Below are positions 1-64,000 of a stretch of DNA of 64,000 bases, in pieces. The stretch spans positions 1,733,216 through 1,797,215 of the forward strand of contig CAJINV010000002.1 of assembly GCA_905178155.1 (NCBI GenBank), read 5' to 3'. Every line of letters begins with the position of its first letter. Position 1 is the first letter of the stretch. Origin of the DNA: Amoebophrya sp. A120 (lineage: Eukaryota > Protista > Dinoflagellata). The notes beneath the pieces were generated by a model that saw nothing but the letters and a program-made list of their open reading frames with translations, was not told the origin of the DNA and did not search any database. The translations under genes and the position numbers were made by a program.

Positions 1-1
1 C

Positions 2-1066
2 TAGCAGCCTCGCTGCCCGCACACTGGGCACTTTGTCTATCGCCCACTGTTTCAGGGCAATTCCCTTGTAGTACAGCATCAAGTTTTCCACCGCCATCAG
101 GGTGCAGATGTCCGGAATTCCTGCGCACCGGTGCAGGAGTGTATTTGGGATCTGCCTCGGCAGCATGCAAATATTTTTCAAAAATTTTGCTGTGTCCTTT
201 TGCAGCTGTAGCTTGTTGGACTTCTTGAAGTAGGGAAAAAACGGCACGGAATTACTTAGCACTGCACTGTAGACCAGAGATACGTAGACATCTATTTTTG
301 TGGTGACTCTGATGCTTTTCAGTCGGGCGACGCTGTTGTTTTCTTGTGTCATCTTCCGCTTTGTGATTTCGTAGTGGGAACTGAAATCCCAGGTCCCATC
401 ATAAAAGAATCCCAGCGACCTGCTTGCGTCACTGATCTCGACCTTTTTACTAACCCCCACATCATAATAGATCGCTTCGGACTTTGACTCCTCAAAGAAA
501 ATGAAGGACTCTCGTCCCGCCTGGACGAGGTCCTTCTTGAGCTCGCTCACCTTCTGCTGGTCCCCCGTGCCGCACTGGCTGTTGTCGTCACTAAACTGAT
601 TCTGCGCCCCGTCCGCATTGATGGTTTCCATTTTCTGTATCAAAATACAGTTGTGGCAATTGAAGCAGCCGCCCGAGTAGGGCGACCCTTGTGGCATGCC
701 GGGGGACAAAGTCCAGTACCTAGTCCCCGTTTTGATTCTTACTTTTCGGTAGGAGAGCCACTGAACCGTGGCACAGACCAGGTCCACTGGCACCCCTAGT
801 TTTTGCATGGACTCAGTCAGCACCTGATGCGAAACAACATCGAACCCCGCCTCGTTGTCGTTTAGCAAAAGGAATTTTCTCAGCCCACTAGCCTCCAGCC
901 CTTCCTCAGAAAACAGAAACTCGATAATCGAAATAGCCCCAAATTTGTGATGCACATTTGTGACCCCAAATCTTGTCTGTATTGCAAGAAGGCAAGTCCG
1001 GAGAGCCCCCTGCATTTTGCAGGCGGTTTGTGATGCTGTTGGGCTTAGAGCATACGCTTTTGCCAT
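2..1066 (-). CDS. Non-LTR retrotransposon (LINE-type) reverse transcriptase ORF, 5'-truncated, open to the window edge
   Basis: Hand translation from ATG 1066 is stop-free to base 2 (355 codons) and is absent from the ORF track. Motifs in RT order: LLLNDNEAGFDVVSH (~830-870), GMPQGSPYS (674-700), QFSDD (584-598), RSLGFFYD and a thumb-like region. The first ~45 codons are introner-derived. Confidence 0.85.
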   Translation of the reverse strand, partial: MAKAYALSPTASQTACKMQGALRTCLLAIQTRFGVTNVHHKFGAISIIEFLFSEEGLEASGLRKFLLLNDNEAGFDVVSHQVLTESMQKLGVPVDLVCATVQWLSYRKVRIKTGTRYWTLSPGMPQGSPYSGGCFNCHNCILIQKMETINADGAQNQFSDDNSQCGTGDQQKVSELKKDLVQAGRESFIFFEESKSEAIYYDVGVSKKVEISDASRSLGFFYDGTWDFSSHYEITKRKMTQENNSVARLKSIRVTTKIDVYVSLVYSAVLSNSVPFFPYFKKSNKLQLQKDTAKFLKNICMLPRQIPNTLLHRCAGIPDICTLMAVENLMLYYKGIALKQWAIDKVPSVRAARLL

Positions 1067-1211
1067 GCTAGGCGCCTACGTCAAAACCTCTCGACCGAGG
1101 CTTGACATATGCCTGCAGACCTCTACTGCAAGACAAATCTGATTTGTGTACGGAAATCCAGCATCAGAAACTTCGTTTCGATATGGGGAGGGGGGATTTT
1201 TCCTCTTGATA
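926..1211. mobile_element. Family D introner in VPS15, left terminus displaced by the LINE insertion
   Basis: Right TIR ...gatatggggaggggggatttttcctcttgata ends at 1211. The body is collinear with the copy at 15353-15674, but the left TIR is missing and RT sequence stands in its place. Confidence 0.8.
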
Positions 1212-1888
1212 TCGGACGCATTCTGCGAGTTAACATCGCTTCGCTGCACTGCGCCGGACCGCGCGGCAACACTTCCGCCGGGGGTTAAAGACCCACCATG
1301 ATCCCTATTCTGCAGGTTTTCCTGCTTTAGAAGCAAAACACTCGTTCCTGAATCCGACTTCCCAGTCAACTGGGCATTCTCCCCGCCAGGCGTTATCGGC
1401 ACCTCGCCCTGCAGATTGTTGTTCGCCGCGGTAGTTCCGAGGGATTGCTGCGCCAATATCCCATCCGCTTGGTTGTAATTCGACACATGCTGGTCTGGGT
1501 CGACGAACTCAATCCCTTCGTAAGGGACAACATTAGAAACGCAAGCGAAGTTACCATTCAACTTCGAATTGTCCCCGTTGTTTGTCAACTGCTTCCGGAT
1601 TCTTTTCAAGATTTTCACGATTTCGGAAAAAACCTTCGGGTCGAGTAAGTCCCGGTGGAAGAAAACCTTACAGATCACTTTCCCATGTTTCGTATGGGTT
1701 GACTTCGCCGTTTTGAACAGCTTGTTGCTCGCGAGCCATTCTTCGTACAGCAGATTGTTGACGATCGGGACATTCGCCGTGTCGGAGAATTTGTTGGCTC
1801 CTGCGCCAGTAGTGGTGGAAAGTGTCGTCTGGGTCGACTGCTGCTCAGATAAATGCCCCTGGACACGGGTGGAAAAGTTGTTGCCCAT
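1212..1888 (-). CDS. VPS15: VPS15/PIK3R4-like kinase, first exon (rest of gene lies left of the window)
   Basis: MGN myristoylation-type start. YEEWLASNKLFKTAKSTHTKHGKVICKVFF resembles the Vps15 N-lobe (YxxxLGSxRFFKxARxxHxEGxVVVKVF). Confidence 0.7.
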
Positions 1889-2711
1889 CTTTGCTACTGC
1901 AGCTGAGTAGAAGTTGTCAAGGGGTCATACAGGAGGCGAGGATCATCTTGCTCGTCATTTTGGTTCACGGAGTGTCGTAGTCGCGGGCCTGCGATACCGC
2001 CAGTGAAAAAGATCAATCTTCAAAACATGTGTTGAAATGCGCACCAGAAAGGGACCGAAAAAATGTCGCTGAAAGGGAACAAAAACTACTTCATCGTCAT
2101 TGCAGAAGCAAGGCCCAAAAGCGATAGAAATAGTCCGATCCAGATCCATAATATGTTTTGATCGAAAGCAGGCACCAAAATTGCCTCAGGTCGTGGAACA
2201 CAGGAGTCGTGAGGAGACTCAAATACGGTTTGCGTCACCTAATCGTAGTTATACTCTTACTTGCGTTTATTTTCTCCTGGAAAAATGAAGTCAGTACAGA
2301 AACAGATATGCGTTTGTTTCAAGTTAGTAGAAAGCGGGCCAATAAAACCTTTCCTTGTAACAGCCTACTTCTACGATTCTCCTGCGTGACAGTTTAGGTA
2401 TCTATTGCGTGTAAAAATTCTTGAAATTTCGTAGCGTATGCGAAGTAGAATTAGAAAACCTCATACAACTGCATGAGGGCAAAAACTTTTGTACTGTACT
2501 TCGTGTGACATTGACCGCCCGTCACCTTCAAAATCTGATAAAGCGAAACACGTACCGAAATTCTACAAATTATAGTCGTCAAACTCAAAGTGGTGGTGGT
2601 CTCAAACGTACCTTCAAAATAAGTAAAACAAGTTTGCGTGTCAACAACGTCCGCGTAAGACTGCTAAACGAGAGCGTAGTTCTTGCGTCTGCCTGTCGAC
2701 GACCGAAAAAA

Positions 2712-5700
2712 TCATGCCAAATCTTCCAAATCAGAATAGTCCTCACCAGCCAAAACATGCGGCAAAAGCTTCTCGCAGTCCTCCAAACTCCGCTTTGTCG
2801 GGTCAATGTTCAGAATACACCGCAAAGATTTTTCGTACTCCCAAGGCCTCACCGCGTCTTCGCTGGTCCAGGAAACCAGTGGGAGGTGCGACTGCTGCGA
2901 CGACGCTATCCCAGAAGACACGCCAGACAAGTGTTGCGGATGGATCGGGTTTAACGCCGGTGTGTTCGTAGGGATCACGTGGTTCGCTCGAGCGTGGGAA
3001 AAATCGAATTCATAAGGGACTTTCTTGTCCAGACAATTTTGAACCTCCTTCGGGGTATTCAAAACCGCGAGCCAGTGCTCTAGTCTCTCCGCCTCTCCTT
3101 CATTCTTCGCGCTTTTGGTCAAATCGGTGCCGTTGGTGAAATTGAGTGTTTCGTTGAGTAACAAAAGCACCTCCCCGTAGTCGTCCTCCAACAAATCATC
3201 AGCTGTTTTGTTGAAAGCTTGCTGGGTATTTGTTTTGTTTTTACTCTGCTTGGCCGACGATGTTGTGTGAACCTCTCCCGGCTGCTTCGACCCGGGGGCG
3301 AGTTTTGCTGACCCAGGAGGCCCACTCGCAGGAGCTACTGCTGGAGTGTCGGTGATCACCTTCCCTGTATCCGCGTCGATCTCCACAATCTTCCCGTGCC
3401 TCTTCACCCGTTTTCGCACCACACGGTCCTTCAAAAGAGCCGGATCCTCCACGGGAGAATCCGACCCAGAGCCATCCGAGGGGTCGGGTGAGCTCTGGTC
3501 GGGAGTGCCTTCGTACTGGTTGTCTGGATTGTTTTCGTAAGATTGATACTGGTGTTCCATCTCCATGTAGGAATCGTGTGCATGACAGCTTGTTCCGTTT
3601 GCAATTTTCGGTTTGTTCTCTTCTTCCGCTTCCATGAGCTGCTCCTGTTCCGCCTTTTCCCGCTCCTGCACGTGCTGCAACACAAGTTGCGTCGTGGGGT
3701 TCTGCTCAAGGCCGAAGATCATCTTGTAGAGGATAATCCCGCAAGCCCAGTAGTCAGATTTCTCGGTAACTGGGTTGAAGGAAAAGTTGCAGGAGTCCTG
3801 TTTTGATAGCGATTTAGATATTGAAAAATGCATTCAACGTAGTACGTCGCATGCGAGGTAAAAATAGCATGAGAATCTTGTCCAACAGTGGGAAAACTGC
3901 ATTGCAAATTTTGAAAAAACTTGAATACCTCCGGCTCGTCGTCGCTATCGTCGTCACTCCCATCGCCGTCTCCTGACCCTTCCTCACCGTCGTCAGCTTC
4001 TTCAGATTCCTCCTCAGCCTCCTCGGATTCCTCCTCCTCTTCTTAAGGTATGGATTGCAAAACAGCTACACAAAGTTAGGGCGAGTTTTGAGTTTGCCAT
4101 GCACTGACTGTGGCATTGCAAATGCAAAAAAAGCTGCAAAAACTACGGACATACGCACAATTTTTCGCATCACAAATTCCGCATCGTTAAACTGTGTAGC
4201 CTAGTTTTGCATTTGGATACCTTCCTCATCGTCCTCGTCCTCTTCCTCACTCTGCACCGCAAACGGGATTTTTACCCTTTCCGGCTCGACCCACTGGATC
4301 TTGTACAAACAGCAGTCCTTCCCCTCCCTCCTACAAGCACCCAAGTCGATCGTCTTCAGCGTATCGCTACTTCTGCAATACACAAAGTTTTCAATCGAAA
4401 CATCGCCGTTTAAACACCCAACCCGTCTATGCACCTCCAACGTTCCGTGGATGATCATCTTGAAATACCGGGGAATGTCAAACGTTTTCCCGTGCTGCTT
4501 GTTCTTCAGCCAATCGCTCATGTCGCAACTCCCCAACTCCATCACGAAAGCACGCAAGTTTTGGCTCGGAACGACATAACTGCAGACTAAGCCGATGATG
4601 TACTTGCACCCTTTCTCCGCGGCGATTCTGAGAAATTCTAACTCCCGCTCGTACTCCTGTGTTTCCTCCGCAACGTCTTTCGCCGATTTCGGTTTTTTGT
4701 TGAAATGTAGGGATTTCCGGACCCCGAGGAGAATACGGGTGTGGTTGTCGTCTCCATTGTCGGTGTTCTGGTGAGTGGAGCTGTTTTTTTTCTTCAAAAC
4801 TTGGTTGTAAGACCCATTTTTTACGGCGTAATGAGATGCATGGCCACCGTTTCCATTCCCGTTTTTGTGCTTCATGCTGTTCCGCATTTTGTGTTTCGGT
4901 TTGTTCAAATCGAGCAACGCCTTGTGCGCGTCCTCGTACCGTTGTAGTTTGTCCGGAGAGATTAAACTCTGAAGGTTGAAGTTCTTGTAATCGCCGAGCT
5001 TCTCGTCATTCTCGTCCGTGTCAAGTTTTAGGAGAATTTTGTCCACGGTCGCGATGGACTGCAAATCCTCCGTTACCATATCATCGTGGTCGAGATCTTC
5101 CACCGTTTCTTGGAAGGTGGTTAAAACGGTCATGTCCACCTTCTTCCTGATTTGTGGGATCACGGCAGAAGCAGTTACCGGAGCATCTACTTCACCAGCG
5201 GTTTTCGTCATTTTGGGACTGTCAACCGCGGGAGGAAGACTGGTGGTTTTCTGCATCACTGTGTAGTCGAAAGACGCGGGCTGCGCCGGGCCGATGTGGT
5301 GTAAGTTTGTTTCGGAGGGGTGGTTTTTGAAATGGAATTCGCTGTTGTTGTTGTAGTTGTTGTTCACGTTATGCAATAACATGTCGTTGGAGTTGGTATT
5401 CACCGCATTGTTCAGAATGATTTCCATGTGATCACCACCGCTTGCCCCGGCCGGCCTTTTGTTCGGGCTCTGCTTCCCATTCCCGTAGTTTAAAGCGTTG
5501 TGAAAATCAGCGAGCTTCTGACGTGGTGAGACCTCGTTTATTGTCGTGCTGTACATAGCAGATGAGCTGTTGTGATTGTCATTCCCAGATGAAACGACAC
5601 TCACGTAGTTAAACTCCGGATTCTGCTTCGTATACAATGTATACTCCGCCCCATTGCTTCTCCACCCGGAGCCTGCTTTTGTCAAATGCTGCCCGGCCGT

Positions 5701-8700
5701 CTCCTTCTCCACCAATTTCGACTGCTCGTGCGCGTTTTTACTTTCAATCGGGTGGTGAGACGTTTTCACGTGCCCATAGATTGTCATGTTGGACAGTTTG
5801 CTGAATCTCAACCTCGTCTGCGCCCCCACCCAAGTCCAGCTTGGCTCAATCCTCGCTTGCGCGGCCGCTTTCCAGTGAACTCTGCGTAAGTTTTGTTTCT
5901 TCCTTTCCAGAGCGGTTAGATAGCAGTACGTGTCAGAAGTGTTGTAACACACTCTATACCCGTTCTCCGTTTCCCGGAAGTGCTGCGCCGGGACTCCGCA
6001 GACTTGGCAACAATGCAAAACCGGTCTTGCAGCGGTCACGTTATGTGGAATCATCAAACCATGCGCCAGCAACGGATTCATCCTCGCCAACAACGTCGGC
6101 TGCATGAAAAATTTCAGATTCTCCCTTAGTCTCAACAAATGCAACGTCGTCTGCTCCTTCAGCAACTCATTGATGCTCATCCTCTTCTGATTCTGCTGCG
6201 GAGTGGCCAAAGTCGTTGTGCTTTCAATCCTTCTTTGCTTGCTATGCTCCTGAATCTGCTCTTCGGATAAGGTCCTTGGTAAATGCACCGCCAACGCCTT
6301 GGAACTCTCTGCTCCCTCCCGCGGCGACTTCATGTTGTTGCTCGCGTTTGAAGAAACTTCCCATGCGGATTGCGCTTGTAAACTGTTGTTACTGTTGTTC
6401 TGCGCGACCAGTTGCTGCTGTTTCTTCACGTGGACTAAGTTCTGGATCCTGCGCAGAAAATCCCGCATGTGCTTGTCCTTTTTTGTTTCCGGATCATCGT
6501 GTTCTTGATGTACTAGACCCCCTCCAAATTCCGACCCCTGGCTCATCCTAGTACCACTGTTGCGAAGAGCAGCTGCAGCATCGTTATGATCGTTGTAATG
6601 ACCACTGCTTTCCCCCGTGAACCGATTGTAAGAAACCCCGCGCTCCATCAAAGCCAAATCGATCCTGTTGATGCAAGCCGGCGGGACCACCGTCGGCGAA
6701 TCCTCGTCCGCCAGCATGCTGCACCACAAAATCGACGCTTCTTCCGCGAGTAAAATTGCGTGGTCGTAATTCCGCTCCTCCAACTCGATCGTCGATAAAT
6801 TCAACAAATTCCGAAAGCAATACGTCACCATCTGCCGGAAGAGTTGGAGTTCCCTCTCCTCAATCTGGTTCTTCGTGGATTTCTTCGTCGGAAAGAGCAA
6901 TTTGTTCAACCGGGAGGACTGGAGCAAAAACTTCTGATACCGGGATATCAAAACTTTCCACTGGGTTAATAATTCCAGCAGTAATTCCCGGATTCCCGCC
7001 TGCTCCACATCCAATTTTTGATTCATTGCAGCGAGCTGTTGTGTTTCCTTCGTCGATATGGATTGCAAATATGTCTGGGAGTCTGGAAACTTGTAATGCT
7101 GCGTTGGGAATAGGGAATGCTCTGCAAATGCAATGGTGCGCAGCCAAGCATGAGAAATGTCTGCGCTTCTTTGTGTTGCATTTTTCGCATGGCAAACTGC
7201 GTTTTTGCATGACAAACAAAAGGGCGTCTTCTTGGACACGCATCACAAACTTTTTTAGTCCTGCCAGACAAGCATGACAAACCTTGCATCCTTCCAGACT
7301 CAGACATATTTGCAATGCATAGTCGACCCGGGTAGGGTAAAATCCTGCATCTCGTCCGGTTTGGAATACTGCTTGATATCCCCCATGTGGCGGGAGATTA
7401 GAGATCCGATCTTACTCGACGGGCTGGTTAAGAGGGAAGACTTGCTGCTGATCGGGCCAGTACCAGTACCAGCAGCCGCAGCAGCGGAATTCGACGCGAC
7501 CAACTTCCTGCTGTGCTTCCGGAGAGAGATCCTGTGCTTCAACAGTAAGTGCTATGAGAGTGCACAACTCCCTCTCCCCCTCATTTGTAATGCAAAATAC
7601 CCAATCTTCCACCCTGTGCCTCTTGACACGTTTAGCGTGACAAGTTCTGGAAGCCCAAATAGCACTACACTCCTTCGCAAATTTGTCATGCAAAACCTGC
7701 ATTCTTGCTGGCACGTGTATTGCCGTTCATACTATACAAATGAGGGGGAGGGGGGGTTGTGCACTGTCATAAGTGCGTCAGCATGTGGTCTTCGTGCTTC
7801 AAATGATCTAATAATCGTTCCAAAGTCTCCATGATCTGGGAATGATGGAGCAAAAAACTCGTCCCGGTGCCGGTGTCGAGCAAAGAATTGTGGTCGTGGA
7901 TCTGCAGTTCGTCGATGTTATTTTTCTTGCTGTTCGAGGGGGAGCCGGATCTGCTGGTAGAAGAATTGTTGTTCGTCCCACTATTGATGTTCTTACTCCG
8001 CCCGCCATTCGCTGCTCTCCGGACTGCGTCGGGTTTCAGAGACTGTAAAAACAGTTCCCTCCGTCTCTCTTCAATTTTCTTTTCCACCCGTTGCTGCACG
8101 CGTTTCACCCGATTCCTGGCGTTTTGAAGTCGCTCTATCGACCTTTTTCCGGAAGATTTTTTCACGATAGTGTTCACTCGCTTGTTTTTCGGGCCAGGTT
8201 TCTTCTTCTTGTTATTTCCTGCCGCTGCACCGGGTTTCTTTCCTCGACCCATTGGCGTGTTCATTTTTTTCCCGCCTTGCTTTTGGTTCATCTTTTTCAT
8301 CGCGGGTGGTGCAGCTTTCATCTTATTTCCCCTGCCCTTGTTTTTTCCCATCTTCTTCATCGATAAAGTTTTCTGCCGCTTCTCGTAGTGGATTCTTTCC
8401 CGGTGCTCCACGATGACGTCGGTTAGAGACTGCACTTCGGAAAGCAACGTCGTGAAGTCCTCCACGTGGTAGCAGTACATGGAGTTGTCGGAATATCGCA
8501 AGAAAAACCTGTTTCACTGTGAACTTGTGATACAGAGGAAGCAGCATAAAAGTGTTTGTCTTGCTACACATGCAAGACGGTGACGGTGGCTTTTTAGCCG
8601 TTTTTTGCCTTCGGGTGCATGCATGGCAAATTTTGCCTGTCATGTCGAACTAACTTGTGATGCAAAACTTGCAACAAAATCCTCACCGTGAAATACTTTA

Positions 8701-9312
8701 TTTACCGTGCGATACCGAATAGTCCACGATAAACCCGTACTCCTTCCACCTGGGATGCGTCAACGCAACCGCTTTCGCGAGTTTGTCGAATTTGGTGTTT
8801 TGCTGGGCCTGCTGTTGTTGAGAAATTGCGGAGGTTGCAGCTGTTCCCATAGCAGTCGCACTCGAAGACGACGCAGTACTACTCCCATTCCCGTGCGTCG
8901 TGACGGATACCATCTGTTCCTTCACAATTTGGTCTCCCTGCAACTTCCGCACAGCACTTCTTCTCATCGAGTGCAACACGGAGTCCGATTTCGACATGTC
9001 CCCTTGTAACAACCTGACATTCTCCAAACTCAACTTAATGTTCCCCTGCCCGCGAATCACCGACTTGGATCCATCGACCTTGTAATTCTCCAATTTCTGA
9101 AACCGGACGGAGATGCCCGTCCAAGTACCGCTGATCCAGAAAAAGCCGTAGTCCGCGGCGGAAAAAACCCGGTAATTCGTCGCATCGGGCTGCTTCCGTT
9201 CGAAAAAGAGTCTCCCCCCGTTGATCAAAATTTTATCCACGTGCGCCTTGTGCTCGGTGAAGCCGTGGGGGTTGAGAGATTGTTGGTCCGGGTTGAGGAG
9301 GTAAACGTTCAT
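2712..9312 (-). CDS. Large divergent Ser/Thr protein kinase, 6 exons, ~1,856 aa
   Basis: Exons ~9312-8715, 8493-7772, 7552-7322, 7056-4221, 4041-3929 and 3797-2712 join in frame (5,571 nt). Kinase motifs: YERELEFL, NGDVSIENF, KTIDLG, SDYWACGIILYKM, LNIDPTKR. Confidence 0.8.
3798..3928 (-). other. Canonical GT-AG intron
   Basis: GAG|GTATTC...CAAAACAG|GAC, frame restored. Confidence 0.8.
4042..4220 (-). other. GT-AG intron built on a degenerate TIR element (4049-4219), TSD lost
   Basis: G|GTATCC...CCTTAAG|AA. Inverted ends tatggattgcaaaacagctacaca / tgtgtagcctagttttgcatttggata. Confidence 0.75.
7057..7321. mobile_element. Family A introner (TIR core tgtctgggtctggaa)
   Basis: TIRs, perfect TSD gtcga, join G-S-T-K in frame. 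Confidence 0.92.
7553..7771. mobile_element. Family B introner (TIR tatgasagtgcacaac + C-runs)
   Basis: TIRs, perfect TSD agtgc, join T-H-L-L-L-K. Confidence 0.92.
8494..8714. mobile_element. Family E introner (TIR core tgtttcactgt)
   Basis: TIRs, TSD cggaa/ccgaa, join D-Y-S-D-N. Confidence 0.88.
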
Positions 9313-10444
9313 TTTCGCGGTAGATCTTCGATGTAGTTCGATTTGAGAAATAAACAGAGGGCTGACAGTTGGATAAATTATGAGGATGTGTATAGTGCCG
9401 AAAAAATACGAGAATGAAAAAATTACACAAAAACAACACTAAGTTCTCGAATAAATGAAATGGGGGGTCGTGGTGTTGAAACGCAAACGCCAGTAGCCAG
9501 AGGTTTCGACCTGCTGGGTCAAACCTGTATCGCAAAGAAGGAATTATTGGTCAACTATAGAAATACTGAAAACCTCCTCCGAAAACAAAACAAAATCTTA
9601 CGGAAGGCAGAAGACCGATAAGTTGGAGCCGCGTGAAGAACCCCTGCGCAGGGGAATGAGACCGAAGCATGGCTTCGCAAATTCAAAAACCGATATTAAT
9701 TTCGTTGCGTCATGAGCTGCTGCCCACTGCAATGAAGTAATCCGACCGGGTTGTGGCAGACACAATAATGACCGAGGAGCGGAAACAACAACTTTTGTGT
9801 GTTCTTTATCGATGAAGAACCGATCCGAAATACAACCGAATGTCGCCTGGCGAAGGGCTGCAAGAGTGATTTGTACAGCTAAAAAATGGGGAAGATGAAC
9901 ACGAAAATCATTCGCGAAAAGAACAAATAGGAGCTGTTTTGTCTCTACAGCATCACTCAACATTTGATGGTAGCCGAATTTTTTTACGTTTCACTTTAGT
10001 TGTTATCGGACGACCAGCAGATAGTACTCTATTAATACGCCACCGAATAAGACTGCAGCAGCGCTGATATTTTGGCCGACAACTGTTCCAGCGTATAGTA
10101 GTTTTTTCTTCCAACAAGAAGCGAATTTCAGGAATCCGAATCCTAAACAACAGAAAGAATTTGAAGGTGAACAACTCGTCGTGTGTTTTTGTTTTTCCCT
10201 ATCTTCTTTACAACAGAATACAGCGGAAAAAAATAGACCTCTTAGAATCGAGAACTGGTTTTCATCTGAATTCTCAAAACATACCCAGTCTATTGCTTAT
10301 TTTGCGGAAAGCTTGTAACGATATCAATGACAAGCACACCTCAAGCAGTGTGGCATTATGCGGTTTCGTGATTCGATTTCGAAGGCACCAAATCAATGAA
10401 ATTTTACAGAAAGTAGATCATTGGTGCGGCTCAAAAACAGATAA

Positions 10445-10628
10445 GAGTGAGGTAACAAATTCCTCCGTTAAGTTACCCGGTTCCCAACCGCCAGCCCGTT
10501 CCAGCGGATCGGACCGTTCCGTTCTCCGGATCCCGGATCCCGGGAACCGGGTAACTTAGCGTCCGGCGGCCGGCCGGACGCTAAGTTACCCGGTAACAAA
10601 CTTAACGGAGGAATTTGTTACCTCACTC
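10445..10628. mobile_element. PIF/Harbinger-like MITE with nested palindromes
   Basis: Perfect 30-bp TIR gagtgaggtaacaaattcctccgttaagtt, taa on both sides, internal 21-bp-arm hairpin at 10547-10593. Confidence 0.8.
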
Positions 10629-11079
10629 TAATATCACGGAAAAAATAGTTCTAAATATTTTGATTCTATGTGTATGCGGATGCTGTCGTCTTTTAGGTGG
10701 GTGAAACGGCTGCACACTGCGTGCAATATAACATAGTGCTATAAGTACCACTTGCACGATTTAGAACGATCATGACCTCTTGAGAGCAGGTAAAAATGCA
10801 GTGCGTTCGTGGCCCTGGCCCTTCTTGTAAATTGAAAAAAGTCGTAACATGCTCTATTCTAAACTCATCTCACGCTCCTTGTCGCCTGATAAGGCATGAG
10901 AGAATCGGGCCCACGAGTTGTAAACATAGAGATACTATATTTCTGGCATATTTCACTTTCTTTACATCGAGTATATCCCATATCCATGTTTATATCTTAA
11001 TTTTTGTACTGCTATTCATTTGAAGATATCGCCTCGTTTATTACGTTTCTAGGTATCAGATCGTGCAGTTTAATAGTAT

Positions 11080-11117
11080 AGTCGAACCGTCTAGCAGTAG
11101 CAGTCGAACCGTCTAGC
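11080..11117. repeat. Short direct repeat (agtcgaaccgtctagc x2)
   Basis: 16-mer repeated with a 6-nt spacer. Confidence 0.8.
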
Positions 11118-11639
11118 GCCGGCCAAAATTGAAATTATCGAAGAAGCAATATTTGTCGGTGTTCATACATAATTATCAATGAGTTAAGGTGCAGAGGTGA
11201 TAGAAACATCCAGTTTCGATCAGATTTCAAAAAAATCGTGACCAATCTTTCTAATTTTAGAAGTAGGTAAGTAGCATGGTTCCATCACCACCTCGAGGAC
11301 AAATGCACCAGCAGATTACACCATGGCGCTTGTAACATTACGACGAAATCGGAAGCCAGTTACTCATCGGAGCTAAAATGATCTCGCGTTGAAAAAAAAA
11401 AATGAAAAGAGTAGGCAAAGCGATGGAATTATGTCCCGTTGTTGAAGGCCCTGTGAAGAGGACTCCTCTGAAGATGTTAAGACTATTCTGTCCCGCTGCT
11501 GAATTTCGTATAGTCCGTCGTGTCTATTTGATGTTGGCCGAAAAAGGAGTTGTACAGCTGTGAATTGTAACAATCTCCATGGGATATTATCCAAATCGCA
11601 GCGCCGAACGTCTTGAAATGTTTGTGTACTACGTATCAT

Positions 11640-14600
11640 TCAGTTGTCATCGATGGAGGTGTTGCTCTCGAAGAGTGAGCTAGACACGCTTCTCCTTCTC
11701 GCCCGATGTTGTGCTGCTCTTGTTGCATCTACTCGTCCATGCGTTGGTTCAATATCACCTGTTGGTTGTTCCTGCACCATCATTGGTTGATCAGCCTGTG
11801 CTGCGAGCGTTTCCGAGCGCCGGTGCAGAAGTTGTTGATACTGCATATTATCGTCTCCGAGTCGTGTTTCTTGCATCGGGCCTGCCAGGAAATCGGGTAA
11901 AGATGCAACGCCTGGCGGCCCTCCGGGCACAGCAACTATCCCCGGAGGCGGCTGCTGCACTCCTTCCGCCGGCCAAGACCACCCTACCAGCTCGTCACCG
12001 CGAAGCATTTGTGGTGCTGCTGTACCAGCAACGAATGGCGGCTGTGGCGTTTGCAGGTCAACACCAAATACCACTTGTTCCCCCTCCGAACCCCCGCCAA
12101 AAGTCGGTCGGTCCGCCAACATCGGCCTATTCTGCTGCTGGTGTTGCTGGTGGTGGCATTGGGGCCCGAAACCATTCCCGCCCACATTCACTCTCAACGA
12201 CGACCCTTGGCTTTGCGCACCCCCAGAGCCGTTGCTGTCTTGCGATAGAGGGGCGACAGCGCGGTAGTGCCCGGGCGAGGGCCGGGAGCTCGCGCTCGAG
12301 CCGCCGCTTTGGTACCGGGCGAATTCGCCGGAGTTATTGGGGTGGTAAAACGGGTCGCTTTGTTGCTGCTGGAGCTGCAGTTGCTGCTGGAGCAGATGAT
12401 GTTGCTGTGCCGCGGCAAATAGCGCTGCATTTGGATTTTGCTGTTGACCGCCGGGGAATGGATTCCCCAGTGTCACTGGCTGCACGTTCACCCGCATACT
12501 CGACATAGAGTTGGATGCTCCGCTATGAACTGCAAAAGCATCGTACTCGTATAAATGCATTACAAATTTCCTCAGCATGAGAAATAAAATTTGCAATGCT
12601 GATTTGCCTCAAGAAAAAAACTTGTGATGCAAGGCTTGCATTTATACGAATACGATACTTTTGCACAGGATATCCGCCAAGGCTAGAGCCATGCGACAAG
12701 GGCGGCGAATGCGGTCCGGCGGGGTAATACCAAATGTAAAAGTGTCTGGGTCTGGAAGAATGCAACTTGTGATGCTGCATTTGGATTCCAAAAAAATCTG
12801 TATTGCATGAGTACCAAAGGGAACGTAATTCTTGCTACGCGGAGAGGGCATTTGTCATGCGGAATAGGCATCAAGAAGCTCTCAAAAAATCTGTGATGCT
12901 AGGGCATGCACCACAGACATCAGGGCTCATGCAAAACGTGCATGACAAGTGTCAGAATCTTCCAGATCCAGACATTTTTACATTTGATAGGTAAGCACCT
13001 CCACCTCGTTGCGAGTGCCACGAACTGTTTGCCGAGCCAGAAGTGCTGGTTAAGTGTCGGTTGGTTCCCCGACCACTGCCCCCGGAGTTGTTCCCGCCGA
13101 GGGAGGGCACCGGACCTTGCCGGCTGGAAGCGGCAAAAGAGTTCCCCCCGGAGGAAGAGCTGGTGCCTTGGCCGGCGGAAAGATACGACTTCCCGCTACT
13201 AGACCCCAACCCGGAGCTGCTATGCGACCCCCCGGACTGAAAAAAGTCCCGCCGAATCTTCTGGCCCTGCTGTCGGCTTTGCGTTGGTGCGGAACTACGC
13301 GGCGGCCGGTATTGCGGGCCCGGTGGCCCCGTATGTACAACCGTGCTAGAAGCCACTCCTCTCGGGGCGGCCGCGAGGTCAAAACTCGACCCTGTAGGAC
13401 CTTGGGAAGAAGATGATCCGCCGTGGTTTACCATTTCGTGCTGATGTCCACCACCACTGCTAGAAGCAGCAGTGGCGCCTGCCGGCGTGCCCTTTGATGT
13501 AGTCGACGTCTGAGCAGGTCTGTTTCGATCTGACCCGTGGCTTGATCGGCCGGCGTTATTTGATGTTCCAACTACACCGGAAAAACTTCCCGGCGGCGAA
13601 ACCACCCCGCCTTTCTGGTGGTATTGGTGCGCATTTTTCGCTCCGCGCCTGGTTCTCTGATGCACTCCTTTCCCGCTACCCGGAGGGGACACGTAGTGAT
13701 GTTGCCCTCCGTGTTGCTGGTGCTGCTGCCCCCCATCGTACTGGGTCCCCGGCTGACTGGCCGGTGGGGAAATGTATCATACGAAAAAAGTGTTTCACTG
13801 TAAGGATTTTCCAGGTTTTGCATCACAAGTTTGTTCTACATGACAGAGAAAATTTGCCATGCAAGGTTCCTAAGGGAAAACACAGCTAAAAATCCATTGT
13901 CTTGCATGTGTAGCAAGACAAACACTTGTGAGATACATTTTCTGCATTACAAGTTTACAGTGAAACAGTTTTTTCTGGCGATAAAATGCGCATCGCCTCT
14001 AATAAGTCCAACGCCGCCATGGCTTCCTTGGCACTATCGGTACTCGGTGGGGGTCGAACCCGAAGCTGCTGTCCGAACTCTTGACTACCGCTGTGGGGGT
14101 GATAGGCGGACCCGCCGAAAGTGCTAGTACTTGAGGGTGGCCCGGAATGAGGCGGACGGAAGTAGGGAAACAGCTGTGGTTGGTGCAACATCGTGCCTCC
14201 ATAGTACACAGGCGGGGGATTATCAATTGCAGCGGCTGCAGCTGCAGCAGCACCTTCGTGTGGACCGTGCGGTAGCTGTTCCATGGTAGGGTTGGGAGGC
14301 AGAGGCATTGGGTTAATATTTTGTAGAAGACCTGGCTCAACATCTTGCAAGAACGGTTGTTGATGTGCAGAAGGTGTTGCTGCTTGTGCACCGGCAGCTC
14401 CGCCCCATGCACCGCTAGAACTACCCTCATTTTCCCACAGTCCGCCGGTACTCAACATGTCCCGCATTTCGTAGGGGATGTCGCTCATGGCACTTGTTGG
14501 AAGATGGTGCTGTTGCGGCTGCTGCAAAAATTGCTGTTGCTGCAGCACTTGCTGCTGCTGTAAAAGCTGTCGCTGCAGTTCTTCGTGCTGGAGCTCCTGC

Positions 14601-17600
14601 TGTTTCTTATGCATTGCAAATATGTCTACTGGGTCTGGAAGGATGCAACTTGTGATGCTGCATTTGCATTTGGATTCTAAAAAAATCTGTATTGCATGAG
14701 CAGCAAAAGCGGTCCAGTTTTTGCCACGGTGAGAGGGTACTATTTCTCATGCGGTATAGGCTTGAGGAAGCCCTCACAAAATCTGTGATGCTAGGGCATG
14801 CATCGCAGACATCAGGAATCATGCAAAATGTGCATGACAAACCTTGCATCCTTCCAGACCCAGACATATTTGCATTTGATATTTCTGTTGCTCCCGCAAT
14901 TGCTGCTGCTGGACGAGCAGGCAGTGGAGCTGATAGCTGACTGTGCCGCCCAGAGACGCAGACGCGGATGGTTGTCCGGCGTCTGGAAGATGTTGACCAG
15001 GGACAGCAGTAGCAGCTGCACTTTCCCCTCCGCAATGCACGCTTTTATCGCGCCGATGTAGTAGTTCTTGACCAGCTTGACCTCCCAACGCGGACAAACT
15101 CTGTCTGAGTCGCTGCTGCCGCAATAAGTCTTTTTGCCGTGCTAAATTCTCTCGTGTCAGCGGCATGGTCGGTAGCACGTCCGCAGTTTTTGCGTGTTGC
15201 GGAATTGTTCCCGCATGTGAGTCTACTGCATTTCCTTCGCCGGCGAACTCTCCAGATAAAAATTCCCGGTTTTTTCTGTCATGTGTCCCCTGTGGGTCTG
15301 ACGTTTGCCGCAGCCAGTCCATGTCACTGTCCATAGAAAGTTCTTCTTCGTCTATCGTAAGGAAAAATCCCCCCTCCCCATATTGAAAAGGCATGTTTCC
15401 GGAAATTTGTGTTGCTGATTTGAGGTCACAAATCACATTTTTCTTGCAAGAAGACAAGGGCAGAAGCTTCCGCCCCATTATGGAAGCGCTTTGTCATGCT
15501 GTTGGGCCTAGAGGGGAGCAGTTTGCCATGCTTAAGAACTAGACCCATACGCCCTTGCCTAGCCTGGGTATCTGGCCGCAGTGCCTTCCTGCAATACAAA
15601 GCTGATTTATGTACACAAATCCAGCATCAGAAGTTCCGTTTTGATATGGGGAGGGGGGATTTTTCCTCTCAATATCGTCAAGTGAGTCCTCTCTGTCCGG
15701 AACTCGCTTGCTAAAACTCCGCGGCTCCTGCTCTTCTTGTTGACTTGCCTGAAGATCATGATGTTTTGACTTTTTCAAAAGTAGTCTCGTCCTCTCCTGT
15801 TTCAACTTTCTATCTTGCTCTATCATTTCCGCCTGAAAAACTTCCGAATGCGCCAGCATTTCTTCGAATTTGACCTTGTCTACGCCTGTTGTCATGGCGT
15901 CTTTCAGTTTCGAGTCGAACGATACTGCCCCATCCTGCAGCAGCTTCAACCTCTGTTCGAGCAGGTCTTGGCTTGTCGCAGCTTCCATCGACTCGGCGAA
16001 GTAAGGAGCGCCTGGGGTAGCTCCGGCGCTGCTCGCTTGTGATAGCGGAGCAGACTGCTGAATCAGTTGAGCCGTCTGGTTCCTCTCGTGTAAACGTGCT
16101 TGGTAGAGCCCGGGAATTTCAGTTAAGTCGCCCAGATCCATTGGACGATGAGCTGTCGTCGTCGCGTCGGTTTCGTGGCCACTTGACGACGCAGCGCCAG
16201 GGCCGGTCCCGAGATGTGGAGTTTGCAGATGAACGTTGTCGCGATCATGCTGCTGTTGCGAAGCAAGAGCTTGTTGGTTGCTGACGTATATCTGCTGCTG
16301 CTGCTGCTGCTGCTGGGGGTCGCCCGCCGGCGGCACAGCGCCACCCTGCTGCAAACTCTGAATCTGCTGCAGCATGGCCAATCGTCTTTGCTCCTGCTGT
16401 ATGGATTGCAAAAGTGTCTGGGTCTGGAAGGTTGGAACTTGTAATGCTAGCTTTCCATACCTAGAATATCTGTATCTATTGCATTACCAACAAAAGTCGC
16501 GACCTCTTTTGTACATGCAAAAACGCAAATTCTCATGCGGATTGCCTATGAGAGAGCGTTCTGGAAAGTTGTCATGCTGGGTTGCATTCGGAACTCTTTC
16601 CATCATCCACATTCTAGCATCACAAGTTTCCAGACCCAGACATTTTTGCATTTGATATGCTGCTGCCAGAAGAAGTAGTTCAGAAGCTGATCCTGCTCTT
16701 GCGGGGGACCTCCCTGTTGCTCATCTTCAGTTGGCTTTTCTGGAATATCATGCCCTCCTTCTTGTTCTTGGGCCCGGGCAACATCGGCTGCCGCGGCAGC
16801 CGAAGCGGAAGCAGCCGCCGCTTCTCGCTGCTCCGCTCCTTGCAGCCTCTGGCGGCGGGTTTTGTCTCTACGGGGAGGCTTTACTTCTGCCTCCGCTTGC
16901 TTGTGCTCCTCTTCCTCTGCAGAAGTTTCGACACGTTCTTGCAGCCGTGCCTCTTCTGCAATTTCTTCTGCGGCAGATGAAGTAAAGGCAGCTGCACCAG
17001 CAGCCGCACTTGCTGGTGCCGCCGCAGTTGTAGCAGGCGAATTACTTTCGGTCCCAGCCGTACCAGATGTAGAGCCAGTTGGTTTATTCCTAACCAGTTC
17101 CGTAATCTCTTTTCGCATACTCTCCATTAACATTTGCTTCGCCGACGGGCCAGCTGCCTGATCCTGTTGCACTGATCCTCCTTTTACAAGTCTATCTCGA
17201 TCTTGCTGCAGAGCCACCGAGGTCGTGCTCTCAGCGGAGTAGAATTTGTCTTGCGACACTGTCAATAAAAGCGGCATCTGCGTCGTTACTGTACTGTCAA
17301 CTGCCGCCGCGGCGGCGACACTGCTACCGGAGCAGCTGCCGCTCCCGAAACAGGACGGCAACGGCGGAGAGGAACCAGTCGCGGGGGACGCACCCTGCCA
17401 CAAACTACCTGTTGCTGCTCCCGGAGCCGATGTCTGTTGACCACCTCCCGGGTGGGCAACAGGAGTTGTCGCGCCCACCTCCGTTCCCTATCAAATGTAA
17501 AAATGTCTGGGTCTGGAAGATTGCCAGACTTGTCATGCAGGTTTCCCATGACCCATGAGGTCTGGTATGGAGGACATAGCATGACAGATTCCGTGAGAGT

Positions 17601-20600
17601 TCTATGATGCCTATCCTGCATGAGAAACTGCCTCTGGATTAGGTCAAAAGTGGACAGCTTTTGGCACTCATGCAACACAGATTTTTACATGATTCAGATT
17701 TAGCACGACAAGTTCCAACCTTCCAGACCCAGACATTTTTACATTTCATATTCCCGCTGGGCTAGCAAAAGATTGGTCGGACGTGAACCGTCCCTCGTTC
17801 TATCAAACGGAAAAATCCCCCCTCCCCATATCGAAATGGAAATCTGTGATGCAGGATTTGAGGTACCAAATCGACTTGTCATGCTAGAAGGCCAAGAGCC
17901 GCAGTCGTGGTCTCGTTTGCAGGCAATTTGTCATGCTGTTTCCCACTCTCAGCTGCCTCCTATCATGCTGAAGATGCAAGGCTCCCCCACGCCACCCAGC
18001 ACTACAGTCCGCATCTTTTCCCGTGTAGCATGACAAAGCTGATTTGTGACAACAAATCTGCATCACAGAATTCCGTTTTGATATGGGGAGGGGGGATTTT
18101 TCCTTTTGATACGTTCAACCTCTTGTTCTGAGTACTAGTTCCCGCACCGGAGGACCTTCCTCCGTCGGAGCTAAAGCGGTCCGCAGAGAGCCTTGCTTGT
18201 GGTGGCTGCGACGAGCCGGACGAAGAGAATCTTTCGGCAGGAGAAAGGCCACTGTTCTGGCCGCCCGCCGGTGCCACAGAACTCACACTGCAGCTCACCT
18301 GGCTCTGCATCGCACCGGCTTCCCCCACCATAGAAGGGAGTGATTCCTGCGTCCAGTTCTGCTCCCGAATGGCTTCCAACGGGGGCAGACTGGTATAGGG
18401 AACTTCCGGCGGGGAAGCATGTTCCGGGGCGGGGAGATGATGGTCCACTAGTACTCCGTGCTGATACAAATTCTGCTGCGGCTGCGGGGCATTTGGATTG
18501 AACGGCAGTTGTGCATGTTGATGTTGCCCGGGAGCTGGAAATACATGCGTCGGCCACGGCTGCGAATGCTGAGGAGGCAGAAATGGTGGTTGTGAGTGCT
18601 GCTGCAGATGAAAAGCCTGGTGAGCAGGTAACAGGTGCGGGCTAATAGTAGTGTGCTGGTGGACCAGAACTGCGTTATTCATTGGGTTAATATTATACGG
18701 AGCCCCTGCGACGCCGACGTGTTGGGCTTGCGGGTTCGCGGCAGCAAACATCTGGTCTTGATGTTGAGCAGCACTTCCCATAGAAGGACCAGGATCAGTG
18801 CCAGGATATAATTGTTGTTGTGCAGAGCCAGCCTGCAATTCCGGCTGCGGCGCAAACACGCTCGCTTGACCTGGATGGTACCACGGCGACATCTTTTTCC
18901 TCGTCGCCGCAACGTTTGATGCGGATTGCGGTCTCGGTGGACCGGCGGGGGGAGTGTATTGCTGAGTTTGTTGCACTTGCAGCTGTTGCTGCTGCTCCTG
19001 GACGAGGTCAATTTGTTGTTCGTACTGTCTCTGTTCAGCGAGATATCTTTGCCGCAGCAGCGCGTGTTCGTCGATGGTCCCAGTGGTTGGTAGTACTCTC
19101 TCAGCACCATGGTGGTCTTCATCATCTTGAAACAACATCCCCGAAGCAACAACCTGCTCCGGCGCAGAAGAAGTGGGATCAGCAGGATCTTGACTACCAG
19201 AAGGACCCATAATAGCTGCACCTTCAGGAACAAAACTCCCACTTACCGCACCGGCTTGTAACGCCCGGATCTGCGCCTCAATCTCCGCTGCGGATCCTCT
19301 TCTCGCGAGCATGAGTTCCCGAAGTTGCTGTTCCGTCGCGAGCTGGTGGTCGAAAGTGTTGTGTGATCCAGCTTATGCATTGCAAAAGTATTGTACTAGT
19401 AGAAATCGCATGACAAATTCACTCAGCATGAGAAATGGAGTTTGTCATGCTGTTTTACCTTGGGATGGAGATTTGTAAATGCATGTTGACTGCGCCGTCG
19501 ATTGCTACGAGTGCGATACTTTTACACAGGATACAGCAGCACCAGACGCAGATGCTCTGGCAAAGGGAAGGTACCCTTCTGGTGCGAGCTTGTCGATGTC
19601 CTCCGTCACGTCGGATTCCCAGGAAATATGGTTTTGAGGACCTGTATTACCGCTGCCTTGAAAATCGGCGACATCCGCGGTGAAAAACCGGGGGTCGCGC
19701 TGCACGGCGGAAAAATGTTCTACTTGCGAAGAAGTAGGACCAGTTTGAATTTGGGTCTGCAGCTGCTGCGATGCCAGCGTTGGGGATGCCGATCGTCCTT
19801 GCTGTAGTTGTTGATACTGAGCTCGTTCTTTTTCTGCTCCAGCACCGTCGTCCATTTGGTCTCGGAAATTATCCAAATCGCCGTCGCCCTGCTTCGCATA
19901 CTCCGCCATCGCCACATCCATTGCTTGGATCATCTGCAACTGTTCTACCGAATCCGCACCCGCAGACATGATTGTATCCAAAGTTTTCACCTGTTGCACC
20001 CCAGAAGTCGCACCTCCGACTGGCTCCTTGCTCCTTTCCCTTTTCATCGCCCTCGCTGAGGTTGTTCCCGTGCTGGAACCCCCTCCACCCCCGGCGCCAA
20101 CGGCACTCCCGGTGTTGTTCTCGCTACCGCGGTATCAAGTGCAAAAGTGTCTGGGTCTGGAAGTGTGCAACTTTGTCATGCTTGTCTCACATGACTCTGA
20201 AAGTTGTCATGCACATTTCCTAAGAGCCCCACTTTTCTGTCATGCAGAAACGCAGTTTGTCATGCAGAATAGGCAACACCTAGAAGCTCAGAAAATTGCC
20301 ATGCTGAGCCAGCACTTGTGGCCTCTTCGTGATACGCCACCCAGCATCACAAGTTTCCAGACCCAGACATATTTGCATTTGATACTCGGGGCGTGTCGAC
20401 CTCGACTCCCCCACGACAACTGGAAGCTGAGATAACTGACGCGCCGGTGCTCCCAGAAGACATCGGCGCTTTGTCATGCATGTTTCGGATCACGCAAATG
20501 GCGTCTGGTGCAGGCAAAAGCATCACAGGTTTTGAGCAAGCGTCATGATGCCTGTCCCGCATGAGAAACTTCCTACTTGCGTGCCAAGAAGTGGACAGCT

Positions 20601-23600
20601 TTTGGCGCCCATGCAACACAAATTTTTGTGTGTTCCAGAGTTTGCATCACAAGTTCCAAACTTTCCAGACCCAGACATTTTTGCATTTGATACAACCAAA
20701 CTCGACACCGATTCCGGGATACTGCCAGTACCTTCCCCGCACCCGCTGTTCCGCCCCTTCGAAATCGACCGGGAAGGCGAAACCGACATGCTGCTCGCGG
20801 ACGCGCCCGACGCGGCGCCACCGCAAGATTCTGCTTCTGATTCACCAACGTTTATTCCGTTGTTACTCTCCGGTGTCACAAACCGGCTCCACTGTGTGTT
20901 GTTTTCTTGCGACTGAGACAGCGTGAGATTCCCGCTCCGGGTTCCGACCCCGCCGGCGGAGGTGGACGAACCCACGGAAGATTTGGTCAAAACGTGGCGT
21001 TTATCAAATGTAAAAGTGTCTGGGTCTGGAACATTCTAAGCTTGTGATGCTGTGCTCTGAAAAAATTTGTATTGCATGACCAGCAAGAGGACTCCAGTTT
21101 GTGCGACGCGGAGAGGTCATTTCTCATGCTGTAGAGGCATCACAAAGCTAGAAATCTTCCAGACCCAGACATTTTTACATTTGATAGTGTTGAGTCAGTC
21201 CCGCTGTTGAGCCCGGAGGCGGGCTACTTTCCACACCTTCTCTCCCGTCTTCAGTTCTTGTGCTCGAAATGATAATATGCGGCGTGACAACGTGACCATA
21301 TTCAAACGAAGTACAACTCCGAGCACGGTTTTGTTGACCTTGATCTTCTATTTCGCGGTTTTGAAGACCTTGATCTTGTGCTAATGTTTCCTCTCCCTGC
21401 TCTTGCGCGGACACGTACCGGGAGAAAGGCGTAGGAGGTATTCCCCCCTCGGAATTACTGGACCCATCCGGCGGGGAGTAGTATCTGGTGAAGGCGGCAA
21501 CATTTTCTGATGACAATTTCCCATTGGGAAATAATGAATTACCATCTCCCACCCCGACCGGCTCCAAATCATGGCAGCTAGGGGAGCCTGACGGACCTCC
21601 AGGTGATTCAACTAAATCCTGACTCGGACAGGAACTGAGATTGCTGTCGAATCGCGAGGCGCGGGAAAGTTGACTGAATTGACTGTTGAATTTCTCGCGA
21701 TTCTTGCCGCTCCGCGAGCCCTTCGTTCCTCGGGGGTTCTTGGCACTACTTCCGATCGTGTTGGCGTCCGAAGTACGGCCGGTCGTGCCGGAGGAGTGCG
21801 AGAGGGCCAAACTGTCCGTTTCAAAACGCGTGTCCTGCAGGTACTGCTCATCGACGACAAAGGATTCTGATGTTCGTGGTTGGCGATTGGAGGAAGTCGC
21901 GGCTGTAGTCCCAGCAGGGGGCGACTGTTGTTGATACAGCTGGTGCAGACCTTCTTGTTGCCCCGGGCCTTGACTAACGGCAGTACTTCTAGATGCAGCA
22001 AGGAATTCCTGTACCCGCTGCCGCTGTTCGGCGAAATCTGGCATGTCGTGCTCCGGAGGTTTATTCGGTCCGCCTGCGAACGAAACATCGCCATAACCCC
22101 CGCGTGTCACCAACATCTGATTTCCCGTAGTACCACCGGAGATCATCGATGCCGTCGGAGATAGCTGAAACATGGTATCATCAATTTCCGGCTCTTGCTC
22201 CGGTTGATGTTGTGCAAGAACCATGTCGAATGTAGTCAACTGCTCGATCCGCCGAGACGGGTGGACTGGGACCAAGGGCGGTGATTGGTCGTGTCCGACT
22301 TGTTGATCATGCCGGGGCTGTTGCAGTCCTAAGATTTCCCTTGCTGTTGCTCCCACGTGGTCTCCACCTTCCGCATTCAATGTTTCATCAGCAGCTCCCC
22401 CTGTGTGCACTTCCAAACTGAGTCTTGCCAAGGTACTAGAAGTTCGGCCAGAGTCGGCAGTTCGGCGCGGACCGGGAGTTCTTTCGCCTGTAGGCCTGTT
22501 TTCCTCGCCTCTACTACCTCCGGGAGAACTCGCGTGACCTTGTTCTGAGTGACGGTCAGAGTCGACAGTCTGTTGCCGATGATTGTTCCGGGTGTAGGGG
22601 ATATTCCTCGGATGGTGGGCGTCGCCTGGAACTGCGTAGAAAGCACTCTCCATGGAGACGACTGCAGTTTCTTGTCCACGACCATCGGTCGTGACTCCAT
22701 GCTGGTGGTCGTGTCTCGCTGCCCCGCCACGGTGTTCGACAAAGCTCGATTCTCGACTAAATAAATCATCTTCAACATCGGACTGCGGCTTAGGCATTTC
22801 GCCAGCTCCTACACTAATATGGTCGACGACTCGCTCCACAGACGGACGGCTCGGGTGTTCTTGATCACCAAAAATTTGTCCTGCTGTCTTGACAGCAGCA
22901 ACGCAAGAACTTGCTCCCGCGCAACCTCCAATTTGCGCCACGGCGGAAGCAGCGTTATCGGAATCATCTTCCGAATTGTCAAACCGGGAGCTGCTTCCAC
23001 GCCCAGAGTCCGGAGGCTGCAGTTCTTGCCGCGCCAAGCTGTGAAGAAATGCCAGGGAAGAAGATGCGCTGGGGCCAGCTTCGGTAGTCCTTTCCCGGCG
23101 CTCTACTGCGTTGAAGTTGATGTCTCCTGTAGCTCTTTCTCTCGTCGTCGCCTCCATTGCGTGGTCCTCGTGGGTAAAGATATTTTCAATTCTCTCCTCG
23201 GCTGGTTGTCGAGAATAGTACCTTCCCGTTTGGTCAAAAGCGGTATTCGACGTGGTCCCGGCGGTGTCCGCGCCGCCACGGGCATGGACTTTGAGACTCA
23301 GTTTTGTAAGCAGCGAACGTTCATTCGTGCCGCGTGACATACCGTGCTCTTCCGAGCTGTGGTCTTCGAAGGAGGGCCGCTCTAGTACTCCGCGGTGGTC
23401 ATGACCTCCGAAAGAGCTCCCGTCAAACCTGGAACTGACCCCCTCGGAGTTGGGCTCGGATTCACGCGGACTGGACAGGGGTAACGGTGGGAGATGCGGG
23501 TACGGGGCCAGCGGGGGACGTTGTTGAAGATGATGATGGTCCTCTCCGGGTGTAAAGCTGGAAGCGCCGCCTGAAGCAGCTGCACCAATTTGATGTTCCT

Positions 23601-24234
23601 GCGGGCTTTGCTGGAAGCTGCTGTTGAATACACCGCCGAACTGCGACGTCTCTGCCGCAACCGGAGATGTTGGAGATGATGAATTATTTTGCGGTATCTG
23701 TAACGGCGGTAGCTGCATCACAGGGTTCAGTTGTTGAGAGTTAATCTGCTGCTGTTGTTGGGTGGTCACTAACCCAGTCGCGTTCCTGGCAACACGTTGT
23801 AGAGGAGTTTCATTTTGCGGGTGTTGTGCCAACTGCTCCTCGGATAAGAACGGTGGGTCAGCGGAAACACGGCGCCGCTGCGGTTGTTCCTGTGTCTGAT
23901 GTCCATCTTCCCCGGCATCCACCGCACGACGTCGGCTGGAAGTAGGTTGGCGCCCATCATGGAAATCGTCGCTGCTAGGAATCGACGTCATCCGCGTTTT
24001 CCTCTGAAAGCGGGCCAGCTGGAACCTGCCGTCCACGAAGAGCGCCGTGGTTGCCAGCTGGAGCGACGCGAGCGAAAGAAAGGGGCCGCGCCGCCGGGGA
24101 ATCATGGCGGCCGTTTTTGTTGTTAGTACAAAAGCAGTTGCAGTCGTGGAGATCGTGGTTGCGCGCCATGGGCTCGGCAGAATCGACATAGCAAGGACGA
24201 GCAGGTTGTGAAAAGTTGTGAAAAGGAACGCCAT
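11640..24234 (-). CDS. Giant low-complexity (Q/S/G/P-rich) protein, 13 exons, ~3,223 aa, hydrophobic N-terminus
   Basis: Removing 12 introners gives one 9,672-nt frame from ATG 24234 to the stop at 11640, with each junction checked. No recognisable domain. Confidence 0.78.
12524..12672. mobile_element. Family C introner (TIR core tgcaaaagtatcgyactcgta)
   Basis: TIRs, perfect TSD tccgc, frame restored. Confidence 0.92.
12728..12989. mobile_element. Family A introner
   Basis: TIRs, perfect TSD ggtaa, frame restored. Confidence 0.92.
13775..13983. mobile_element. Family E introner
   Basis: TIRs, perfect TSD aaatg, frame restored. Confidence 0.92.
14608..14881. mobile_element. Family A introner
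   Basis: TIRs, perfect TSD tttct, frame restored. Confidence 0.92.
15353..15674. mobile_element. Family D introner (TIR core ggaaaaatccccc..tccccatat)
   Basis: TIRs, perfect TSD tcgtc, frame restored. Confidence 0.92.
16400..16657. mobile_element. Family A introner
   Basis: TIRs, perfect TSD tgctg, frame restored. Confidence 0.92.
17489..17750. mobile_element. Family A introner
   Basis: TIRs, perfect TSD ttccc, frame restored. Confidence 0.92.
17801..18111. mobile_element. Family D introner
   Basis: TIRs, perfect TSD cgttc, frame restored. Confidence 0.92.
19374..19533. mobile_element. Family C introner
   Basis: TIRs, TSD cagct/cagca, frame restored. Confidence 0.88.
20133..20384. mobile_element. 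Family A introner
   Basis: TIRs, TSD cgcgg/ctcgg, frame restored. Confidence 0.9.
20469..20692. mobile_element. Truncated family A introner (one TIR, no TSD)
   Basis: Right TIR ends at 20692. The left end stops at ctttgtcatgc. Removing 224 nt restores the frame (L-V-A-P-M). Confidence 0.75.
21002..21186. mobile_element. Family A introner, internally deleted
   Basis: TIRs, TSD gcgtt/gtgtt, frame restored. Confidence 0.9.
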
Positions 24235-24699
24235 TTTCAAAAACTTGGCGTGCGAAAAAAGATCTTTATTGTCGAGAACGTAAAAGACAAAGATAGAGAA
24301 AACGAGTCTCTGAAAGGAAAAGGCGTTTGCGTTTCATTACATTTACAGTTGTCGGCCTAAGCTTAAGCATTAGCATTACTTATTTGAAAAAGAGTCGTGA
24401 CAAAACGCCAAATGGAATCTGTCAGCGTACCGTAGCAGGCCCTAAGTTTTGTTCCTGGGTTAGGTAGTGAGGTTGCGTTGGCTGAAAACGGAGACGCAAG
24501 GGTTGTGAGCACCACAAGGCCCGACGGTGAGAACGAACGCTGCTGCATGTCTGCCACGGGGGTGAAAACAGTTATGGCAAGTATTTCGAGAGCCGCCGTC
24601 GTGCTGCCACACTCATGCTGAAAATGAAGAATGCGCGCAGTCGCAGAGATACGAGAGGCAACGATCTTGCATCCATACCTGCCGCACTTGCGCCGATAG

Positions 24700-25530
24700 A
24701 TTGCTTCTGCCTTGGCCGCTGCGCTAGTTTGCCCGTGGGCCAAGCTAGCGCGCGGGGGCGCAAGCGAGTTGGGGGGCCCCGGGCCTCCTAGCCATCCGCG
24801 ACAACGAGCCAAGGGGGCCCGGGGCGGCACGATGATGGCGGACCGGGGGGACCCGAAGTCAGGGCTCGGTAGGCAGACTTGACTGCCCTGCGGGCGGCAA
24901 AAAGGCCCCCAATGAACCGGCCCGGCCGGCCGCCCTTTCGATGGCGGCGGGCGCATAAGATGGGGGAAGGGAACGAAGCGGCGCCGGCATGGTGCGCACC
25001 CCCCCCCCCCCCCCGACCCCACACGCCCGGGCGCGCGGGGGGATGGGGAAGCCGGCGCCGCCGGCCCAGTCGGGGGCGGCGGCCGGCAAATTCGCGGGGG
25101 TCGGGCGGCGCAAAACGATCACCCGCGGCCGCCCCCCGGCCCGGCTTCGGCATATGGCGGCCCGCTTCGTTTTTCGGGTATTCCCCTCGCCACTCCGGTG
25201 CGCCAGGAAAAGCGCGCCGCTCACCGGCTGCCGCCCCTAGCCGCGGGAGCCGGAGAACGTGCGCGCCGCGCCAAACTTGCGCGGCCTCGCCGAAAAAGCT
25301 ACGCGCACCACAGCGCCCCCCTAGCACACCCCTCGGCCCCCCAGGGCCCGCCCCCCAAATGGGTCGGGCATCTGCACCAGGCGCGTCCGCTTCCGCGGGC
25401 GGGCCGGCCACAGCCGGCGCCACAACAACAGCAGCGCCGAACTTCGCGGCCCCGCTGCATTAGGATGGCCGCGCCCTTAGGCGCGCCGAGAGCTCCCGCC
25501 TTTTATGGAATGGCCCGCGCAATAGGCCAC
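24700..25530. other. Very GC-rich intergenic island
   Basis: Abrupt compositional shift with G/C runs and no credible ORF. Edges approximate. Confidence 0.6.
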
Positions 25531-25915
25531 TCCTTCGCCGTTGAAGAAAAATGTTCCAAGTTGCGATCCCGACGCATGCGCCGCGGAGTCGGTTGACTCG
25601 GGCCCAGGTCCTCAAACTCGGATTGGAGGTCAGTCATAGAGAAGAGGCCGAACACACATTGCAGTTTTATTTACCAAGGAAAGCTAAAAAAGCACTCTGG
25701 AGGCACTACACTTACGTGTTGCCTTTTCTTTCTTGTTGTTTTATTTCAGCACGCCGTGATAGTGTGGTGAACTTCAATGTGAATGCTTCCGTCGCAGAGG
25801 AACAAGAGATCCCTAGTTACATCCAAAGCACAGCACCTCAATGGCCCGCGCCGCTGCTTCTACAAGATGCACCACAAATCAAAACTATCCTTCATCCCTG
25901 TCACCTTCACGACCC

Positions 25916-26803
25916 TCATCTCAACTTCCCGCCGAACATCATTTGCATCCGCTTGGAATCTTCCTTCTCAATTCGTTTTCTCAACACCTTGCATTCGTTC
26001 ATCTCCTTTCGGCAGTCAATACCCCCTTTGCTCCCCGCCATTTCGAACATTTCCACCGCTTTTTCCACGTTTTTCTCCTTCAAAAAACCCTGGCCGAGCT
26101 TGAAGTACGGCTTTCCGGCGTACTGCGCCCCGCTCGGATAGGGCAAGTTGGGGAATTTCTCGACCAAATTTACCGCTTTCTTCCCCTCCTCGATACAACG
26201 GGAAAGGAGCCTGGATTTTTCTTCCTCCTGTTTCTGCAAATCAGGGTTGGTGGTTGGTGTTTGATTATTTGTCGTACTGGAACTACTTCCCGCACTACCA
26301 GTTGTAGCTACCGCGCTAGCACCAGCTGCGTCGTCGTCCACGTCCATCGCATTGCTACTCTGATTGTTCCCGCCTGGCGATGGTAAGTCACCAGTCATCT
26401 CCATCGGATGATCATCCACCTCCATCGGCTGGGCCTGCTGCTCACAAATCTCCTCGTACAGTAACAGCAAGCAGGTCATCATGTTGACTCTCGTTGTGAT
26501 TTTCAATAATCTGATCTCCTCCAGGCTCGTCTTCTCCAGCTTTTCCTCCTTGCTCTGCGACTGCTCCGCCATCATCTTCGCGATCCCCATGCCGCTGTCC
26601 TCCTCCCCAAACGTCGTCGCTTTCGGCCCCTTCGGGCCCTGATTTCCTTCGTCCGGGTCGTGGATCCCGTTGACGTGGAGGAGAACGAAGTGGTAGCGGC
26701 CCAGGGCTTTGCGGTACTGCTTGTTCTTGAAAAAGTCGTTCCCCGCGTCCTTGTAGGTCTTCGCCTGGGCGACCTGCTGAAGAGTCTCTTGCTGGGTCGG
26801 CAT
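25916..26803 (-). CDS. TPR protein, TTC9/FKBP-type TPR, single exon, 295 aa
   Basis: AKTYKDAGNDFFKNKQYRKALGRYH and KPYFKLGQGFLKEKNVEKAVEMF TPR helices. C-terminal EKEDSKRMQMMFG. Confidence 0.85.
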   Translation of the reverse strand: MPTQQETLQQVAQAKTYKDAGNDFFKNKQYRKALGRYHFVLLHVNGIHDPDEGNQGPKGPKATTFGEEDSGMGIAKMMAEQSQSKEEKLEKTSLEEIRLLKITTRVNMMTCLLLLYEEICEQQAQPMEVDDHPMEMTGDLPSPGGNNQSSNAMDVDDDAAGASAVATTGSAGSSSSTTNNQTPTTNPDLQKQEEEKSRLLSRCIEEGKKAVNLVEKFPNLPYPSGAQYAGKPYFKLGQGFLKEKNVEKAVEMFEMAGSKGGIDCRKEMNECKVLRKRIEKEDSKRMQMMFGGKLR

Positions 26804-27107
26804 GGTGCTTTGTTTGAGAATTTGTGATTTTTACAAGTGGAAAATGATAATGAATCCAATGGATTACGTTTTAGGAGGAGGTCGGCGGAAAAGCTAGGGT
26901 TTCTGTCTGTGCGTCTAAGCAGAAGGTCGCTGTGTAGCTGTCAGCTTCGATTTCTTCTACTTACCGTGGAAAACTAAATATGTTCTTACAGCAAGAGGCC
27001 AAAAGTACAAGGAAGACGGACGGGATCTCTACTTAGCGTTAGCTGCAGCATAAGAAGGTCGCCTCATCGCTGATAGTGTTCATCTGACACGCAGCACAGG
27101 TGACGAA

Positions 27108-27174
27108 AGTGCGGTGTGCCTGTGTGTCAGTAGCTAAGCAAGTGAGTGCGGTGTGCCTGTGTGTCAGTAGCTAA
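27108..27174. repeat. 30-bp direct repeat x2
   Basis: agtgcggtgtgcctgtgtgtcagtagctaa at 27108 and 27145. Confidence 0.85.
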
Positions 27175-27359
27175 AATGAAAAGAATAAAATCTCCATGCT
27201 GGTGCTATCCTTTTTTTGCGTCCGGAGCCGGATGATCTTCACAGGAAAGCTCGCGCGCCTTGCAGGATTAAATCAAAATCGCGGGCGAAGCTGCCCAGCC
27301 TATAAGTCACATCACCCCGCACAGGAGAAGCATACACATACATGCGTGCAAAGAACTGC

Positions 27360-28750
27360 TGTTGCGCGCGGGCGCGCGGAGTAGTGAGGGCACGCGTCGG
27401 CGGCGGCGGGACGAGTCAGTGCCGACCGGGCAGGCACAGCCGACGCACACAAGCCCGGCAGCGTGCTGGCGCGCGAGGGCGCGAGCGAGTGGGCGGGGGG
27501 CCCCACCACCCGGCAAACGGAGGAAGGGCAGCCAATGAAAGAATGGCGCCAAGATGGCAACGAACGGGCCCCGGGGACCGCGGCTGCCGGGCCGGGCATA
27601 GCCGAAGGAAACTAACGTACGCCGGGCGGCCTGCGGCGGGCCGCCGGCCCTGCCCCCGAGGCGAGGGCGGCTTTGCAATATACGGGGGGCCCGGCAGGGC
27701 CGCAACCAAGCGAGGCCAGCCGGCAAGCGCGCGCGGCGCCCGCACGCCCCCGAAAAAAGAGGCGGGCCGAGGCCATCACACCGGGCGCCCCGCCGGCCGG
27801 GCCTGGGGGGCAGGCCGGCGCCATTGATTCAAACAAAACGAGGCACGCAGGCGGCCAGTGGCGCGGCGCTGGCGCTCAAACATTGACAGCAGTGGGGCCC
27901 TGCTCAATCTGCCCCCTCCTGTTCGCAACTCCCAGAGCGCCATCCTTCCGGGGCAAGGCCGCGGCCCGACTCGGGGCGCCCCTAAGCCCGTCCCGCCGGC
28001 GGGCCGGCAACGAGCGCCACGGCGCCACCGGGCTGCGCAGAGCCACCCCCCGCCCCCGCCCGGGGCCCCTTGGTTTACTTTGCCCGCGCCGCGCGCCCCC
28101 CGATAGCAGGAAGGTTCGCCGAACCGCGCGGGGGCGCGGGTGGGTGCGTCGTTGCTACAACGAGAAGAAAGAACGAGCGCGCCGCCCCGGGCCGTTTTGT
28201 TATGTCGCCCGGTGTTCTCTGCTTCGCGCTGTTGCACGGAAGTCGCTGCGACGGGGGCGGGCCGGATTGGGCGCGGGGCGGGCCCACTACAAACAGCCCC
28301 GCGGCCGCCGGCGGGATTTTAGATCATGCGCGCGCCGGCCTTGCCGCCATGAATGCCCCCCGCCTCATTTTTTCCGCTTTCCCACGTAGCCGGCCGCGGA
28401 TACGATACTAACGCGCCGGCGGCTTTGCTGCGGTCAATCGTTAGCGGTACGAGCGTAGCAGCCTGCTAGGGGGTACAACATGGGCACAGCATGAAAGTTC
28501 CACCTTCTCTAATGCGCTGGGGTTTTGCGAAGGCACTGCTGCCGTCATAGCGCCCCCAGAAACACCAGCACGCAAACAAGTGCCACACGTGGGCTGCATG
28601 TGCGGCGCCGTCATCACGGCGATGGGGTGGGCCGCGTTCTCCCCCGCGCGCGGGGCTCGCGGATGCTCGTGCTTGTGTGTGCACCCGCTAACCCGAGCGC
28701 CACCAGCCAGCCCATCACGCCACGGCACACATGACGCGCGGCGCGCTGCT
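27360..28750. other. Very GC-rich intergenic island
   Basis: Composition only. Edges approximate. Confidence 0.6.
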
Positions 28751-29308
28751 GTGTGAATCCTGTGGCGCTTCAAAACCGCAATTCCGGTTTCGTTTCGAAG
28801 TGTCATCCTATTAGTAAATACTTTACTTATCTTCACAAGCGGAACACGGAACGTACCTGTACTGCTGCATCAATCGAAACAGCCGGATCCTTTATTGCGC
28901 ATTGCCATAAAGATTTTGGACCAGAGTGGGTTCTTGTTTCGCTGAGTGGGCAGAATTGTTCTGAAAGTCATGCTCATGATACAATGGAGTTAGAAAGGAG
29001 GGGAAAGAAGGGCATTCTTCTGGCCCTTCTTCACGCAAAAGTGGTCGCTTGTTTTTCTGGGGTGTAATTCATCATCGCAGGGTCAACATGGGGGTCCTCC
29101 AACTCAATATAATAGAAGTGAAACTTCGCTTTTGTTCTACACGCAAACGGCAGATTCACGCTTCAGTATGACATGGACGTTTACGTTTGAATCAAGGCGC
29201 CCCCTCCCGAGGCCCAATCCTGTGACATCAAACCGCCTCGAATCCAAAATTTTTAGCAAACGGGCGGGGAAATAGAGAAAAAGATAAAGAGCAAGAACTA
29301 CTTTCTTT

Positions 29309-32300
29309 TTATCCCTTCATATTCGCATGAAACCACCTGCCAATTCCCGGCTCCTTCACTTTCAAAAACCACCTGCAGCTCTTCACTGGCAACGTTTTCA
29401 CGTTATTTTCGTGGTCTGGGACATGATTCGAAGTTGTTCCATTCGTAATAATCCCATTACTTCCGTTTTGCTGGTTCTTTCTCGCCCGTCCTCGAGCATC
29501 ATCCTCCGTGTCCATGTCTGAAAAATCGTCTTCTCCGTCAGGTTTCACCTCCCTTTGCTGCACTGGCGTTAAAAACTTCCGCCATCCGAACGCCTCTACA
29601 TCATCCTCGTAAAACCACTCGTGCGTTACCGTGTTCAAATACCAAACCTTCTCGCCGAGCGAGGTTTTCTTGCTGCATTTTAATTTTCTCCAACTTCTTT
29701 CCGGTAGTAATTGGTTGATGTCCGCGAACCACTCCGCCAGGTACTGCTCTTTGAAATAAATATTGTCGCCGGATACAGAGTAGCAGTTACGCGTGTCTTG
29801 TGCATTGCAAATATGTCTGGGTCTAGAAGAGTGTAACTTGTCATGCTACATCTGGATCGTGAAAAAATTTGTGGTGCATGATTACCAAAATTTCTCCACT
29901 TTTGATCAAGTTTAGAGGCAGTTTCTCATGCAGGAAATGCATGATAGAGATCTCGCAGAATCTGTCATGCTAGGCCGTGCATGCCGGACTGCGTGGGTCA
30001 TGGGAAACCTGCGTGACAAACCCAGCAATCTTCCAGACCCAGACATTTTTGCATTTGATATGTCTTGCGAATCATCGGAATCGAATCTATCCCTCATCGC
30101 CCGGAAATAGCCGTTTTGCTCCCTCTCACGGTTTTCGCTCTCCCAGGTAAGAGTGGCTAAAGCATCCGCAAGACGGTCGCGGACGTCGGCCCAATAGGCT
30201 GTTTTTTGTTGTGATATAATCTGTCTCTGTAGGTGGCAATGCATGACAGGTTTACGTCTCTTTTGGCACGACTAGCAACACAAGTTCTGTTCAAATACGC
30301 GAGCAAATAAATCGCTTCCTTTATACAATACCTTCCGACCCCGGTATGCACTCGTATTCCTCACATTCTTCGTCTTCGCACAGTTTTATGATGAAGTGCA
30401 GCCAGTGTTTATCCAAATTTGTGTACTGGTTGTAGTTATGCATTGCAAATAGGTCAGGGTCATCTGGAGGGATGCACGGTTTGTCATATCTTTCTGGCAT
30501 GACTCTAAGGTCTGTGATGCATACGCACGAACAAAAGCTCCTCTAGCCTGTCATGCAAAAACGCCATTTGCCATGCGAATACGCAAAACATAGCAGCTGA
30601 AAAAGTTGCCATGCGTTGTTACCCATTCAAGTGCGCTCTTCAAAAATCGCAGACGTGCATCACAAGTTCCCAGACCCAGACATATTTGCAGTGGATAGTA
30701 ATCATCCAAAACCACCGCCATGTACTTGTAGAATTCTAAGGAGACGAACCGCAAGCAATTTCGGATTTTCTGCTCGTGGGAAAAATCTTCAATCTGCATA
30801 GCGAGTGGTGGGCAAGTGGTCCTAGAATCCGCGGAGATGTCAATCTGACTTGGGTCTGCGGAAGAGAGATTGCCCAGATTGAACATCTGCTCCCGGAGTT
30901 TGTAATCGGATTCGTCGTCGTGCAGGAAATCTCGGTGTCGAAAGCTACTGTAATCCCCACGGAGCATTTCCTGCAATTCCTCATTGTTCTCCCACTCATC
31001 GTGCTGTTGGTCTTGCATGTAGATGGCGTGGGCGGTGGGCTGTGATAGAATTTGGTTTATTCGTCATGCGTTTTATGCATTTTTTTGCGACCACGACTTT
31101 CTAAAAATCTGTCATGCGCAAGCACAACACAAAAGAGAGAGAAACGTCAAAACCTCTACCATATGCGGCGGTGGCGGCGGTTTGTAGTCGTACCACTCGG
31201 CGTCGCTTTGTGTTCGAACAAGCCCCGACTGGTTTTGGAACTCATACTCAACTTCATCCTTCGACTTCGTTCTTGTCTGGTCTGTCCTCGTGGACGTGGT
31301 TACCGGTAAAGGGATCTGCATGTTGTTGTAATTATTGTCTCTTCTATTCTTGGAATTCTGGCCGTAGTAAGAATCCACTTCCGTGTCCTGATCTAAATTC
31401 CGGCTGTCGTCCAGGTAGTCATCCTCGTCTTCCTCCATCCAGGAATCTTGATGTCCGTTTTGGTTGTTCAAATTGCCACCTTGTTTAGAAGGACCGCCTG
31501 CACCGCTGTTCATGCCGCTGTTCGTTAGCTGCGCAGAAGACGTCTGTGTCAACATCGTTAACTGCGTGTTTTGTAATGATTTATCCGCATTCTCCGCCCA
31601 GGTTTTTCTCTTATCTAAATCAGCATACTCGGTCAATTCCCCGCCAACCATCCGCATGACCACGTACAAAATCCCGTCCCCATCCACTAACGACAGCATC
31701 TCCGGCGCCCTGTCACCCAAGAAAGCGAGAAAATGGATCAGCGACAGATGATCCAATTGACTTGGCTTCTTCTTCGCGTTTTTGCCACAGTGGGTGAGAA
31801 ACGCCGACCACTGCATGGAGGCCTGTTCTCTTACTAGATTATCCACGTATTTGAACAAATCCAATTCCCCGTTCTTTTCCAGCTGGTCCATGATCCAATC
31901 TTCGCACCACTCGGTTGTTTCGTTTGTCACATCCGGCATTTCGGTATTGGTGTTGAGAATCTCCGCGAGTTTTTCGGTTAAAGTGTTGAGGGTTTTCCGT
32001 GACTGGTACTTGAAGGATTGTCGCTGCTTGTTTAATGCTTGTTTTCCGTTCTTTGCGTTTTTGTCTTCTACTGCTTGCTTCTTCTTTTTGACTTTCAAGA
32101 CCGCACCGGAAGCACCAAACGCCTCCATGGTGATGGTGTTGTCTTTGTCAGCAGATGAATTATTGTTGTTGTTTCCTCCACCGGCGATTTTCTCCCCGTT
32201 TTCATCGTAATTCCGGGGGGAATTTAAAACCCGCATGCTGTCGAAATCTGGCGCTTGAGACGTTTCCAACTCCGAAGTAGCCATCATGGAACTGTCCTGC

Positions 32301-33626
32301 TCGTTCTCCTCTTCGTTTTCCTTCGCTAACCGGAGTTTCTCTTCTCTCTCCTTCCGTTTCTGCTCTTCGAGTCTTTTCCGCTCCTCCTGCTCTTTTTTCT
32401 TCTGTTCTTCCTTCTCCAGTTCCGCTAACCGCTTTTTTTCCTTCTCCTCCTCCTGCTGTTTCTTAATCTGTTCCTGCTGCTTCTGCATCGCCTCAAACGC
32501 CTTTTCGTGCTTCCGCATCTCAAACAGTTCGTATGCTTCGCGGAATCTCCTGTATCGTTTCTTCAACCGGTCGATTTGAAACGGTTTCAACGTTTTCGTC
32601 AAAACCGGAACGAGGTGCATTTTGCTCATGTCGTCTTTTGAAGAGGAATCGTCGTCCTCCTCCTCGACCTCGTCCGGATCTGCCATCAACTGGTTGCTCT
32701 CAATTTATGCATGGCAAACACGTGATTTTGGGTCTGGATGAGTGCAGGATTTTGTGATGCAGATTCTTACGAGGACTGGAATGCTGGGTACACCAGCATG
32801 ACAGGTTTATTTGTAAGGGCTTGTTTCGTTTGCAAAAAAAAAGAAAAACCAAAACCATATATCGCATGGGAACAGATGCACTTTCAGCATGGCCAAAAAT
32901 GGGCATTTGTGTGATATGAATCTACAGTATGCATTACAAGTTGCAACACCTTGATGTTCCAGACCCAGATCCATATGTTTGCAAAATGCATAAAATTTTT
33001 TCGGAGACCATGTCGAGCCATTCCACAGCCTTCGCCTCGCTTTCAAAAATTCGGTTCTGTTCCCTCACTTGCCTCGACACTGCATTCATCGCCTCCGTTT
33101 CACTGTCTTCGTCAACATCTTCATATCCGACCATCGCAAACTCCTGAAGGTCGGCAAACATTTCATAGTCCTGGTCTTCCGGCTCCATGCCCGCGACTAG
33201 TTCATCCCTTTCCCGGATCTTTTCCTCTTCCGAGCTATTCACATCCCCGTCTAGTTTCTTCTGCTCTGTTTGCTCTTCCCGGATTTTCTTATTGTCGAAA
33301 AACTGGCAACACCCCTTACACTCCGGACAGATTAAAGCGTTCCGCTTCATCGCTTCGTCTAAGTTCATCAGTTCAAAGTTGTTCAACCGCGTTTTGTGCA
33401 TCCGCGACATGGCCTTGATCTGCTTCTCGATTTCCTTCTTGAACCGCGCGCCGCACTCATTGCTGCAGAGCCAGGTTAAATGCTCGTTTTTACACGTGTA
33501 GGTGTACGGACAGTCGTCCGTCATGCACGCTTTCCCGCATTGCTTACACTCCACCTGCTGACCCCGTCTGGCTTCCAGGAAGATTGCGGCATCTTTGTCC
33601 GCTGTGGAAACCGCGGCGAACGGCAT
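29309..33626 (-). CDS. Uncharacterised protein: Cys-rich N-terminus, coiled coil, C-terminal WW-like motif; 6 exons, ~1,079 aa
   Basis: Three introners and two GT-AG introns removed give a 3,240-nt frame. CKQC..C..C..H..C..C..CPEC at the N-terminus, WRK...VWYLNTVTHEW near the C-terminus. Confidence 0.78.
29799..30060. mobile_element. Family A introner
   Basis: TIRs (left starts tgt), perfect TSD tgtct, frame restored. Confidence 0.9.
30199..30331 (-). other. Canonical GT-AG intron
   Basis: G|GTATTG...AAAACAG|CC, frame restored. Confidence 0.75.
30437..30697. mobile_element. Family A introner (degenerate)
   Basis: TIRs, TSD gtagt/gtaat, frame restored. Confidence 0.88.
31040..31159 (-). other. 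Canonical GT-AG intron
   Basis: ATG|GTAGAG...TCACAG|CCC, frame restored. Confidence 0.75.
32706..32992. mobile_element. Family A introner (degenerate)
   Basis: TIR remnants, TSD caatt/aaatt, join K-I-E-S-N. Confidence 0.82.
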
Positions 33627-34342
33627 TTTGAAGTAAAAGTTCTGATTGGCTTTGACTATCCTAATACAACTACACGATAGATGATTTATTTAGCTTGCCA
33701 TGTTTTCAGAATCAAAGAGCTGCCAATGCCTATTGCCTACAAATCAAAATTTTGTCATGGGTCATATTCATGGGTTATTTGGGTAGGCGTGATGAAACTA
33801 GTGGTAACTTCGAAGACAAGATTAGTGCGCGTGTTGTAGACCATAAATTTGGAATGTTGAAATCGGTTGGAATGAGAACTGATCCGTGTAGTCCTTTTTG
33901 AGGAATACTTGTGGACCTCTTTACTTTCTTACCAGAAAAAGGTGAAACATCTTCTACTCGAGCTGGCGCTGGCCAGCTGAAACGCTATTTTGCTTTCTGT
34001 TTTATTCTCTAAACCTGACTTGAAAGTGGAGGAAAGAAGTGATGACTCAGAAATAATGCGGTGCAAATGCAATCAAAAGAGGACCGCAAAAATAATGGGG
34101 TGCAATCATTGCATCGCGTCGAGAAGCAGCTGCGCGAAGACAGAAGAAGTTTTCGCTTCGGTTGCCGGGGAACACCAACAGCCTTGTTGAAAGTGCAGCT
34201 TTTCTTGTTCACCAGCGCCGCGAGGAGTTGTTACCACCGTGCCATAGTAGTGACGGGCAAAGGAGCAACTACAACTCAGCACGGCGGAGTCGTTTCAATT
34301 CAATTTTTGGAACCTATGCGAAGTAAAAAGAAACTATGATTT

Positions 34343-34880
34343 TATTTTCCCAGTATGACAATGTCCCCAAAGTGATCTGATACAAGAGTAATCGGGTCCA
34401 GATCAAGGTGATCTATCCCCATGTTGATATCGTGTATAGCATCGCACTCTTGAAATTGTCCAGCGCATGTACTAGCCGCGTCTCGATCTAGAGCAGGTGT
34501 AGTTATGACAGTACCAATTTCAAGATCTCCTATGCGTTTTCTATGAGCTAGAGCTTGTCTCCCCTATACTTGGATTGTTATATGCGTATGCTGTAATTTT
34601 CAACTCAAACAATCTAATGAGTTCTAGCAAAGATTTTTGCCAGAACTGATGAATAGTAGTGCATCATTCAAGAAGATATGGCACAACAAGTTGAGCCATT
34701 GGAACTACAAATACCCCGCCTGTGATGTAATTCCACATACAAAGTAACTATGTCGGATAGAACTAGATATTGAAATACTCCCCTATGCATGCTTGTAAGA
34801 CTCTTCCCGCATGTGTTATGTGAAAATTATGTGTCATAACTGATATACTCACCCTATTTGTTCATGCCCCTTCGCCATAG
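34343..34880 (-). pseudogene. Possible decayed LINE AP-endonuclease relic
   Basis: With stops and a frameshift, GGV, YxxP, IGDL, GIDH and SDH appear in EEP-fold order. Weak. Confidence 0.25.
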
Positions 34881-35811
34881 TGAAGTTGCGCGAATACTTC
34901 TAGAAATTGTTGTAAAAAACTGAAATACTAAAGTGTAAAATTGTCAAAAGTAAGGACTGTAAAGAACAGATGGTGCGCTAGGAAAAACACACACCCACGA
35001 GGGCGGAGTTTTCTTTTGTGTATAGATGTGAATCTGTAAAGTTGTAAAGGTTGTATAGCAAAATTAGTGCCCCTAGTACTCCTTGCACGACCGAAAGCTG
35101 CTCTCCTCTGTTTCAGGTCGTTTGGATAGAGATTGATTTGGCAATAGAGATGAATTTCAAAAACTGTAACATACAACTGCAAAGTGCAGTAGATACACTA
35201 GCTCGAGTAGATCATGAGCTAGGCTTGATAAAACGTCGCCAAAATGACGAGTATACCGAATGCTGATATAAACGCGCTGTGATGTAATCTTGTAAAACAA
35301 GTGTAAGCAAATGCAAAATGAAAACCTGTAAAAGTTAAACGAGTAGTGACTGGTGTTCTAGCCGCAGGCTAGATCTAGATTAGTTCGAACCAAAATATAT
35401 CAAGCGCTTTTTGTAGCGTTCCCTAATTTTCGAAAAAGAATCCTTCAGAGTTCTGTTTTTCGCGCATGAAAACTGAATAAATCGTTAGGTGTGTGCTCGA
35501 ATGCTATCGGCAAGAATCTTTTGCTGCAACGACATTGATGACATCAAGTGATTTAGAATATAGAAATTTCATGACACTACATGTGCAGCTGCGCTTTCTC
35601 TATGCTGATGTTCATTTTTTACACGACACTATGACATGGCATTATACACTTACAGTGCAAGAACTTGATTCTCAGGTCTATGACGGTATCGAAACTACCT
35701 GGCGCTATCTGTGATTTTGTCCTCATGCGAAAATTTTCAATATCAGTACCAGTAGAATTATCCTACATAAAAAAGAACAACCAAAACGTTTTTCATCCAA
35801 CAGCATATCTT

Positions 35812-38800
35812 CTATTCCCGGATTCGGTAGAAGCTCGTAGGAATCCACCCCTCCTCGTTGGTATTCAACTTCACCATACTCCAGCCAGCGGACACTTCTT
35901 CCTTTTTCACCAAAATCACATCCCCCGCTTTCACGGATAAAAATTCCCCGGACCCCGCCGGCATGGTGGAAGCGTCGAAAGCCCCAAGCACGTCCGCAAC
36001 GCGGTCGTAATCGTCCGCGCCACTAGATCCGCTACCGGGCAGTTCCGCTCCTTCAGCTTTGGCGAGGTTGTTGTGCGCGGTTTGGTAAAGGGATTTGTCG
36101 TAGTTGGAATTGTTCTCTACTTCGTTGTTGTTCGCGTTAGAAAAATTGTTGCTTGTGCCATTTGTAGTCCCATTATTTGTCACCCCGTTCCATTTTTTCT
36201 TCATGTTCGTCGAAAACGCCATCTGCTGCGAATTGTAATAAGCGGAAGTTTGACTGTTCGGCTCCGCGGCGGTAACGATCGCGTCCGTACTGGAAGCAGG
36301 ATTATTACCACCACCACCAGCACCGCTGTCTTTGCCCTTATTCACTTCCGCAGCAATGTTCGCGTAGTAATCGGCCAAAGCAGATTGCTCCTGCTGGTTC
36401 TGCTGCTGCGCGACCGCATTTATCCCAGAGAAAAAAGCTGGCAGGGCATATTTGCAATGCAAAAACAAATACATTGCAATGTAAAATCAAAATTGAAGTT
36501 TCACTGTAGCCGGGGCGAATCGCGTATTATTGTGTGCTTATCCTGTCGATTTTGAATGAAGAGAAGAAGAGAAGCGAAAGTAGACCCTAACTAGAACGGG
36601 CGCGGCGCGAGGTGTTCTAGGCGGCGCGAGGTGTTCTAGGCGAGAAAAACTTGTCATCGGCGGCCCCGTAGCATGCTGTTTGGGGTATGCAATACGAATT
36701 TTTTTGTGTATTTATTTTTGCATATACAAGTTTGACCTGCCTGCTTTTTTCTGTGTGATAGCATTCGCTTGCTGATTATACTGCATGTCAGCAGCACTAA
36801 CCACCCCGATGGACTCGCTGTTGCCCCAAATGCTATTGTTCTGGTTGTTGTAGTGCTGTTTTCCCGTCGCGTTTTTCGGCTGCCAAGACTGGAAAAAGTA
36901 TTTGCCCTTCTTGTTCCCATAGGCACCGCCCCGGTAAGAATGGTCGTACTGCTGGTTCCACTGGTAGGCAGAGCCCGGGCTCATGTCAATGTTGCCGTAA
37001 GAACCGTTGTTGTTGGCATTCATGTTATTTCCGTTATTGCTGTTCCAACCAGATGAACCGTTATTGTTGCTCCAACCGTTCCAAGATCCCCAACCTCCGG
37101 TGGAAGAACCGTTGTTGTTCTGATTCTGCGAGTTGTTCATCGAATTCTCATTGTTATTCCCAGCAGAAGAACCACCTTGTCCTTGCGAAGCTGCAGCCCC
37201 AGTCGTTGCAGTTGTAGTCCCAGCAGCCCCGGCGCCTCCAGTAGTCCCCTTGCTGTTACTCGACCCCTGCTGGCCAGATTGTTGCTTCTGCTGCTGATTC
37301 TGTTGGTGCTTCTGCCACTGTTGGTGCTGTTCCCACTGGTACGTCAAACTTTCCTCCGGATAAGCCTGCCCCCCGCGGCCCTTCATGCTGTTGTAGGTCG
37401 GGACGGTTCGGAGACCGCCGGGGGAGAAGTAGGAATTTGTCGTGTTCGGCAGCTGGTTAATCCGGTCGGTGAACAGCCAGGAATTGATAGGACCTTTTTC
37501 GGTCGTGTCTTTGGTGGTTTTAGAGGCTGAATTATCCTTCGAAGAGCCCTTTTTCATCGCGGCAGAACCTGTAGTGGTCCCCTCCAGTTCCTTCTCCTTC
37601 TCCTCATCATTCGCCGAACCAGTAGGACTCTGCCCCGCAGCCGCTTGCCCGACCACCGGGAGGTGCCCCGGGGGCGCGTTTTTGTTCAGGGGAGAAGTCA
37701 AGGGCGTGATCAAATCCTGCACCATCTTCTCCAGTGCTTCCGGGGTTTCCAATGGGTTCGTGCTCGCTTTGGACGCGTTGGGACTGGCGTTCGCCGCGGC
37801 GGTTTGTGCGGCGACCAAAGCCGCGTTGGCTTGGTTGCGGAGTAAGTGTTGCCGCTGGTTGTCGTTCATCGTGTTGTTCAAAATCCACTGGGAAAAATCG
37901 ATCGTCGGGGCGGAAGTCGTGTCCGGTTTCATCTTCTCGGGAGAACTAGGCGCGGTTGTCGAATTATCTCCAGCTGTTCCGGCTTGACTGTTCGGCGAGG
38001 GGGTTGTACTGGCGTTCGCAGGAGTTGTATCCTCGTTCACGATCGGAGAAGGGGATGGCGAACCGGCGTTGGTCGACACTTGCTCTTCCTTGTTATTATT
38101 CCCCACTGCTGGTCCCGCTTTCAACGCAGAAGAATTATGCACTGCAAAAGTATCGCACTCGTAGTATTACAATACAAATTAGCTCAGCATGACAAATGGA
38201 ATTTGTCATGCTGATTTAGCTTGAAAAAGAAATTTGTAATGCATAAATGCAATTCGTACGAGTACGATACTTTTGCAGTTCATAAGAATCCTCCTCCAGC
38301 GATTCCCAACCGTTCAACTCGCCGGAGCGTTCTTTCTCCACCGTACCGGAGGGAACTTCGGAATTCTCCTTGGACAGTATGACAGTGCACAACTCCCCCT
38401 CCCCCTAATTTGTAGTGCATTTCTAGCAACAGAAAGCATGTCAGAAATGCAGTCTCTGCATTACAAATCCACGCACGGGGCAAAGTGCAGTTTGGGCTTC
38501 CAGAACTTCTCATGCAAGCACAGCCAAAAGGCTCGGACAGGATTTGGCATTTTTGCATTACAAATAAGGGGGAGGGGGAGTTGCGCACTCTCATAGACAG
38601 GCTCGGGGAAGGCTGGAGATTGTTGTTACCGGAAGTCGTTTTTTCTTTGTCCCCCGAAGCAACAGACGGACCGGAAGCGGAAGAAGCATTTTTCGCAGTA
38701 CCGGAGCTAGACGCTAAAATCACCGGCGGAGGGGGTGGAGGCGATGTTCCCAAACCGGTGAATTCTCCGTTCAAAATCTTCTGCTCTTCCGCGGACAACG

Positions 38801-41800
38801 TAGACGCGTTCAACGGCCCGGTCCGCACCGGCTGTTTCTGTTGGTCCATGGCCCAGGAGTGGAAATTCGCGGTTCCCTTCGCTGCGTTCGCCTGCGCGAT
38901 CGCATGCTGGCTCGTCAGGGCGTTATTAACAGCAGCTTTTCCGATCGTTCCCGGGACTTCGATCGACAAGGTTGGGGAAACGGAGGAAGTGTTCTTTAAC
39001 CCTGCGGGGACCGGACTGCTTGGAGCCGCTGTTGAATTACTTTGTTCTTCTTGATGTTCCACATCTTGACCACCACTATTCTGGTACATGGTCCCTCCCT
39101 TGCTGTAACTGAACCCACCCCCACCACCGGCGTGCCCCTGTTTAAACCCAGTGGTCGTGTAATTGTGGAACTGACTACCCGCACCTTTGCTAGGCACGTA
39201 GGGTTCTTTCGATCCCTTACTCGCAGTCGCCTTCTGCTCCGCCTTGGAAATGGCTTCCGCCTGGGCGTGGGCCGCGGCCGCTTTGGTCGTATTTTGCGAC
39301 GAGGCCGCCGCACCGTAGAAGGAATTCCAGTAGCTCGTATGGATGTGTCAGAATCGAAATTGACAAAATCGAAAAACTTGCGATGCACAAAATCGATGCT
39401 AGTTAGACCCACAGTTTGTAGTCGGCGCATGACAAATTCTACCCGCCCTGGAAGCGAATCTGTCATGCGGTTTAGGGCAAAAGAGCTGCCTTCTGTCATG
39501 CTAGTCAGCAGCCCAACACGTAACCCTTACCAGGACTACAATCCGTCTTCCTTGCATCCTCTGCAATAGAGTCGCTTTTTGTGTAGCATTTTATGCATTA
39601 CAGATCATTTCGATTTTGTTGATTTCGATCCTGACACCCCCATAGCTCGCTTGTTGCTCGTACAGGGACTGGCTGTACTGATTCGGCTTCGTATCTTTTT
39701 TCTTGTTATTCATCCGCCCGGTAGGGGGATGAGGCCCGGGCGGACCGGACGAAGGGTTCGCGGCGCCGACGGACCCGGACGGAGGAACCCATTCTTGGCC
39801 CGATATCCTGTGTACAAACGTCCCCACCGCATAGTCAAGATGGGAAAACTGCAAGACAAATCAACCTGTTTTAGTTGTTGCGCATGACAAATTTGGGCTC
39901 GCATTGTAATCCTCGTCTTTAGCTAGTGGAGCAGCATCACAGATCTAGCATATCATGTTGATGCGGGCATCACAAATCTCAAATCACCACTAGAAAATGC
40001 TTCTCATGGGTCTCCGCATGTGAAACATTTTAAGCATGCAGATTTGCATTACAACTCTGGGGTGGGGATATTTTTACACAGGATACCCGATTGCCAGTAC
40101 TGACCGGTGGAAGTGGCGGTTTCGGAGCCGGTCATCGTCGAGTTTTGGAGTTTATCCTGTGCAAAAGTATCGCACTCGTACTAATCGCATTCATGCATTA
40201 CAAATTTCTTTCTCAGGTTGAATCCGCATTACAAATTTTCTTTCTCATGCTGAGGGGATTTGTCATGCGATTTATACTAGTACGATGCTTTTGCAGTTCA
40301 TAGAGTTGACTTTGTAGTCCACCTTGCTGTTGATTTTGATTTACTCCAGCCGATGAATTTGCATTTCCTTGTCCGTACCAGCTCTGCTGATTGTTGTACC
40401 CAGAAGCCGCAGAAGTGCTTTGTGCATTCGCGTTCGCCTGCGCTAACTGCGCCACGCCGTAAGCCGCGGCGGCTTGCTGCGCCGCGAATTGCTGGGCTGC
40501 GGTTTGGATGAACGCAGTTTTGTACGCGTTGTAGTAGAGTGCCGCCTCCCGGAGTTGCTGTGCCTGCTGCATCGTGGCGATCGCTTCGTACTGCTGCTGC
40601 ACCAAAGCCAGTTGCGCGGGGTTCAAACCCGCGGCAGAACTACCGGGTGGTCCAGCAAACCCCACCGGAGCTGGCGGTTCCGGAACCGCCCGCGTCGGCA
40701 TCGGCGGACGAGGGAAGGTCGCAGTGGCTGGGTCGTAACTCTGCAAAGCGTTCGTGTTTTTCGAGTCGGAGGGTGGGGTTCCAGATGGGATGGAGATCCC
40801 GCTCTGCAAATACTGTTGCGAATCCAACTCCTGCTGTAACCACGCCGGTAAACTGGGAGGAGCGGGTGGGGATAAACCGGCGCCGGTGGAGCTACTTCCA
40901 CCTGGAGAAGCTCCTGCTGGACCCTCCTTATTCGCAGCAGTTGTTCCAGAAGAAGTCGGCTGCTGTGTAATCCCACTGTTCCCCGTACCTGCGCCCGAAC
41001 CGGGAACCGTCGTCGAATCAGTGGAGCCAAAAGCCGCGTTGTAATCGGTGCCAAAACCACCTCCAGCACTATTGTTGTACGCGTTTTTATCGTTCCACCA
41101 AGTCGGGTCGAACCAGCTCAACCACGCGTCATCCTCCCCAAGCGGCTATCAAATGCAAAAATGTCTAGGTCTGGAAGGGTGTAAACTTGTCATGCTGGTT
41201 TTTCATGACCCAGGAGGTCTGGAATGCGGGACCTAGCATGACAGAGTCTGAGAGGTCTCTGCCATTCCTATCCTGCATGAGAAACTTCCTCCAAACTTGG
41301 TCGAAACTGGACAGCTTTTGGCACTCATGCAACACAGATTTCTGCATGATTCGATTTTAGCATGACAAGTTTCAACCTTCCAGACCCAGACATTTTTACA
41401 TTTGATAGCGGCCCCCGAACTTGTTCCGGCGATCCGAAGAACGCGTGGTCGCGGAGCTCCCAGTATCAAATGCAAAAGTGTCTGGGTCTGGAAGGTTGCC
41501 AAGTTTGTCATGCATATTTTGCATGACCCATGATGCTTGTAAAGCATGGCCTAGCACCACAGACTTTTAGAGGTCGTCTTGATGCCTATTCCGCATGACA
41601 AATGCCCTTTTCGCATAGCACAAAGTGATCTACTCTTCCTGGTCATGCAATACAAATGTTTTTAGGATCCGAAGACAGCATCACAAGTTGCAACCTTCCA
41701 GACCCAGACATATTTGCAGTTCATACCCAGGAATCGAATTGACTCGCGCCTCTGCTCGGGTCAAACGTATGGTGTTGTACTAGATCCGCCTCCGCATCCT

Positions 41801-44492
41801 TCGGCCCCTTTGATCCGATTTCCCGGATTACGATTGGTTGGTCGGAATTCGTTTGTTCGGTGGAAGACCCGGTAGAAGACTCCTGGTTGTTATTCCCGGA
41901 CCGATCGGAATTCTGCGGTAGAACATTATCCGATTGCGACGGGTCTTGCAACAGACTCAAAATGTTCACCCCCTTGATTTTTTTCGAACCAGAATGGTCG
42001 TCTTCCTTCTTCTCCAACTTGTCCCTGGGCGTCGGGGATTTACTCACCAGCTGATCCTGCGCGTCGATCGGGTAAGATTTAGAAGGGGATTGATCCAACG
42101 AATCTTCCAAGTCCGCGGCCATCAACGCTTGTAACAAATTCGGAATCGGTTCTTCCGGGTTGCGGGAGCTGGTGGAGGAGAGGTGGCTGTTGGCCCCGTT
42201 CATACCGTTAGAAGTCGTGCGATGTTCATTGTTCCCCCCGTTGATTCCGTGCGATCCATTCATCGGCGACTTATTCGGACCACTCTTCTGGTTTGTACTA
42301 CTACCATGCGTCGGTGTATTCGTCGCGGACAAAATCGGGGAAATTGGCAAGACCCCACCCGAACTCGCAAGACTGGAGATCGTCCCGGAAATCCGGTTCT
42401 TCTTGGCCTCGACCTCCGGGTACTCCTTGTTGGAACATTTGTTCGTACTGGAAGGAGAATTCTCCAACGAGAAAGAGTCCCAAACGCCGAGCAAATCGTC
42501 CGTCGTCGGCTGGCGGCCGAATTGCGCGTGCTTCGACTCCGATTGGACGAGGGTAGAAGCAGTGGGGGCGCCGGTCGATTCTGTCCGTTGGACGAAGGTC
42601 GGAGAGGAGGAAGCTGTGGTTTTGCTCGGCCCGGAATTGGGCTCAAGTCCACCCGAGTTGGGGGCATCGAGTAACTCACTTGCGGTCACGGTTTGGTTCT
42701 CCGATGGGGCGTTCATGAGCTCCTTCTCCTGCTGGCCGTACCGGCGGATCAGTTGGTCGTCTTCCTGCTCGAGATAGTACGGACCGGAGAGACGGATACC
42801 TGTAGGGAGATGTTTGTCATGGGTCCTCGAGATCATGCATTACAAACAGGAAATTTGTGTTGCAAAGCCTGAAAGCATATCGCAGTCTGTCATGCACAGA
42901 AAAACAACGAAGAAAAACACTTCTATACCAAGCTGTCCTCCTTTGTGAAAAATTTCGAACGGATCCTGGTTCAACACGGTCTTGATCAGCGGTAGCCGAC
43001 CGCAGCTGTTCCACACTTCCAAGAAGTTCGCATCGGATAAAATATCCGCGGCGAGCATTTCCTGCCCAGTCGTGTCCTTCATTTCCTTCTCCCCGTTCTG
43101 TTCCGCCGTTTCACCGGTAGTGGCCTGGTTCTGGTTGTTATTCTTCAATAAGTTCACCAAAGCCATCCGGAGTCTAGCCGTTTGGATCTTCAGCTCCGCA
43201 ATCCCACCTCTTTGCCGCTTTTGCTGCAATAATTGTCTGATCTTCCTCCCCGCGAGCTCCGTCTGCATTCTCGTACCCCGGATGATCACACGCGGTAACG
43301 GGATCGCGTCTTTTTCAACAAAGATGCTTGCGCCCGTGTCTTCGCGCAACGCCCGGATGGTGGACGCGTTCCGGCCGAAAATCAACCCGAGATGCCGTTC
43401 CTCCACATCGATGACATCCCGGACCAAATTGTTATTCGTGTTTTGCTGCAAAGACGAAGAAGAAGAATTCGGCCCACCAGTTGATTGCTGCGAGTGCTGC
43501 CGGCCGGTCGCACCTAAACCCGGCGGTTCGCGCATAGAGACATCGCCAGATGACCCTTTCATCCAGGAATGCTGCTGTTGCGTCGTCTGGTACGAACTAC
43601 TTCCGTAGCTATTCACCCGATTCTGCAAGGAAACAAACTGCTCGTTACCGGAAACGGTCCCAGCGGCGGACGTCGCGGTCGTGTAGTCCGGAGTAGAATT
43701 TGTGTTGCTGCGCTGAGTCGTATTCACAAAGGGCGGAGCACCCGCTCCCGCATCCTCGTCATTCATAAACTTCCGAACGTGTTCGTCGAAGGAGATAATG
43801 TTCGCGCCAGACGGACCGGTAGGCGGAGATTGCAACGGCGAACCGCTGTAACTCACCTGCGGAGAAGAGAGGTTTGACCGGGAGTCACCCGTGATGTCGT
43901 CCGTCAACCCCACGATACCGGAAAACCCGGTTGGTAACCCAGGTAACATCGGTGGAGGCAGAGGCGGCGGAGAACCCGGATTCCAGCTCGAAGTCGGCGA
44001 AGTCCCCGCACCGGAGCTGACCGTGTGTAAATTGTTACTCGATCCGGTGGACACACGGCGGAGAGTCGAAGTGGAGTTCGCGGTTAATTGTTGCTGCACG
44101 ACCAAAGTACTAGTATTTTGGTTCATCCCGCCAGTACCACTCATCGTCCTCTGAGATTCTGCAGACAACAATTTCTGCGTCAGCGACTGCCCCTCCTCCG
44201 ACTGCAATCTCGATTGGATCGGGGACGGAGGGAACGAATTGAAGTTACTCGTGTTCTCGCCGCCAGGCGCTGCAGTTGTCATACCCGGTGGACTCGGTGG
44301 TTGGACGTAACTCGGAAGTTGCAAAGCTTCCGGGCCATCGTTCCGCCCACCAGGAACTGAACCTTTACTCCCCATCGGACTGGGCGGTGGTAGACCGGTC
44401 GGCGGTGGCGGCGGAACGAACCGGGAGGGTGGGGAAGACCGCGTCGGCGGCTGGAAACTGGAGCTCTCTTTGGACTCCTGGTTATTTTCCAT
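35812..44492 (-). CDS. KH-domain and C-terminal SH3-domain protein, largely disordered; 10 exons, ~2,180 aa
   Basis: Eight introners and one GT-AG intron removed give a 6,543-nt frame. KH: IDVEERHLGLIFGRNASTIRALREDTGASI. SH3: FLSVKAGDVILV..GWS...EEGWIPTSF. Confidence 0.8.
36421..36760. mobile_element. Family H introner (singleton)
   Basis: ~50-bp imperfect TIRs, perfect TSD gcatt, internal 19-bp tandem duplication at ~36602-36641. Confidence 0.88.
38136..38284. mobile_element. Family C introner
   Basis: TIRs, perfect TSD agaat, frame restored. Confidence 0.92.
38378..38595. mobile_element. Family B introner
   Basis: TIRs, perfect TSD gacag, inverted relative to the 7553 copy. Confidence 0.92.
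39338..39644. mobile_element. Family G introner (singleton; TIR tatgg..tgtcag.atcgaaat..acaaaatcgaaa)
   Basis: TIRs, perfect TSD gctcg, frame restored. Confidence 0.9.
39804..40085. mobile_element. Family F introner (TIR tatcct..gtaaaaacgtcccca)
   Basis: TIRs, perfect TSD cccga, frame restored. Confidence 0.9.
40153..40302. mobile_element. Family C introner
   Basis: TIRs, perfect TSD gagtt, inverted relative to the 12524 copy. Confidence 0.92.
41147..41407. mobile_element. Family A introner
   Basis: TIRs, perfect TSD gcggc, frame restored. Confidence 0.92.
41464..41725. mobile_element. Family A introner
   Basis: TIRs, perfect TSD cccag, frame restored. Confidence 0.92.
42800..42928 (-). 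other. Canonical GT-AG intron
   Basis: G|GTATAG...CTACAG|GT, frame restored. Confidence 0.8.
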
Positions 44493-46121
44493 TGTTGAAG
44501 GAGGTTTTTTGCCTTTGGTAGAAGTTTTTGGCGGACTTCAGGATCTCGATGAAGAAGAAGATTACTCGACGATCTCCGCAACCGCACAGCCTCCCGTGCT
44601 GTCCAAGTCCAACACTGACTCGCCCAAAAGCGGAAAATATAACTCTGTTTCGAAGGTTTCTTGTGGCACTACAAGGTGTACTGCGCTTGTAATTTTTGTG
44701 TGTACAACACCTCTTCACCCTGACATTCTCTACTACTTCCGAAAGTAGACTAGTACATCTTCATCCTTCTCCTCAGGATGAAGTTCGTGATGTCAAGGCC
44801 TACGTATTGCAATTCAAATTTTTCACTTTTATTTCGCGATCAAAATGGTATGAGAGATCGAGATGTTGTTGAGAAAAACTGTGTGGTAGAAATTGAGTAT
44901 CAATATCACCAGAAACAACAACAGGGTCGTTCTAGCGATATGACAGAAATGGTATAAACAAACTATGATGTTGAGATGTTAAAATGTATAAACCAAATGT
45001 AGTGAGTATCAACCACTATGCCGCCCTATGTGGTCCACTAGTAAAGAAAGGTCAGTAATTTTTATCGCGTCGTTAATTATAAAAGGAACTTGGGTCGTTG
45101 TCGTACTTGATAGCGCGAAATTTTGGTGGGAATACAAACCGTCTCAATTCCCTGGCAGAGTAGAGGATTTTTGTAGCGGAAAAAAATTGCGAGGCTCGCA
45201 AGCGGAAAAAACGAGGCAGAGGACGAAAAAACGAAAGAAACCGAGGATTCTATCGCTAGCACTGTGTCATGCAGCTGCTCAAAACCGAGGAAGTCAAAGA
45301 AAGTAGTGCATCCGCAATACCGATATTTCTTTGGAGTGGTAATATGGAAAGAAAACATTCCACCGAGAACTTGTTGCTTCTGAATGTCATACAATAGAGG
45401 GAAAAAAAATTCCGAAAAAAACGAAACGATGATTGCTTTGCCGGGTGAACAGATACGATGACATCACTCAACAGACTGTTTTTCTTTCGCTGCATTGCTC
45501 ATGCGGCTACACTTCTCAGCCACAATATTCTAACCGAAATTCTGTATGACTCTACTGCTTGGTCTCACGTCTCCTTCTTGTACAGAGGTTGCATTTATGA
45601 ATTTTTGATTGTTCATGTTGAAATTTGAAACGGGTCGACTACATTTCGTTGTACTTGCTCGTTGTATTCGTTTTCTGCTGTGCGATTCATTCTACAAAAA
45701 AAGTGTGCATCCATCTCATGAAAAACAAATAACTTGGGCTCGGAAATTAGTATCACTATCGGATTGTATCACTATCGGATTCTTGGAACCCTGTTGACAC
45801 AGATTGTCTTTTCGTCTTTCGCTTTCTGATTCTAGTTTGTACTATATTCTCTGGAAGTTTTTCTCAAGACCGCCGCACTCTGCATGCACGTTTGCATGCT
45901 TTGCGCAGGACCTTGATTGCGTGTCTAAAATCTGTTTTCATAGTTGGCAACTGCTCAAAAGCAGCAGTGTCTAAAAAGAAAAAAGCCTATTTCCATAAAT
46001 TCAAAACGGACTGAAAATCTAAAAAAATTCATCGCGCGTCATTAGGTTTGGCATGCGCGACATTTCCCTAGGATTGGAACCGGAATCCTATTCCTAATCG
46101 CATGCACAACTTCTCTCCACC

Positions 46122-49100
46122 CTAAAGGAAGGTGTTGCTCCCCATACTCAGCAGCGTGTCCGCGATCTTGCTTTTAGGGTGCAAAAATCCCCTTGCCGCG
46201 ATTTTTCTCTTCGACACTGGCATGAAATTCCCGTCCGCCTTCTTCCCTGCAACGTGGTCGTCGATGATCCTAGACGCTTTTGTGATCGCGGTGCCCGCAT
46301 TGGAGCTTTTTTTCCTCCTCCTGACAAATTTCGCCATGTTGAAGATGTTTTTCGGCCTTTTGCTTGGAGCTTTGCTTGTGGTTTTCTTCTTCCTGAGCGC
46401 CATCTTCCTCGCAGGTTGTGGGACTGGTTGTTCTTCTAAGCGTTGTGCGGAAGGTTTTGTTTCATCCAAGATGTCCTTCAACTGCTGCAAAGTTTTCTTC
46501 GCAGCTGCAACGTCTAGTTCTTGTTCCTTCCGGGGAGCCGCAGGACGACGGGAGTGGACTGCTGCACGGATTTTATTCAGTTTCACTTCGTCCAGATAAT
46601 CCGTTTTTTTCAATTTCTGTCTCTTCTTCTCCCCAGAAGATGACCTCCTTGCTTCGTCTAACAGCAATTCGTCTTCTCCGGGATACAGGTACTCATTGCC
46701 ATTCACCCCATCCGCTTCCCCGTCGCCGTTCAAATCAGCAGAAGGATCGTTGTTGGCGCTCTCGTCGGAAGATTCTTCTTCTGCTTCGTCGGAATCCTCG
46801 TCCTCGTCGTTTTTCGATGAATCATCACCAGTAACCACACCAGTGACCTGCTCCGCCCCCCCGGTGAGAGCATCGGTGAGACCACTGACCGCGTCGCTAG
46901 CCTGTTCCGCACCACTCGATACCGCATCAGTAGCAGCGGTACCAGCCTCTCCTGCACCACTTGAAACAGCACCAGTAACACCAGCCGCAGCTTCACCAGC
47001 TTTCCCTGCAGTACCCGAAACCGCATCAGACACACCAGTAGCAGCGGTTCCAGCCTCTTGCACGATTTCATCCTTATACTCGTCATCCGCTGACGCCGGC
47101 GTGTCTAAAATCGGCTCGTCGACTGTCGTGGTCGCGTTGGTACTCACGGTAGTTTCATTCGCTGAGCTGCTGGTGTCACTTTCATCTTGTTCAGCCGTTT
47201 CTGCACTATCAGCTTCATCGCTTTCCTCCTTCTTGTCATCATCATCTTTCGACGCCTGTTCATCTAAAATCTCTTTCCCCTCCGGCAAATTTTCCACTTC
47301 CTTCTGCACTTTCTCCTTGGTGTCGTTGACAAAGCCGCTTGTCAGCGGGTCTTTTTTCAAATTTTGCTGCCACTTCAAATTCTCCATGCTATTCGCGATG
47401 TTCTCCGCCGTATGGGATGAATATCTGTCTGGGTCTGGAAGAGTGCAGGTTTGTCATGCTTGTTTCACATGGCCCTTAAATCTGTTATGCAGCAGCAGGA
47501 AGAAAGCCAGTTGCCGGTGATGCAAAAATGGAGTTTGCCATGTGATAAGTGAAACACATAGGATCTCAAAAACTTGTCATGCGCAGCTGCGTATTGCAAT
47601 GTGCCCACCATTCGCAAACTAGCATCACAAGTTTCCAGACCCAGACAAATTTGCATTTGATACGCCGTTTTTTCGTACACTTTCGTCATCAAATCCTTCT
47701 CCGCTTGGGTTTGCTCGAGTTGTGTATGGTACGCCTCCGCGACTTTCTCATACGCTCCGGCGACCGTGTACTTGGAGCGGATGTCGTCGAGAAGGGACTT
47801 CAAAACCGGTGATTTGTAGAGATCATCTGCGTATGCAGTGCAAACGTATCGTAGTCGCATAAATTGCATGACAGATCTAGTAGGCTCTTGATATATTGCA
47901 ATCTTCCTGAAAAAAAATGTAAATGCCATGCAATTTTCACTACTAGTACGATACATACTCTTGCAATGCATAATGTGCTGTTGGAACCACTGTCGTCCTG
48001 CAGTTTCTTCACGTCCTCCAACGCTTTGGTGATGGAATCCTTATCGGTCAAACTTTTCGCCAACTCCTTCACGTACTCCGTGTCCGGCAGCATCGCTAAC
48101 TTCCCCACCGCCTTTATCCTGAGTAAAAGCGTCCCCATACCAGAGTCAAGTTGGGAACTTAGCAACACAAACCCAGAAGTTTTGGGAGCCACACATGACA
48201 AGTTGCAGTCCGTAGTGTAGTGCAGGTTAGCAACGGAAACCGCACCACAAATCCATCTGCTCATCCTGTTTTCAGCATTACAAATACCAAAACATGGCTG
48301 AAAACGCCTCTCTTGGGTCTGCGCATTACAAGTGTTCCTGTAATCGCAAATCTGCATGACAACTCTGGGGTGGGGACGTTTTTACACAGGATAGCTTTCG
48401 CCAATTCCGATTTCGCAACCGACTCCGCCATCTCCCGTTGAATATCCGCGGTGGAGGCTTGGGGCGCCAGTTCATTGGTCTCGGAAACGAGTTCGGTGGT
48501 CTCCCATTTCGACGTTTTGGTTTGCTGTTTTGTGTTATTTATGCTTCAAGGTCAAGCATGACAAAGCAGATCACACTAAACACAATATGCATGACAAAGT
48601 AGATCGAAAATAAAACCATCTATACCGGGTCATACACCAAGTGTTTTTTCTCCTCCGTCCTTTTTCTCGGACTCCGCATGAAGGTCTCGATCGTGTGCGA
48701 TAAAGGCGCCAAGGTCGACTGCACTAAAATTTGCAACCTCGATTCCATGTCACTTAACTGTCCGTGCATCTCCTCCCGAGTGACATCCGTTTCGTTCCCG
48801 AGATTTTTACTCATCAAAGAAACCGCGTTGTCAATATCCTCGAAAATCGTCTCGAAAGCGTCCATTTGGTCTTTCTCCATCTTGCTAACTTGGAAGAGAT
48901 CTTCGGTGACGTTCTTCATTCGTCTCAAAGACCCTTGCACGTCTTCCCGGACCGATTGCATCTCGGCCCTAACTATCGTATGAAAAAACTGCTTCACTGT
49001 GATGATTTTGCAAGACCTGCTTCACAAGTTTGAGTTTCGTTTGCGACACATGACACAGAAAATCAAAATTTGCCATGCGCGCTTCCCTAGAGAAAACACG

Positions 49101-52100
49101 CTCAAAAACCGAATGTCTTGCAGGCACAGCAACACAAACACTTGACTTTCGTGTTTGATTCCACGCATGACAAGTTCACAGTGAAACAATTTTCCTTGCG
49201 GTACCAACGGCTGTAATGGTGTTCTGCGTGTCGTCGATCGCGGTAGTGACGTTTCCGACTTTGTCCTTCAACTCAGACACCGCCTCGGCGATACTTGTTA
49301 CGTCAGACAGCGTGTTCTGCCAAGTATCGATGATCGTGTCGATGTCCGTGAATTTTTCCGCCACCGTATCCTGAGGAAAAACGTCTCAATCCCAGAATTG
49401 TCATGCAGATTTGCAATGACAAGGACATTGGTGATGCGCATACCTATGGCAGACATTTCCAGTCGTGTTTTGGAATTTGTGATGCTGTGAACAGGATAAG
49501 CAGATGGATCTGTGATGCGGCTGCAGTTGCTAACCTGCACTACACTACGGAGTGCAACTTGTCATGCGTGACTCCCAAAGCTCCTAGGTTTGTGTTGCAA
49601 AATCCCCATCTTGACTCTGGTGTGGGGACGTTTTTACTGAGGATAGACCGCCATGGTGTCCGTTTTCACTTCCTGCATCCGGATCTCGTCGGCTTTTCTT
49701 TTCGCTAGAATCTCTTCATCGGACAACAACGTCGGCTCCTCCTCCATTGGATTTGTCCCTAACGCCAGTGTCACCGTTTTGTTCGTTTGTTCAGATGCTG
49801 CTTTGATGGTCTCTAGATATTCCACCATCTTTTCAAACAGCTGATCCCTCGCTTCTTCTATCGTAAGAAAAAACTGTTTCACTGTGAGCCTGTGATGCAG
49901 AGAACGAAGCAACAAAGTGTTTGTCTTGCTACACATGCAACACAACGGATTTTTAGGCGTGTTTTCCCCTGGGAAACACGCATGACAAATGTTCTGTGTG
50001 ATGTGTAGCAAACTTGTGATGCAGATCTTGCAAAACCATCCCAGTGAAACAGCTTTTCGTGGGATATCTTCCGTGGCCGGGTTCATTGCGGTGACGCCAG
50101 AAGAAGAGCCAGATGAAAGCGTGAAGTTGTCACTACTGTACAATTTCGCAGCAATCCCCTCGACTTCCTCTTTGATCCTCTGCAACAGCTGGTAGTGCTC
50201 CTGTTTCTGCTCCTCTGGGGTCGCCGATAAAACTCGTTCGCCGCCCGACTCAGATGAAAGCGAACTCGCAGCCTTTTTCCCATAAGCCGTGTTGTTCAGA
50301 ATCTCCCCCAACTGCGCCGCCTCCTGCTCGGACAGCATGTCTTGGTTTTGTATCATCGCATCCTGCACCTTCAACAGCCCCTCCGTGACCTTTTCACTCA
50401 CTTTTGCCGCGATCTCGTCGGCGTTGGTGGTTGTTGGGCTAGAGGACGCCGCCCCTGAGGTGGCCATCCCCGAGGAGCTGTTCGACGTATCGTCAGAAAA
50501 GCCAGAGTCTGCTGGGGACTGAGATTCTGAATCCGTTGCGCTGTTGGAGCCGAGAGTAGATGAGGCAGTTGTAGCAGGATCATCCCCACTACTCGCAGCC
50601 GACGCTCCGCCGCTCAACTGGTTCTTCAATTCCTGCACCACTGCGGAAGCTACATTTTTCCCGCTCAACTGCTCGCCCAAAGTGTTGATTTTGTTTTCCA
50701 ACACTGTCGGGTCGTACTGATTCCCCAAAGCAGCCGAGTCGTCGATCTTGTGCACGTTTTGCCAGTCGGTTAGGTTCAAGCCGGCGAGTTGAATGTTGAG
50801 TTTCTCTATGAAATGCAAAAGTGTCTGGGTCTGGAGAGTTGTGATGCTGGGTGGCGTATCGTATGGAGGCCACAAGTGCTGGCTCAGCATGACAAGTTTC
50901 TGAGCTTCTAGGTGTTGCCTATTCTGCATGACAGACTGCGTCTCTGCATGACAGAAAAGTGGCGCTCTTGGGTAACGCGTATGACAGATTTGAGAGTCAT
51001 GCCAGACAAGCATGACAAACGTGCACTCTTCCAGACCCAGACATTTTTGCATTTCATATTCTCTAGCAACTGTTTAATCTCGTCGGCGTTGGTGGTTCCC
51101 TGTGTTTGGAGGATCGCAAACTGCTCGGCTAGAACGTTCTTCACCTGTGTGGCGAGCGTCGGGGTGCTTGTCATCTCACCGCTCATGTAGCCACTGCCAC
51201 TCCCGTCTGTTGTGCTGCTATTCATCCTATGGATTGGAAATATGTCTGGGTCTGGAAACTTGTGATGCGGGTAGGACAATCATGATGACGTCTCAATTTG
51301 CAGCTCAGCATGACAAGTTTCTGAGTGCCTACGGTGTTGTGTATTCTGCATGACAAATCGCGTTTCTGCATGACAGAAAAATGGGGCTTTTGGGTAATGT
51401 GCGTGACAGCCTTTGGAGTCATGCTAGCAGAGCATGACAAGCCTTGGATTCTTCCAGACCCAGTCACTTTTACATTTGATACATCCCACCGTCGTTGAAG
51501 CCAGAACCCGCACTACCACTTCCGATCCCGAAAGTTTGGTTGATCGCGTCCAACGCCTTAAACAGTTTCACCGCGACGGTCTCCTGATTTTCCTTTACCG
51601 AATTATCCAATGACGCGATGACGGTCTGCAGCTCGTCCCTGTATCAAAGGTAAAAGTGTCTGGGTCTGGAAGATTGCAACTTGTGATGCTGTCTCTGCAT
51701 TATACAAAAATCTGTATTGCATGACCAGCAAGAGGGCTCCAGTTTGTGCTATATGGGGAGGGTATTTCTCATGCGGGATAGGCATCAGAAAGCCCGCTAA
51801 AAATCTGTGATGCCAGGTTATGCATTACAGACGTCATGTGTCATGTAAAATCTGCATGACATCCAGACCCAGATATTTTTACATTTGATACCCTGACCTT
51901 ATTCGCGATTTCAGTCGCGGAAACCCCGGCGTTGCTGTAAACGGTGTTGCCAAATGTACTAGATGAATTGCTTGTGTCATTCCCAGAACCTCCGTCGCAG
52001 CACCCTTGGTCCTTAATCGCTTTTACCACTTTCTCCGCAACATCCTCCTGATTTTCCTCCACCGCGTTTTCTAGTGTCGCAAACGCGTCCGCGAGCTCCA

Positions 52101-55100
52101 ACCGCACTTGCTGGGCGACGGTTTTGGCCTGGCTGGCGTCAGGACTGCCTGAATATGCTCCGGAAGAGGAAGAAGACGAGTTCGAAGCGGATGGATCAGT
52201 TGCACTACCACCGGGCACTCCTACTGCGGAAGATGGTCCTGCGCTACTACCGCTACCCGCATTTCCTCCAACCTCGCTGCTGATATGCCCCTTCAACTCT
52301 TCCTTGTCCGCTTCCATCTGCTTTTTCAAATCGGTTTGGAGTTGGCCAGAACTGCCTAGCAAACTTGTGAGCTTCTTCTCCACGGCGTCCGCAACTGCGG
52401 CAATGCCCTCGTCGTCCACTGCAGAGTTAGTATTTGTTTTTGCGCCAGCGGAAGGGGAAGAAGAGGACGCAGATGGCGAAGTACTAGCAGTTCCGTTAGT
52501 ACCACTCTGGGTGGTCGTATTAGAAGCTGCTGCACTTTTCGCATTAGCAGCTTTGTTTTTCGGTTGCGTATGTACAGGAACATAAGTCGGCTGAGGAGCT
52601 GGCTCGAACTTGTCTAATTCGGTCGAGATGTGGTTTTCCAATTCGGTGGTTAATTCGTCTTTCATATGGATTGCAAAAGTGTCTGGGTCTGGAAGATTGC
52701 CAGGTTTGTCATGCAGATTCTGCATGATTCGCGACGCCTGTAATGCATGATCTAGCATCACAGATTTGTAAAGGGCTTCCTAATGCCTATCCCGCATGAG
52801 CAATTCCCTCTCCGCGTAACACAAACTGGACTCCTGTTGCTGCTCATGCAATACAGATTTTTTTGGAATCCAAAGACAGCACTACAAGTTCCAAGCTTCC
52901 GGACCCAGACATATTTGCATTTGATACTTTAAATTCTCAGCGGTCGTCGTCATGTCCTGTTTCAAATCCTGCTGGAGTTCCCCAGTAGGAGCGAGTAAAT
53001 TCGCTAGTAATTGCTGGACCTCGTGTATCCAGGAAAAAAACTGTGTAAGTGTAACTCTGTGGGAGGAGCAGCATCACAAATTTGTTTTGAATTACAGGGA
53101 AAACCTGTCATGCGCACCTAGTACGTGAAAAAACGTATGAAATACGGCAATGACGCACGTCCAGCATGACAAGTGTAACTGTTTTGCATATTCTGCATCA
53201 CAGACTTACACTTACTCAGTTTTTTTGTGGCATATCGTGGGTCACGTGTTGGGCGATCTCTGCGGCGGTGAAATTCGCGTCGCTGATGTTCACTGGGTTC
53301 GGCCCGATGTCGATAGGTGTGCTGGCTGGAGTTGTGCTAGAAGTATTATCACCGCTGGTGTTACCCGCCGGGCTGCCGGAGTCAGTCGTGCCTGGAACAC
53401 CCGAAGAAGAGCCACTCTTAGAACTTGCCGAGCTAGAACCTCCAGATGAACCACCTGTATTGCTATTACTGCTAATCTCTTGCTTCAGACTGTCTGTGTT
53501 GTGGGTCATTTCGTGTTTCAGCATTTCCGAATTGCTCGCCATTTCGTGCTTCAAATCCTGCTGTAACTGACCGGAAGAGGAGAGCAAGTTGTTCAATAAT
53601 TGTTCCACAACCGTTTTCACCTGACTCGCCACCGCGGTCGCGTCTAGATTTGATGATGATGGTTTTCCTCCGTCATCGCTCTCGCTTGATGCCCCGTCGC
53701 CGGCTTCATTATCCTCGCCCGAGTCGTCTCCCGAACCATCGTCAGGTGCTGGCGCAGGTGAAGCAGCGGATTTACCAGAAGGCACGGTTGTAACACTAGG
53801 CGCTGGCGCCGGTTGCACGTCAATGTTGTTAATCTCGTGTTTCAATAATTCCGCATTGTGTGCCATCTCGTGCTTTAAATCCAGTTGCAACTGCCCACTA
53901 GACGACAACATCTCTAACATTTTCTGTTCCACAGCGGAAACGATTTCCGAAGTGTTCACAACGGTCGTGTTCAACCCAGTACTGTCCTGAATGATGTTCG
54001 TCACGTGGTGGTGGTCGTGATGCGCGTAGTTGTTCACCGTGTTGGTCGTGTTCAACGAACTCAAATCCAGTTTCGCTGCACTTAAATCCAGATTCGACAA
54101 TTTATCCTCCAATTCGGTGGAAAAATCCTGCTGCACTTCCGTCCGGATATCAAATGCAAATATGTCAGGCGGGTCTGGGCTTGTGCAAGACTTGTAATGC
54201 TCCACTAACAGGAGACAAAGATCTGTCATGCATGTTGCGCTACCGCGCTGCTTTTTTGTAAATGCAAAAACGCAGTTTCTCATGCAGTTTACGCAAGACC
54301 TACAAGTCGCTCAGATACTTGTCATGCGTTTCCCCATGTTGGAGGATGCTTGTGAGCTGCAAACATGCATCACAACTTTCCAGACCCAGACATATTTCCA
54401 ATACATACCGGATCTCCGTTTTTAATTTGTCCGCGTTCGTCGCCATTTCCGTTTTCAAATCGGTTTGGAGCTGGCCGTATCAAATGTAAAAATGTCTTGG
54501 TCTGGAAGGGTGCAACTTGTGATGCTGCCTTTGGATTCTACATAAAATCTGTCTTGCATAAACAGGAAAAGAGGTCCAGTTGTTGCTACGCAAAGACGGC
54601 ACTTCTCATGCGGTAGGAGCATCAGAAAGCTCTCGCAGAATCTGTGATGCTAGGCATGCATCACGATCACAGACATCATGACTCATGGAAAATATGCATG
54701 ACAAGCCTTGTATTCATCCAGACCCAGACATATTTGCATTTCATAGGCCGGAAGAGGAGAGGAGCTCAATCACTTTTTGTTCCACTGCAGTGGCGATTGC
54801 GTCGGTGTCGATAGAACCACTGCCACTGGAACTGCTACCGAAAATGCTGCCGCTGCTGTTGTTAGAAGAAGAAGCAGAACTAGATCCCCCACCATTGTTC
54901 GCCAGCGCGTGCGCCACCGAATCCTCTAAAGAGTCCATGAAATTCTGCACGGTGACTTCCTTTGCTAGTGTCCCGACCGTGGATTCTTTCGCGACTTTTT
55001 GATCCAAAGTGCCTACCGCGGTTCTCAAGTCCGACACGTCGGCTTTGATGGTGTCGAGGTGGTCTTCCGTTAAGGTCCCAACAGACTGAATCAAAGTGTC

Positions 55101-58100
55101 CAGTTTCGAAGCGAGACTGGATTGCGCCGTGGTGATGGCGTTGAGCTGTTTTATTTGGAGATTTTTACATGACAAGGAGATCCACTCATGCGAAAGTACG
55201 CATGACAAACTTTACAAATACAGATTCAAAGCAACATTACCTTGATATCCTCCGCATCCAGTCTATTGTTGATCTTCACCAATTCATCCGTCGTCGTGCT
55301 CCCAACGTCTAAACTCTTCACTTTCTCCCGAAGCGAAGAAGAAGAGGTCAACGTCTCCTTGTTCGCCACCAAACTGTGTGCCGGGACTAACGGTATCGGC
55401 TTGAAATACTTCGGTGGTTCGTCTTGTGGGGGCGGCGGGTTTTCCCCTTTTTGTGGGGGTGCTGGCGGCTTCTCTCCCTCTTTTTCTTTGTCTTTTTTAT
55501 CCTTCCCCTTCTCGTGCAGATTCGGTTGTGGGTTCTGCGCATGGTCGTTCGAGTCTATAGTCTGGTGCGGCGGGAGAACGATCGGGGGTTGTTTGCTATT
55601 TTTACTGCCAGGAGGTTTTGTCGTTTTAGTTCCCTTCGTGCCGTGCGGCTTTACATCCTCCTCTTCTTTGGGTTTTTCATCGTTGTTTTCCCCCGCCGCA
55701 GCAGTACCTCCAGGAACACCAGAGTGCTCTTCTTCAGTTTTATCCACACCGCCGTTCCTCAGCGTGTAGCTTTTGACATTTTCATTTAACGTCGCCGCAG
55801 AAGTTTTAGTAGTTTTTGCCTCCTTCCTCGCCACCGACATGGCCGCAGCCATCTGATCCAAATAGCTCGCACCAGATCTGCTTATTCTACCGGTTGCAAT
55901 TTTGCTCATGTGGATTTCGTCTAAGCCAGCTTCTTGCACGGGGGAAAGATGTTGGAGGGGCGACAAGTGCTCGTCGTGGGGATGATTATGTAGTGGTGTT
56001 GGAGTTATTTCTCTTTCTGATGCGCGGCTTCTCTCCCCTTTTTCTACTTCGTCGTCCTTCTCCTCTTCCCTCACCGCCGCGGCGTACTTTTTCGCCTTTT
56101 TCGCCACTTTTTCCAGCGTGATTTGCTTCTTCTTGTAATCTTCCGCCACGGCCTTCGAAGGCATCTTCAGTACGTAGTCGAAATTTTTATGGTGTTTTGT
56201 TCCACCCTGGAGGTACTCGTGCTTCTCGGGTTTCTGCATGAGCTATTAAAACCTTGAAAACGCTCCCCAGGGAAAAAATGCAAAAATGTATGTTGTCACA
56301 GATCCGAATGCGATGCTGATGTGGCGCGAAGTTATAAAAAATGCATACGGCTTCTGCTTTCTGCTTGCGCATGAGAAAAAATAACTGGTTGCTCCTCAGA
56401 CTACGACATGCAACTTCGCTTCGTATATGATAAACCCTTTATCCTTTCTGAGGCACGTGTTCATCAATTTCTTAGTAGCGTCTTGTCCATCATCTCCTGA
56501 TATGCAAGCTCCGGTGTCAAAAACGGTTTTTCCTGTTCCCCCCCTTCGTTTTCCGCATCTTCCCCTTCCTCCAGCATCTTATGAGTGTCGGCACTGCTCC
56601 TATGCTTTTTTCTCCTCCGTCGTGCACTCGCTTTCTCCGCTTCTTTTTCTTCTTCATCACTGTCTTCCTCCAAATCTTGGTATCTGCTCCCGCTTGTTCC
56701 CCCCTCCCCGGAATCGCTGCTCCTCCTGTGTCCCCCCTCCCCGGAATCGCTGCTCCTGTGGTGGCTTTCGTCTCTTCTCTCCCGCCGCTGGCTCTTGCGG
56801 ATTAACGTCGCCGCGTCGTCCGCACTCAAAGCGGGAGGAGTGCCGCGGGGGCTTCTTTCCGCCGGGTCGGGGAACGCGTTTGGGTAATGCGAAGATCTCG
56901 CGGATGAATGGGAATTGTGACGTCTACTTGGAGGCACGGGAACGTAGTTATGCGGCAAATTTCCGGCGCCCTTGCCGTTGATGGGCGCGTGCACACCGTT
57001 GGGGCGGTAACCGGGCATCTGCTTCGATGATGAGGCCGTTGTTGTTTGGTCTTGGATCTTTAGATCCTTTTCTTCTGCTTTCATCTCTTTTACCAGTTCC
57101 GACGATGTGGAAGAAAATTTTTTCCTGTCTTGGATCTCCGTGTTGACCTTCGCTTCATCAAGACCGAAAATTTCCTTCGCCGCAAGAAGCGCGTGCTGTT
57201 TTGCCTTTTCCAAACCGGAGAGATGAGCTACTTCCGCGTTAGGTCGTGTGGTTTTGAACACTGCTCCCGCTGAACCTGCGTCATCTGTAGGAATTTGGTC
57301 TCTTCTTTCTGGCCCCGACTGCTCCACCTTCTCGACGGGAGGTTTTACTGCCATTTCGCGCTTCGAAGGCAGGTCCAGAATTTCCGAAACCGGCGACGTC
57401 TTGCTGGTCATTTCGGAAGGCAGTTGCTGCTGCTGCTGATGTGGCTTGTCCGAAAGCTCGCTTTCACCAGTCAGCTCCGGATTATGTCCCTCCGAAACGT
57501 CAAACGGGCCCGCTGCAAACTTCTGGCGCTGCTGTTTCTCTAGTGCAGCGAAGTCTACCATATTGTTGTCATGCGCCGCAGATGAAGATCTCCCCGCTGG
57601 AGTGGTTCTGATCTCATCTCCACTTCTTCTGCTCGTCGACTTCATCACTCCGTGGTCTGTTTTCTTCACCCAACTATTCCCTCTACTCCGAACGAAATTT
57701 CCGGAAAAAAGTTTGTTCCCCAGCATGCGCACCAACGGCACCATTCCGGCTCGGCGGTTGTACGAACTTCTGATCGCCTCACGACGGAAGCGGTCTCTCC
57801 TGCTGCGTTTGCTACTGTCATCTTGCTGTGCAGGAGGAGCCTTGGCTCCCCTAGCAGACCAAGAGGACGGCCTATTTTTCCTGTTGTTGTTCTTTCCCTC
57901 TCCGGAAAGAAGAACATCGGAATAAACGGAACTTGTGCTCGTAGTTGTAGGACGACTAGCTTCGGTCGTGCTGCTTGGTGGTACTAGTCCAACGTGGTCG
58001 ACACGGTTCTCGAACACTTCCCCGAGCTGTCCTGCGACGGTGTGAGGAAGTACAGAATCATGCTGGTAGGGGATTTTTGCATCTTTCTCCTTTTCGGTAC

Positions 58101-58266
58101 TTCGCCGAGCTTGCTCTTCCCCCGCAGCAGTCGCGGCAGCCGTGGCAAGACCAACGAGAGGGTAGTAGTGGCTCGTCCATTGGACGAAAAATAAAAGCGT
58201 CGCAGTTGTTGTCGGCAAGAACGACAAGCGGGGACTAAGAAAAGGCCGCCGCTTCCGGTTTCTCAT
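46122..58266 (-). CDS. Giant repeat/coiled-coil protein with S/T/G-rich linkers, possibly secreted; ~2,237 aa from ATG 56239, or ~2,825 aa if the 58266 exon is joined
   Basis: Thirteen introners and two GT-AG introns removed give a 6,714-nt frame from 56239. Joining the upstream ORF via a GC-AG intron at 56243-56505 is plausible but uncertain. Confidence 0.72.
47411..47662. mobile_element. Family A introner
   Basis: TIRs, perfect TSD cgccg, frame restored. Confidence 0.9.
47832..47972. mobile_element. Family C introner (degenerate)
   Basis: TIR remnants, TSD ctgcg/atgtg (2 mismatches), frame restored. Confidence 0.78.
48115..48393. mobile_element. Family F introner
   Basis: TIRs, TSD gcctt/gcttt. 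A GC-AG reading is possible. Confidence 0.9.
48525..48625 (-). other. Canonical GT-AG intron
   Basis: CCG|GTATAG...CAAAACAG|CAA, frame restored. Confidence 0.75.
48974..49203. mobile_element. Family E introner
   Basis: TIRs, TSD ctaac/ccaac, frame restored. Confidence 0.88.
49367..49645. mobile_element. Family F introner
   Basis: TIRs, TSD caccg/gaccg, inverted relative to the 48115 copy. Confidence 0.9.
49859..50066. mobile_element. Family E introner (in frame, stop-free)
   Basis: TIRs, perfect TSD tcttc, 213 nt including one TSD. Confidence 0.9.
50807..51058. mobile_element. Family A introner
   Basis: TIRs, perfect TSD ttctc, frame restored. Confidence 0.92.
51228..51481. mobile_element. 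Family A introner
   Basis: TIRs, perfect TSD catcc, frame restored. Confidence 0.92.
51642..51890. mobile_element. Family A introner
   Basis: TIRs, perfect TSD ccctg, frame restored. Confidence 0.92.
52665..52926. mobile_element. Family A introner
   Basis: TIRs, TSD tttca/cttta (2 mismatches), frame restored. Confidence 0.88.
53026..53234. mobile_element. Family I introner (singleton; TIR core aaaaaactg.gtaagtgtaa.tctgtg)
   Basis: TIRs, perfect TSD tcgtg, frame restored. Confidence 0.9.
54148..54407. mobile_element. Family A introner
   Basis: TIRs, perfect TSD ccgga, frame restored. Confidence 0.92.
54478..54745. mobile_element. Family A introner
   Basis: TIRs, perfect TSD ggccg. The join restores the protein repeat SSSGQLQ. 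Confidence 0.92.
55146..55240 (-). other. Canonical GT-AG intron
   Basis: AAG|GTAATG...AAAACAG|CTC, frame restored. Confidence 0.78.
56243..56505 (-). other. Possible GC-AG intron (or a short intergenic gap)
   Basis: CTT|GCATATC...TAATAG|CTC keeps the frame. Introner-like length and a gcatgagaaa motif, but no clear TSD. Confidence 0.4.
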
Positions 58267-58659
58267 GCTGCCTGGAACTGGATGTAAGGTTTTCGCAGTT
58301 CAGGGTCGGTCGCTATCGTCCATCCTGTGAAAAAAACTTCTCGCTCGGCGGACGAGAGCGACCTTGGGATGACCTGGTCATAAAGGTCAGACTGAGCTAG
58401 GCTTTTGTTGGCCTTGGGATAGTACGATTGCGCAACAGAATAGAAAGAACAACTTTCGCTCTAGAGGCTTCTCTGTGATACAGCACTCCGACGTCTGGGC
58501 ACTCGCAAAAGGCCAGACACCGTCAAAAACTCCTCGCTCATGAACTGCTCTCAACATGGTTTGCTGTTGTGCCTTGTCTTTGGGAACACGAGACAGAACT
58601 AAGGAGGAGGCACATACACAAGAAGCGATGCGCGCAGGAATCCGCGGCGGAGCAGAGTG

Positions 58660-60100
58660 AAGCGCTACAGACATAGCGCGTGGGCGGCTGGGTGGCGGAA
58701 CTGCCGAGTGTGTTATCTAGTTACAGAGCACCTTGCAGGGAGAGACAGGACAACGACCGCGCCCCGCTTCGTGGACGACGAAATCAGCGCCACCCGCCCC
58801 GCCCCCCCCCCGGCTGCATGGCACGGTTAACATACAATGCGCCCGATGGCTGTCTGCGGTTGCTTGAGGCGGCAGCGGGCGGGCGCGCGCCTGGAAACAT
58901 AGAGACACACCGACCGACCCACCCGCCACAGAGGCTGGCGGGCCAACGGGGGAGCCGGCAAGCCGAACGGCCGGGGCGCGCGAGACTTCTGCCGGGCCTC
59001 CGATTGTTTGCCGGGCGGCACGCGGCGGGCCCAGACGGCGGCTGCGCCCTACACTCACACGCCCAGCGAACGGCGCGCGGACGCCGGCCCAGGTCGGTGG
59101 GCCACACACACAGCAAGGGGCCGGCGCGGGCGGCGCGGGCCCAAAAGCCGCCCCGGAGGAGAGGCACGCAGGCGGCGGGCGCGGCCGCCCCCGGGCACGG
59201 GCCAATCAAACAATCGGCACAGCACAAGGCTGCGCACTCCGCCTGCGTAAAGGAATCGAGCGCAAGCGGAAAGTTCGCAGACGGATCCGGCTCCTCCAGG
59301 GTAGTCGGCCGACGAATCGCGCCGCTGCGCTGTGTAACGGGCAGATTTGACAAAAGCTCGTAATGCACGCCGGCGGCGTCGCCGTAGACGCCGCCGTAGA
59401 CGCCGCCCGGCCCCAGCCGTCCACAAATACTGGGCCCCTGCGTGCCGGCGCGCCCAACCCCCAAGCGCCCGGCCTGCTGCCGGGCGAACAGGCCAACGGC
59501 CCATCGATCAAGGGCGGCCGGCCGGGCCGCGCCAGGCCGGCAGGCCCGAAACCAGCCGGCCGGCCATCGCCCGGGCGGCCAGCCCGGGGGGCCTGCAGGG
59601 TGTGGCCGCTCAGTTAGCCGCGGGCTACACCACCTCGCGCAGCCTTTGAAGTGCACCTGGTCAGCTTCGAGAAGTGATTCGCTGGGCCCCGCCGCGTAGT
59701 AGATTACTTTGCCGAAACCATCGCTGACGTTTGACTTCCGCCCGCGGCGCTCATTTCACCAAGCTCAACGCGGTCCGCCCTTCACTCCCGCGCGCCTGCC
59801 TCGAGCAACTGAGCGGCTACATAGGGGCACCGGAGGGCAGGCGTGCCCGCCGCCCCGCCAAGATCGCCGCGGCCATCTGCGCCGCATCCGACTCCGCACG
59901 CGGCGACAGGGGGGCAGCGAAGCAGGTGGCCACGCTGGGGCACGTTGCTAGCCCCTGCGAGTGCTGGGCCGCCTTGTAGGCGGCCACAGGGCCCGGCCCC
60001 CCGTGCGGGCGGGGCGATTAGCTTGGGCGCCTGCGCCACCATCCCGCGCAGCGGCCGCCCTAATTGCACCCCCCCCCCCTGGGCTTGCATGCGCGCGAAA
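58660..60100. other. Very GC-rich intergenic island
   Basis: Composition only. Edges approximate. Confidence 0.6.
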
Positions 60101-60504
60101 TTGCAAACCAAGAAAGCGCTACGAAGCATGCGCCTGGAAGAAAAAGAACAACGCCGCTCGGATGTGTCCGGTGAGAATGCACAAGCAGTGAGCCATGTGC
60201 AAGAACAAAACAACGCACAGCAGCCACGGCAGTGGTGAACACTTTTTATCGAAACTCCCAGCGAATACACAATGTAGCTAAAGATCAAGCCTTGGTAGTT
60301 GGTGCATCAACGAATATCTCAAATCCGATATCGCAAAGCGTTGCCATCAGTCAAGACGCAATGCCACATCAGAGCTGCAGCAGTGGCGCTGCGTGATGCA
60401 GCATGTCGCAAAAAATGTTCAGTTCTTGGAAAATTTTCACGACACTCCAGGTAGCTTCAGGAACTTGTGCCACTACATTTATCACTTTCTTCGTCCTTCC
60501 TTCA

Positions 60505-63166
60505 TCACCTCTGAAACCATTCTCGATTCCACTCTGGCATTTGCAGCGACCCGCCTTGCTGTTTTATCCTTTCCGCTGACAAGGTCAAGCATTCATACCC
60601 GTTTTCCGTGACCAGAAACGTGTGCTCAAACTGCGCACTGCGGGCTCCGTTCATGGTCACCGCGGTCCAGTCGTCGGGCCAAATGCCGTCGTGGCTGTTG
60701 TTCAACCCCAGATTGATCATCGGCTCGATGGTGAAAATGTGCCCCGGCTTCATGATCCCCGGCACCTTCGAGCCCTTGTAATGGGGGACCTGTTTTGACG
60801 ATTTTCATGATAATCGAGTTTGTCATGGAGCAATGGTGATAACAGCAGGCATTTGCCATGCGGAACAACAACCCAAAAGAATAGTGAGTACAATCGCGTG
60901 TGCCAAAACATCAATACCCCCACCAGCAACAATCAAACCTACATACCTGTGGCGGCCCGTGAAACAATTTTCCGACTCCGTGCCCACAATACGCTGTTAC
61001 CACAGAGCATCCTCTCCCCTCCGCGACCTTTGTTATCTGATTCCCCACCGACCGGTATAATGTTCCCGGCTTTATCGTCTTTGCCGCGGCCAACAGCGCG
61101 CTGTAGGCGGTTTCAACTAGTTTCGCGGACTCCTCAACTGTTCTTTTCTTCTCGTCCGGCAGTTTCTCGAAATACTCCGGGTCGGTGTAGGATTTCCCGA
61201 CCAAAAAGGTTTCGTTCAAATCCGCGTGGAAGCCTCTGCTGTAGACGGAAATGTCCAAGTTGATGATGTCTCCGTCCTCAAACGGCCGGTCGTCCGGAAT
61301 GCCGTGGCAAATCACTTCGTTTGCGGACACACAGACGGATTTGGGGAACCGGTAGTAGTTGAGGGGGGAAGGGTAAATCCGGCGGTCAATGCAGGCTTGG
61401 GTAATGATTTTGTCAATCTGGTCCCCGGTCACGCCGACGCAGACGTAGCTGTATTTGCAGTTATGAAGTGGATGAGCGGTGATATCTTTTGTCATACGGA
61501 ATTTCAACGCAGAAGCACGGGGCGCGGGCGCATGCTGCGTTTGTAAAACCGATCATGATGGTGATGTGTAGTGGGGCGCGCGAGGTGCAAGCTACGGTGC
61601 GCAAAGCTGTTTGAAATTATATGGTTGTCAGCACGATGCAATTTCTGATATCGACTCCGAATGGAATTTGTCATGCGTGATGGAACTGCAGAGAAAAATC
61701 TGTTTGACACAGTAGTACCAAGTTCCAACACTACGAAAAGATAGAAGTGTGCTTGGGTCGCAAATTGTGCCATTTATTTTCTGTAGCGGCAACATACCAA
61801 CACGTTGTTGCATTTTGAGAGCAACACGTGCAACTAGGAGCGCATATTTCGGTTCCTTGTATTAGTGCATTAGAAGACCCACTGCTCTTGCAAAAATGAA
61901 AATTTGCATACTCATACGAAAAAATCAAGTATAAGAGAACGAGTACCCGCTCGCCAAGTCCAGCACGTCTCTTCCCAGCCGGCACACTTCCCGCATGATC
62001 TCCAACTCGTCGCCCTTAACCACCTATCAAATGTAAAAATGTCTGGGTCTGGAAGAATGCCAGGTTTGTCATGCATATTTTGCATGACACATGATGCCTG
62101 TAATGCGTGGCCTAGCATCACAGATTTTGAGAGGGCTTTCTGGTGCGTATTCCGCATGAGAAATGCCCTCTCCGCGTAGCACAAACTGGACTCCTTTTGC
62201 TGGTCATGCAATACAGACTTTTTTGGAATCCAAACACAGCATCACAAGTTGCAATCTCCCAGACCCAGACATTTTTACATTTGATACCACCGGCACCACG
62301 TTTTCCGGGTGCTGCTGCTCGGAGAGACAATGTCCCTCTGGGTGGTCCGCGTAATCCGGGGCCTCGATGTAATCCGGCATCTTGACCTATGCATTGCAAA
62401 TATGTCTGGGTCTGGAAGGTTGCAACTTGTAATGCTAGCTTTCCATACCTAGTAAATCTGTATTGCATAACCTACAACAGTCGCAGCCTCTTTGTCTTTT
62501 GTTCATACAAACAACTTCTCATGCGGATTGCCCATGAGAAACCGTTCTGGAAGGTTGTCATGCTAGGTTGGATTCGGGACTGTTTCCATCATCCACATTT
62601 TAGCATCAGAAGTTTCCAGACCCAGACATATTTGCAGTTGATATCACCTGTTTCATCACCTTCCCGGGTCTCAGTTCCCCGCTAAAAACATACTCCTTCG
62701 GTCTCCTTCTCACCCGCCCTGGGGCCTCCCAATACTCGGGCTCTGGTTGCTTTTTCCCCATTTTCTTCTTCGCGGTGGTTATTGTAGTCGCTGACGTGGC
62801 CTGCTCGGATGATGGGTTATTTTTATCGCCGTTACTTGGTGCAGCTGCTGGGGTAGGAGGTTGTGTCGGTGCTAAACCCAAAACGTTCATGGCCCAGTCG
62901 TCGAATTTGAGAACTTCCTCTCCATCCTCATTGGTGTCCCAATACGCGCCGCGGAGCTTCTTGTTCCCCTTCTTTTTCGCCTTCTTCTTCGCATTTTTTG
63001 ATTTTTTCGCTGCGGAAGGCTCGGCGTCTTGTTGATCGGCGGTTGGGTCGGTGGGAGCATCGGCTGCGATTTTTGCGTCAGTTGCTGCTGCCACATCTTC
63101 CATAACAACATCTTCTGCTGCCGCGGGGTCTGGCTTCGCCGTTTTCTTCTTGCCGGCGGGAGCCAT
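60505..63166 (-). CDS. METAP1: Methionine aminopeptidase type 1, 5 exons, ~492 aa
   Basis: [75 protein letters not shown]. Joined frame is 1,479 nt. Confidence 0.95.
60790..60946 (-). other. Canonical GT-AG intron
   Basis: CAG|GTATGT...CAAAACAG|GTC restores P-Q-V-P-H-Y. Confidence 0.9.
61449..61946 (-). other. Canonical GT-AG intron
   Basis: GG|GTACTC...ATACAG|C restores S-G-Y-V-C-V-G-V-T. Confidence 0.85.
62025..62286. mobile_element. Family A introner (GT-AG compatible)
   Basis: TIRs, perfect TSD ccacc. Confidence 0.93.
62388..62643. mobile_element. Family A introner (GT-AG compatible)
   Basis: TIRs, TSD tgacc/tcacc. Confidence 0.92.
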
Positions 63167-63659
63167 TGTGTTTTATAGTTTTGGTAGGCGGGTGCGGGTG
63201 GAAAGCACGGGTATAATAACGTTGAGGAGGCTAGCAGCTTTGGGGGGCGATGAATTATACAAAGCACTTCCTTGTTTCTATGCTCGGAGACACAATAAAA
63301 GATTCCTGTTTGTAGTTATGGACAGAGCAGGTATGTAAGTACTTGTTAAACTTAAAGCTTAAGAGTGAAACAAGAAATAACGGTCTCGTAGGAGCTGATG
63401 AAACATGTGTAGTTGCTGTGCCATGTCAAGGGGAAAGTGCCATCGAGAGCTTCCTCGCGGTTGCCGAGGGACCTGAGTGCGGGTGGTGGCCGCAGTGGTG
63501 TGCCCGAATTCAATCTATCTACCATAAAATCTGCGGCGACGAGCCTCAGATGCCACAATTCTACCCACGAAGGAAGAACACTTTCTCTTTACGGGAAAAC
63601 ACACCAACGGGCGCTCCTGGCGCGTCACAGTGCGAAATTTGGTTCGACTGATCCAGGGG

Positions 63660-64000
63660 ACTGGCATGCCGCCGCCGCCACATTGATTGTTTGCAGCGTT
63701 TGCCAAAACGGCAATCGGTGAACTACCAGAGCGCCACACGGCACCGGCGCGCGGCTCCCTGAAAATACCTGTGGGCACGGGGACCACCATTGCCAGCCAA
63801 GGAGGGGCGGATGGCCCTCGCTCCCAGCGGGGCGGCCGGCTGGGTGGGAAACACAGCACGGGCGCCGGAGCGAAAATACACAAAACAGCTGCCTGCGGCC
63901 ACGCACGAAGGTAGGAAGAAAATGGGAAGCGGCAGGGACAGCAAAGGGCGGGGGCGCGGAACGGGCGAAGCCCCCAGCGGCCCGCGCGCACCCGGCCGAG
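63660..64000. other. GC-rich intergenic island, runs off the window
   Basis: Composition only. Confidence 0.5.

What the first reader, a model, noticed from the sequence alone, without database searches (positions are those of the whole stretch)
926..62643. Dense multi-family system of TIR + 5-bp-TSD elements acting as non-canonical introns
Seen: ~43 elements in about 10 TIR families interrupt seven genes. For all 40 with a TSD, removing the element plus one TSD restores the frame, including in conserved MetAP1 and inside a protein repeat, and 38 of 40 have no GT-AG reading at any register. Known: introner elements with inverted and direct repeats were reported in Amoebophrya (Farhat et al. 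2021), so the phenomenon itself is not new, but to my knowledge the excision mechanism is unresolved. Inference: removal is guided by hairpin and direct repeat rather than by splice dinucleotides.
Basis: partly seen in the sequence, partly recalled or inferred. Interest (0 to 1): 0.85.

Follow-up and report, generated by a model that had tools for sequence, protein, structure and literature searches.

The report
Amoebophrya transposon introns, fixed cut register
Forty-three small transposon-like elements interrupt seven genes of the marine parasite Amoebophrya A120 and, where transcript-like assemblies cover them, are missing to the base despite lacking normal splice signals; this kind of intron is already published, and the added detail is that the cut likely always falls one base before and four bases after the element, likely made by a relaxed spliceosome rather than guided by the flanking repeat.

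Summary
Real, and already known: these are the introner elements of Amoebophrya sp. A120 (Farhat 2021, PMC7789003); two deposited A120 proteins equal my spliced models letter for letter. I find 42 TAT...ATA elements plus one truncated copy in seven minus-strand genes; 28 of 42 have a perfect 5-bp target-site duplication (TSD). Removing element plus 5 nt keeps the frame for 42 of 42; only 2 of 42 offer GT-AG at any register. Transcript-like contigs (one study, RNA status a guess) lack element plus 5 nt at 25 of 42 (10 direct joints, 15 by offset sums). Six copies with imperfect or no TSD fit only one shared register: intron = N|TAT...ATA-NNNN. The register aligns TAT with the native GTA(T) donor, which favours a relaxed spliceosome; no lariat data exist here. 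The scan reported the same system and register before on other parts of this genome.

The parts
926..1211 (-). element, TSD 3/5, one TIR degraded; gene 1888 to window start
   Evidence: frame only
4049..4219 (-). element with no TSD; joined at -1/+4 (GT..TT, 176 nt), in-frame AG 3 nt further not used
   Evidence: deposited protein P0121 identical to model; k>=2 gives a stop, k=0 another residue
7057..7321 (-). element, perfect TSD (kinase-domain gene 9312-2712)
7553..7771 (-). element, perfect TSD
8494..8714 (-). element, TSD 4/5 (silent)
10442..10621 (-). GT..TA intron over a different hairpin element (10445-10628, 3-bp TAA duplication) in a 3' UTR
   Evidence: joint in 4 of 4 runs, no sliding
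12524..12672 (-). element, perfect TSD (gene 24234-11640); also one unspliced contig
   Evidence: RNA-like joint
12728..12989 (-). element, perfect TSD, 3' end GTA instead of ATA
   Evidence: RNA-like joint
13775..13983 (-). element, perfect TSD
   Evidence: RNA-like joint
14608..14881 (-). element, perfect TSD
   Evidence: RNA-like joint
15353..15674 (-). element, perfect TSD
   Evidence: RNA-like joint
16400..16657 (-). element, perfect TSD
   Evidence: RNA-like joint
17489..17750 (-). element, perfect TSD
   Evidence: RNA-like joint
17801..18111 (-). element, perfect TSD
   Evidence: RNA-like joint
19374..19533 (-). element, TSD 4/5 (k<=4)
   Evidence: RNA-like joint, both=4
20133..20384 (-). 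element, TSD 4/5, register test k<=1
   Evidence: RNA-like joint, both=1
20467..20692 (-). truncated element lacking the transcript-3' TIR; must be removed for the frame, 3' cut unresolved
21002..21186 (-). element, TSD 4/5, register test k<=1
   Evidence: deposited protein P0126 has His, not Arg
29799..30060 (-). element, perfect TSD, 3' end ACA (gene 33626-29309)
   Evidence: frame only
30437..30697 (-). element, TSD 4/5 (silent)
   Evidence: frame only
32706..32992 (-). element, TSD 4/5, register test k>=1 (k=0 makes a stop)
36421..41725 (-). eight elements with perfect TSD in gene 44492-35812: 36421-36760, 38136-38284, 38378-38595, 39338-39644, 39804-40085, 40153-40302, 41147-41407, 41464-41725
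   Evidence: frame only
47411..51890 (-). nine elements in gene 56239-46122: 47411-47662, 47832-47972, 48115-48393, 48974-49203, 49367-49645, 49859-50066, 50807-51058, 51228-51481, 51642-51890
   Evidence: offset sums 1520 and 770 nt in one 7416-nt RNA-like contig
52665..52926 (-). element, TSD 3/5, register test k=1-3
53026..54745 (-). three elements: 53026-53234, 54148-54407, 54478-54745 (the last inside a protein repeat)
   Evidence: offset sums 481 and 633 nt
62025..62286 (-). element in MetAP1, perfect TSD; a GT-AG reading (k=4) cannot be excluded
62388..62643 (-). element in MetAP1, TSD 4/5, register test k<=1; its GT-AG reading (k=4) is excluded
60505..63166 (-). methionine aminopeptidase gene (PF00557), 492 aa, 2 elements and 2 GT-AG introns
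   Evidence: model identical to A120 protein P0001
3798..61946 (-). eight GT-AG introns, all GTA...ACAG: 3798-3928, 30199-30331, 31040-31159, 42800-42928, 48525-48625, 55146-55240, 60790-60946, 61449-61946
   Evidence: four of eight supported by RNA-like offsets, one by P0121, three by frame only

Best explanation
These are the published introner elements of Amoebophrya A120, likely non-autonomous DNA transposons, which are missing from transcript-like contigs together with five flanking bases and are likely cut from the pre-mRNA at one fixed register (one base before TAT, four bases after ATA) by what is likely a relaxed major spliceosome. Steps: (1) inferred: a transposase acting on the TAT..ATA ends inserts copies in either orientation and leaves a 5-bp duplication. 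(2) shown: transcript-like contigs lack element+5 nt. (3) inferred from six copies: the 5' cut is N|UA(U), the native GUA(U) donor with a free first base, and the 3' cut is counted four bases past ATA without needing AG. (4) consequence: because 1+4 equals the TSD length, any insertion is scarless; the TSD is a by-product that makes the cut harmless, not its guide. (5) inferred, weakest: the inner stem brings the ends together, and the first A of the terminal ATA (position -7) may be the branch point.
For: Identity: P0001 and P0121 equal my spliced models; ends match the paper's A120 motif TAT-N7-AAA. Removal: 10 direct joints and six offset sums that equal prediction exactly. Register (k = bases taken before TAT): 20133 k<=1, 62388 k<=1 and 52665 k=1-3, 21002 k<=1, 4049 only k=1, 32706 k>=1; none contradicts k=1. 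At k=1, +2 U and +3 A in 42 of 42 elements and 8 of 8 GT-AG introns; A at -7 in 41 of 42 elements, 7 of 8 GT-AG introns and in the GT..TA hairpin intron. A hybrid intron (native GTA donor, non-AG end, no TAT ends) is spliced. The motif TGTVATGC is shared by elements (124 hits in 10,472 nt) and GT-AG introns (8 in 1,364 nt, 0.1 expected) but nearly absent from exons (3 in 37,699) and intergenic DNA (1 in 14,465). Farhat found all but 6 of 89 spliceosomal proteins and all snRNAs but U1 in A120; Table S4 lists only NT- starts among the main A120 sites. Tunicate precedent: PMC13326754, PMC11282704.
Against: No lariat, circle or knock-down data. The register rests on six copies: three from contigs of one sample, two from gene annotation, one from stop avoidance; 52665 assumes a 267-nt removal (266 also fits if the neighbour shifts). 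Both ends sit in strong stems (median z -7.3) whereas GT-AG introns do not fold (z -0.9 to 1.6), which a snRNA-based machine must unwind. 12728 has G at -7 yet is removed; 42800 has C at -7; native 3' ends are A-rich, so A at -7 is partly chance. No preference for G at +1 (14 of 42 here, 7 of 36 in another assembly). TAT conservation may serve the transposase alone. Table S4 depends on how the aligner places sliding junctions. One contig runs unspliced into 12524. No transposase was found.
Confidence: 0.58

Rival explanations
1. A separate, structure-reading machinery (as proposed for Euglena nonconventional introns, or an endonuclease plus ligase) cuts at a fixed offset from the paired ends and may release a circle.
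For: All 42 elements fold more stably than shuffles; inner stem predicted in 34 of 42. Euglena uses a paired motif at fixed distances from the ends and circular products. U1 snRNA not found in A120. A fixed -1/+4 register fits this too.
Against: Terminal pairs predicted open in 17-18 of 42, among them RNA-supported 12524, 14608, 16400, 62388. A hybrid intron with a native GTA donor inside a stem and a non-AG end is spliced; Euglena's two systems rarely make hybrids. GT-AG introns share the elements' internal motif.
Confidence: 0.27
2. The direct repeat itself guides removal (slippage or exon-end matching between the two TSD copies).
For: 28 of 42 TSDs are perfect here and 273 of 366 in another assembly; at k=1 the last four exon bases equal the last four intron bases.
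Against: Imperfect copies are removed at the same length; the TSD-less 4049 follows -1/+4 in the deposited protein; the hairpin intron has no junction repeat. Perfect TSDs are expected from recent insertion.
Confidence: 0.05
3. Elements are excised from DNA (ciliate-IES-like) in the expressing cells, and the RNA merely copies the cleaned gene.
For: Transposon anatomy; removal equals exact reversal of insertion.
Against: In run X1, contigs at depth 40-45 run from exons into the elements and one spans 47832-47972 whole. The junction mixes letters of both TSD copies at 52665 and leaves a 7-nt footprint at the hairpin element. An unspliced form exists in the RNA-like runs. X1 may be the window's own source, and 1158 of its joints were not shown, so a rare or stage-specific form is not excluded.
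Confidence: 0.05
4. The joints are reverse-transcriptase jumps across hairpins at direct repeats, or cryptic GT-AG sites are used.
For: Hairpin plus short repeat is the classic template-switch setting (recalled). 16 of 42 elements have an in-frame GT-AG option within 12 nt.
Against: Retention breaks the ORF in 41 of 42, including conserved MetAP1, which is collinear with 12 relatives across both junctions. Direct joints at 17489, 17801, 19374 use +5, not those options; 62388 refuses its GT-AG reading.
Confidence: 0.04

Closest known systems
Introner elements among the non-canonical introns of Amoebophrya sp. A120 (Farhat et al. 2021, PMC7789003; read: abstract, passages, sections 11, 12, 16, supplement part 3 of 5 and legend passages)
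   Same: Same organism and elements: TAT-N7-AAA inverted ends, short direct repeats, about 240 nt, hairpins, no GT-AG, RNA-supported.
   Different: The paper calls the repeats 3-5 nt and the splice position variable or unknown; here the TSD is 5 bp and six copies fit one register.
Amoebophrya A120 introner families in Gozashti et al. 2025 (PMC12130899; read: 4 passages, 19 of 58 A120 rows of supplement file 8; files 13-14 not searched)
   Same: Mostly TIR DNA elements with many non-canonical splice sites; one family has integrase-like ORFs.
   Different: Rows seen give TSD calls of 2-5 nt and mixed splice-site modes, no single register.
Fritillaria borealis non-canonical introns (PMC13326754 passages; PMC11282704 section 6)
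   Same: Transposon-derived TIR/TSD introns removed by a modified U2 spliceosome.
   Different: Keeps preferred dinucleotides (AG-AC, AG-AT) and U1; A120 has no fixed terminal dinucleotide at the 3' end and no U1 found.
Euglena nonconventional introns (PMC12501133 abstract and passages; PMC11282704 section 6)
   Same: Paired ends at fixed offsets, frequent junction repeats, no GT-AG.
   Different: Different motif (N3CDG / CH'G N5-6); circular products; rare hybrids, whereas A120 donors resemble the native donor.
IS3EU/GingerRoot and IS481EU DNA transposons (PMC10045372 passages)
   Same: TA..TA or TNT..AYA termini.
   Different: TSDs of 6 bp, or about 4, 15, 25 bp, not 5; no transposase found here, so only a lead.

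Membership tests
Amoebophrya A120 introner elements | from the A120 genome | tested here: met
   models identical to A120 proteins P0001, P0121
Amoebophrya A120 introner elements | inverted ends TAT, about seven variable bases, AAA | tested here: met
   84 ends: T 83, A 83, T 82 at 1-3; A 74, 77, 78 at 11-13
Amoebophrya A120 introner elements | 3-5 nt direct repeat at the boundaries | tested here: met
   41 of 42 match 3/5 or better, 28 perfect
Amoebophrya A120 introner elements | repeated in the genome | tested here: met
   clusters in the window; element bins up to 274,030 summed depth against about 45 in X1
Amoebophrya A120 introner elements | absent from transcripts, non GT-AG | tested here: met
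   25 of 42 in RNA-like contigs; run type is a guess
Spliceosomal (U2-type) intron | GT-AG or GC-AG ends | tested here: not met
   2 of 42 at any register, one of them excluded
Spliceosomal (U2-type) intron | donor core +2 U, +3 purine | tested here: met
   42 of 42 at k=1; depends on the inferred register
Spliceosomal (U2-type) intron | lariat with 2'-5' branch; snRNP dependence | not testable with these tools
   no such data
Euglena-type nonconventional intron | N3CDG ... CH'G N5-6 signature | tested here: not met
   end profile is N-TAT(C/G) ... (C/G)ATA-N4
Euglena-type nonconventional intron | circular excision product | not testable with these tools
   no such data
IS3EU/GingerRoot transposons | TA..TA termini | tested here: met
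IS3EU/GingerRoot transposons | 6-bp TSD | tested here: not met
   0 of 42; 1 of 366
IS3EU/GingerRoot transposons | related transposase in an autonomous copy | tested here: inconclusive
   no autonomous copy in the window or in 567 kb of loci

The most novel reading that the evidence does not exclude
A120 has a U1-less spliceosome that works by ruler: it takes N-UA as donor, branches at the first A of the terminal ATA and cuts six bases further on whatever the sequence, so that its 1+4 offset equals the transposase's 5-bp stagger and every insertion in either orientation is a ready-made, scarless intron; the genome's GT-AG introns carry the same internal motif and run on the same machine.
Probability: 0.35. 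Interest if true: 0.8.

Novelty: already known. Interest (0 to 1): 0.42.

Why it matters
The phenomenon is in print, but how tens of thousands of signal-less introns are removed is open. A fixed register turns 'variable splice sites' into one rule, predicts the exact intron ends and a candidate branch point, would correct junction calls in the annotation, and explains why this genome tolerates transposon insertion in coding exons (elements are 16% of this window). It makes the spliceosome-versus-new-machinery question testable with existing reads and one lariat experiment.

Tried and rejected
No whole genome is held, so no genome-wide count. The run search listed no holder on record as RNA; X3-X6 are guessed RNA and are one sample of one study; I treat them as transcript-like because X3 skips GT-AG introns and has zero depth in 4 of 30 bins where X1 has 44-49. 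The RNA-like runs did not cover 2700-9340 or the junctions of 20467 and 21002. The search for the deposited 2237-aa protein failed on its length limit, so 47832 and 48974, which would test the register, and 926 stay untested. In the other assembly 0 of 11 oriented imperfect TSDs were informative by stop codons; a hint of AG at -2/-1 (8 of 36) was not borne out by the window (2 of 42) or by unoriented counts, so I do not use it. A 4.2-kb candidate autonomous element in L063 is an ordinary gene stretch between separate copies. No Rfam match in the window. No AG puts the truncated copy in frame with its GT donor. My first models misplaced one GT-AG intron and missed another; corrected. Five paper searches on this question (and 40) listed nothing that, in what I read, fixes the A120 register or reports lariats; subscription papers such as Henriet 2019 and Roy 2023 were not seen.
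Full report
Observation. Scans of the window found 42 elements of 141-340 nt that begin TAT and end ATA (a few with one changed base), plus one copy that lacks its transcript-3' end. Pairs with a perfect 5-bp flanking duplication number 26 in the automatic scan against 0-2 in ten shuffles. Of the 42, 28 have a perfect TSD, 10 match 4/5, 3 match 3/5 and one has none; no other length from 3 to 9 occurs. All lie in seven minus-strand genes. Taking out element plus 5 nt, with eight GT-AG introns and an assumed 227-nt removal of the truncated copy, gives ORFs of 532 (open at the window edge), 1857, 3222, 1079, 2180, 2237 and 492 aa; 42 of 42 keep the ORF at +5, none at lengths out of frame, one on retention. 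Two of 42 offer GT-AG at some register. Related copies lie in both orientations.

Identity. The MetAP1 model equals A120 protein P0001 (492 of 492) and the 1857-aa model equals A120 protein P0121. Farhat et al. describe A120 introners with TAT-N7-AAA ends and short direct repeats, call the splice position variable, and leave the mechanism open. The phenomenon is therefore known. A collection scan found the same families in a separate public assembly: of 366 elements picked without regard to TSD, 273 have a perfect 5-bp TSD; 49 of 56 with independently framed flanks need +5 modulo 3, and 1 of 47 has a GT-AG reading. I cannot say how close that strain is.

Transcript evidence. Contigs of runs X3-X6 (guessed RNA, one sample) give direct joints of element+5 nt for ten elements. 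One 7416-nt and one 1850-nt contig of X3 span the 2237-aa gene and MetAP1; six offset sums (1520, 770, 481, 633, 157, 1026) equal the prediction exactly, covering 15 more elements and four GT-AG introns. Five further elements are supported by deposited proteins only, twelve by frame only. In X1, contigs pass from exons into the elements at depth 40-45. Against: one X6 contig runs unspliced into 12524, and RNA-like contigs hold element copies with other flanks.

Register. A perfect TSD hides the cut; mismatched copies reveal it. With k the number of bases taken before TAT on the transcript: 20133 k<=1; 62388 k<=1 and 52665 k=1-3 (the latter assumes 267 nt); 21002 k<=1; 32706 k>=1 because k=0 makes a stop; 4049, which has no TSD, only k=1; 19374 k<=4. 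Only k=1 fits all. At 62388 this excludes the GT-AG reading, and at 4049 an in-frame AG three bases further is passed over in the annotation. Three informative copies (926, 47832, 48974) could not be tested. I noted this register before looking up earlier findings, several of which report the same on other parts of the genome; they are not independent support.

Mechanism. At k=1 every element intron starts N-U-A, 41 of 42 N-U-A-U, and all eight GT-AG introns start GUA, five GUAU. The first base is free (G 14, C 12, A 11, T 5), as are the last two. A at -7 is shared by 41 of 42 elements and 7 of 8 GT-AG introns, with one spliced exception (12728). All elements fold strongly, but the terminal three pairs are predicted in only 24-25 of 42, the inner stem in 34. 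A different hairpin element in a 3' UTR is spliced from a native GTAAC donor inside its stem to a TA end, with no junction repeat and again A at -7. An internal 8-mer is about 70 times denser in GT-AG introns and 150 times denser in elements than in exons and intergenic DNA. Together these favour one flexible machine for both intron types, most simply the major spliceosome, whose parts Farhat found except U1, with tunicates as precedent. This step is inference; a Euglena-like structure-reading system remains the main rival.

Mobility. Termini resemble IS3EU/GingerRoot and IS481EU but the TSD length differs; Gozashti et al. report an integrase-like A120 family. No autonomous copy was found.

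Verdict. Observation confirmed; known system; direct-repeat guidance not supported; fixed -1/+4 register likely (about 0.8) and not found in the papers read; spliceosomal removal about 0.6.

Noticed in passing
window 10442-10631: A single-copy hairpin element (10445-10628, GAG..CTC ends, 3-bp TAA duplication; PIF/Harbinger-like by recall) in a long 3' UTR is spliced as a GT..TA intron in 4 of 4 runs, leaving a 7-nt footprint.
   Followed up: partly
window GT-AG introns 3798-61946: All eight start GTA and end ACAG with A-rich, not pyrimidine-rich, 3' ends; six of eight carry the elements' internal motif, so they may be decayed elements or share a binding factor.
   Followed up: partly
window 20467-20692: Element without its transcript-3' TIR or TSD must still be removed for the frame, and no AG is in frame; its 3' cut is unknown.
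   Followed up: partly
window 11640-24234: The 3222-aa ORF is deposited as at least four fragments (P0124-P0127), one with a 19-residue gap against the genomic frame: likely a split annotation.
   Followed up: no
window 24400-25600, 27300-28750, 58600-60100, 63600-64000: GC-rich (about 60-65%) stretches between genes with no elements found.
   Followed up: no
L055 5792-6763: A 972-nt copy of the commonest family carrying about 700 nt of unrelated sequence, perfect TSD, no long ORF.
   Followed up: partly
window 46122-56239: 2237-aa protein with five or more SSSGQLQxDLKxEM-like repeats and 13 elements; no relative found.
   Followed up: no

What the first reader, a model, noticed from the sequence alone, without database searches (positions are those of the whole stretch)
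3798..62643. One motif, GCAT(G/C/T)ACAAA and its complement, marks all intron classes including canonical ones
Seen: gcatgacaaa/gcatcacaaa/gcattacaa and tttgtcatgc/tttgtgatgc recur several times on both strands in families with unrelated TIRs. Variants also occur in the GT-AG introns (e.g. 30241, 31109, 42838-42895, 48557, 48589, 55200, 60819, 61667), and by eye they are rare in exons. Six of nine GT-AG donors read GTAT, i.e. G plus the TAT terminus. Inference: either a general intron-definition or protein-binding signal, or the canonical introns are aged introners.
Basis: partly seen in the sequence, partly recalled or inferred. Interest (0 to 1): 0.75.

Follow-up and report, generated by a model that had tools for sequence, protein, structure and literature searches.

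The report
Introner DNA motif in short introns
A short DNA motif, repeated in step with the turns of the helix, sits in nearly all transposon-made introns of this marine parasite and in its short ordinary introns but not in most longer ones, which likely makes it a docking site for the enzyme that moves the elements and a tag for ordinary introns that likely began as such elements.

Summary
GCAT(G/C/T)ACAAA occurs 41 times in TIR introners, 5 times in plain GT-AG introns and never in 52 kb of exon and intergenic DNA. All 8 plain GT-AG introns carry a strong site, 6 as a same-direction pair 32-34 bp apart. The anatomy matches the published Amoebophrya A120 introners.

'Marks all introns' fails: in a sister genome only 10 of 47 predicted plain GT-AG introns carry the 8-bp core, mostly short ones. 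GTAT donors are common with or without the motif (11 of 16; 20 of 39), so they do not show descent.

The motif behaves as a DNA site. It has no strand bias, sense and antisense copies decay alike (4.39% vs 4.36%), and it is phased about 10.4 bp from element ends. Best reading: a subterminal transposase site, with motif-bearing short GT-AG introns being aged, converted introners (0.5). They keep no TIR, target duplication or family likeness, so a host DNA-level intron mark stays open (0.2).

The parts
3798..3928 (-). plain GT-AG intron (131 nt); variant sites GCATGAGA 3867-3874 and GCATTGCA 3899-3906, both reading on +, 32 apart
   Evidence: frame restoration only; sites
4042..4220 (-). GT-AG intron that is itself a TIR element (G+TAT donor), no 5-bp target repeat left: an intermediate form
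   Evidence: frame restoration; TIR
30199..30331 (-). plain GT-AG intron (133 nt); core site 30241-30248 and variant 30275-30282 on +, 34 apart
   Evidence: length deduced from contig coordinates of X4 record 3, open frame, sites
31040..31159 (-). plain GT-AG intron (120 nt); one core site 31110-31117 (reads on -)
   Evidence: skipped in X4 contig
42800..42928 (-). plain GT-AG intron (129 nt); exact 10-mer 42837-42846 on +, core 42888-42895 and variant 42856-42863 on -, 32 apart
   Evidence: skipped in X1 contig
48525..48625 (-). plain GT-AG intron (101 nt); exact 10-mers 48556-48565 and 48589-48598 on +, 33 apart; orthologue L056:1646-1754 keeps one, has one substitution in the other, spacing 38
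   Evidence: joint in X4; alignment
55146..55240 (-). plain GT-AG intron (95 nt); exact 10-mer 55200-55209 and variant 55167-55174 on +, 33 apart
   Evidence: frame restoration; no RNA joint shown
60790..60946 (-). plain GT-AG intron (157 nt) of a methionine-aminopeptidase-like gene (label from my reading of the translation, no database call); two one-mismatch sites 60821-60828 and 60854-60861 on -, 33 apart
   Evidence: joint in X1-X4
61449..61946 (-). plain GT-AG intron (498 nt) of the same gene; one exact 10-mer 61667-61676 (reads on -)
   Evidence: joint in X1-X4
7052..62643 (.). 21 copies of the largest TIR introner family (about 260 nt, one with one TIR lost at 20457-20692), 2-7 motif sites each
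   Evidence: family clustering; sites; joints for 47406, 50802, 51223, 52661, 62019, 62383
12519..40302 (.). 4 copies of the about 150-nt palindromic family (12519, 19369, 38130, 40148); pairs 31 apart
8489..50066 (.). 4 copies of the about 210-230-nt family (8489, 13770, 48969, 49854)
   Evidence: joints for 48969, 49854
39799..49646 (.). 3 copies of the about 280-nt family (39799, 48110, 49363); pairs 31-33 apart
   Evidence: joints for 48110, 49363
7548..53234 (.). further families: 7548 and 38374; 15348 and 17796; single copies 32702, 36416, 39333, 47828, 53021
   Evidence: joints or contig gaps for 32702, 36416, 47828, 53021
900..1214 (.). remnant of the 15348-type element with only one TIR; exact 10-mers at 944 and 1027
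   Evidence: splicing not determined

Best explanation
The motif GCAT(G/C/T)ACARR is likely a double-stranded DNA binding site for the protein that mobilises these introners, and the short GT-AG introns that carry it are likely old introner insertions converted to ordinary splice sites. Shown: the motif is intron-restricted, lies on either strand, comes in same-direction pairs 30-35 bp apart, is phased about 10.4 bp from element ends, is conserved across unrelated family interiors, and decays equally on the sense and antisense strand after insertion. Inferred: a transposase (or its cofactor) binds these subterminal arrays on one face of the helix, so every family that keeps them stays mobile; splicing reads the element tips (cut one base before TAT, four after ATA), not the motif. 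Inferred, weaker: some fixed copies gained GT and AG, shrank, lost their hairpin ends and took on host-like T-rich/A-rich ends, leaving the motif pair as the last trace.
For: 361 of 376 introners, 19 of 22 families, carry the core. 148 of 175 motif columns are near-invariant against 293 of 924 other interior columns. Outward-reading sites cluster at 36-38, 46-48, 56-58, 67-69 and 78-80 bp from the end (33 family-level values, R 0.46 at 10.25 bp, p about 0.001). Sense 138/3145 vs antisense 144/3305 mismatches (p 0.95), while the terminal three bases show 4/726 and 6/726. Copies with a decayed target repeat show a 2.5-point excess of motif mismatches, against 3.0 for TIRs and 3.5 for other conserved columns. 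In GT-AG introns: strand 9:11; pair in 8 of 16 (null 1.2); 10 of 20 exact sites at introner-like distances from the splice sites (2.6 expected); 9 of 12 introns of 135 nt or less vs 7 of 43 longer (p 0.0003, threshold chosen after seeing the data). The orthologue of 48525-48625 has one site mutated and spacing 38. Simulated decay of 0.2-0.3 changes per site lowers the end-to-end repeat score to 19-15.5 (observed 17.75) with 41-27% still holding a core. Farhat et al.: 24.8% of A120-specific intron positions are canonical. Precedents: hAT subterminal repeats (PMC10368747), fungal ILE decay (PMC3609843).
Against: Motif-bearing GT-AG introns show no excess over motif-free ones in TIR score (5.75 vs 5.56 of 20), target-repeat score (2.1 vs 2.05 of 5), likeness to 22 families with the motif masked (p 0.82) or exon-flank remnants, and do not fold (z -0.4 vs -8.2). 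Their end composition is the reverse of introners'. Pairs survive in 8 of 16, against 12-19% expected from neutral decay. 7 of the 10 well-placed sites read inward, whereas introner end sites mostly read outward (my reading). In four orthologous introns motif bases differ less than the rest (5/91 vs 57/466, p 0.07). No transposase was found or tested here, and Farhat et al. reported none in A120. The window (6 of 8) differs from the sister set (12 of 51; p 0.007).
Confidence: 0.5

Rival explanations
1. A host DNA-binding protein recognises the phased pair and marks introns on the chromatin for a spliceosome that lacks U1; short GT-AG introns need the mark, and introners spread because they carry it.
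For: All 8 window GT-AG introns have a strong site and 6 a pair. Pair retention exceeds neutral decay. No other introner trace is left. Site-to-splice-site distance is shared. Orthologue trend p 0.07. U1 was not detected (PMC7789003). Strand symmetry fits a DNA mark equally well.
Against: 37 of 47 sister GT-AG introns lack the core and show no pairs. 15 of 376 introners lack it. Motif bases mismatch at 4.4%, in the range implied by target-repeat decay (6.1% summed over two copies), and at least five times the rate of the terminal TAT/ATA. One of two sites and the spacing are lost in an orthologue.
Confidence: 0.2
2. Old GT-AG introns took up introners (or fragments) inside them, which then eroded by deletion; the splice sites are ancestral and only the motif is element-derived.
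For: Host-like ends and no TIR at the splice sites. Several sister GT-AG calls hold whole nested introners, e.g. L034:15170-15662, L017:81-677. The 498-nt intron 61449-61946 has one central site.
Against: Motif-bearing introns are shorter, not longer (median 133 vs 193 nt, p 0.007). Site positions track the splice sites. Window intergenic DNA holds no such relics.
Confidence: 0.15
3. The motif works on RNA: a branch point (T-n-A-C resembles the recalled yUnAy consensus), an snRNA-pairing site or a hairpin helix.
For: The variable base sits just before an invariant A; most families present a sense copy about 40-50 nt from the 3' end whichever way they insert.
Against: Sense and antisense copies decay alike, and sense copies near the 3' end are no better kept (39/983) than antisense copies near the 5' end (35/1029). 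85 of 325 oriented introners have no exact sense core and 117 none within 60 nt of the 3' site. In 4 of 8 window GT-AG introns the strong sites are antisense only. Only 30 of 122 copies pair with an opposite copy in the predicted fold; 13 of 42 elements have one orientation only.
Confidence: 0.07
4. The sites in GT-AG introns are chance products of intron base composition.
For: None beyond the small number of window introns.
Against: 8 hits vs 0.34 in shuffles; 14 vs 1.6 in the sister set; pairs 8 vs 1.2.
Confidence: 0.01

Closest known systems
Introner elements of Amoebophrya sp. A120 (Farhat et al. 2021, PMC7789003; read: abstract, sections 5, 11, 12, 16, passages, supplement parts 2-3 of 5 as text; figures not visible)
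   Same: TAT-N7-AAA inverted repeats, short direct repeats, about 250-nt non-canonical introns removed from transcripts, many families; some canonical introns with the same anatomy.
   Different: The text I read reports no internal shared motif, no pairing or phasing, and no split of canonical introns by such a motif.
Subterminal repeats of hAT transposons bound by the BED domain (Hermes; PMC10368747, passages)
   Same: Short repeats inside the TIRs, in both orientations, bound by the transposase.
   Different: Motif here is 8-10 bp in pairs about 32 bp apart and shared across unrelated interiors; target repeat is 5 bp (hAT 8 bp, recalled); no binding protein identified here.
Fungal introner-like elements that decay into regular spliceosomal introns (PMC3609843, abstract)
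   Same: Young structured repeats that shorten and lose sequence likeness until they look like ordinary introns.
   Different: Those are described as spliceosomal introns from the start; here conversion would need new GT and AG ends and a motif pair outlasts the rest.
+4 U donor preference linked to loss of METTL16/SNRNP27K (Parker et al. 2023, PMC10581693, abstract)
   Same: Donors are GTAT/GTAC rather than GTAA; snRNP27 is listed as not detected in A120 and A25.
   Different: Shown in yeasts; METTL16 status and U6 sequence in this organism were not tested.

Membership tests
Amoebophrya A120-type introner (the 41-42 TIR elements) | TIR starting TAT, seven variable bases, then AAA | tested here: met
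   termini listed; three small families lack the full A run
Amoebophrya A120-type introner (the 41-42 TIR elements) | 3-5-nt direct repeat at the boundaries | tested here: met
   5-nt repeat; 326 of 446 full-length copies found without using it have no mismatch
Amoebophrya A120-type introner (the 41-42 TIR elements) | removed from transcripts without GT-AG | tested here: met
   14 joints in contigs of likely RNA runs, element plus 5 nt; RNA label is the tool's guess
Amoebophrya A120-type introner (motif-bearing plain GT-AG introns) | TIR and direct repeat | tested here: not met
   no excess over motif-free introns
Amoebophrya A120-type introner (motif-bearing plain GT-AG introns) | repeated family sequence; hairpin fold | tested here: not met
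   masked similarity p 0.82, fold z -0.4; library holds 22 families against 1954 published
Aged introner | intron position absent in outgroups | not testable with these tools
   no A25/AT5 gene structures held; only a 89%-identical sister
Transposase subterminal repeat | repeated near element ends in both orientations, conserved across copies | tested here: met
Transposase subterminal repeat | bound by the cognate transposase and needed for mobility | not testable with these tools
   no transposase in the window's gene models was looked for by search; binding needs an experiment
General splicing signal (branch point, snRNA or RNA-binding-protein site) | sense-strand bias and sense-specific conservation | tested here: not met
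   9:11 in GT-AG introns; 4.39% vs 4.36%
General splicing signal (branch point, snRNA or RNA-binding-protein site) | present in most introns | tested here: not met
   10 of 47 sister GT-AG introns; 7 of 31 in the strict subset
General splicing signal (branch point, snRNA or RNA-binding-protein site) | complementarity to the organism's snRNAs | not testable with these tools
   no snRNA in the window or in 7 loci; published alignments are images

The most novel reading that the evidence does not exclude
A host or domesticated-transposase protein reads a helically phased motif pair in the DNA and defines introns from the chromatin, standing in for the missing U1; it serves short GT-AG introns and lets any element that carries the pair be spliced in either orientation.
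Probability: 0.18. Interest if true: 0.88.

Novelty: new variant of a known kind. Interest (0 to 1): 0.5.

Why it matters
How A120-type introners move and how they are spliced are both open in print. The motif gives a bait for finding the mobilising protein. It also splits the canonical introns into a short motif-bearing class and a motif-free class, which makes 'where do lineage-specific GT-AG introns come from' a one-script test on published genomes. If the short class descends from introners, non-canonical transposon introns mature into ordinary ones. If the pair is a host mark, introns would be defined on DNA, which has no close precedent known to me.

Tried and rejected
No whole genome for the window, so no genome-wide count in its own organism. 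Reads were laid on 29,400-63,300 only; introns left of that rest on reading frame. TIR pattern: nothing in viral contigs, one isolated bacterial match not used (L164). Rfam: two chance-level hits in the window, none in 7 of 163 loci; the snRNA complementarity test stays open. Record search by handle not available for these loci. Periodicity of element length and of pooled spacings gave no clear single period; only the 30-33 peak and the end-distance phasing are claimed. Exonic TIR remnants beside motif-bearing introns: none. An 18/23 likeness of the 61449 acceptor region to a TIR points into the exon and is taken as chance. Introner density around motif-bearing introns: only a trend (p 0.09). 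Apicomplexan TGCATGCA lead: listing only, not pursued; that octamer is a different word. Not-in-print claim rests on searches and term look-ups; Roy et al. 2023 (Curr Biol) did not come up in any search and was not read, and supplementary figures of Farhat et al. (S25, Fig. 3 logos) were not visible.
Full report
What the window is. All genes that I modelled lie on the minus strand. Fifty introns make six gene models open end to end: 41 TIR elements, one GT-AG intron with TIRs (4042-4220) and 8 plain GT-AG introns. A gene finder that knows nothing of the motif recovered all 9 GT-AG introns, though its coding model was trained on this window, and it wrongly called GT-AG at 4 TIR elements. Contigs of likely RNA runs skip 6 of the 8 plain introns (30199 by deduced length) and 14 TIR elements. 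The TAT-N7-AAA ends and short direct repeats match the introners described for Amoebophrya A120 (PMC7789003). The organism name rests on that match.

The observation. The exact 10-mer occurs 48 times: 41 in TIR elements, 5 in plain GT-AG introns, 2 in an element remnant, none in 37.5 kb of exon or 14.5 kb of intergenic and UTR DNA. The 8-bp core is in 6 of 8 plain introns (8 hits, 0.34 in shuffles). With a weight matrix all 8 have a strong site and 6 have a same-direction pair 32-34 bp apart. An intergenic inverted-repeat element of another kind (10441-10632) holds no exact 10-mer. Six of nine donors read GTAT.

A larger sample. The TIR pattern fetched 163 loci of a sister genome; L056 is orthologous to 47,470-50,420 at about 89%. 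After removing overlaps 156 pieces (542 kb) remained; the 58 of at least 1,500 nt (473 kb) went to the gene finder. Of 376 well-formed introners from both genomes, in 22 families, 361 carry the core. Of 142 GT-AG calls, 36 were dropped for likeness to introners, and 51 of the other 106 were kept as confident; 12 of the 51 carry the core (14 hits, 1.6 in shuffles), 17 of the 106. Dropping one orthologue, two paralogue duplicates and one likely missed exon leaves 10 of 47; a stricter subset gives 7 of 31. These are predictions without RNA. Pfam continuity supports motif-free introns at L009:4523-4675 (ThiF 7-143 then 147-183), L042:10835-11127 (3HCDH_N 1-46 then 50-179) and L042:11549-11794; 77 of the 95 exons had no hit. 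So the motif is enriched in canonical introns but marks a minority. It goes with short length: 9 of 12 at 135 nt or less, 7 of 43 longer (cut-off chosen afterwards; rank test p 0.007). The window is rich in short ones and differs from the sister set (p 0.007), so a species difference cannot be excluded. One sister call (L009:2244-2376) probably has its donor misplaced and would then hold a pair as well.

GTAT. It is the commonest donor with the motif (11 of 16) and without (20 of 39, GTAC 13; p 0.37); the confident sister set was filtered on GTA, not on the fourth base. All 14 RNA-supported introner joints fit a cut one base before TAT and four after ATA, and no other register fits all. The predominant A120 non-canonical donors in Table S4 all have T second. 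I infer that the TAT tip mimics the host donor. Loss of SNRNP27K is linked to +4 U donors in yeasts (PMC10581693, abstract) and snRNP27 was not detected in A120; that link is untested here.

DNA or RNA. In GT-AG introns the core lies 9 times sense and 11 times antisense. In 242 introners of known orientation, sense and antisense sites mismatch the family consensus equally (138/3145, 144/3305), also near the ends, while the terminal three bases almost never change (10 of 1452; partly favoured by how I set the ends). Only 30 of 122 copies pair with an opposite copy in predicted folds. Same-direction spacings peak at 30-33 bp, and outward sites are phased at 10.25-10.5 bp from the element end (R 0.45-0.46, p about 0.001; paired sites are not independent). 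This fits a protein binding one face of the double helix and does not fit a branch point, an snRNA site or a hairpin.

Transposition or host function. Motif columns are far more invariant than the rest of the interior, as expected if mobility needs them. After insertion they decay: 6.3% mismatch in copies with a damaged target repeat against 3.9% in intact ones, an excess similar to TIRs and a little below other conserved columns. In four orthologous introns motif bases differ at 5 of 91 against 57 of 466 (p 0.07), which leaves room for mild selection. Subterminal repeats bound by a transposase are the known precedent (PMC10368747). I did not identify the protein; scan notes on large TAT...ATA elements with hAT-like genes are unchecked leads.

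Why short GT-AG introns carry it. For descent: the pair spacing (8 of 16, null 1.2), distances from the splice sites that match introner end distances (10 of 20, 2.6 expected; p 0.002 with one base of slack), visible decay in the orthologue, intermediates in the window (4042-4220; the half-TIR copy 20457-20692), and a published pool of A120-specific canonical introns. Simulation shows that 0.2-0.3 changes per site erase the TIR signal yet leave a core in 27-41% of copies. Against: no TIR, target repeat, family likeness, exon remnant or fold; reversed end composition; more pairs than neutral decay allows (50% against 12-19%); and mostly inward-reading sites. Descent would therefore need unsampled or extinct families plus selection towards host-like ends. 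I give it 0.5, a host DNA-level mark 0.2, nested insertion into old introns 0.15 and an RNA signal 0.07.

Novelty. The introners are published. The internal motif did not appear in the papers and searches listed under Tried and rejected, but the scan has noted it, its 32-bp pairing and the 1+4 cut in other windows of this genome. Added here: the canonical-intron census, the length split, the strand-symmetry and decay tests, and the reversal of the GTAT argument.

Noticed in passing
window 49859-50066 and L056:3451-3658: The same site, with the same 5-bp repeat, holds a 208-bp introner in both genomes, but the two are only 52-57% alike and each is 83-86% like other copies: one introner seems to have replaced another, or the site was hit twice.
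   Followed up: partly
window 47470-50420 vs L056: Four introns are shared; 48110 and 48969 are window-only; six insertions are L056-only, one of them six bases from the window's 48110 site. Turnover is fast between genomes about 89% alike.
   Followed up: partly
window 47828-47973 and 49363-49646 vs L056: Two shared introners differ at 5-8% of interior bases while four-fold synonymous sites differ at 34 of 159 (21%): whole-element constraint, gene conversion or fast synonymous change.
   Followed up: no
window 20457-20692: Introner with one TIR missing; the reading frame still needs it removed. Its remaining end reads G+TAT; the other splice site is not determined.
   Followed up: partly
window 10441-10632: Intergenic element with 34-nt inverted ends and an inner 22-nt palindrome, unlike the introners and without the 10-mer.
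   Followed up: no
window 24700-25500, 27300-28800, 58600-60100, 63600-64000: Very GC-rich intergenic blocks upstream of genes; almost no likeness among them or to the sister loci.
   Followed up: partly
window 34349-35815: An X1 contig runs about 1.5 kb past the predicted stop of the gene at 35815-44491, a long likely 3' UTR without the 10-mer.
   Followed up: no
plain GT-AG introns, window and loci: Acceptors are A-rich (AAAACAG) with no pyrimidine tract, 5' parts T-rich, and GTATAG is the commonest donor hexamer.
   Followed up: partly
L032:5946-5978, L034:15844-15875, L065:4651-4684 (gene-finder coordinates): Motif pairs 31-33 bp apart outside any called intron or known family: probably missed introns or other elements.
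   Followed up: no

What the first reader, a model, noticed from the sequence alone, without database searches (positions are those of the whole stretch)
7553..62286. The same element works as an intron in either orientation
Seen: all host genes are minus-strand, yet copies are mutually inverted in five families: A (12728, 14608, 51642, 54478 vs 41464, 52665, 62025), B (7553 vs 38378), C (12524 vs 40153), E (8494, 49859 vs 13775, 48974) and F (48115 vs 49367). Known: spliceosomal introns need polar donor, branch and acceptor signals. Inference: the signal is symmetric (TIR stem and motifs on both strands), pointing to structure-guided excision.
Basis: partly seen in the sequence, partly recalled or inferred. 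Interest (0 to 1): 0.8.

Follow-up and report, generated by a model that had tools for sequence, protein, structure and literature searches.

The report
Reversible transposon introns with fixed cuts
In the parasitic dinoflagellate Amoebophrya, already-described mini-transposons are cut out of messenger RNA whichever way round they sit, because both ends carry the same sequence; they are likely cut at one fixed offset without the usual GT-AG signals, which would make the unsolved splicing mechanism directly testable.

Summary
Observation confirmed. The window is Amoebophrya sp. A120 and the elements are its published introners (TAT…ATA inverted ends, 5-bp target duplication; PMC7789003). All five families have inverted copies in minus-strand genes. 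A spliced contig removes 13 of 13 elements of one gene, in both orientations for families A, E, F and a sixth family (one sample). B and C rest on annotation or open frames only. In related loci, 14 of 14 families occur both ways. The inference is only partly right: inverted ends present the same polar signal in either orientation, so reversibility says nothing about structure. Pairing next to the cut is at chance and shows no RNA-strand signature. New here: every informative junction fits one polar register, exon|N-TAT…ATA-NNNN|exon (5 RNA junctions plus 2 annotated proteins; p about 0.02 together, 0.2 for RNA alone), with G+1 and AG not needed. The published 'variable' splice sites are reproduced by sliding within the duplication. 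Most likely a modified spliceosome reads a U+2 donor and a distance-set acceptor; a non-spliceosomal stem-guided route remains open.

The parts
4049..4219 (-). Element without target duplication (0 of 5); pins the register
   Evidence: Annotated protein P0121 removes 176 nt = element+5, G|TAT..ATA|CCTT; in-frame AG 3 nt further on is not used
7057..7321 (-). Family G element, orientation 1
   Evidence: removed (270 nt) in P0121
7553..7771 (-). Family B element, orientation 1
   Evidence: removed (224 nt) in P0121
8494..8714 (-). Family E element, orientation 1
   Evidence: removed (226 nt) in P0121
12524..12672 (-). Family C element, orientation 1
   Evidence: frame restored
12728..12989 (-). 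Family A element, orientation 1
   Evidence: frame restored
13775..13983 (-). Family E element, orientation 2
   Evidence: frame restored
14608..14881 (-). Family A element, orientation 1
   Evidence: frame restored
15353..15674 (-). Element of another family
16400..16657 (-). Element related to 62388
17489..17750 (-). A-related subfamily, orientation 2
17801..18111 (-). Element of another family
19374..19533 (-). Family C element, orientation 1
20133..20384 (-). Family G element, orientation 2
20471..20692 (-). One-armed A-like element: 5' arm intact (G|TATC), 3' arm lost; splicing unresolved
   Evidence: no in-frame AG found between 20420 and 20519
21002..21186 (-). Short family A element, orientation 1; informative duplication
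   Evidence: P0126 removes 190 nt and reads H, which allows 0-1 nt only
29799..30060 (-). A-related subfamily, orientation 1
30437..30697 (-). Family G element, orientation 2
32706..32992 (-). Diverged element; keeping the whole upstream duplication copy gives a stop
36421..36760 (-). Element of another family
38136..38284 (-). Family C element, orientation 1 (same gene as 40153)
38378..38595 (-). Family B element, orientation 2
   Evidence: frame restored
39338..39644 (-). Element of another family
39804..40085 (-). F-related element
40153..40302 (-). Family C element, orientation 2
   Evidence: frame restored
41147..41407 (-). A-related subfamily, orientation 2
41464..41725 (-). Family A element, orientation 2
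   Evidence: frame restored
47411..47662 (-). Family G element, orientation 2; spliced
   Evidence: joint 47405>47663
47832..47972 (-). C-like element; spliced; informative duplication
   Evidence: joint 47827>47974
48115..48393 (-). Family F element, orientation 1; spliced; informative
   Evidence: joint 48109>48394
48525..48625 (-). Canonical GT-AG intron in the same transcript, two TGTCATG motifs
   Evidence: joint 48524>48626
48974..49203 (-). Family E element, orientation 2; spliced; informative
   Evidence: joint 48968>49204
49367..49645 (-). Family F element, orientation 2; spliced; informative
   Evidence: joint 49362>49647
49859..50066 (-). Family E element, orientation 1; spliced
   Evidence: joint 49853>50067
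50807..51058 (-). Family G element, orientation 1; spliced
   Evidence: joint 50801>51059
51228..51481 (-). Family G element, orientation 1; spliced
   Evidence: joint 51222>51482
51642..51890 (-). Family A element, orientation 1; spliced
   Evidence: joint 51636>51891
52665..52926 (-). Family A element, orientation 2; spliced; informative
   Evidence: joint 52660>52928
53026..53234 (-). Element of another family; spliced
   Evidence: joint 53020>53235
54148..54407 (-). Family G element, orientation 2; spliced
   Evidence: contig length budget 538 = 265+273 nt
54478..54745 (-). Family A element, orientation 1; spliced
   Evidence: contig length budget
55146..55240 (-). Canonical GT-AG intron in the same transcript, two TGTCATG motifs
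   Evidence: adjacent contig pieces
62025..62286 (-). Family A element, orientation 2, in the methionine aminopeptidase gene
   Evidence: removed in annotated protein P0001
62388..62643 (-). Element related to 16400, same gene
   Evidence: removed in P0001
45526..56000 (-). Host transcript covered by the spliced contig (13 elements, 2 canonical introns)

Best explanation
These are Amoebophrya A120 introners, MITE-like elements with a 5-bp target duplication that are removed from mRNA in either orientation, likely at one fixed polar register (exon | N TAT…ATA NNNN | exon) and likely by a modified spliceosome. Shown: the two ends are the same sequence read inwards, so either orientation gives the transcript the same 5' end (TAT-C/G-N5-AAA) and the same 3' end; element plus exactly 5 nt is removed, which restores the pre-insertion mRNA; G+1 and AG are not needed. 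Inferred: the 5' arm supplies positions +2 to +5 of a donor (U-A-U-S, like the GTAT/GTAC/GTAA starts of the host's canonical introns) with +1 left free; the acceptor is set by distance, 4 nt after the terminal ATA; the 25-30 bp terminal stem would act as a bridge that brings the ends together rather than as the cut signal; the TGTnATG/CATnACA motif, shared with canonical introns, would be a general intron mark. Because 1+4 equals the duplication length, any insertion at any site and in either direction would be silent, which would explain the invasion. Component odds: both orientations spliced 0.97; one fixed register 0.75; spliceosome as the machine 0.6.
For: RNA contigs: 11 of 11 element joints remove element+5 in 4 of 4 runs of one sample; two more by length. 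Allowed numbers of plus-strand left-copy bases kept: 47832 1-3, 48115 0-2, 48974 0-1, 49367 1-5, 52665 1-3; only 1 is common, across opposite orientations. Annotated proteins agree: 21002 0-1, and 4049-4219 exactly 1, with a nearby in-frame AG ignored. A shared register under independent random cuts has p 0.205 (RNA only) and 0.024 (with the two proteins). Terminal base is polar: 5' T changed in 0 of 391, 3' A in 11 of 391 (p 0.0009; 0 vs 6 of 311 perfect-duplication copies, p 0.03). Duplication composition equals coding background: G at +1 in 101 of 311, AG at -2/-1 in 22 of 311. Canonical and element introns share one transcript and the motif: 6.1 per kb in 5 supported canonical introns, 12.8 in elements, 0.31 in exons, 0.52 intergenic. 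The spliceosome is nearly complete but U1 snRNA was not detected (PMC7789003 section 10), and tunicates splice non-canonical transposon introns with an altered spliceosome (abstract of PMC13326754).
Against: The register rests on 5 junctions of one gene in one sample plus 2 annotation-derived proteins; contigs hide minor forms. The codon-likelihood test on 80 imperfect duplications favours this register only weakly (best in 841 of 2000 bootstraps; not best in the 25 copies of one orientation). Among 114 calls set aside for unclear strand, three have a changed 5' terminal base (two give G|C, one A|A) and one a changed 3' base, so the pooled count is 3 vs 12 (p 0.035), and two or three of the eleven 3' deviants may be mis-called ends. 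No branch point was identified. Arms are more complementary than within-family shuffles at positions 14-30 (4299 vs 4146), which fits a stem role or mere subfamily structure. Nothing here tests the spliceosome directly.
Confidence: 0.55

Rival explanations
1. Structure-guided, non-spliceosomal excision: a protein or nuclease-ligase binds the terminal stem and cuts 1 nt before and 4 nt after it.
For: No GT-AG; stem positions 9-21 pair with mean probability about 0.8-0.9 in both orientations; modest excess complementarity at positions 10 and 14-30; both arms persist around unrelated cargo of about 1-2.5 kb (L047, L075); U1 snRNA not detected; the fixed register fits this too.
Against: Positions 4-8 pair no better than chance (57, 56, 78, 43, 81%; 989 vs 986); G.U vs A.C is 7:7, 85:92, 46:40 and 178:203 over the four zones; sense is not more stable than antisense (80 of 150, p 0.62); the terminal T is better kept at the 5' end than its partner A at the 3' end; canonical introns share the internal motif. 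These tests have limited power because much arm variation is inherited from master copies.
Confidence: 0.3
2. Both orientations are spliced but the cut is not fixed: it floats within the 5-bp duplication (all such registers give the same mRNA), or some copies use ordinary GT/GC/GA-AG sites taken from the duplication, as in Polarella introners.
For: PMC7789003 describes splice sites as variable relative to the hairpin (Fig. 3 legend); the RNA-only convergence has p 0.2; 40 of 391 copies could use G[TCA]-AG.
Against: 351 of 391 copies have no such register; no enrichment of G or AG in duplications; the duplication-free element is cut at the predicted place; sliding junctions towards GT-AG likeness reproduces the published top splice-site list (31-32% of copies in the nine listed classes vs 18% for the fixed register and 5% for left- or right-most placement), so the published variability is likely an alignment effect.
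Confidence: 0.12
3. The elements are removed from DNA (programmed elimination, or an empty allele) and the RNA comes from the cleaned template.
For: Inverted ends and a target duplication are DNA-transposon marks; DNA excision is blind to orientation; the laid runs X1-X4 are only guessed to be RNA.
Against: The X1-X4 contig also lacks two GT-AG introns and X1 leaves neighbouring genes and intergenic DNA uncovered, as RNA would; X5 contigs (even depth 40-45, DNA-like) run from exons into the elements on both sides without breaking; the register is polar with respect to transcription. The X5 joint table was cut (1471 rows not shown), so rare DNA excision is not excluded.
Confidence: 0.03

Closest known systems
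Amoebophrya A120 introner elements (Farhat et al. 2021, PMC7789003; sections 10, 11, 16, passages and supplement text read, figures not seen)
   Same: Same organism; inverted repeat starting TAT, seven looser bases, then AAA; 5-bp direct repeat; repeated families; non-canonical ends; hairpin proposed. These are those elements.
   Different: In the text I saw, element orientation is not discussed and the splice position is called variable or unknown (inverted repeats 1-5 nt from the sites). Here both orientations are shown spliced and one register is proposed. Figs 3 and S19-S25 could hold more than their legends.
Two-orientation introners of Polarella glacialis and Aureococcus anophagefferens (Roy et al. 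preprint 10.1101/2020.10.14.339549, parts 1-2 of 4 read; the Aureococcus paper itself not read)
   Same: DNA-transposon introners with inverted ends and target duplications that make introns in either orientation.
   Different: They carry or recruit GT/GC/GA and AG sites, so their target sites are constrained; here neither G+1 nor AG is needed and target composition is background.
Euglenid nonconventional introns (review PMC11282704, section 6 read)
   Same: MITE-like, inverted ends offset unequally from the two junctions, non-canonical ends, unknown machinery.
   Different: CAG at +4..6 / CTG at -8..-6 and a pyrimidine|purine junction rule there; here TAT at +2..4 / ATA at -7..-5 with free junction bases. 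Circular excised RNA is reported there and untested here.
Fritillaria borealis non-canonical introns (abstract and passages of PMC13326754; review PMC11282704 section 6)
   Same: Transposon-derived non-GT-AG introns handled by an altered spliceosome.
   Different: They keep preferred end dinucleotides (AG-AC, AG-AT) and U1; here the first base and last four bases are free and U1 snRNA was not detected.

Membership tests
Amoebophrya A120 introner elements | Host is Amoebophrya sp. A120 | tested here: met
   P0001 98% and P0121 100% identical to window exons, both named A120 by their source
Amoebophrya A120 introner elements | Inverted repeat = TAT, seven looser bases, at least three A | tested here: met
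   TAT in 40/40/39 of 40 copies; A in 35, 37, 37 of 40 at arm positions 11-13; paper text
Amoebophrya A120 introner elements | Direct repeat of 3-5 nt at the borders | tested here: met
   5 bp perfect in 28 of 40 window copies and 375 of 523 locus copies
Amoebophrya A120 introner elements | Repeated, RNA-supported, non-canonical introns | tested here: met
   RNA support for 13 of the 40 window copies
Polarella/Aureococcus two-orientation introners | Intron formed in either orientation | tested here: met
Polarella/Aureococcus two-orientation introners | GT/GC/GA donor and AG acceptor carried or recruited from the duplication | tested here: not met
   GT-AG possible in 16 of 391, G[TCA]-AG in 40 of 391
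Euglenid nonconventional introns | CAG at +4..6, CTG at -8..-6, pyrimidine|purine junctions | tested here: not met
   ends are N-TAT and ATA-NNNN with all four bases at +1 and -1
Euglenid nonconventional introns | Selected terminal RNA stem | tested here: inconclusive
   stem can fold, but no strand-specific or near-junction pairing signal
Euglenid nonconventional introns | Excised as full-length circles, not lariats | not testable with these tools
   only contigs covered the gene; raw-read runs X8 and X9 laid 11 and 21 reads
U2-type spliceosomal intron | GT/GC…AG ends | tested here: not met
U2-type spliceosomal intron | U at intron +2 (recalled spliceosome feature) | tested here: met
   391 of 391 under the inferred register; three probable exceptions among 114 set-aside calls
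U2-type spliceosomal intron | Branch point, lariat, dependence on U2/U5/U6 | not testable with these tools
   no lariat data; snRNA alignments are figures that could not be read
MITE (non-autonomous TIR transposon) | Short, non-coding, inverted ends, fixed-length target duplication, many copies | tested here: met
MITE (non-autonomous TIR transposon) | Cognate autonomous element with a transposase | tested here: inconclusive
   two long copies found in 860 kb; the 415-codon frame in L075 and three other frames have no Pfam match; genome not held

The most novel reading that the evidence does not exclude
Amoebophrya runs a splicing system in which a palindromic transposon end is the whole signal: U+2-A-U-S as donor with a free first base, and an acceptor placed by a 4-nt ruler after the mirror-image ATA with no AG. 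The 1+4 offset matches the 5-bp target duplication, so insertion anywhere, in either direction, is silent. If the spliceosome does this without U1, it breaks the rule that the first and last intron bases are recognised; if it does not, it is a second nuclear mRNA splicing machine. The published picture of unpatterned splice sites would then be an alignment artefact hiding one rule.
Probability: 0.6. Interest if true: 0.85.

Novelty: new variant of a known kind. Interest (0 to 1): 0.58.

Why it matters
How Amoebophrya removes its tens of thousands of non-canonical introns without U1 snRNA is an open question in PMC7789003 and in the 2024 review PMC11282704. One fixed, orientation-independent register turns 'no clear signature' into a precise rule that existing raw RNA-seq can test genome-wide, tells annotators where the junctions are, and names the bases to mutate. 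It also explains why these elements spread so freely: no target sequence and no orientation is excluded. The elements, the hairpin idea and two-way introners as such are already in print.

Tried and rejected
No whole genome is held, so genome-wide counts come from 144 stored loci of a related assembly (860 kb, overlapping), not from this genome; none overlaps the window's unique DNA. No RNA holder was listed as such; X1-X4 are judged RNA from their splicing. X1 left exons at 36001-45338 uncovered: no evidence either way for 38378, 40153, 41464. Table S4 of PMC7789003 lists nine top A120 splice-site pairs, all with T at +2; I rejected it as support because sliding towards GT-AG likeness reproduces it better than the fixed register. 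Codon-likelihood and stop-codon test of the register: weak, and biased towards one register by how frames were chosen. Drift of +1 towards G or of -2/-1 towards AG in imperfect duplications: none seen (6 vs 9 for G at +1). Covariation of +1 with -1: none evident. One-armed-element test: 52 orphan arms found, the output was cut, and most of those I could read were whole elements missed by the caller or copies with cargo. 20471-20692: no annotated protein crosses it. Motif-blind prediction of canonical introns was crude (29 introns, some acceptors wrong, some decayed elements). Search for the protein of the 29312-33689 gene found nothing. Viral contigs: no match to the arm pattern. Rfam: none. 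L075 cargo as transposase: no Pfam match. Earlier findings: none. From (42 candidates) I dropped 3 low-scoring ones (10453, 33687, 34784), corrected one start (47832) and added 48974, giving 40. Of 563 calls (523 + 40), 404 had a usable strand and 391 of these a duplication match of at least 3 of 5.


Full report
What is there. The window holds 40 two-armed elements of 141-340 nt that start TAT and end ATA, with 25-30 nt inverted arms and a 5-bp target duplication, perfect in 28 of 40. It also holds one copy without a duplication (4049-4219) and two one-armed copies (20471-20692; about 900-1211). An exon at 60914-61552 is 98% identical to a protein named Amoebophrya sp. A120 and one at 4225-7047 is 100% identical to another. 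The arm profile matches the published A120 introner motif. The elements are therefore already described.

The observation. Removing element plus 5 nt opens long minus-strand frames. A 7.4-kb contig, present in runs X1-X4 of one sample, skips 11 elements between 46801 and 53900, each by exactly element+5, and one GT-AG intron on the minus strand (12 of 12 joints listed). Its piece lengths show two further elements and a second GT-AG intron removed. Both orientations of A, E, F and an extra family G are among them. Annotated A120 proteins remove 7057, 7553, 8494, 21002, 62025 and 62388 in the same way. Families B and C have no RNA evidence for both orientations, only frames or annotation.

Wider counts. 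An arm pattern found 148 stretches in metagenome contigs, stored as 144 loci. A caller that recovers 37 of 40 window copies, with 4 extra calls there and 4 in three shuffles, gave 523 distinct elements, 375 with a perfect 5-bp duplication. Host strand was called from reading frame and codon use for 382 of the 523; 302 of 319 calls agree with their locus majority (the codon model was trained on the window's own minus frames). All 14 families with at least 4 members have both orientations relative to the gene, 204 to 129 against 191 expected as the majority under 50:50 (5-95% range 182-201). The two largest families lean 57:36 and 38:21 (p about 0.04 uncorrected) and are those whose arm was the search pattern.

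The register. Where the two duplication copies differ, the mRNA shows which was kept. The five informative RNA junctions allow only one common split: the first four bases of the upstream copy and the last base of the downstream copy. The intron is then N-TAT…ATA-NNNN, in opposite orientations alike. Protein P0126 agrees at 21002. Protein P0121 removes 176 nt at the duplication-free element, which fixes this register exactly and passes over an in-frame AG three bases on. Chance of a shared register is 0.205 for RNA alone and 0.024 with these two, which are annotation-derived. A codon-based test on 80 imperfect copies leans the same way only weakly. I put the fixed register at about 0.75.

Conventional signals are absent. 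Duplications have background composition; G at +1 in 101 of 311, AG at the end in 22 of 311; GT-AG is possible at any compatible register in 16 of 391. PMC7789003 calls the sites variable; its Table S4 top list is reproduced by sliding my junctions towards GT-AG likeness. I read the published variability as likely an alignment effect and do not count that table as support. That aligners slide this way is recalled, not checked for that paper's pipeline.

Structure or sequence. Orientation independence cannot separate them, because inverted arms give identical ends either way. Against a stem-defined cut: arm positions 4-8 pair at chance level, G.U does not exceed A.C on the transcribed strand, and sense and antisense fold alike; positions 4-7 pair with probability 0.47-0.62 against about 0.8-0.9 at 9-21. 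For a stem role: excess complementarity at positions 10 and 14-30 and arms kept around long cargo. For polar sequence reading: the terminal T (intron +2) is unchanged in 391 of 391 while its mirror A varies in 11. Adding set-aside calls makes this 3 against 12, and two of the three exceptions read G|C. Supported canonical introns start GTAT, GTAA or GTAC and share the TGTnATG/CATnACA motif, which is about 20-fold rarer in exons; 29 crudely predicted canonical introns hold 19 hits against a shuffle mean of 2.4, maximum 8.

Mechanism. I commit to a modified spliceosome: the arm supplies donor positions +2 to +5, the acceptor is measured 4 nt from the mirror ATA, and the stem bridges the ends (0.55). 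Shown: removal of element+5 in both orientations and absence of GT-AG. Inferred: fixed register, the machine, the roles of stem and motif. Main rival: a stem-guided non-spliceosomal route as proposed for euglenids (0.3).

Literature. Seen: PMC7789003 (passages, sections 10, 11, 16, supplement text parts 2 and 4 and search hits; no figures); preprint 10.1101/2020.10.14.339549 (parts 1-2 of 4), which reports two-orientation introners using ordinary sites; PMC11282704 (passages, section 6); PMC9860276, PMC12130899, PMC11453091 (passages); PMC13326754 (abstract, passages). Seven searches turned up no statement of orientation independence or of a fixed register for Amoebophrya. Subscription papers, the figures of PMC7789003 (Fig. 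3, S19-S25) and the supplements of the other papers were not seen and could hold it.

Verdict. The added value is a likely single cut rule that makes an open splicing question testable. New variant of a known kind, interest 0.58.

Noticed in passing
window 20471-20692: A-like element that has lost its 3' arm; the flanking frames join only if 224 nt are removed (G|TATC…ACAAA|G), and the nearest AG is one base out of frame. A natural test of whether the 3' arm is needed.
   Followed up: partly
window 4044-4224: The four bases after the 3' arm (CCTT) are the reverse complement of the four before the 5' arm (AAGG), so the stem is extended where the duplication has vanished.
   Followed up: partly
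window 2-1924: Reverse-transcriptase-like frame (PF00078, E 2.5e-5, below cut-off) with a one-armed element at about 900-1211 and one in-frame stop at 1076-1078.
   Followed up: no
window canonical introns 48525-48625, 55146-55240, 60790-60946, 61446-61945: Carry the elements' TGTnATG/CATnACA motif in either direction and end in A-rich AAACAG/ATACAG without a pyrimidine tract; they may be decayed elements or share a general intron mark.
   Followed up: partly
391 elements, window and L001-L144: Intron phase under the inferred register is 181:95:115 (p 2e-7) although target composition looks like background.
   Followed up: partly
L075:476-2934: 2.46-kb family-A copy with a perfect duplication; a secondary insertion into its 3' arm carries a 415-codon frame with no Pfam match; the host frame continues across the whole element.
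   Followed up: partly
L047:10001-10972: 972-nt copy with unrelated cargo between intact arms and a perfect duplication.
   Followed up: no
L042:10329: Copy flanked by an 8-bp duplication; removing element+5 would add one codon and keep the frame.
   Followed up: no
L067:15857 and L002:1359: Copies whose 5' terminal T is C both have G at +1, giving a GC start.
   Followed up: partly
window 22993-23052: Annotated protein P0125 lacks 57 nt here, with neither GT-AG nor element ends.
   Followed up: no
window 10453-10633: Nested palindromic stretch in intergenic DNA, unlike the elements.
   Followed up: no
window about 24700-25600, 27300-28400, 58700-60100: GC-rich (about 60-65%) intergenic stretches with G and C runs.
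   Followed up: no
window 42843-44537 and 60508-63166: KH-domain frame and methionine aminopeptidase gene; P0121 at 2715-9312 carries a protein kinase domain.
   Followed up: no
PMC12130899 methods passage: That survey required 5'-to-5' similarity between introns, which would split or miss inverted copies of one family.
   Followed up: no
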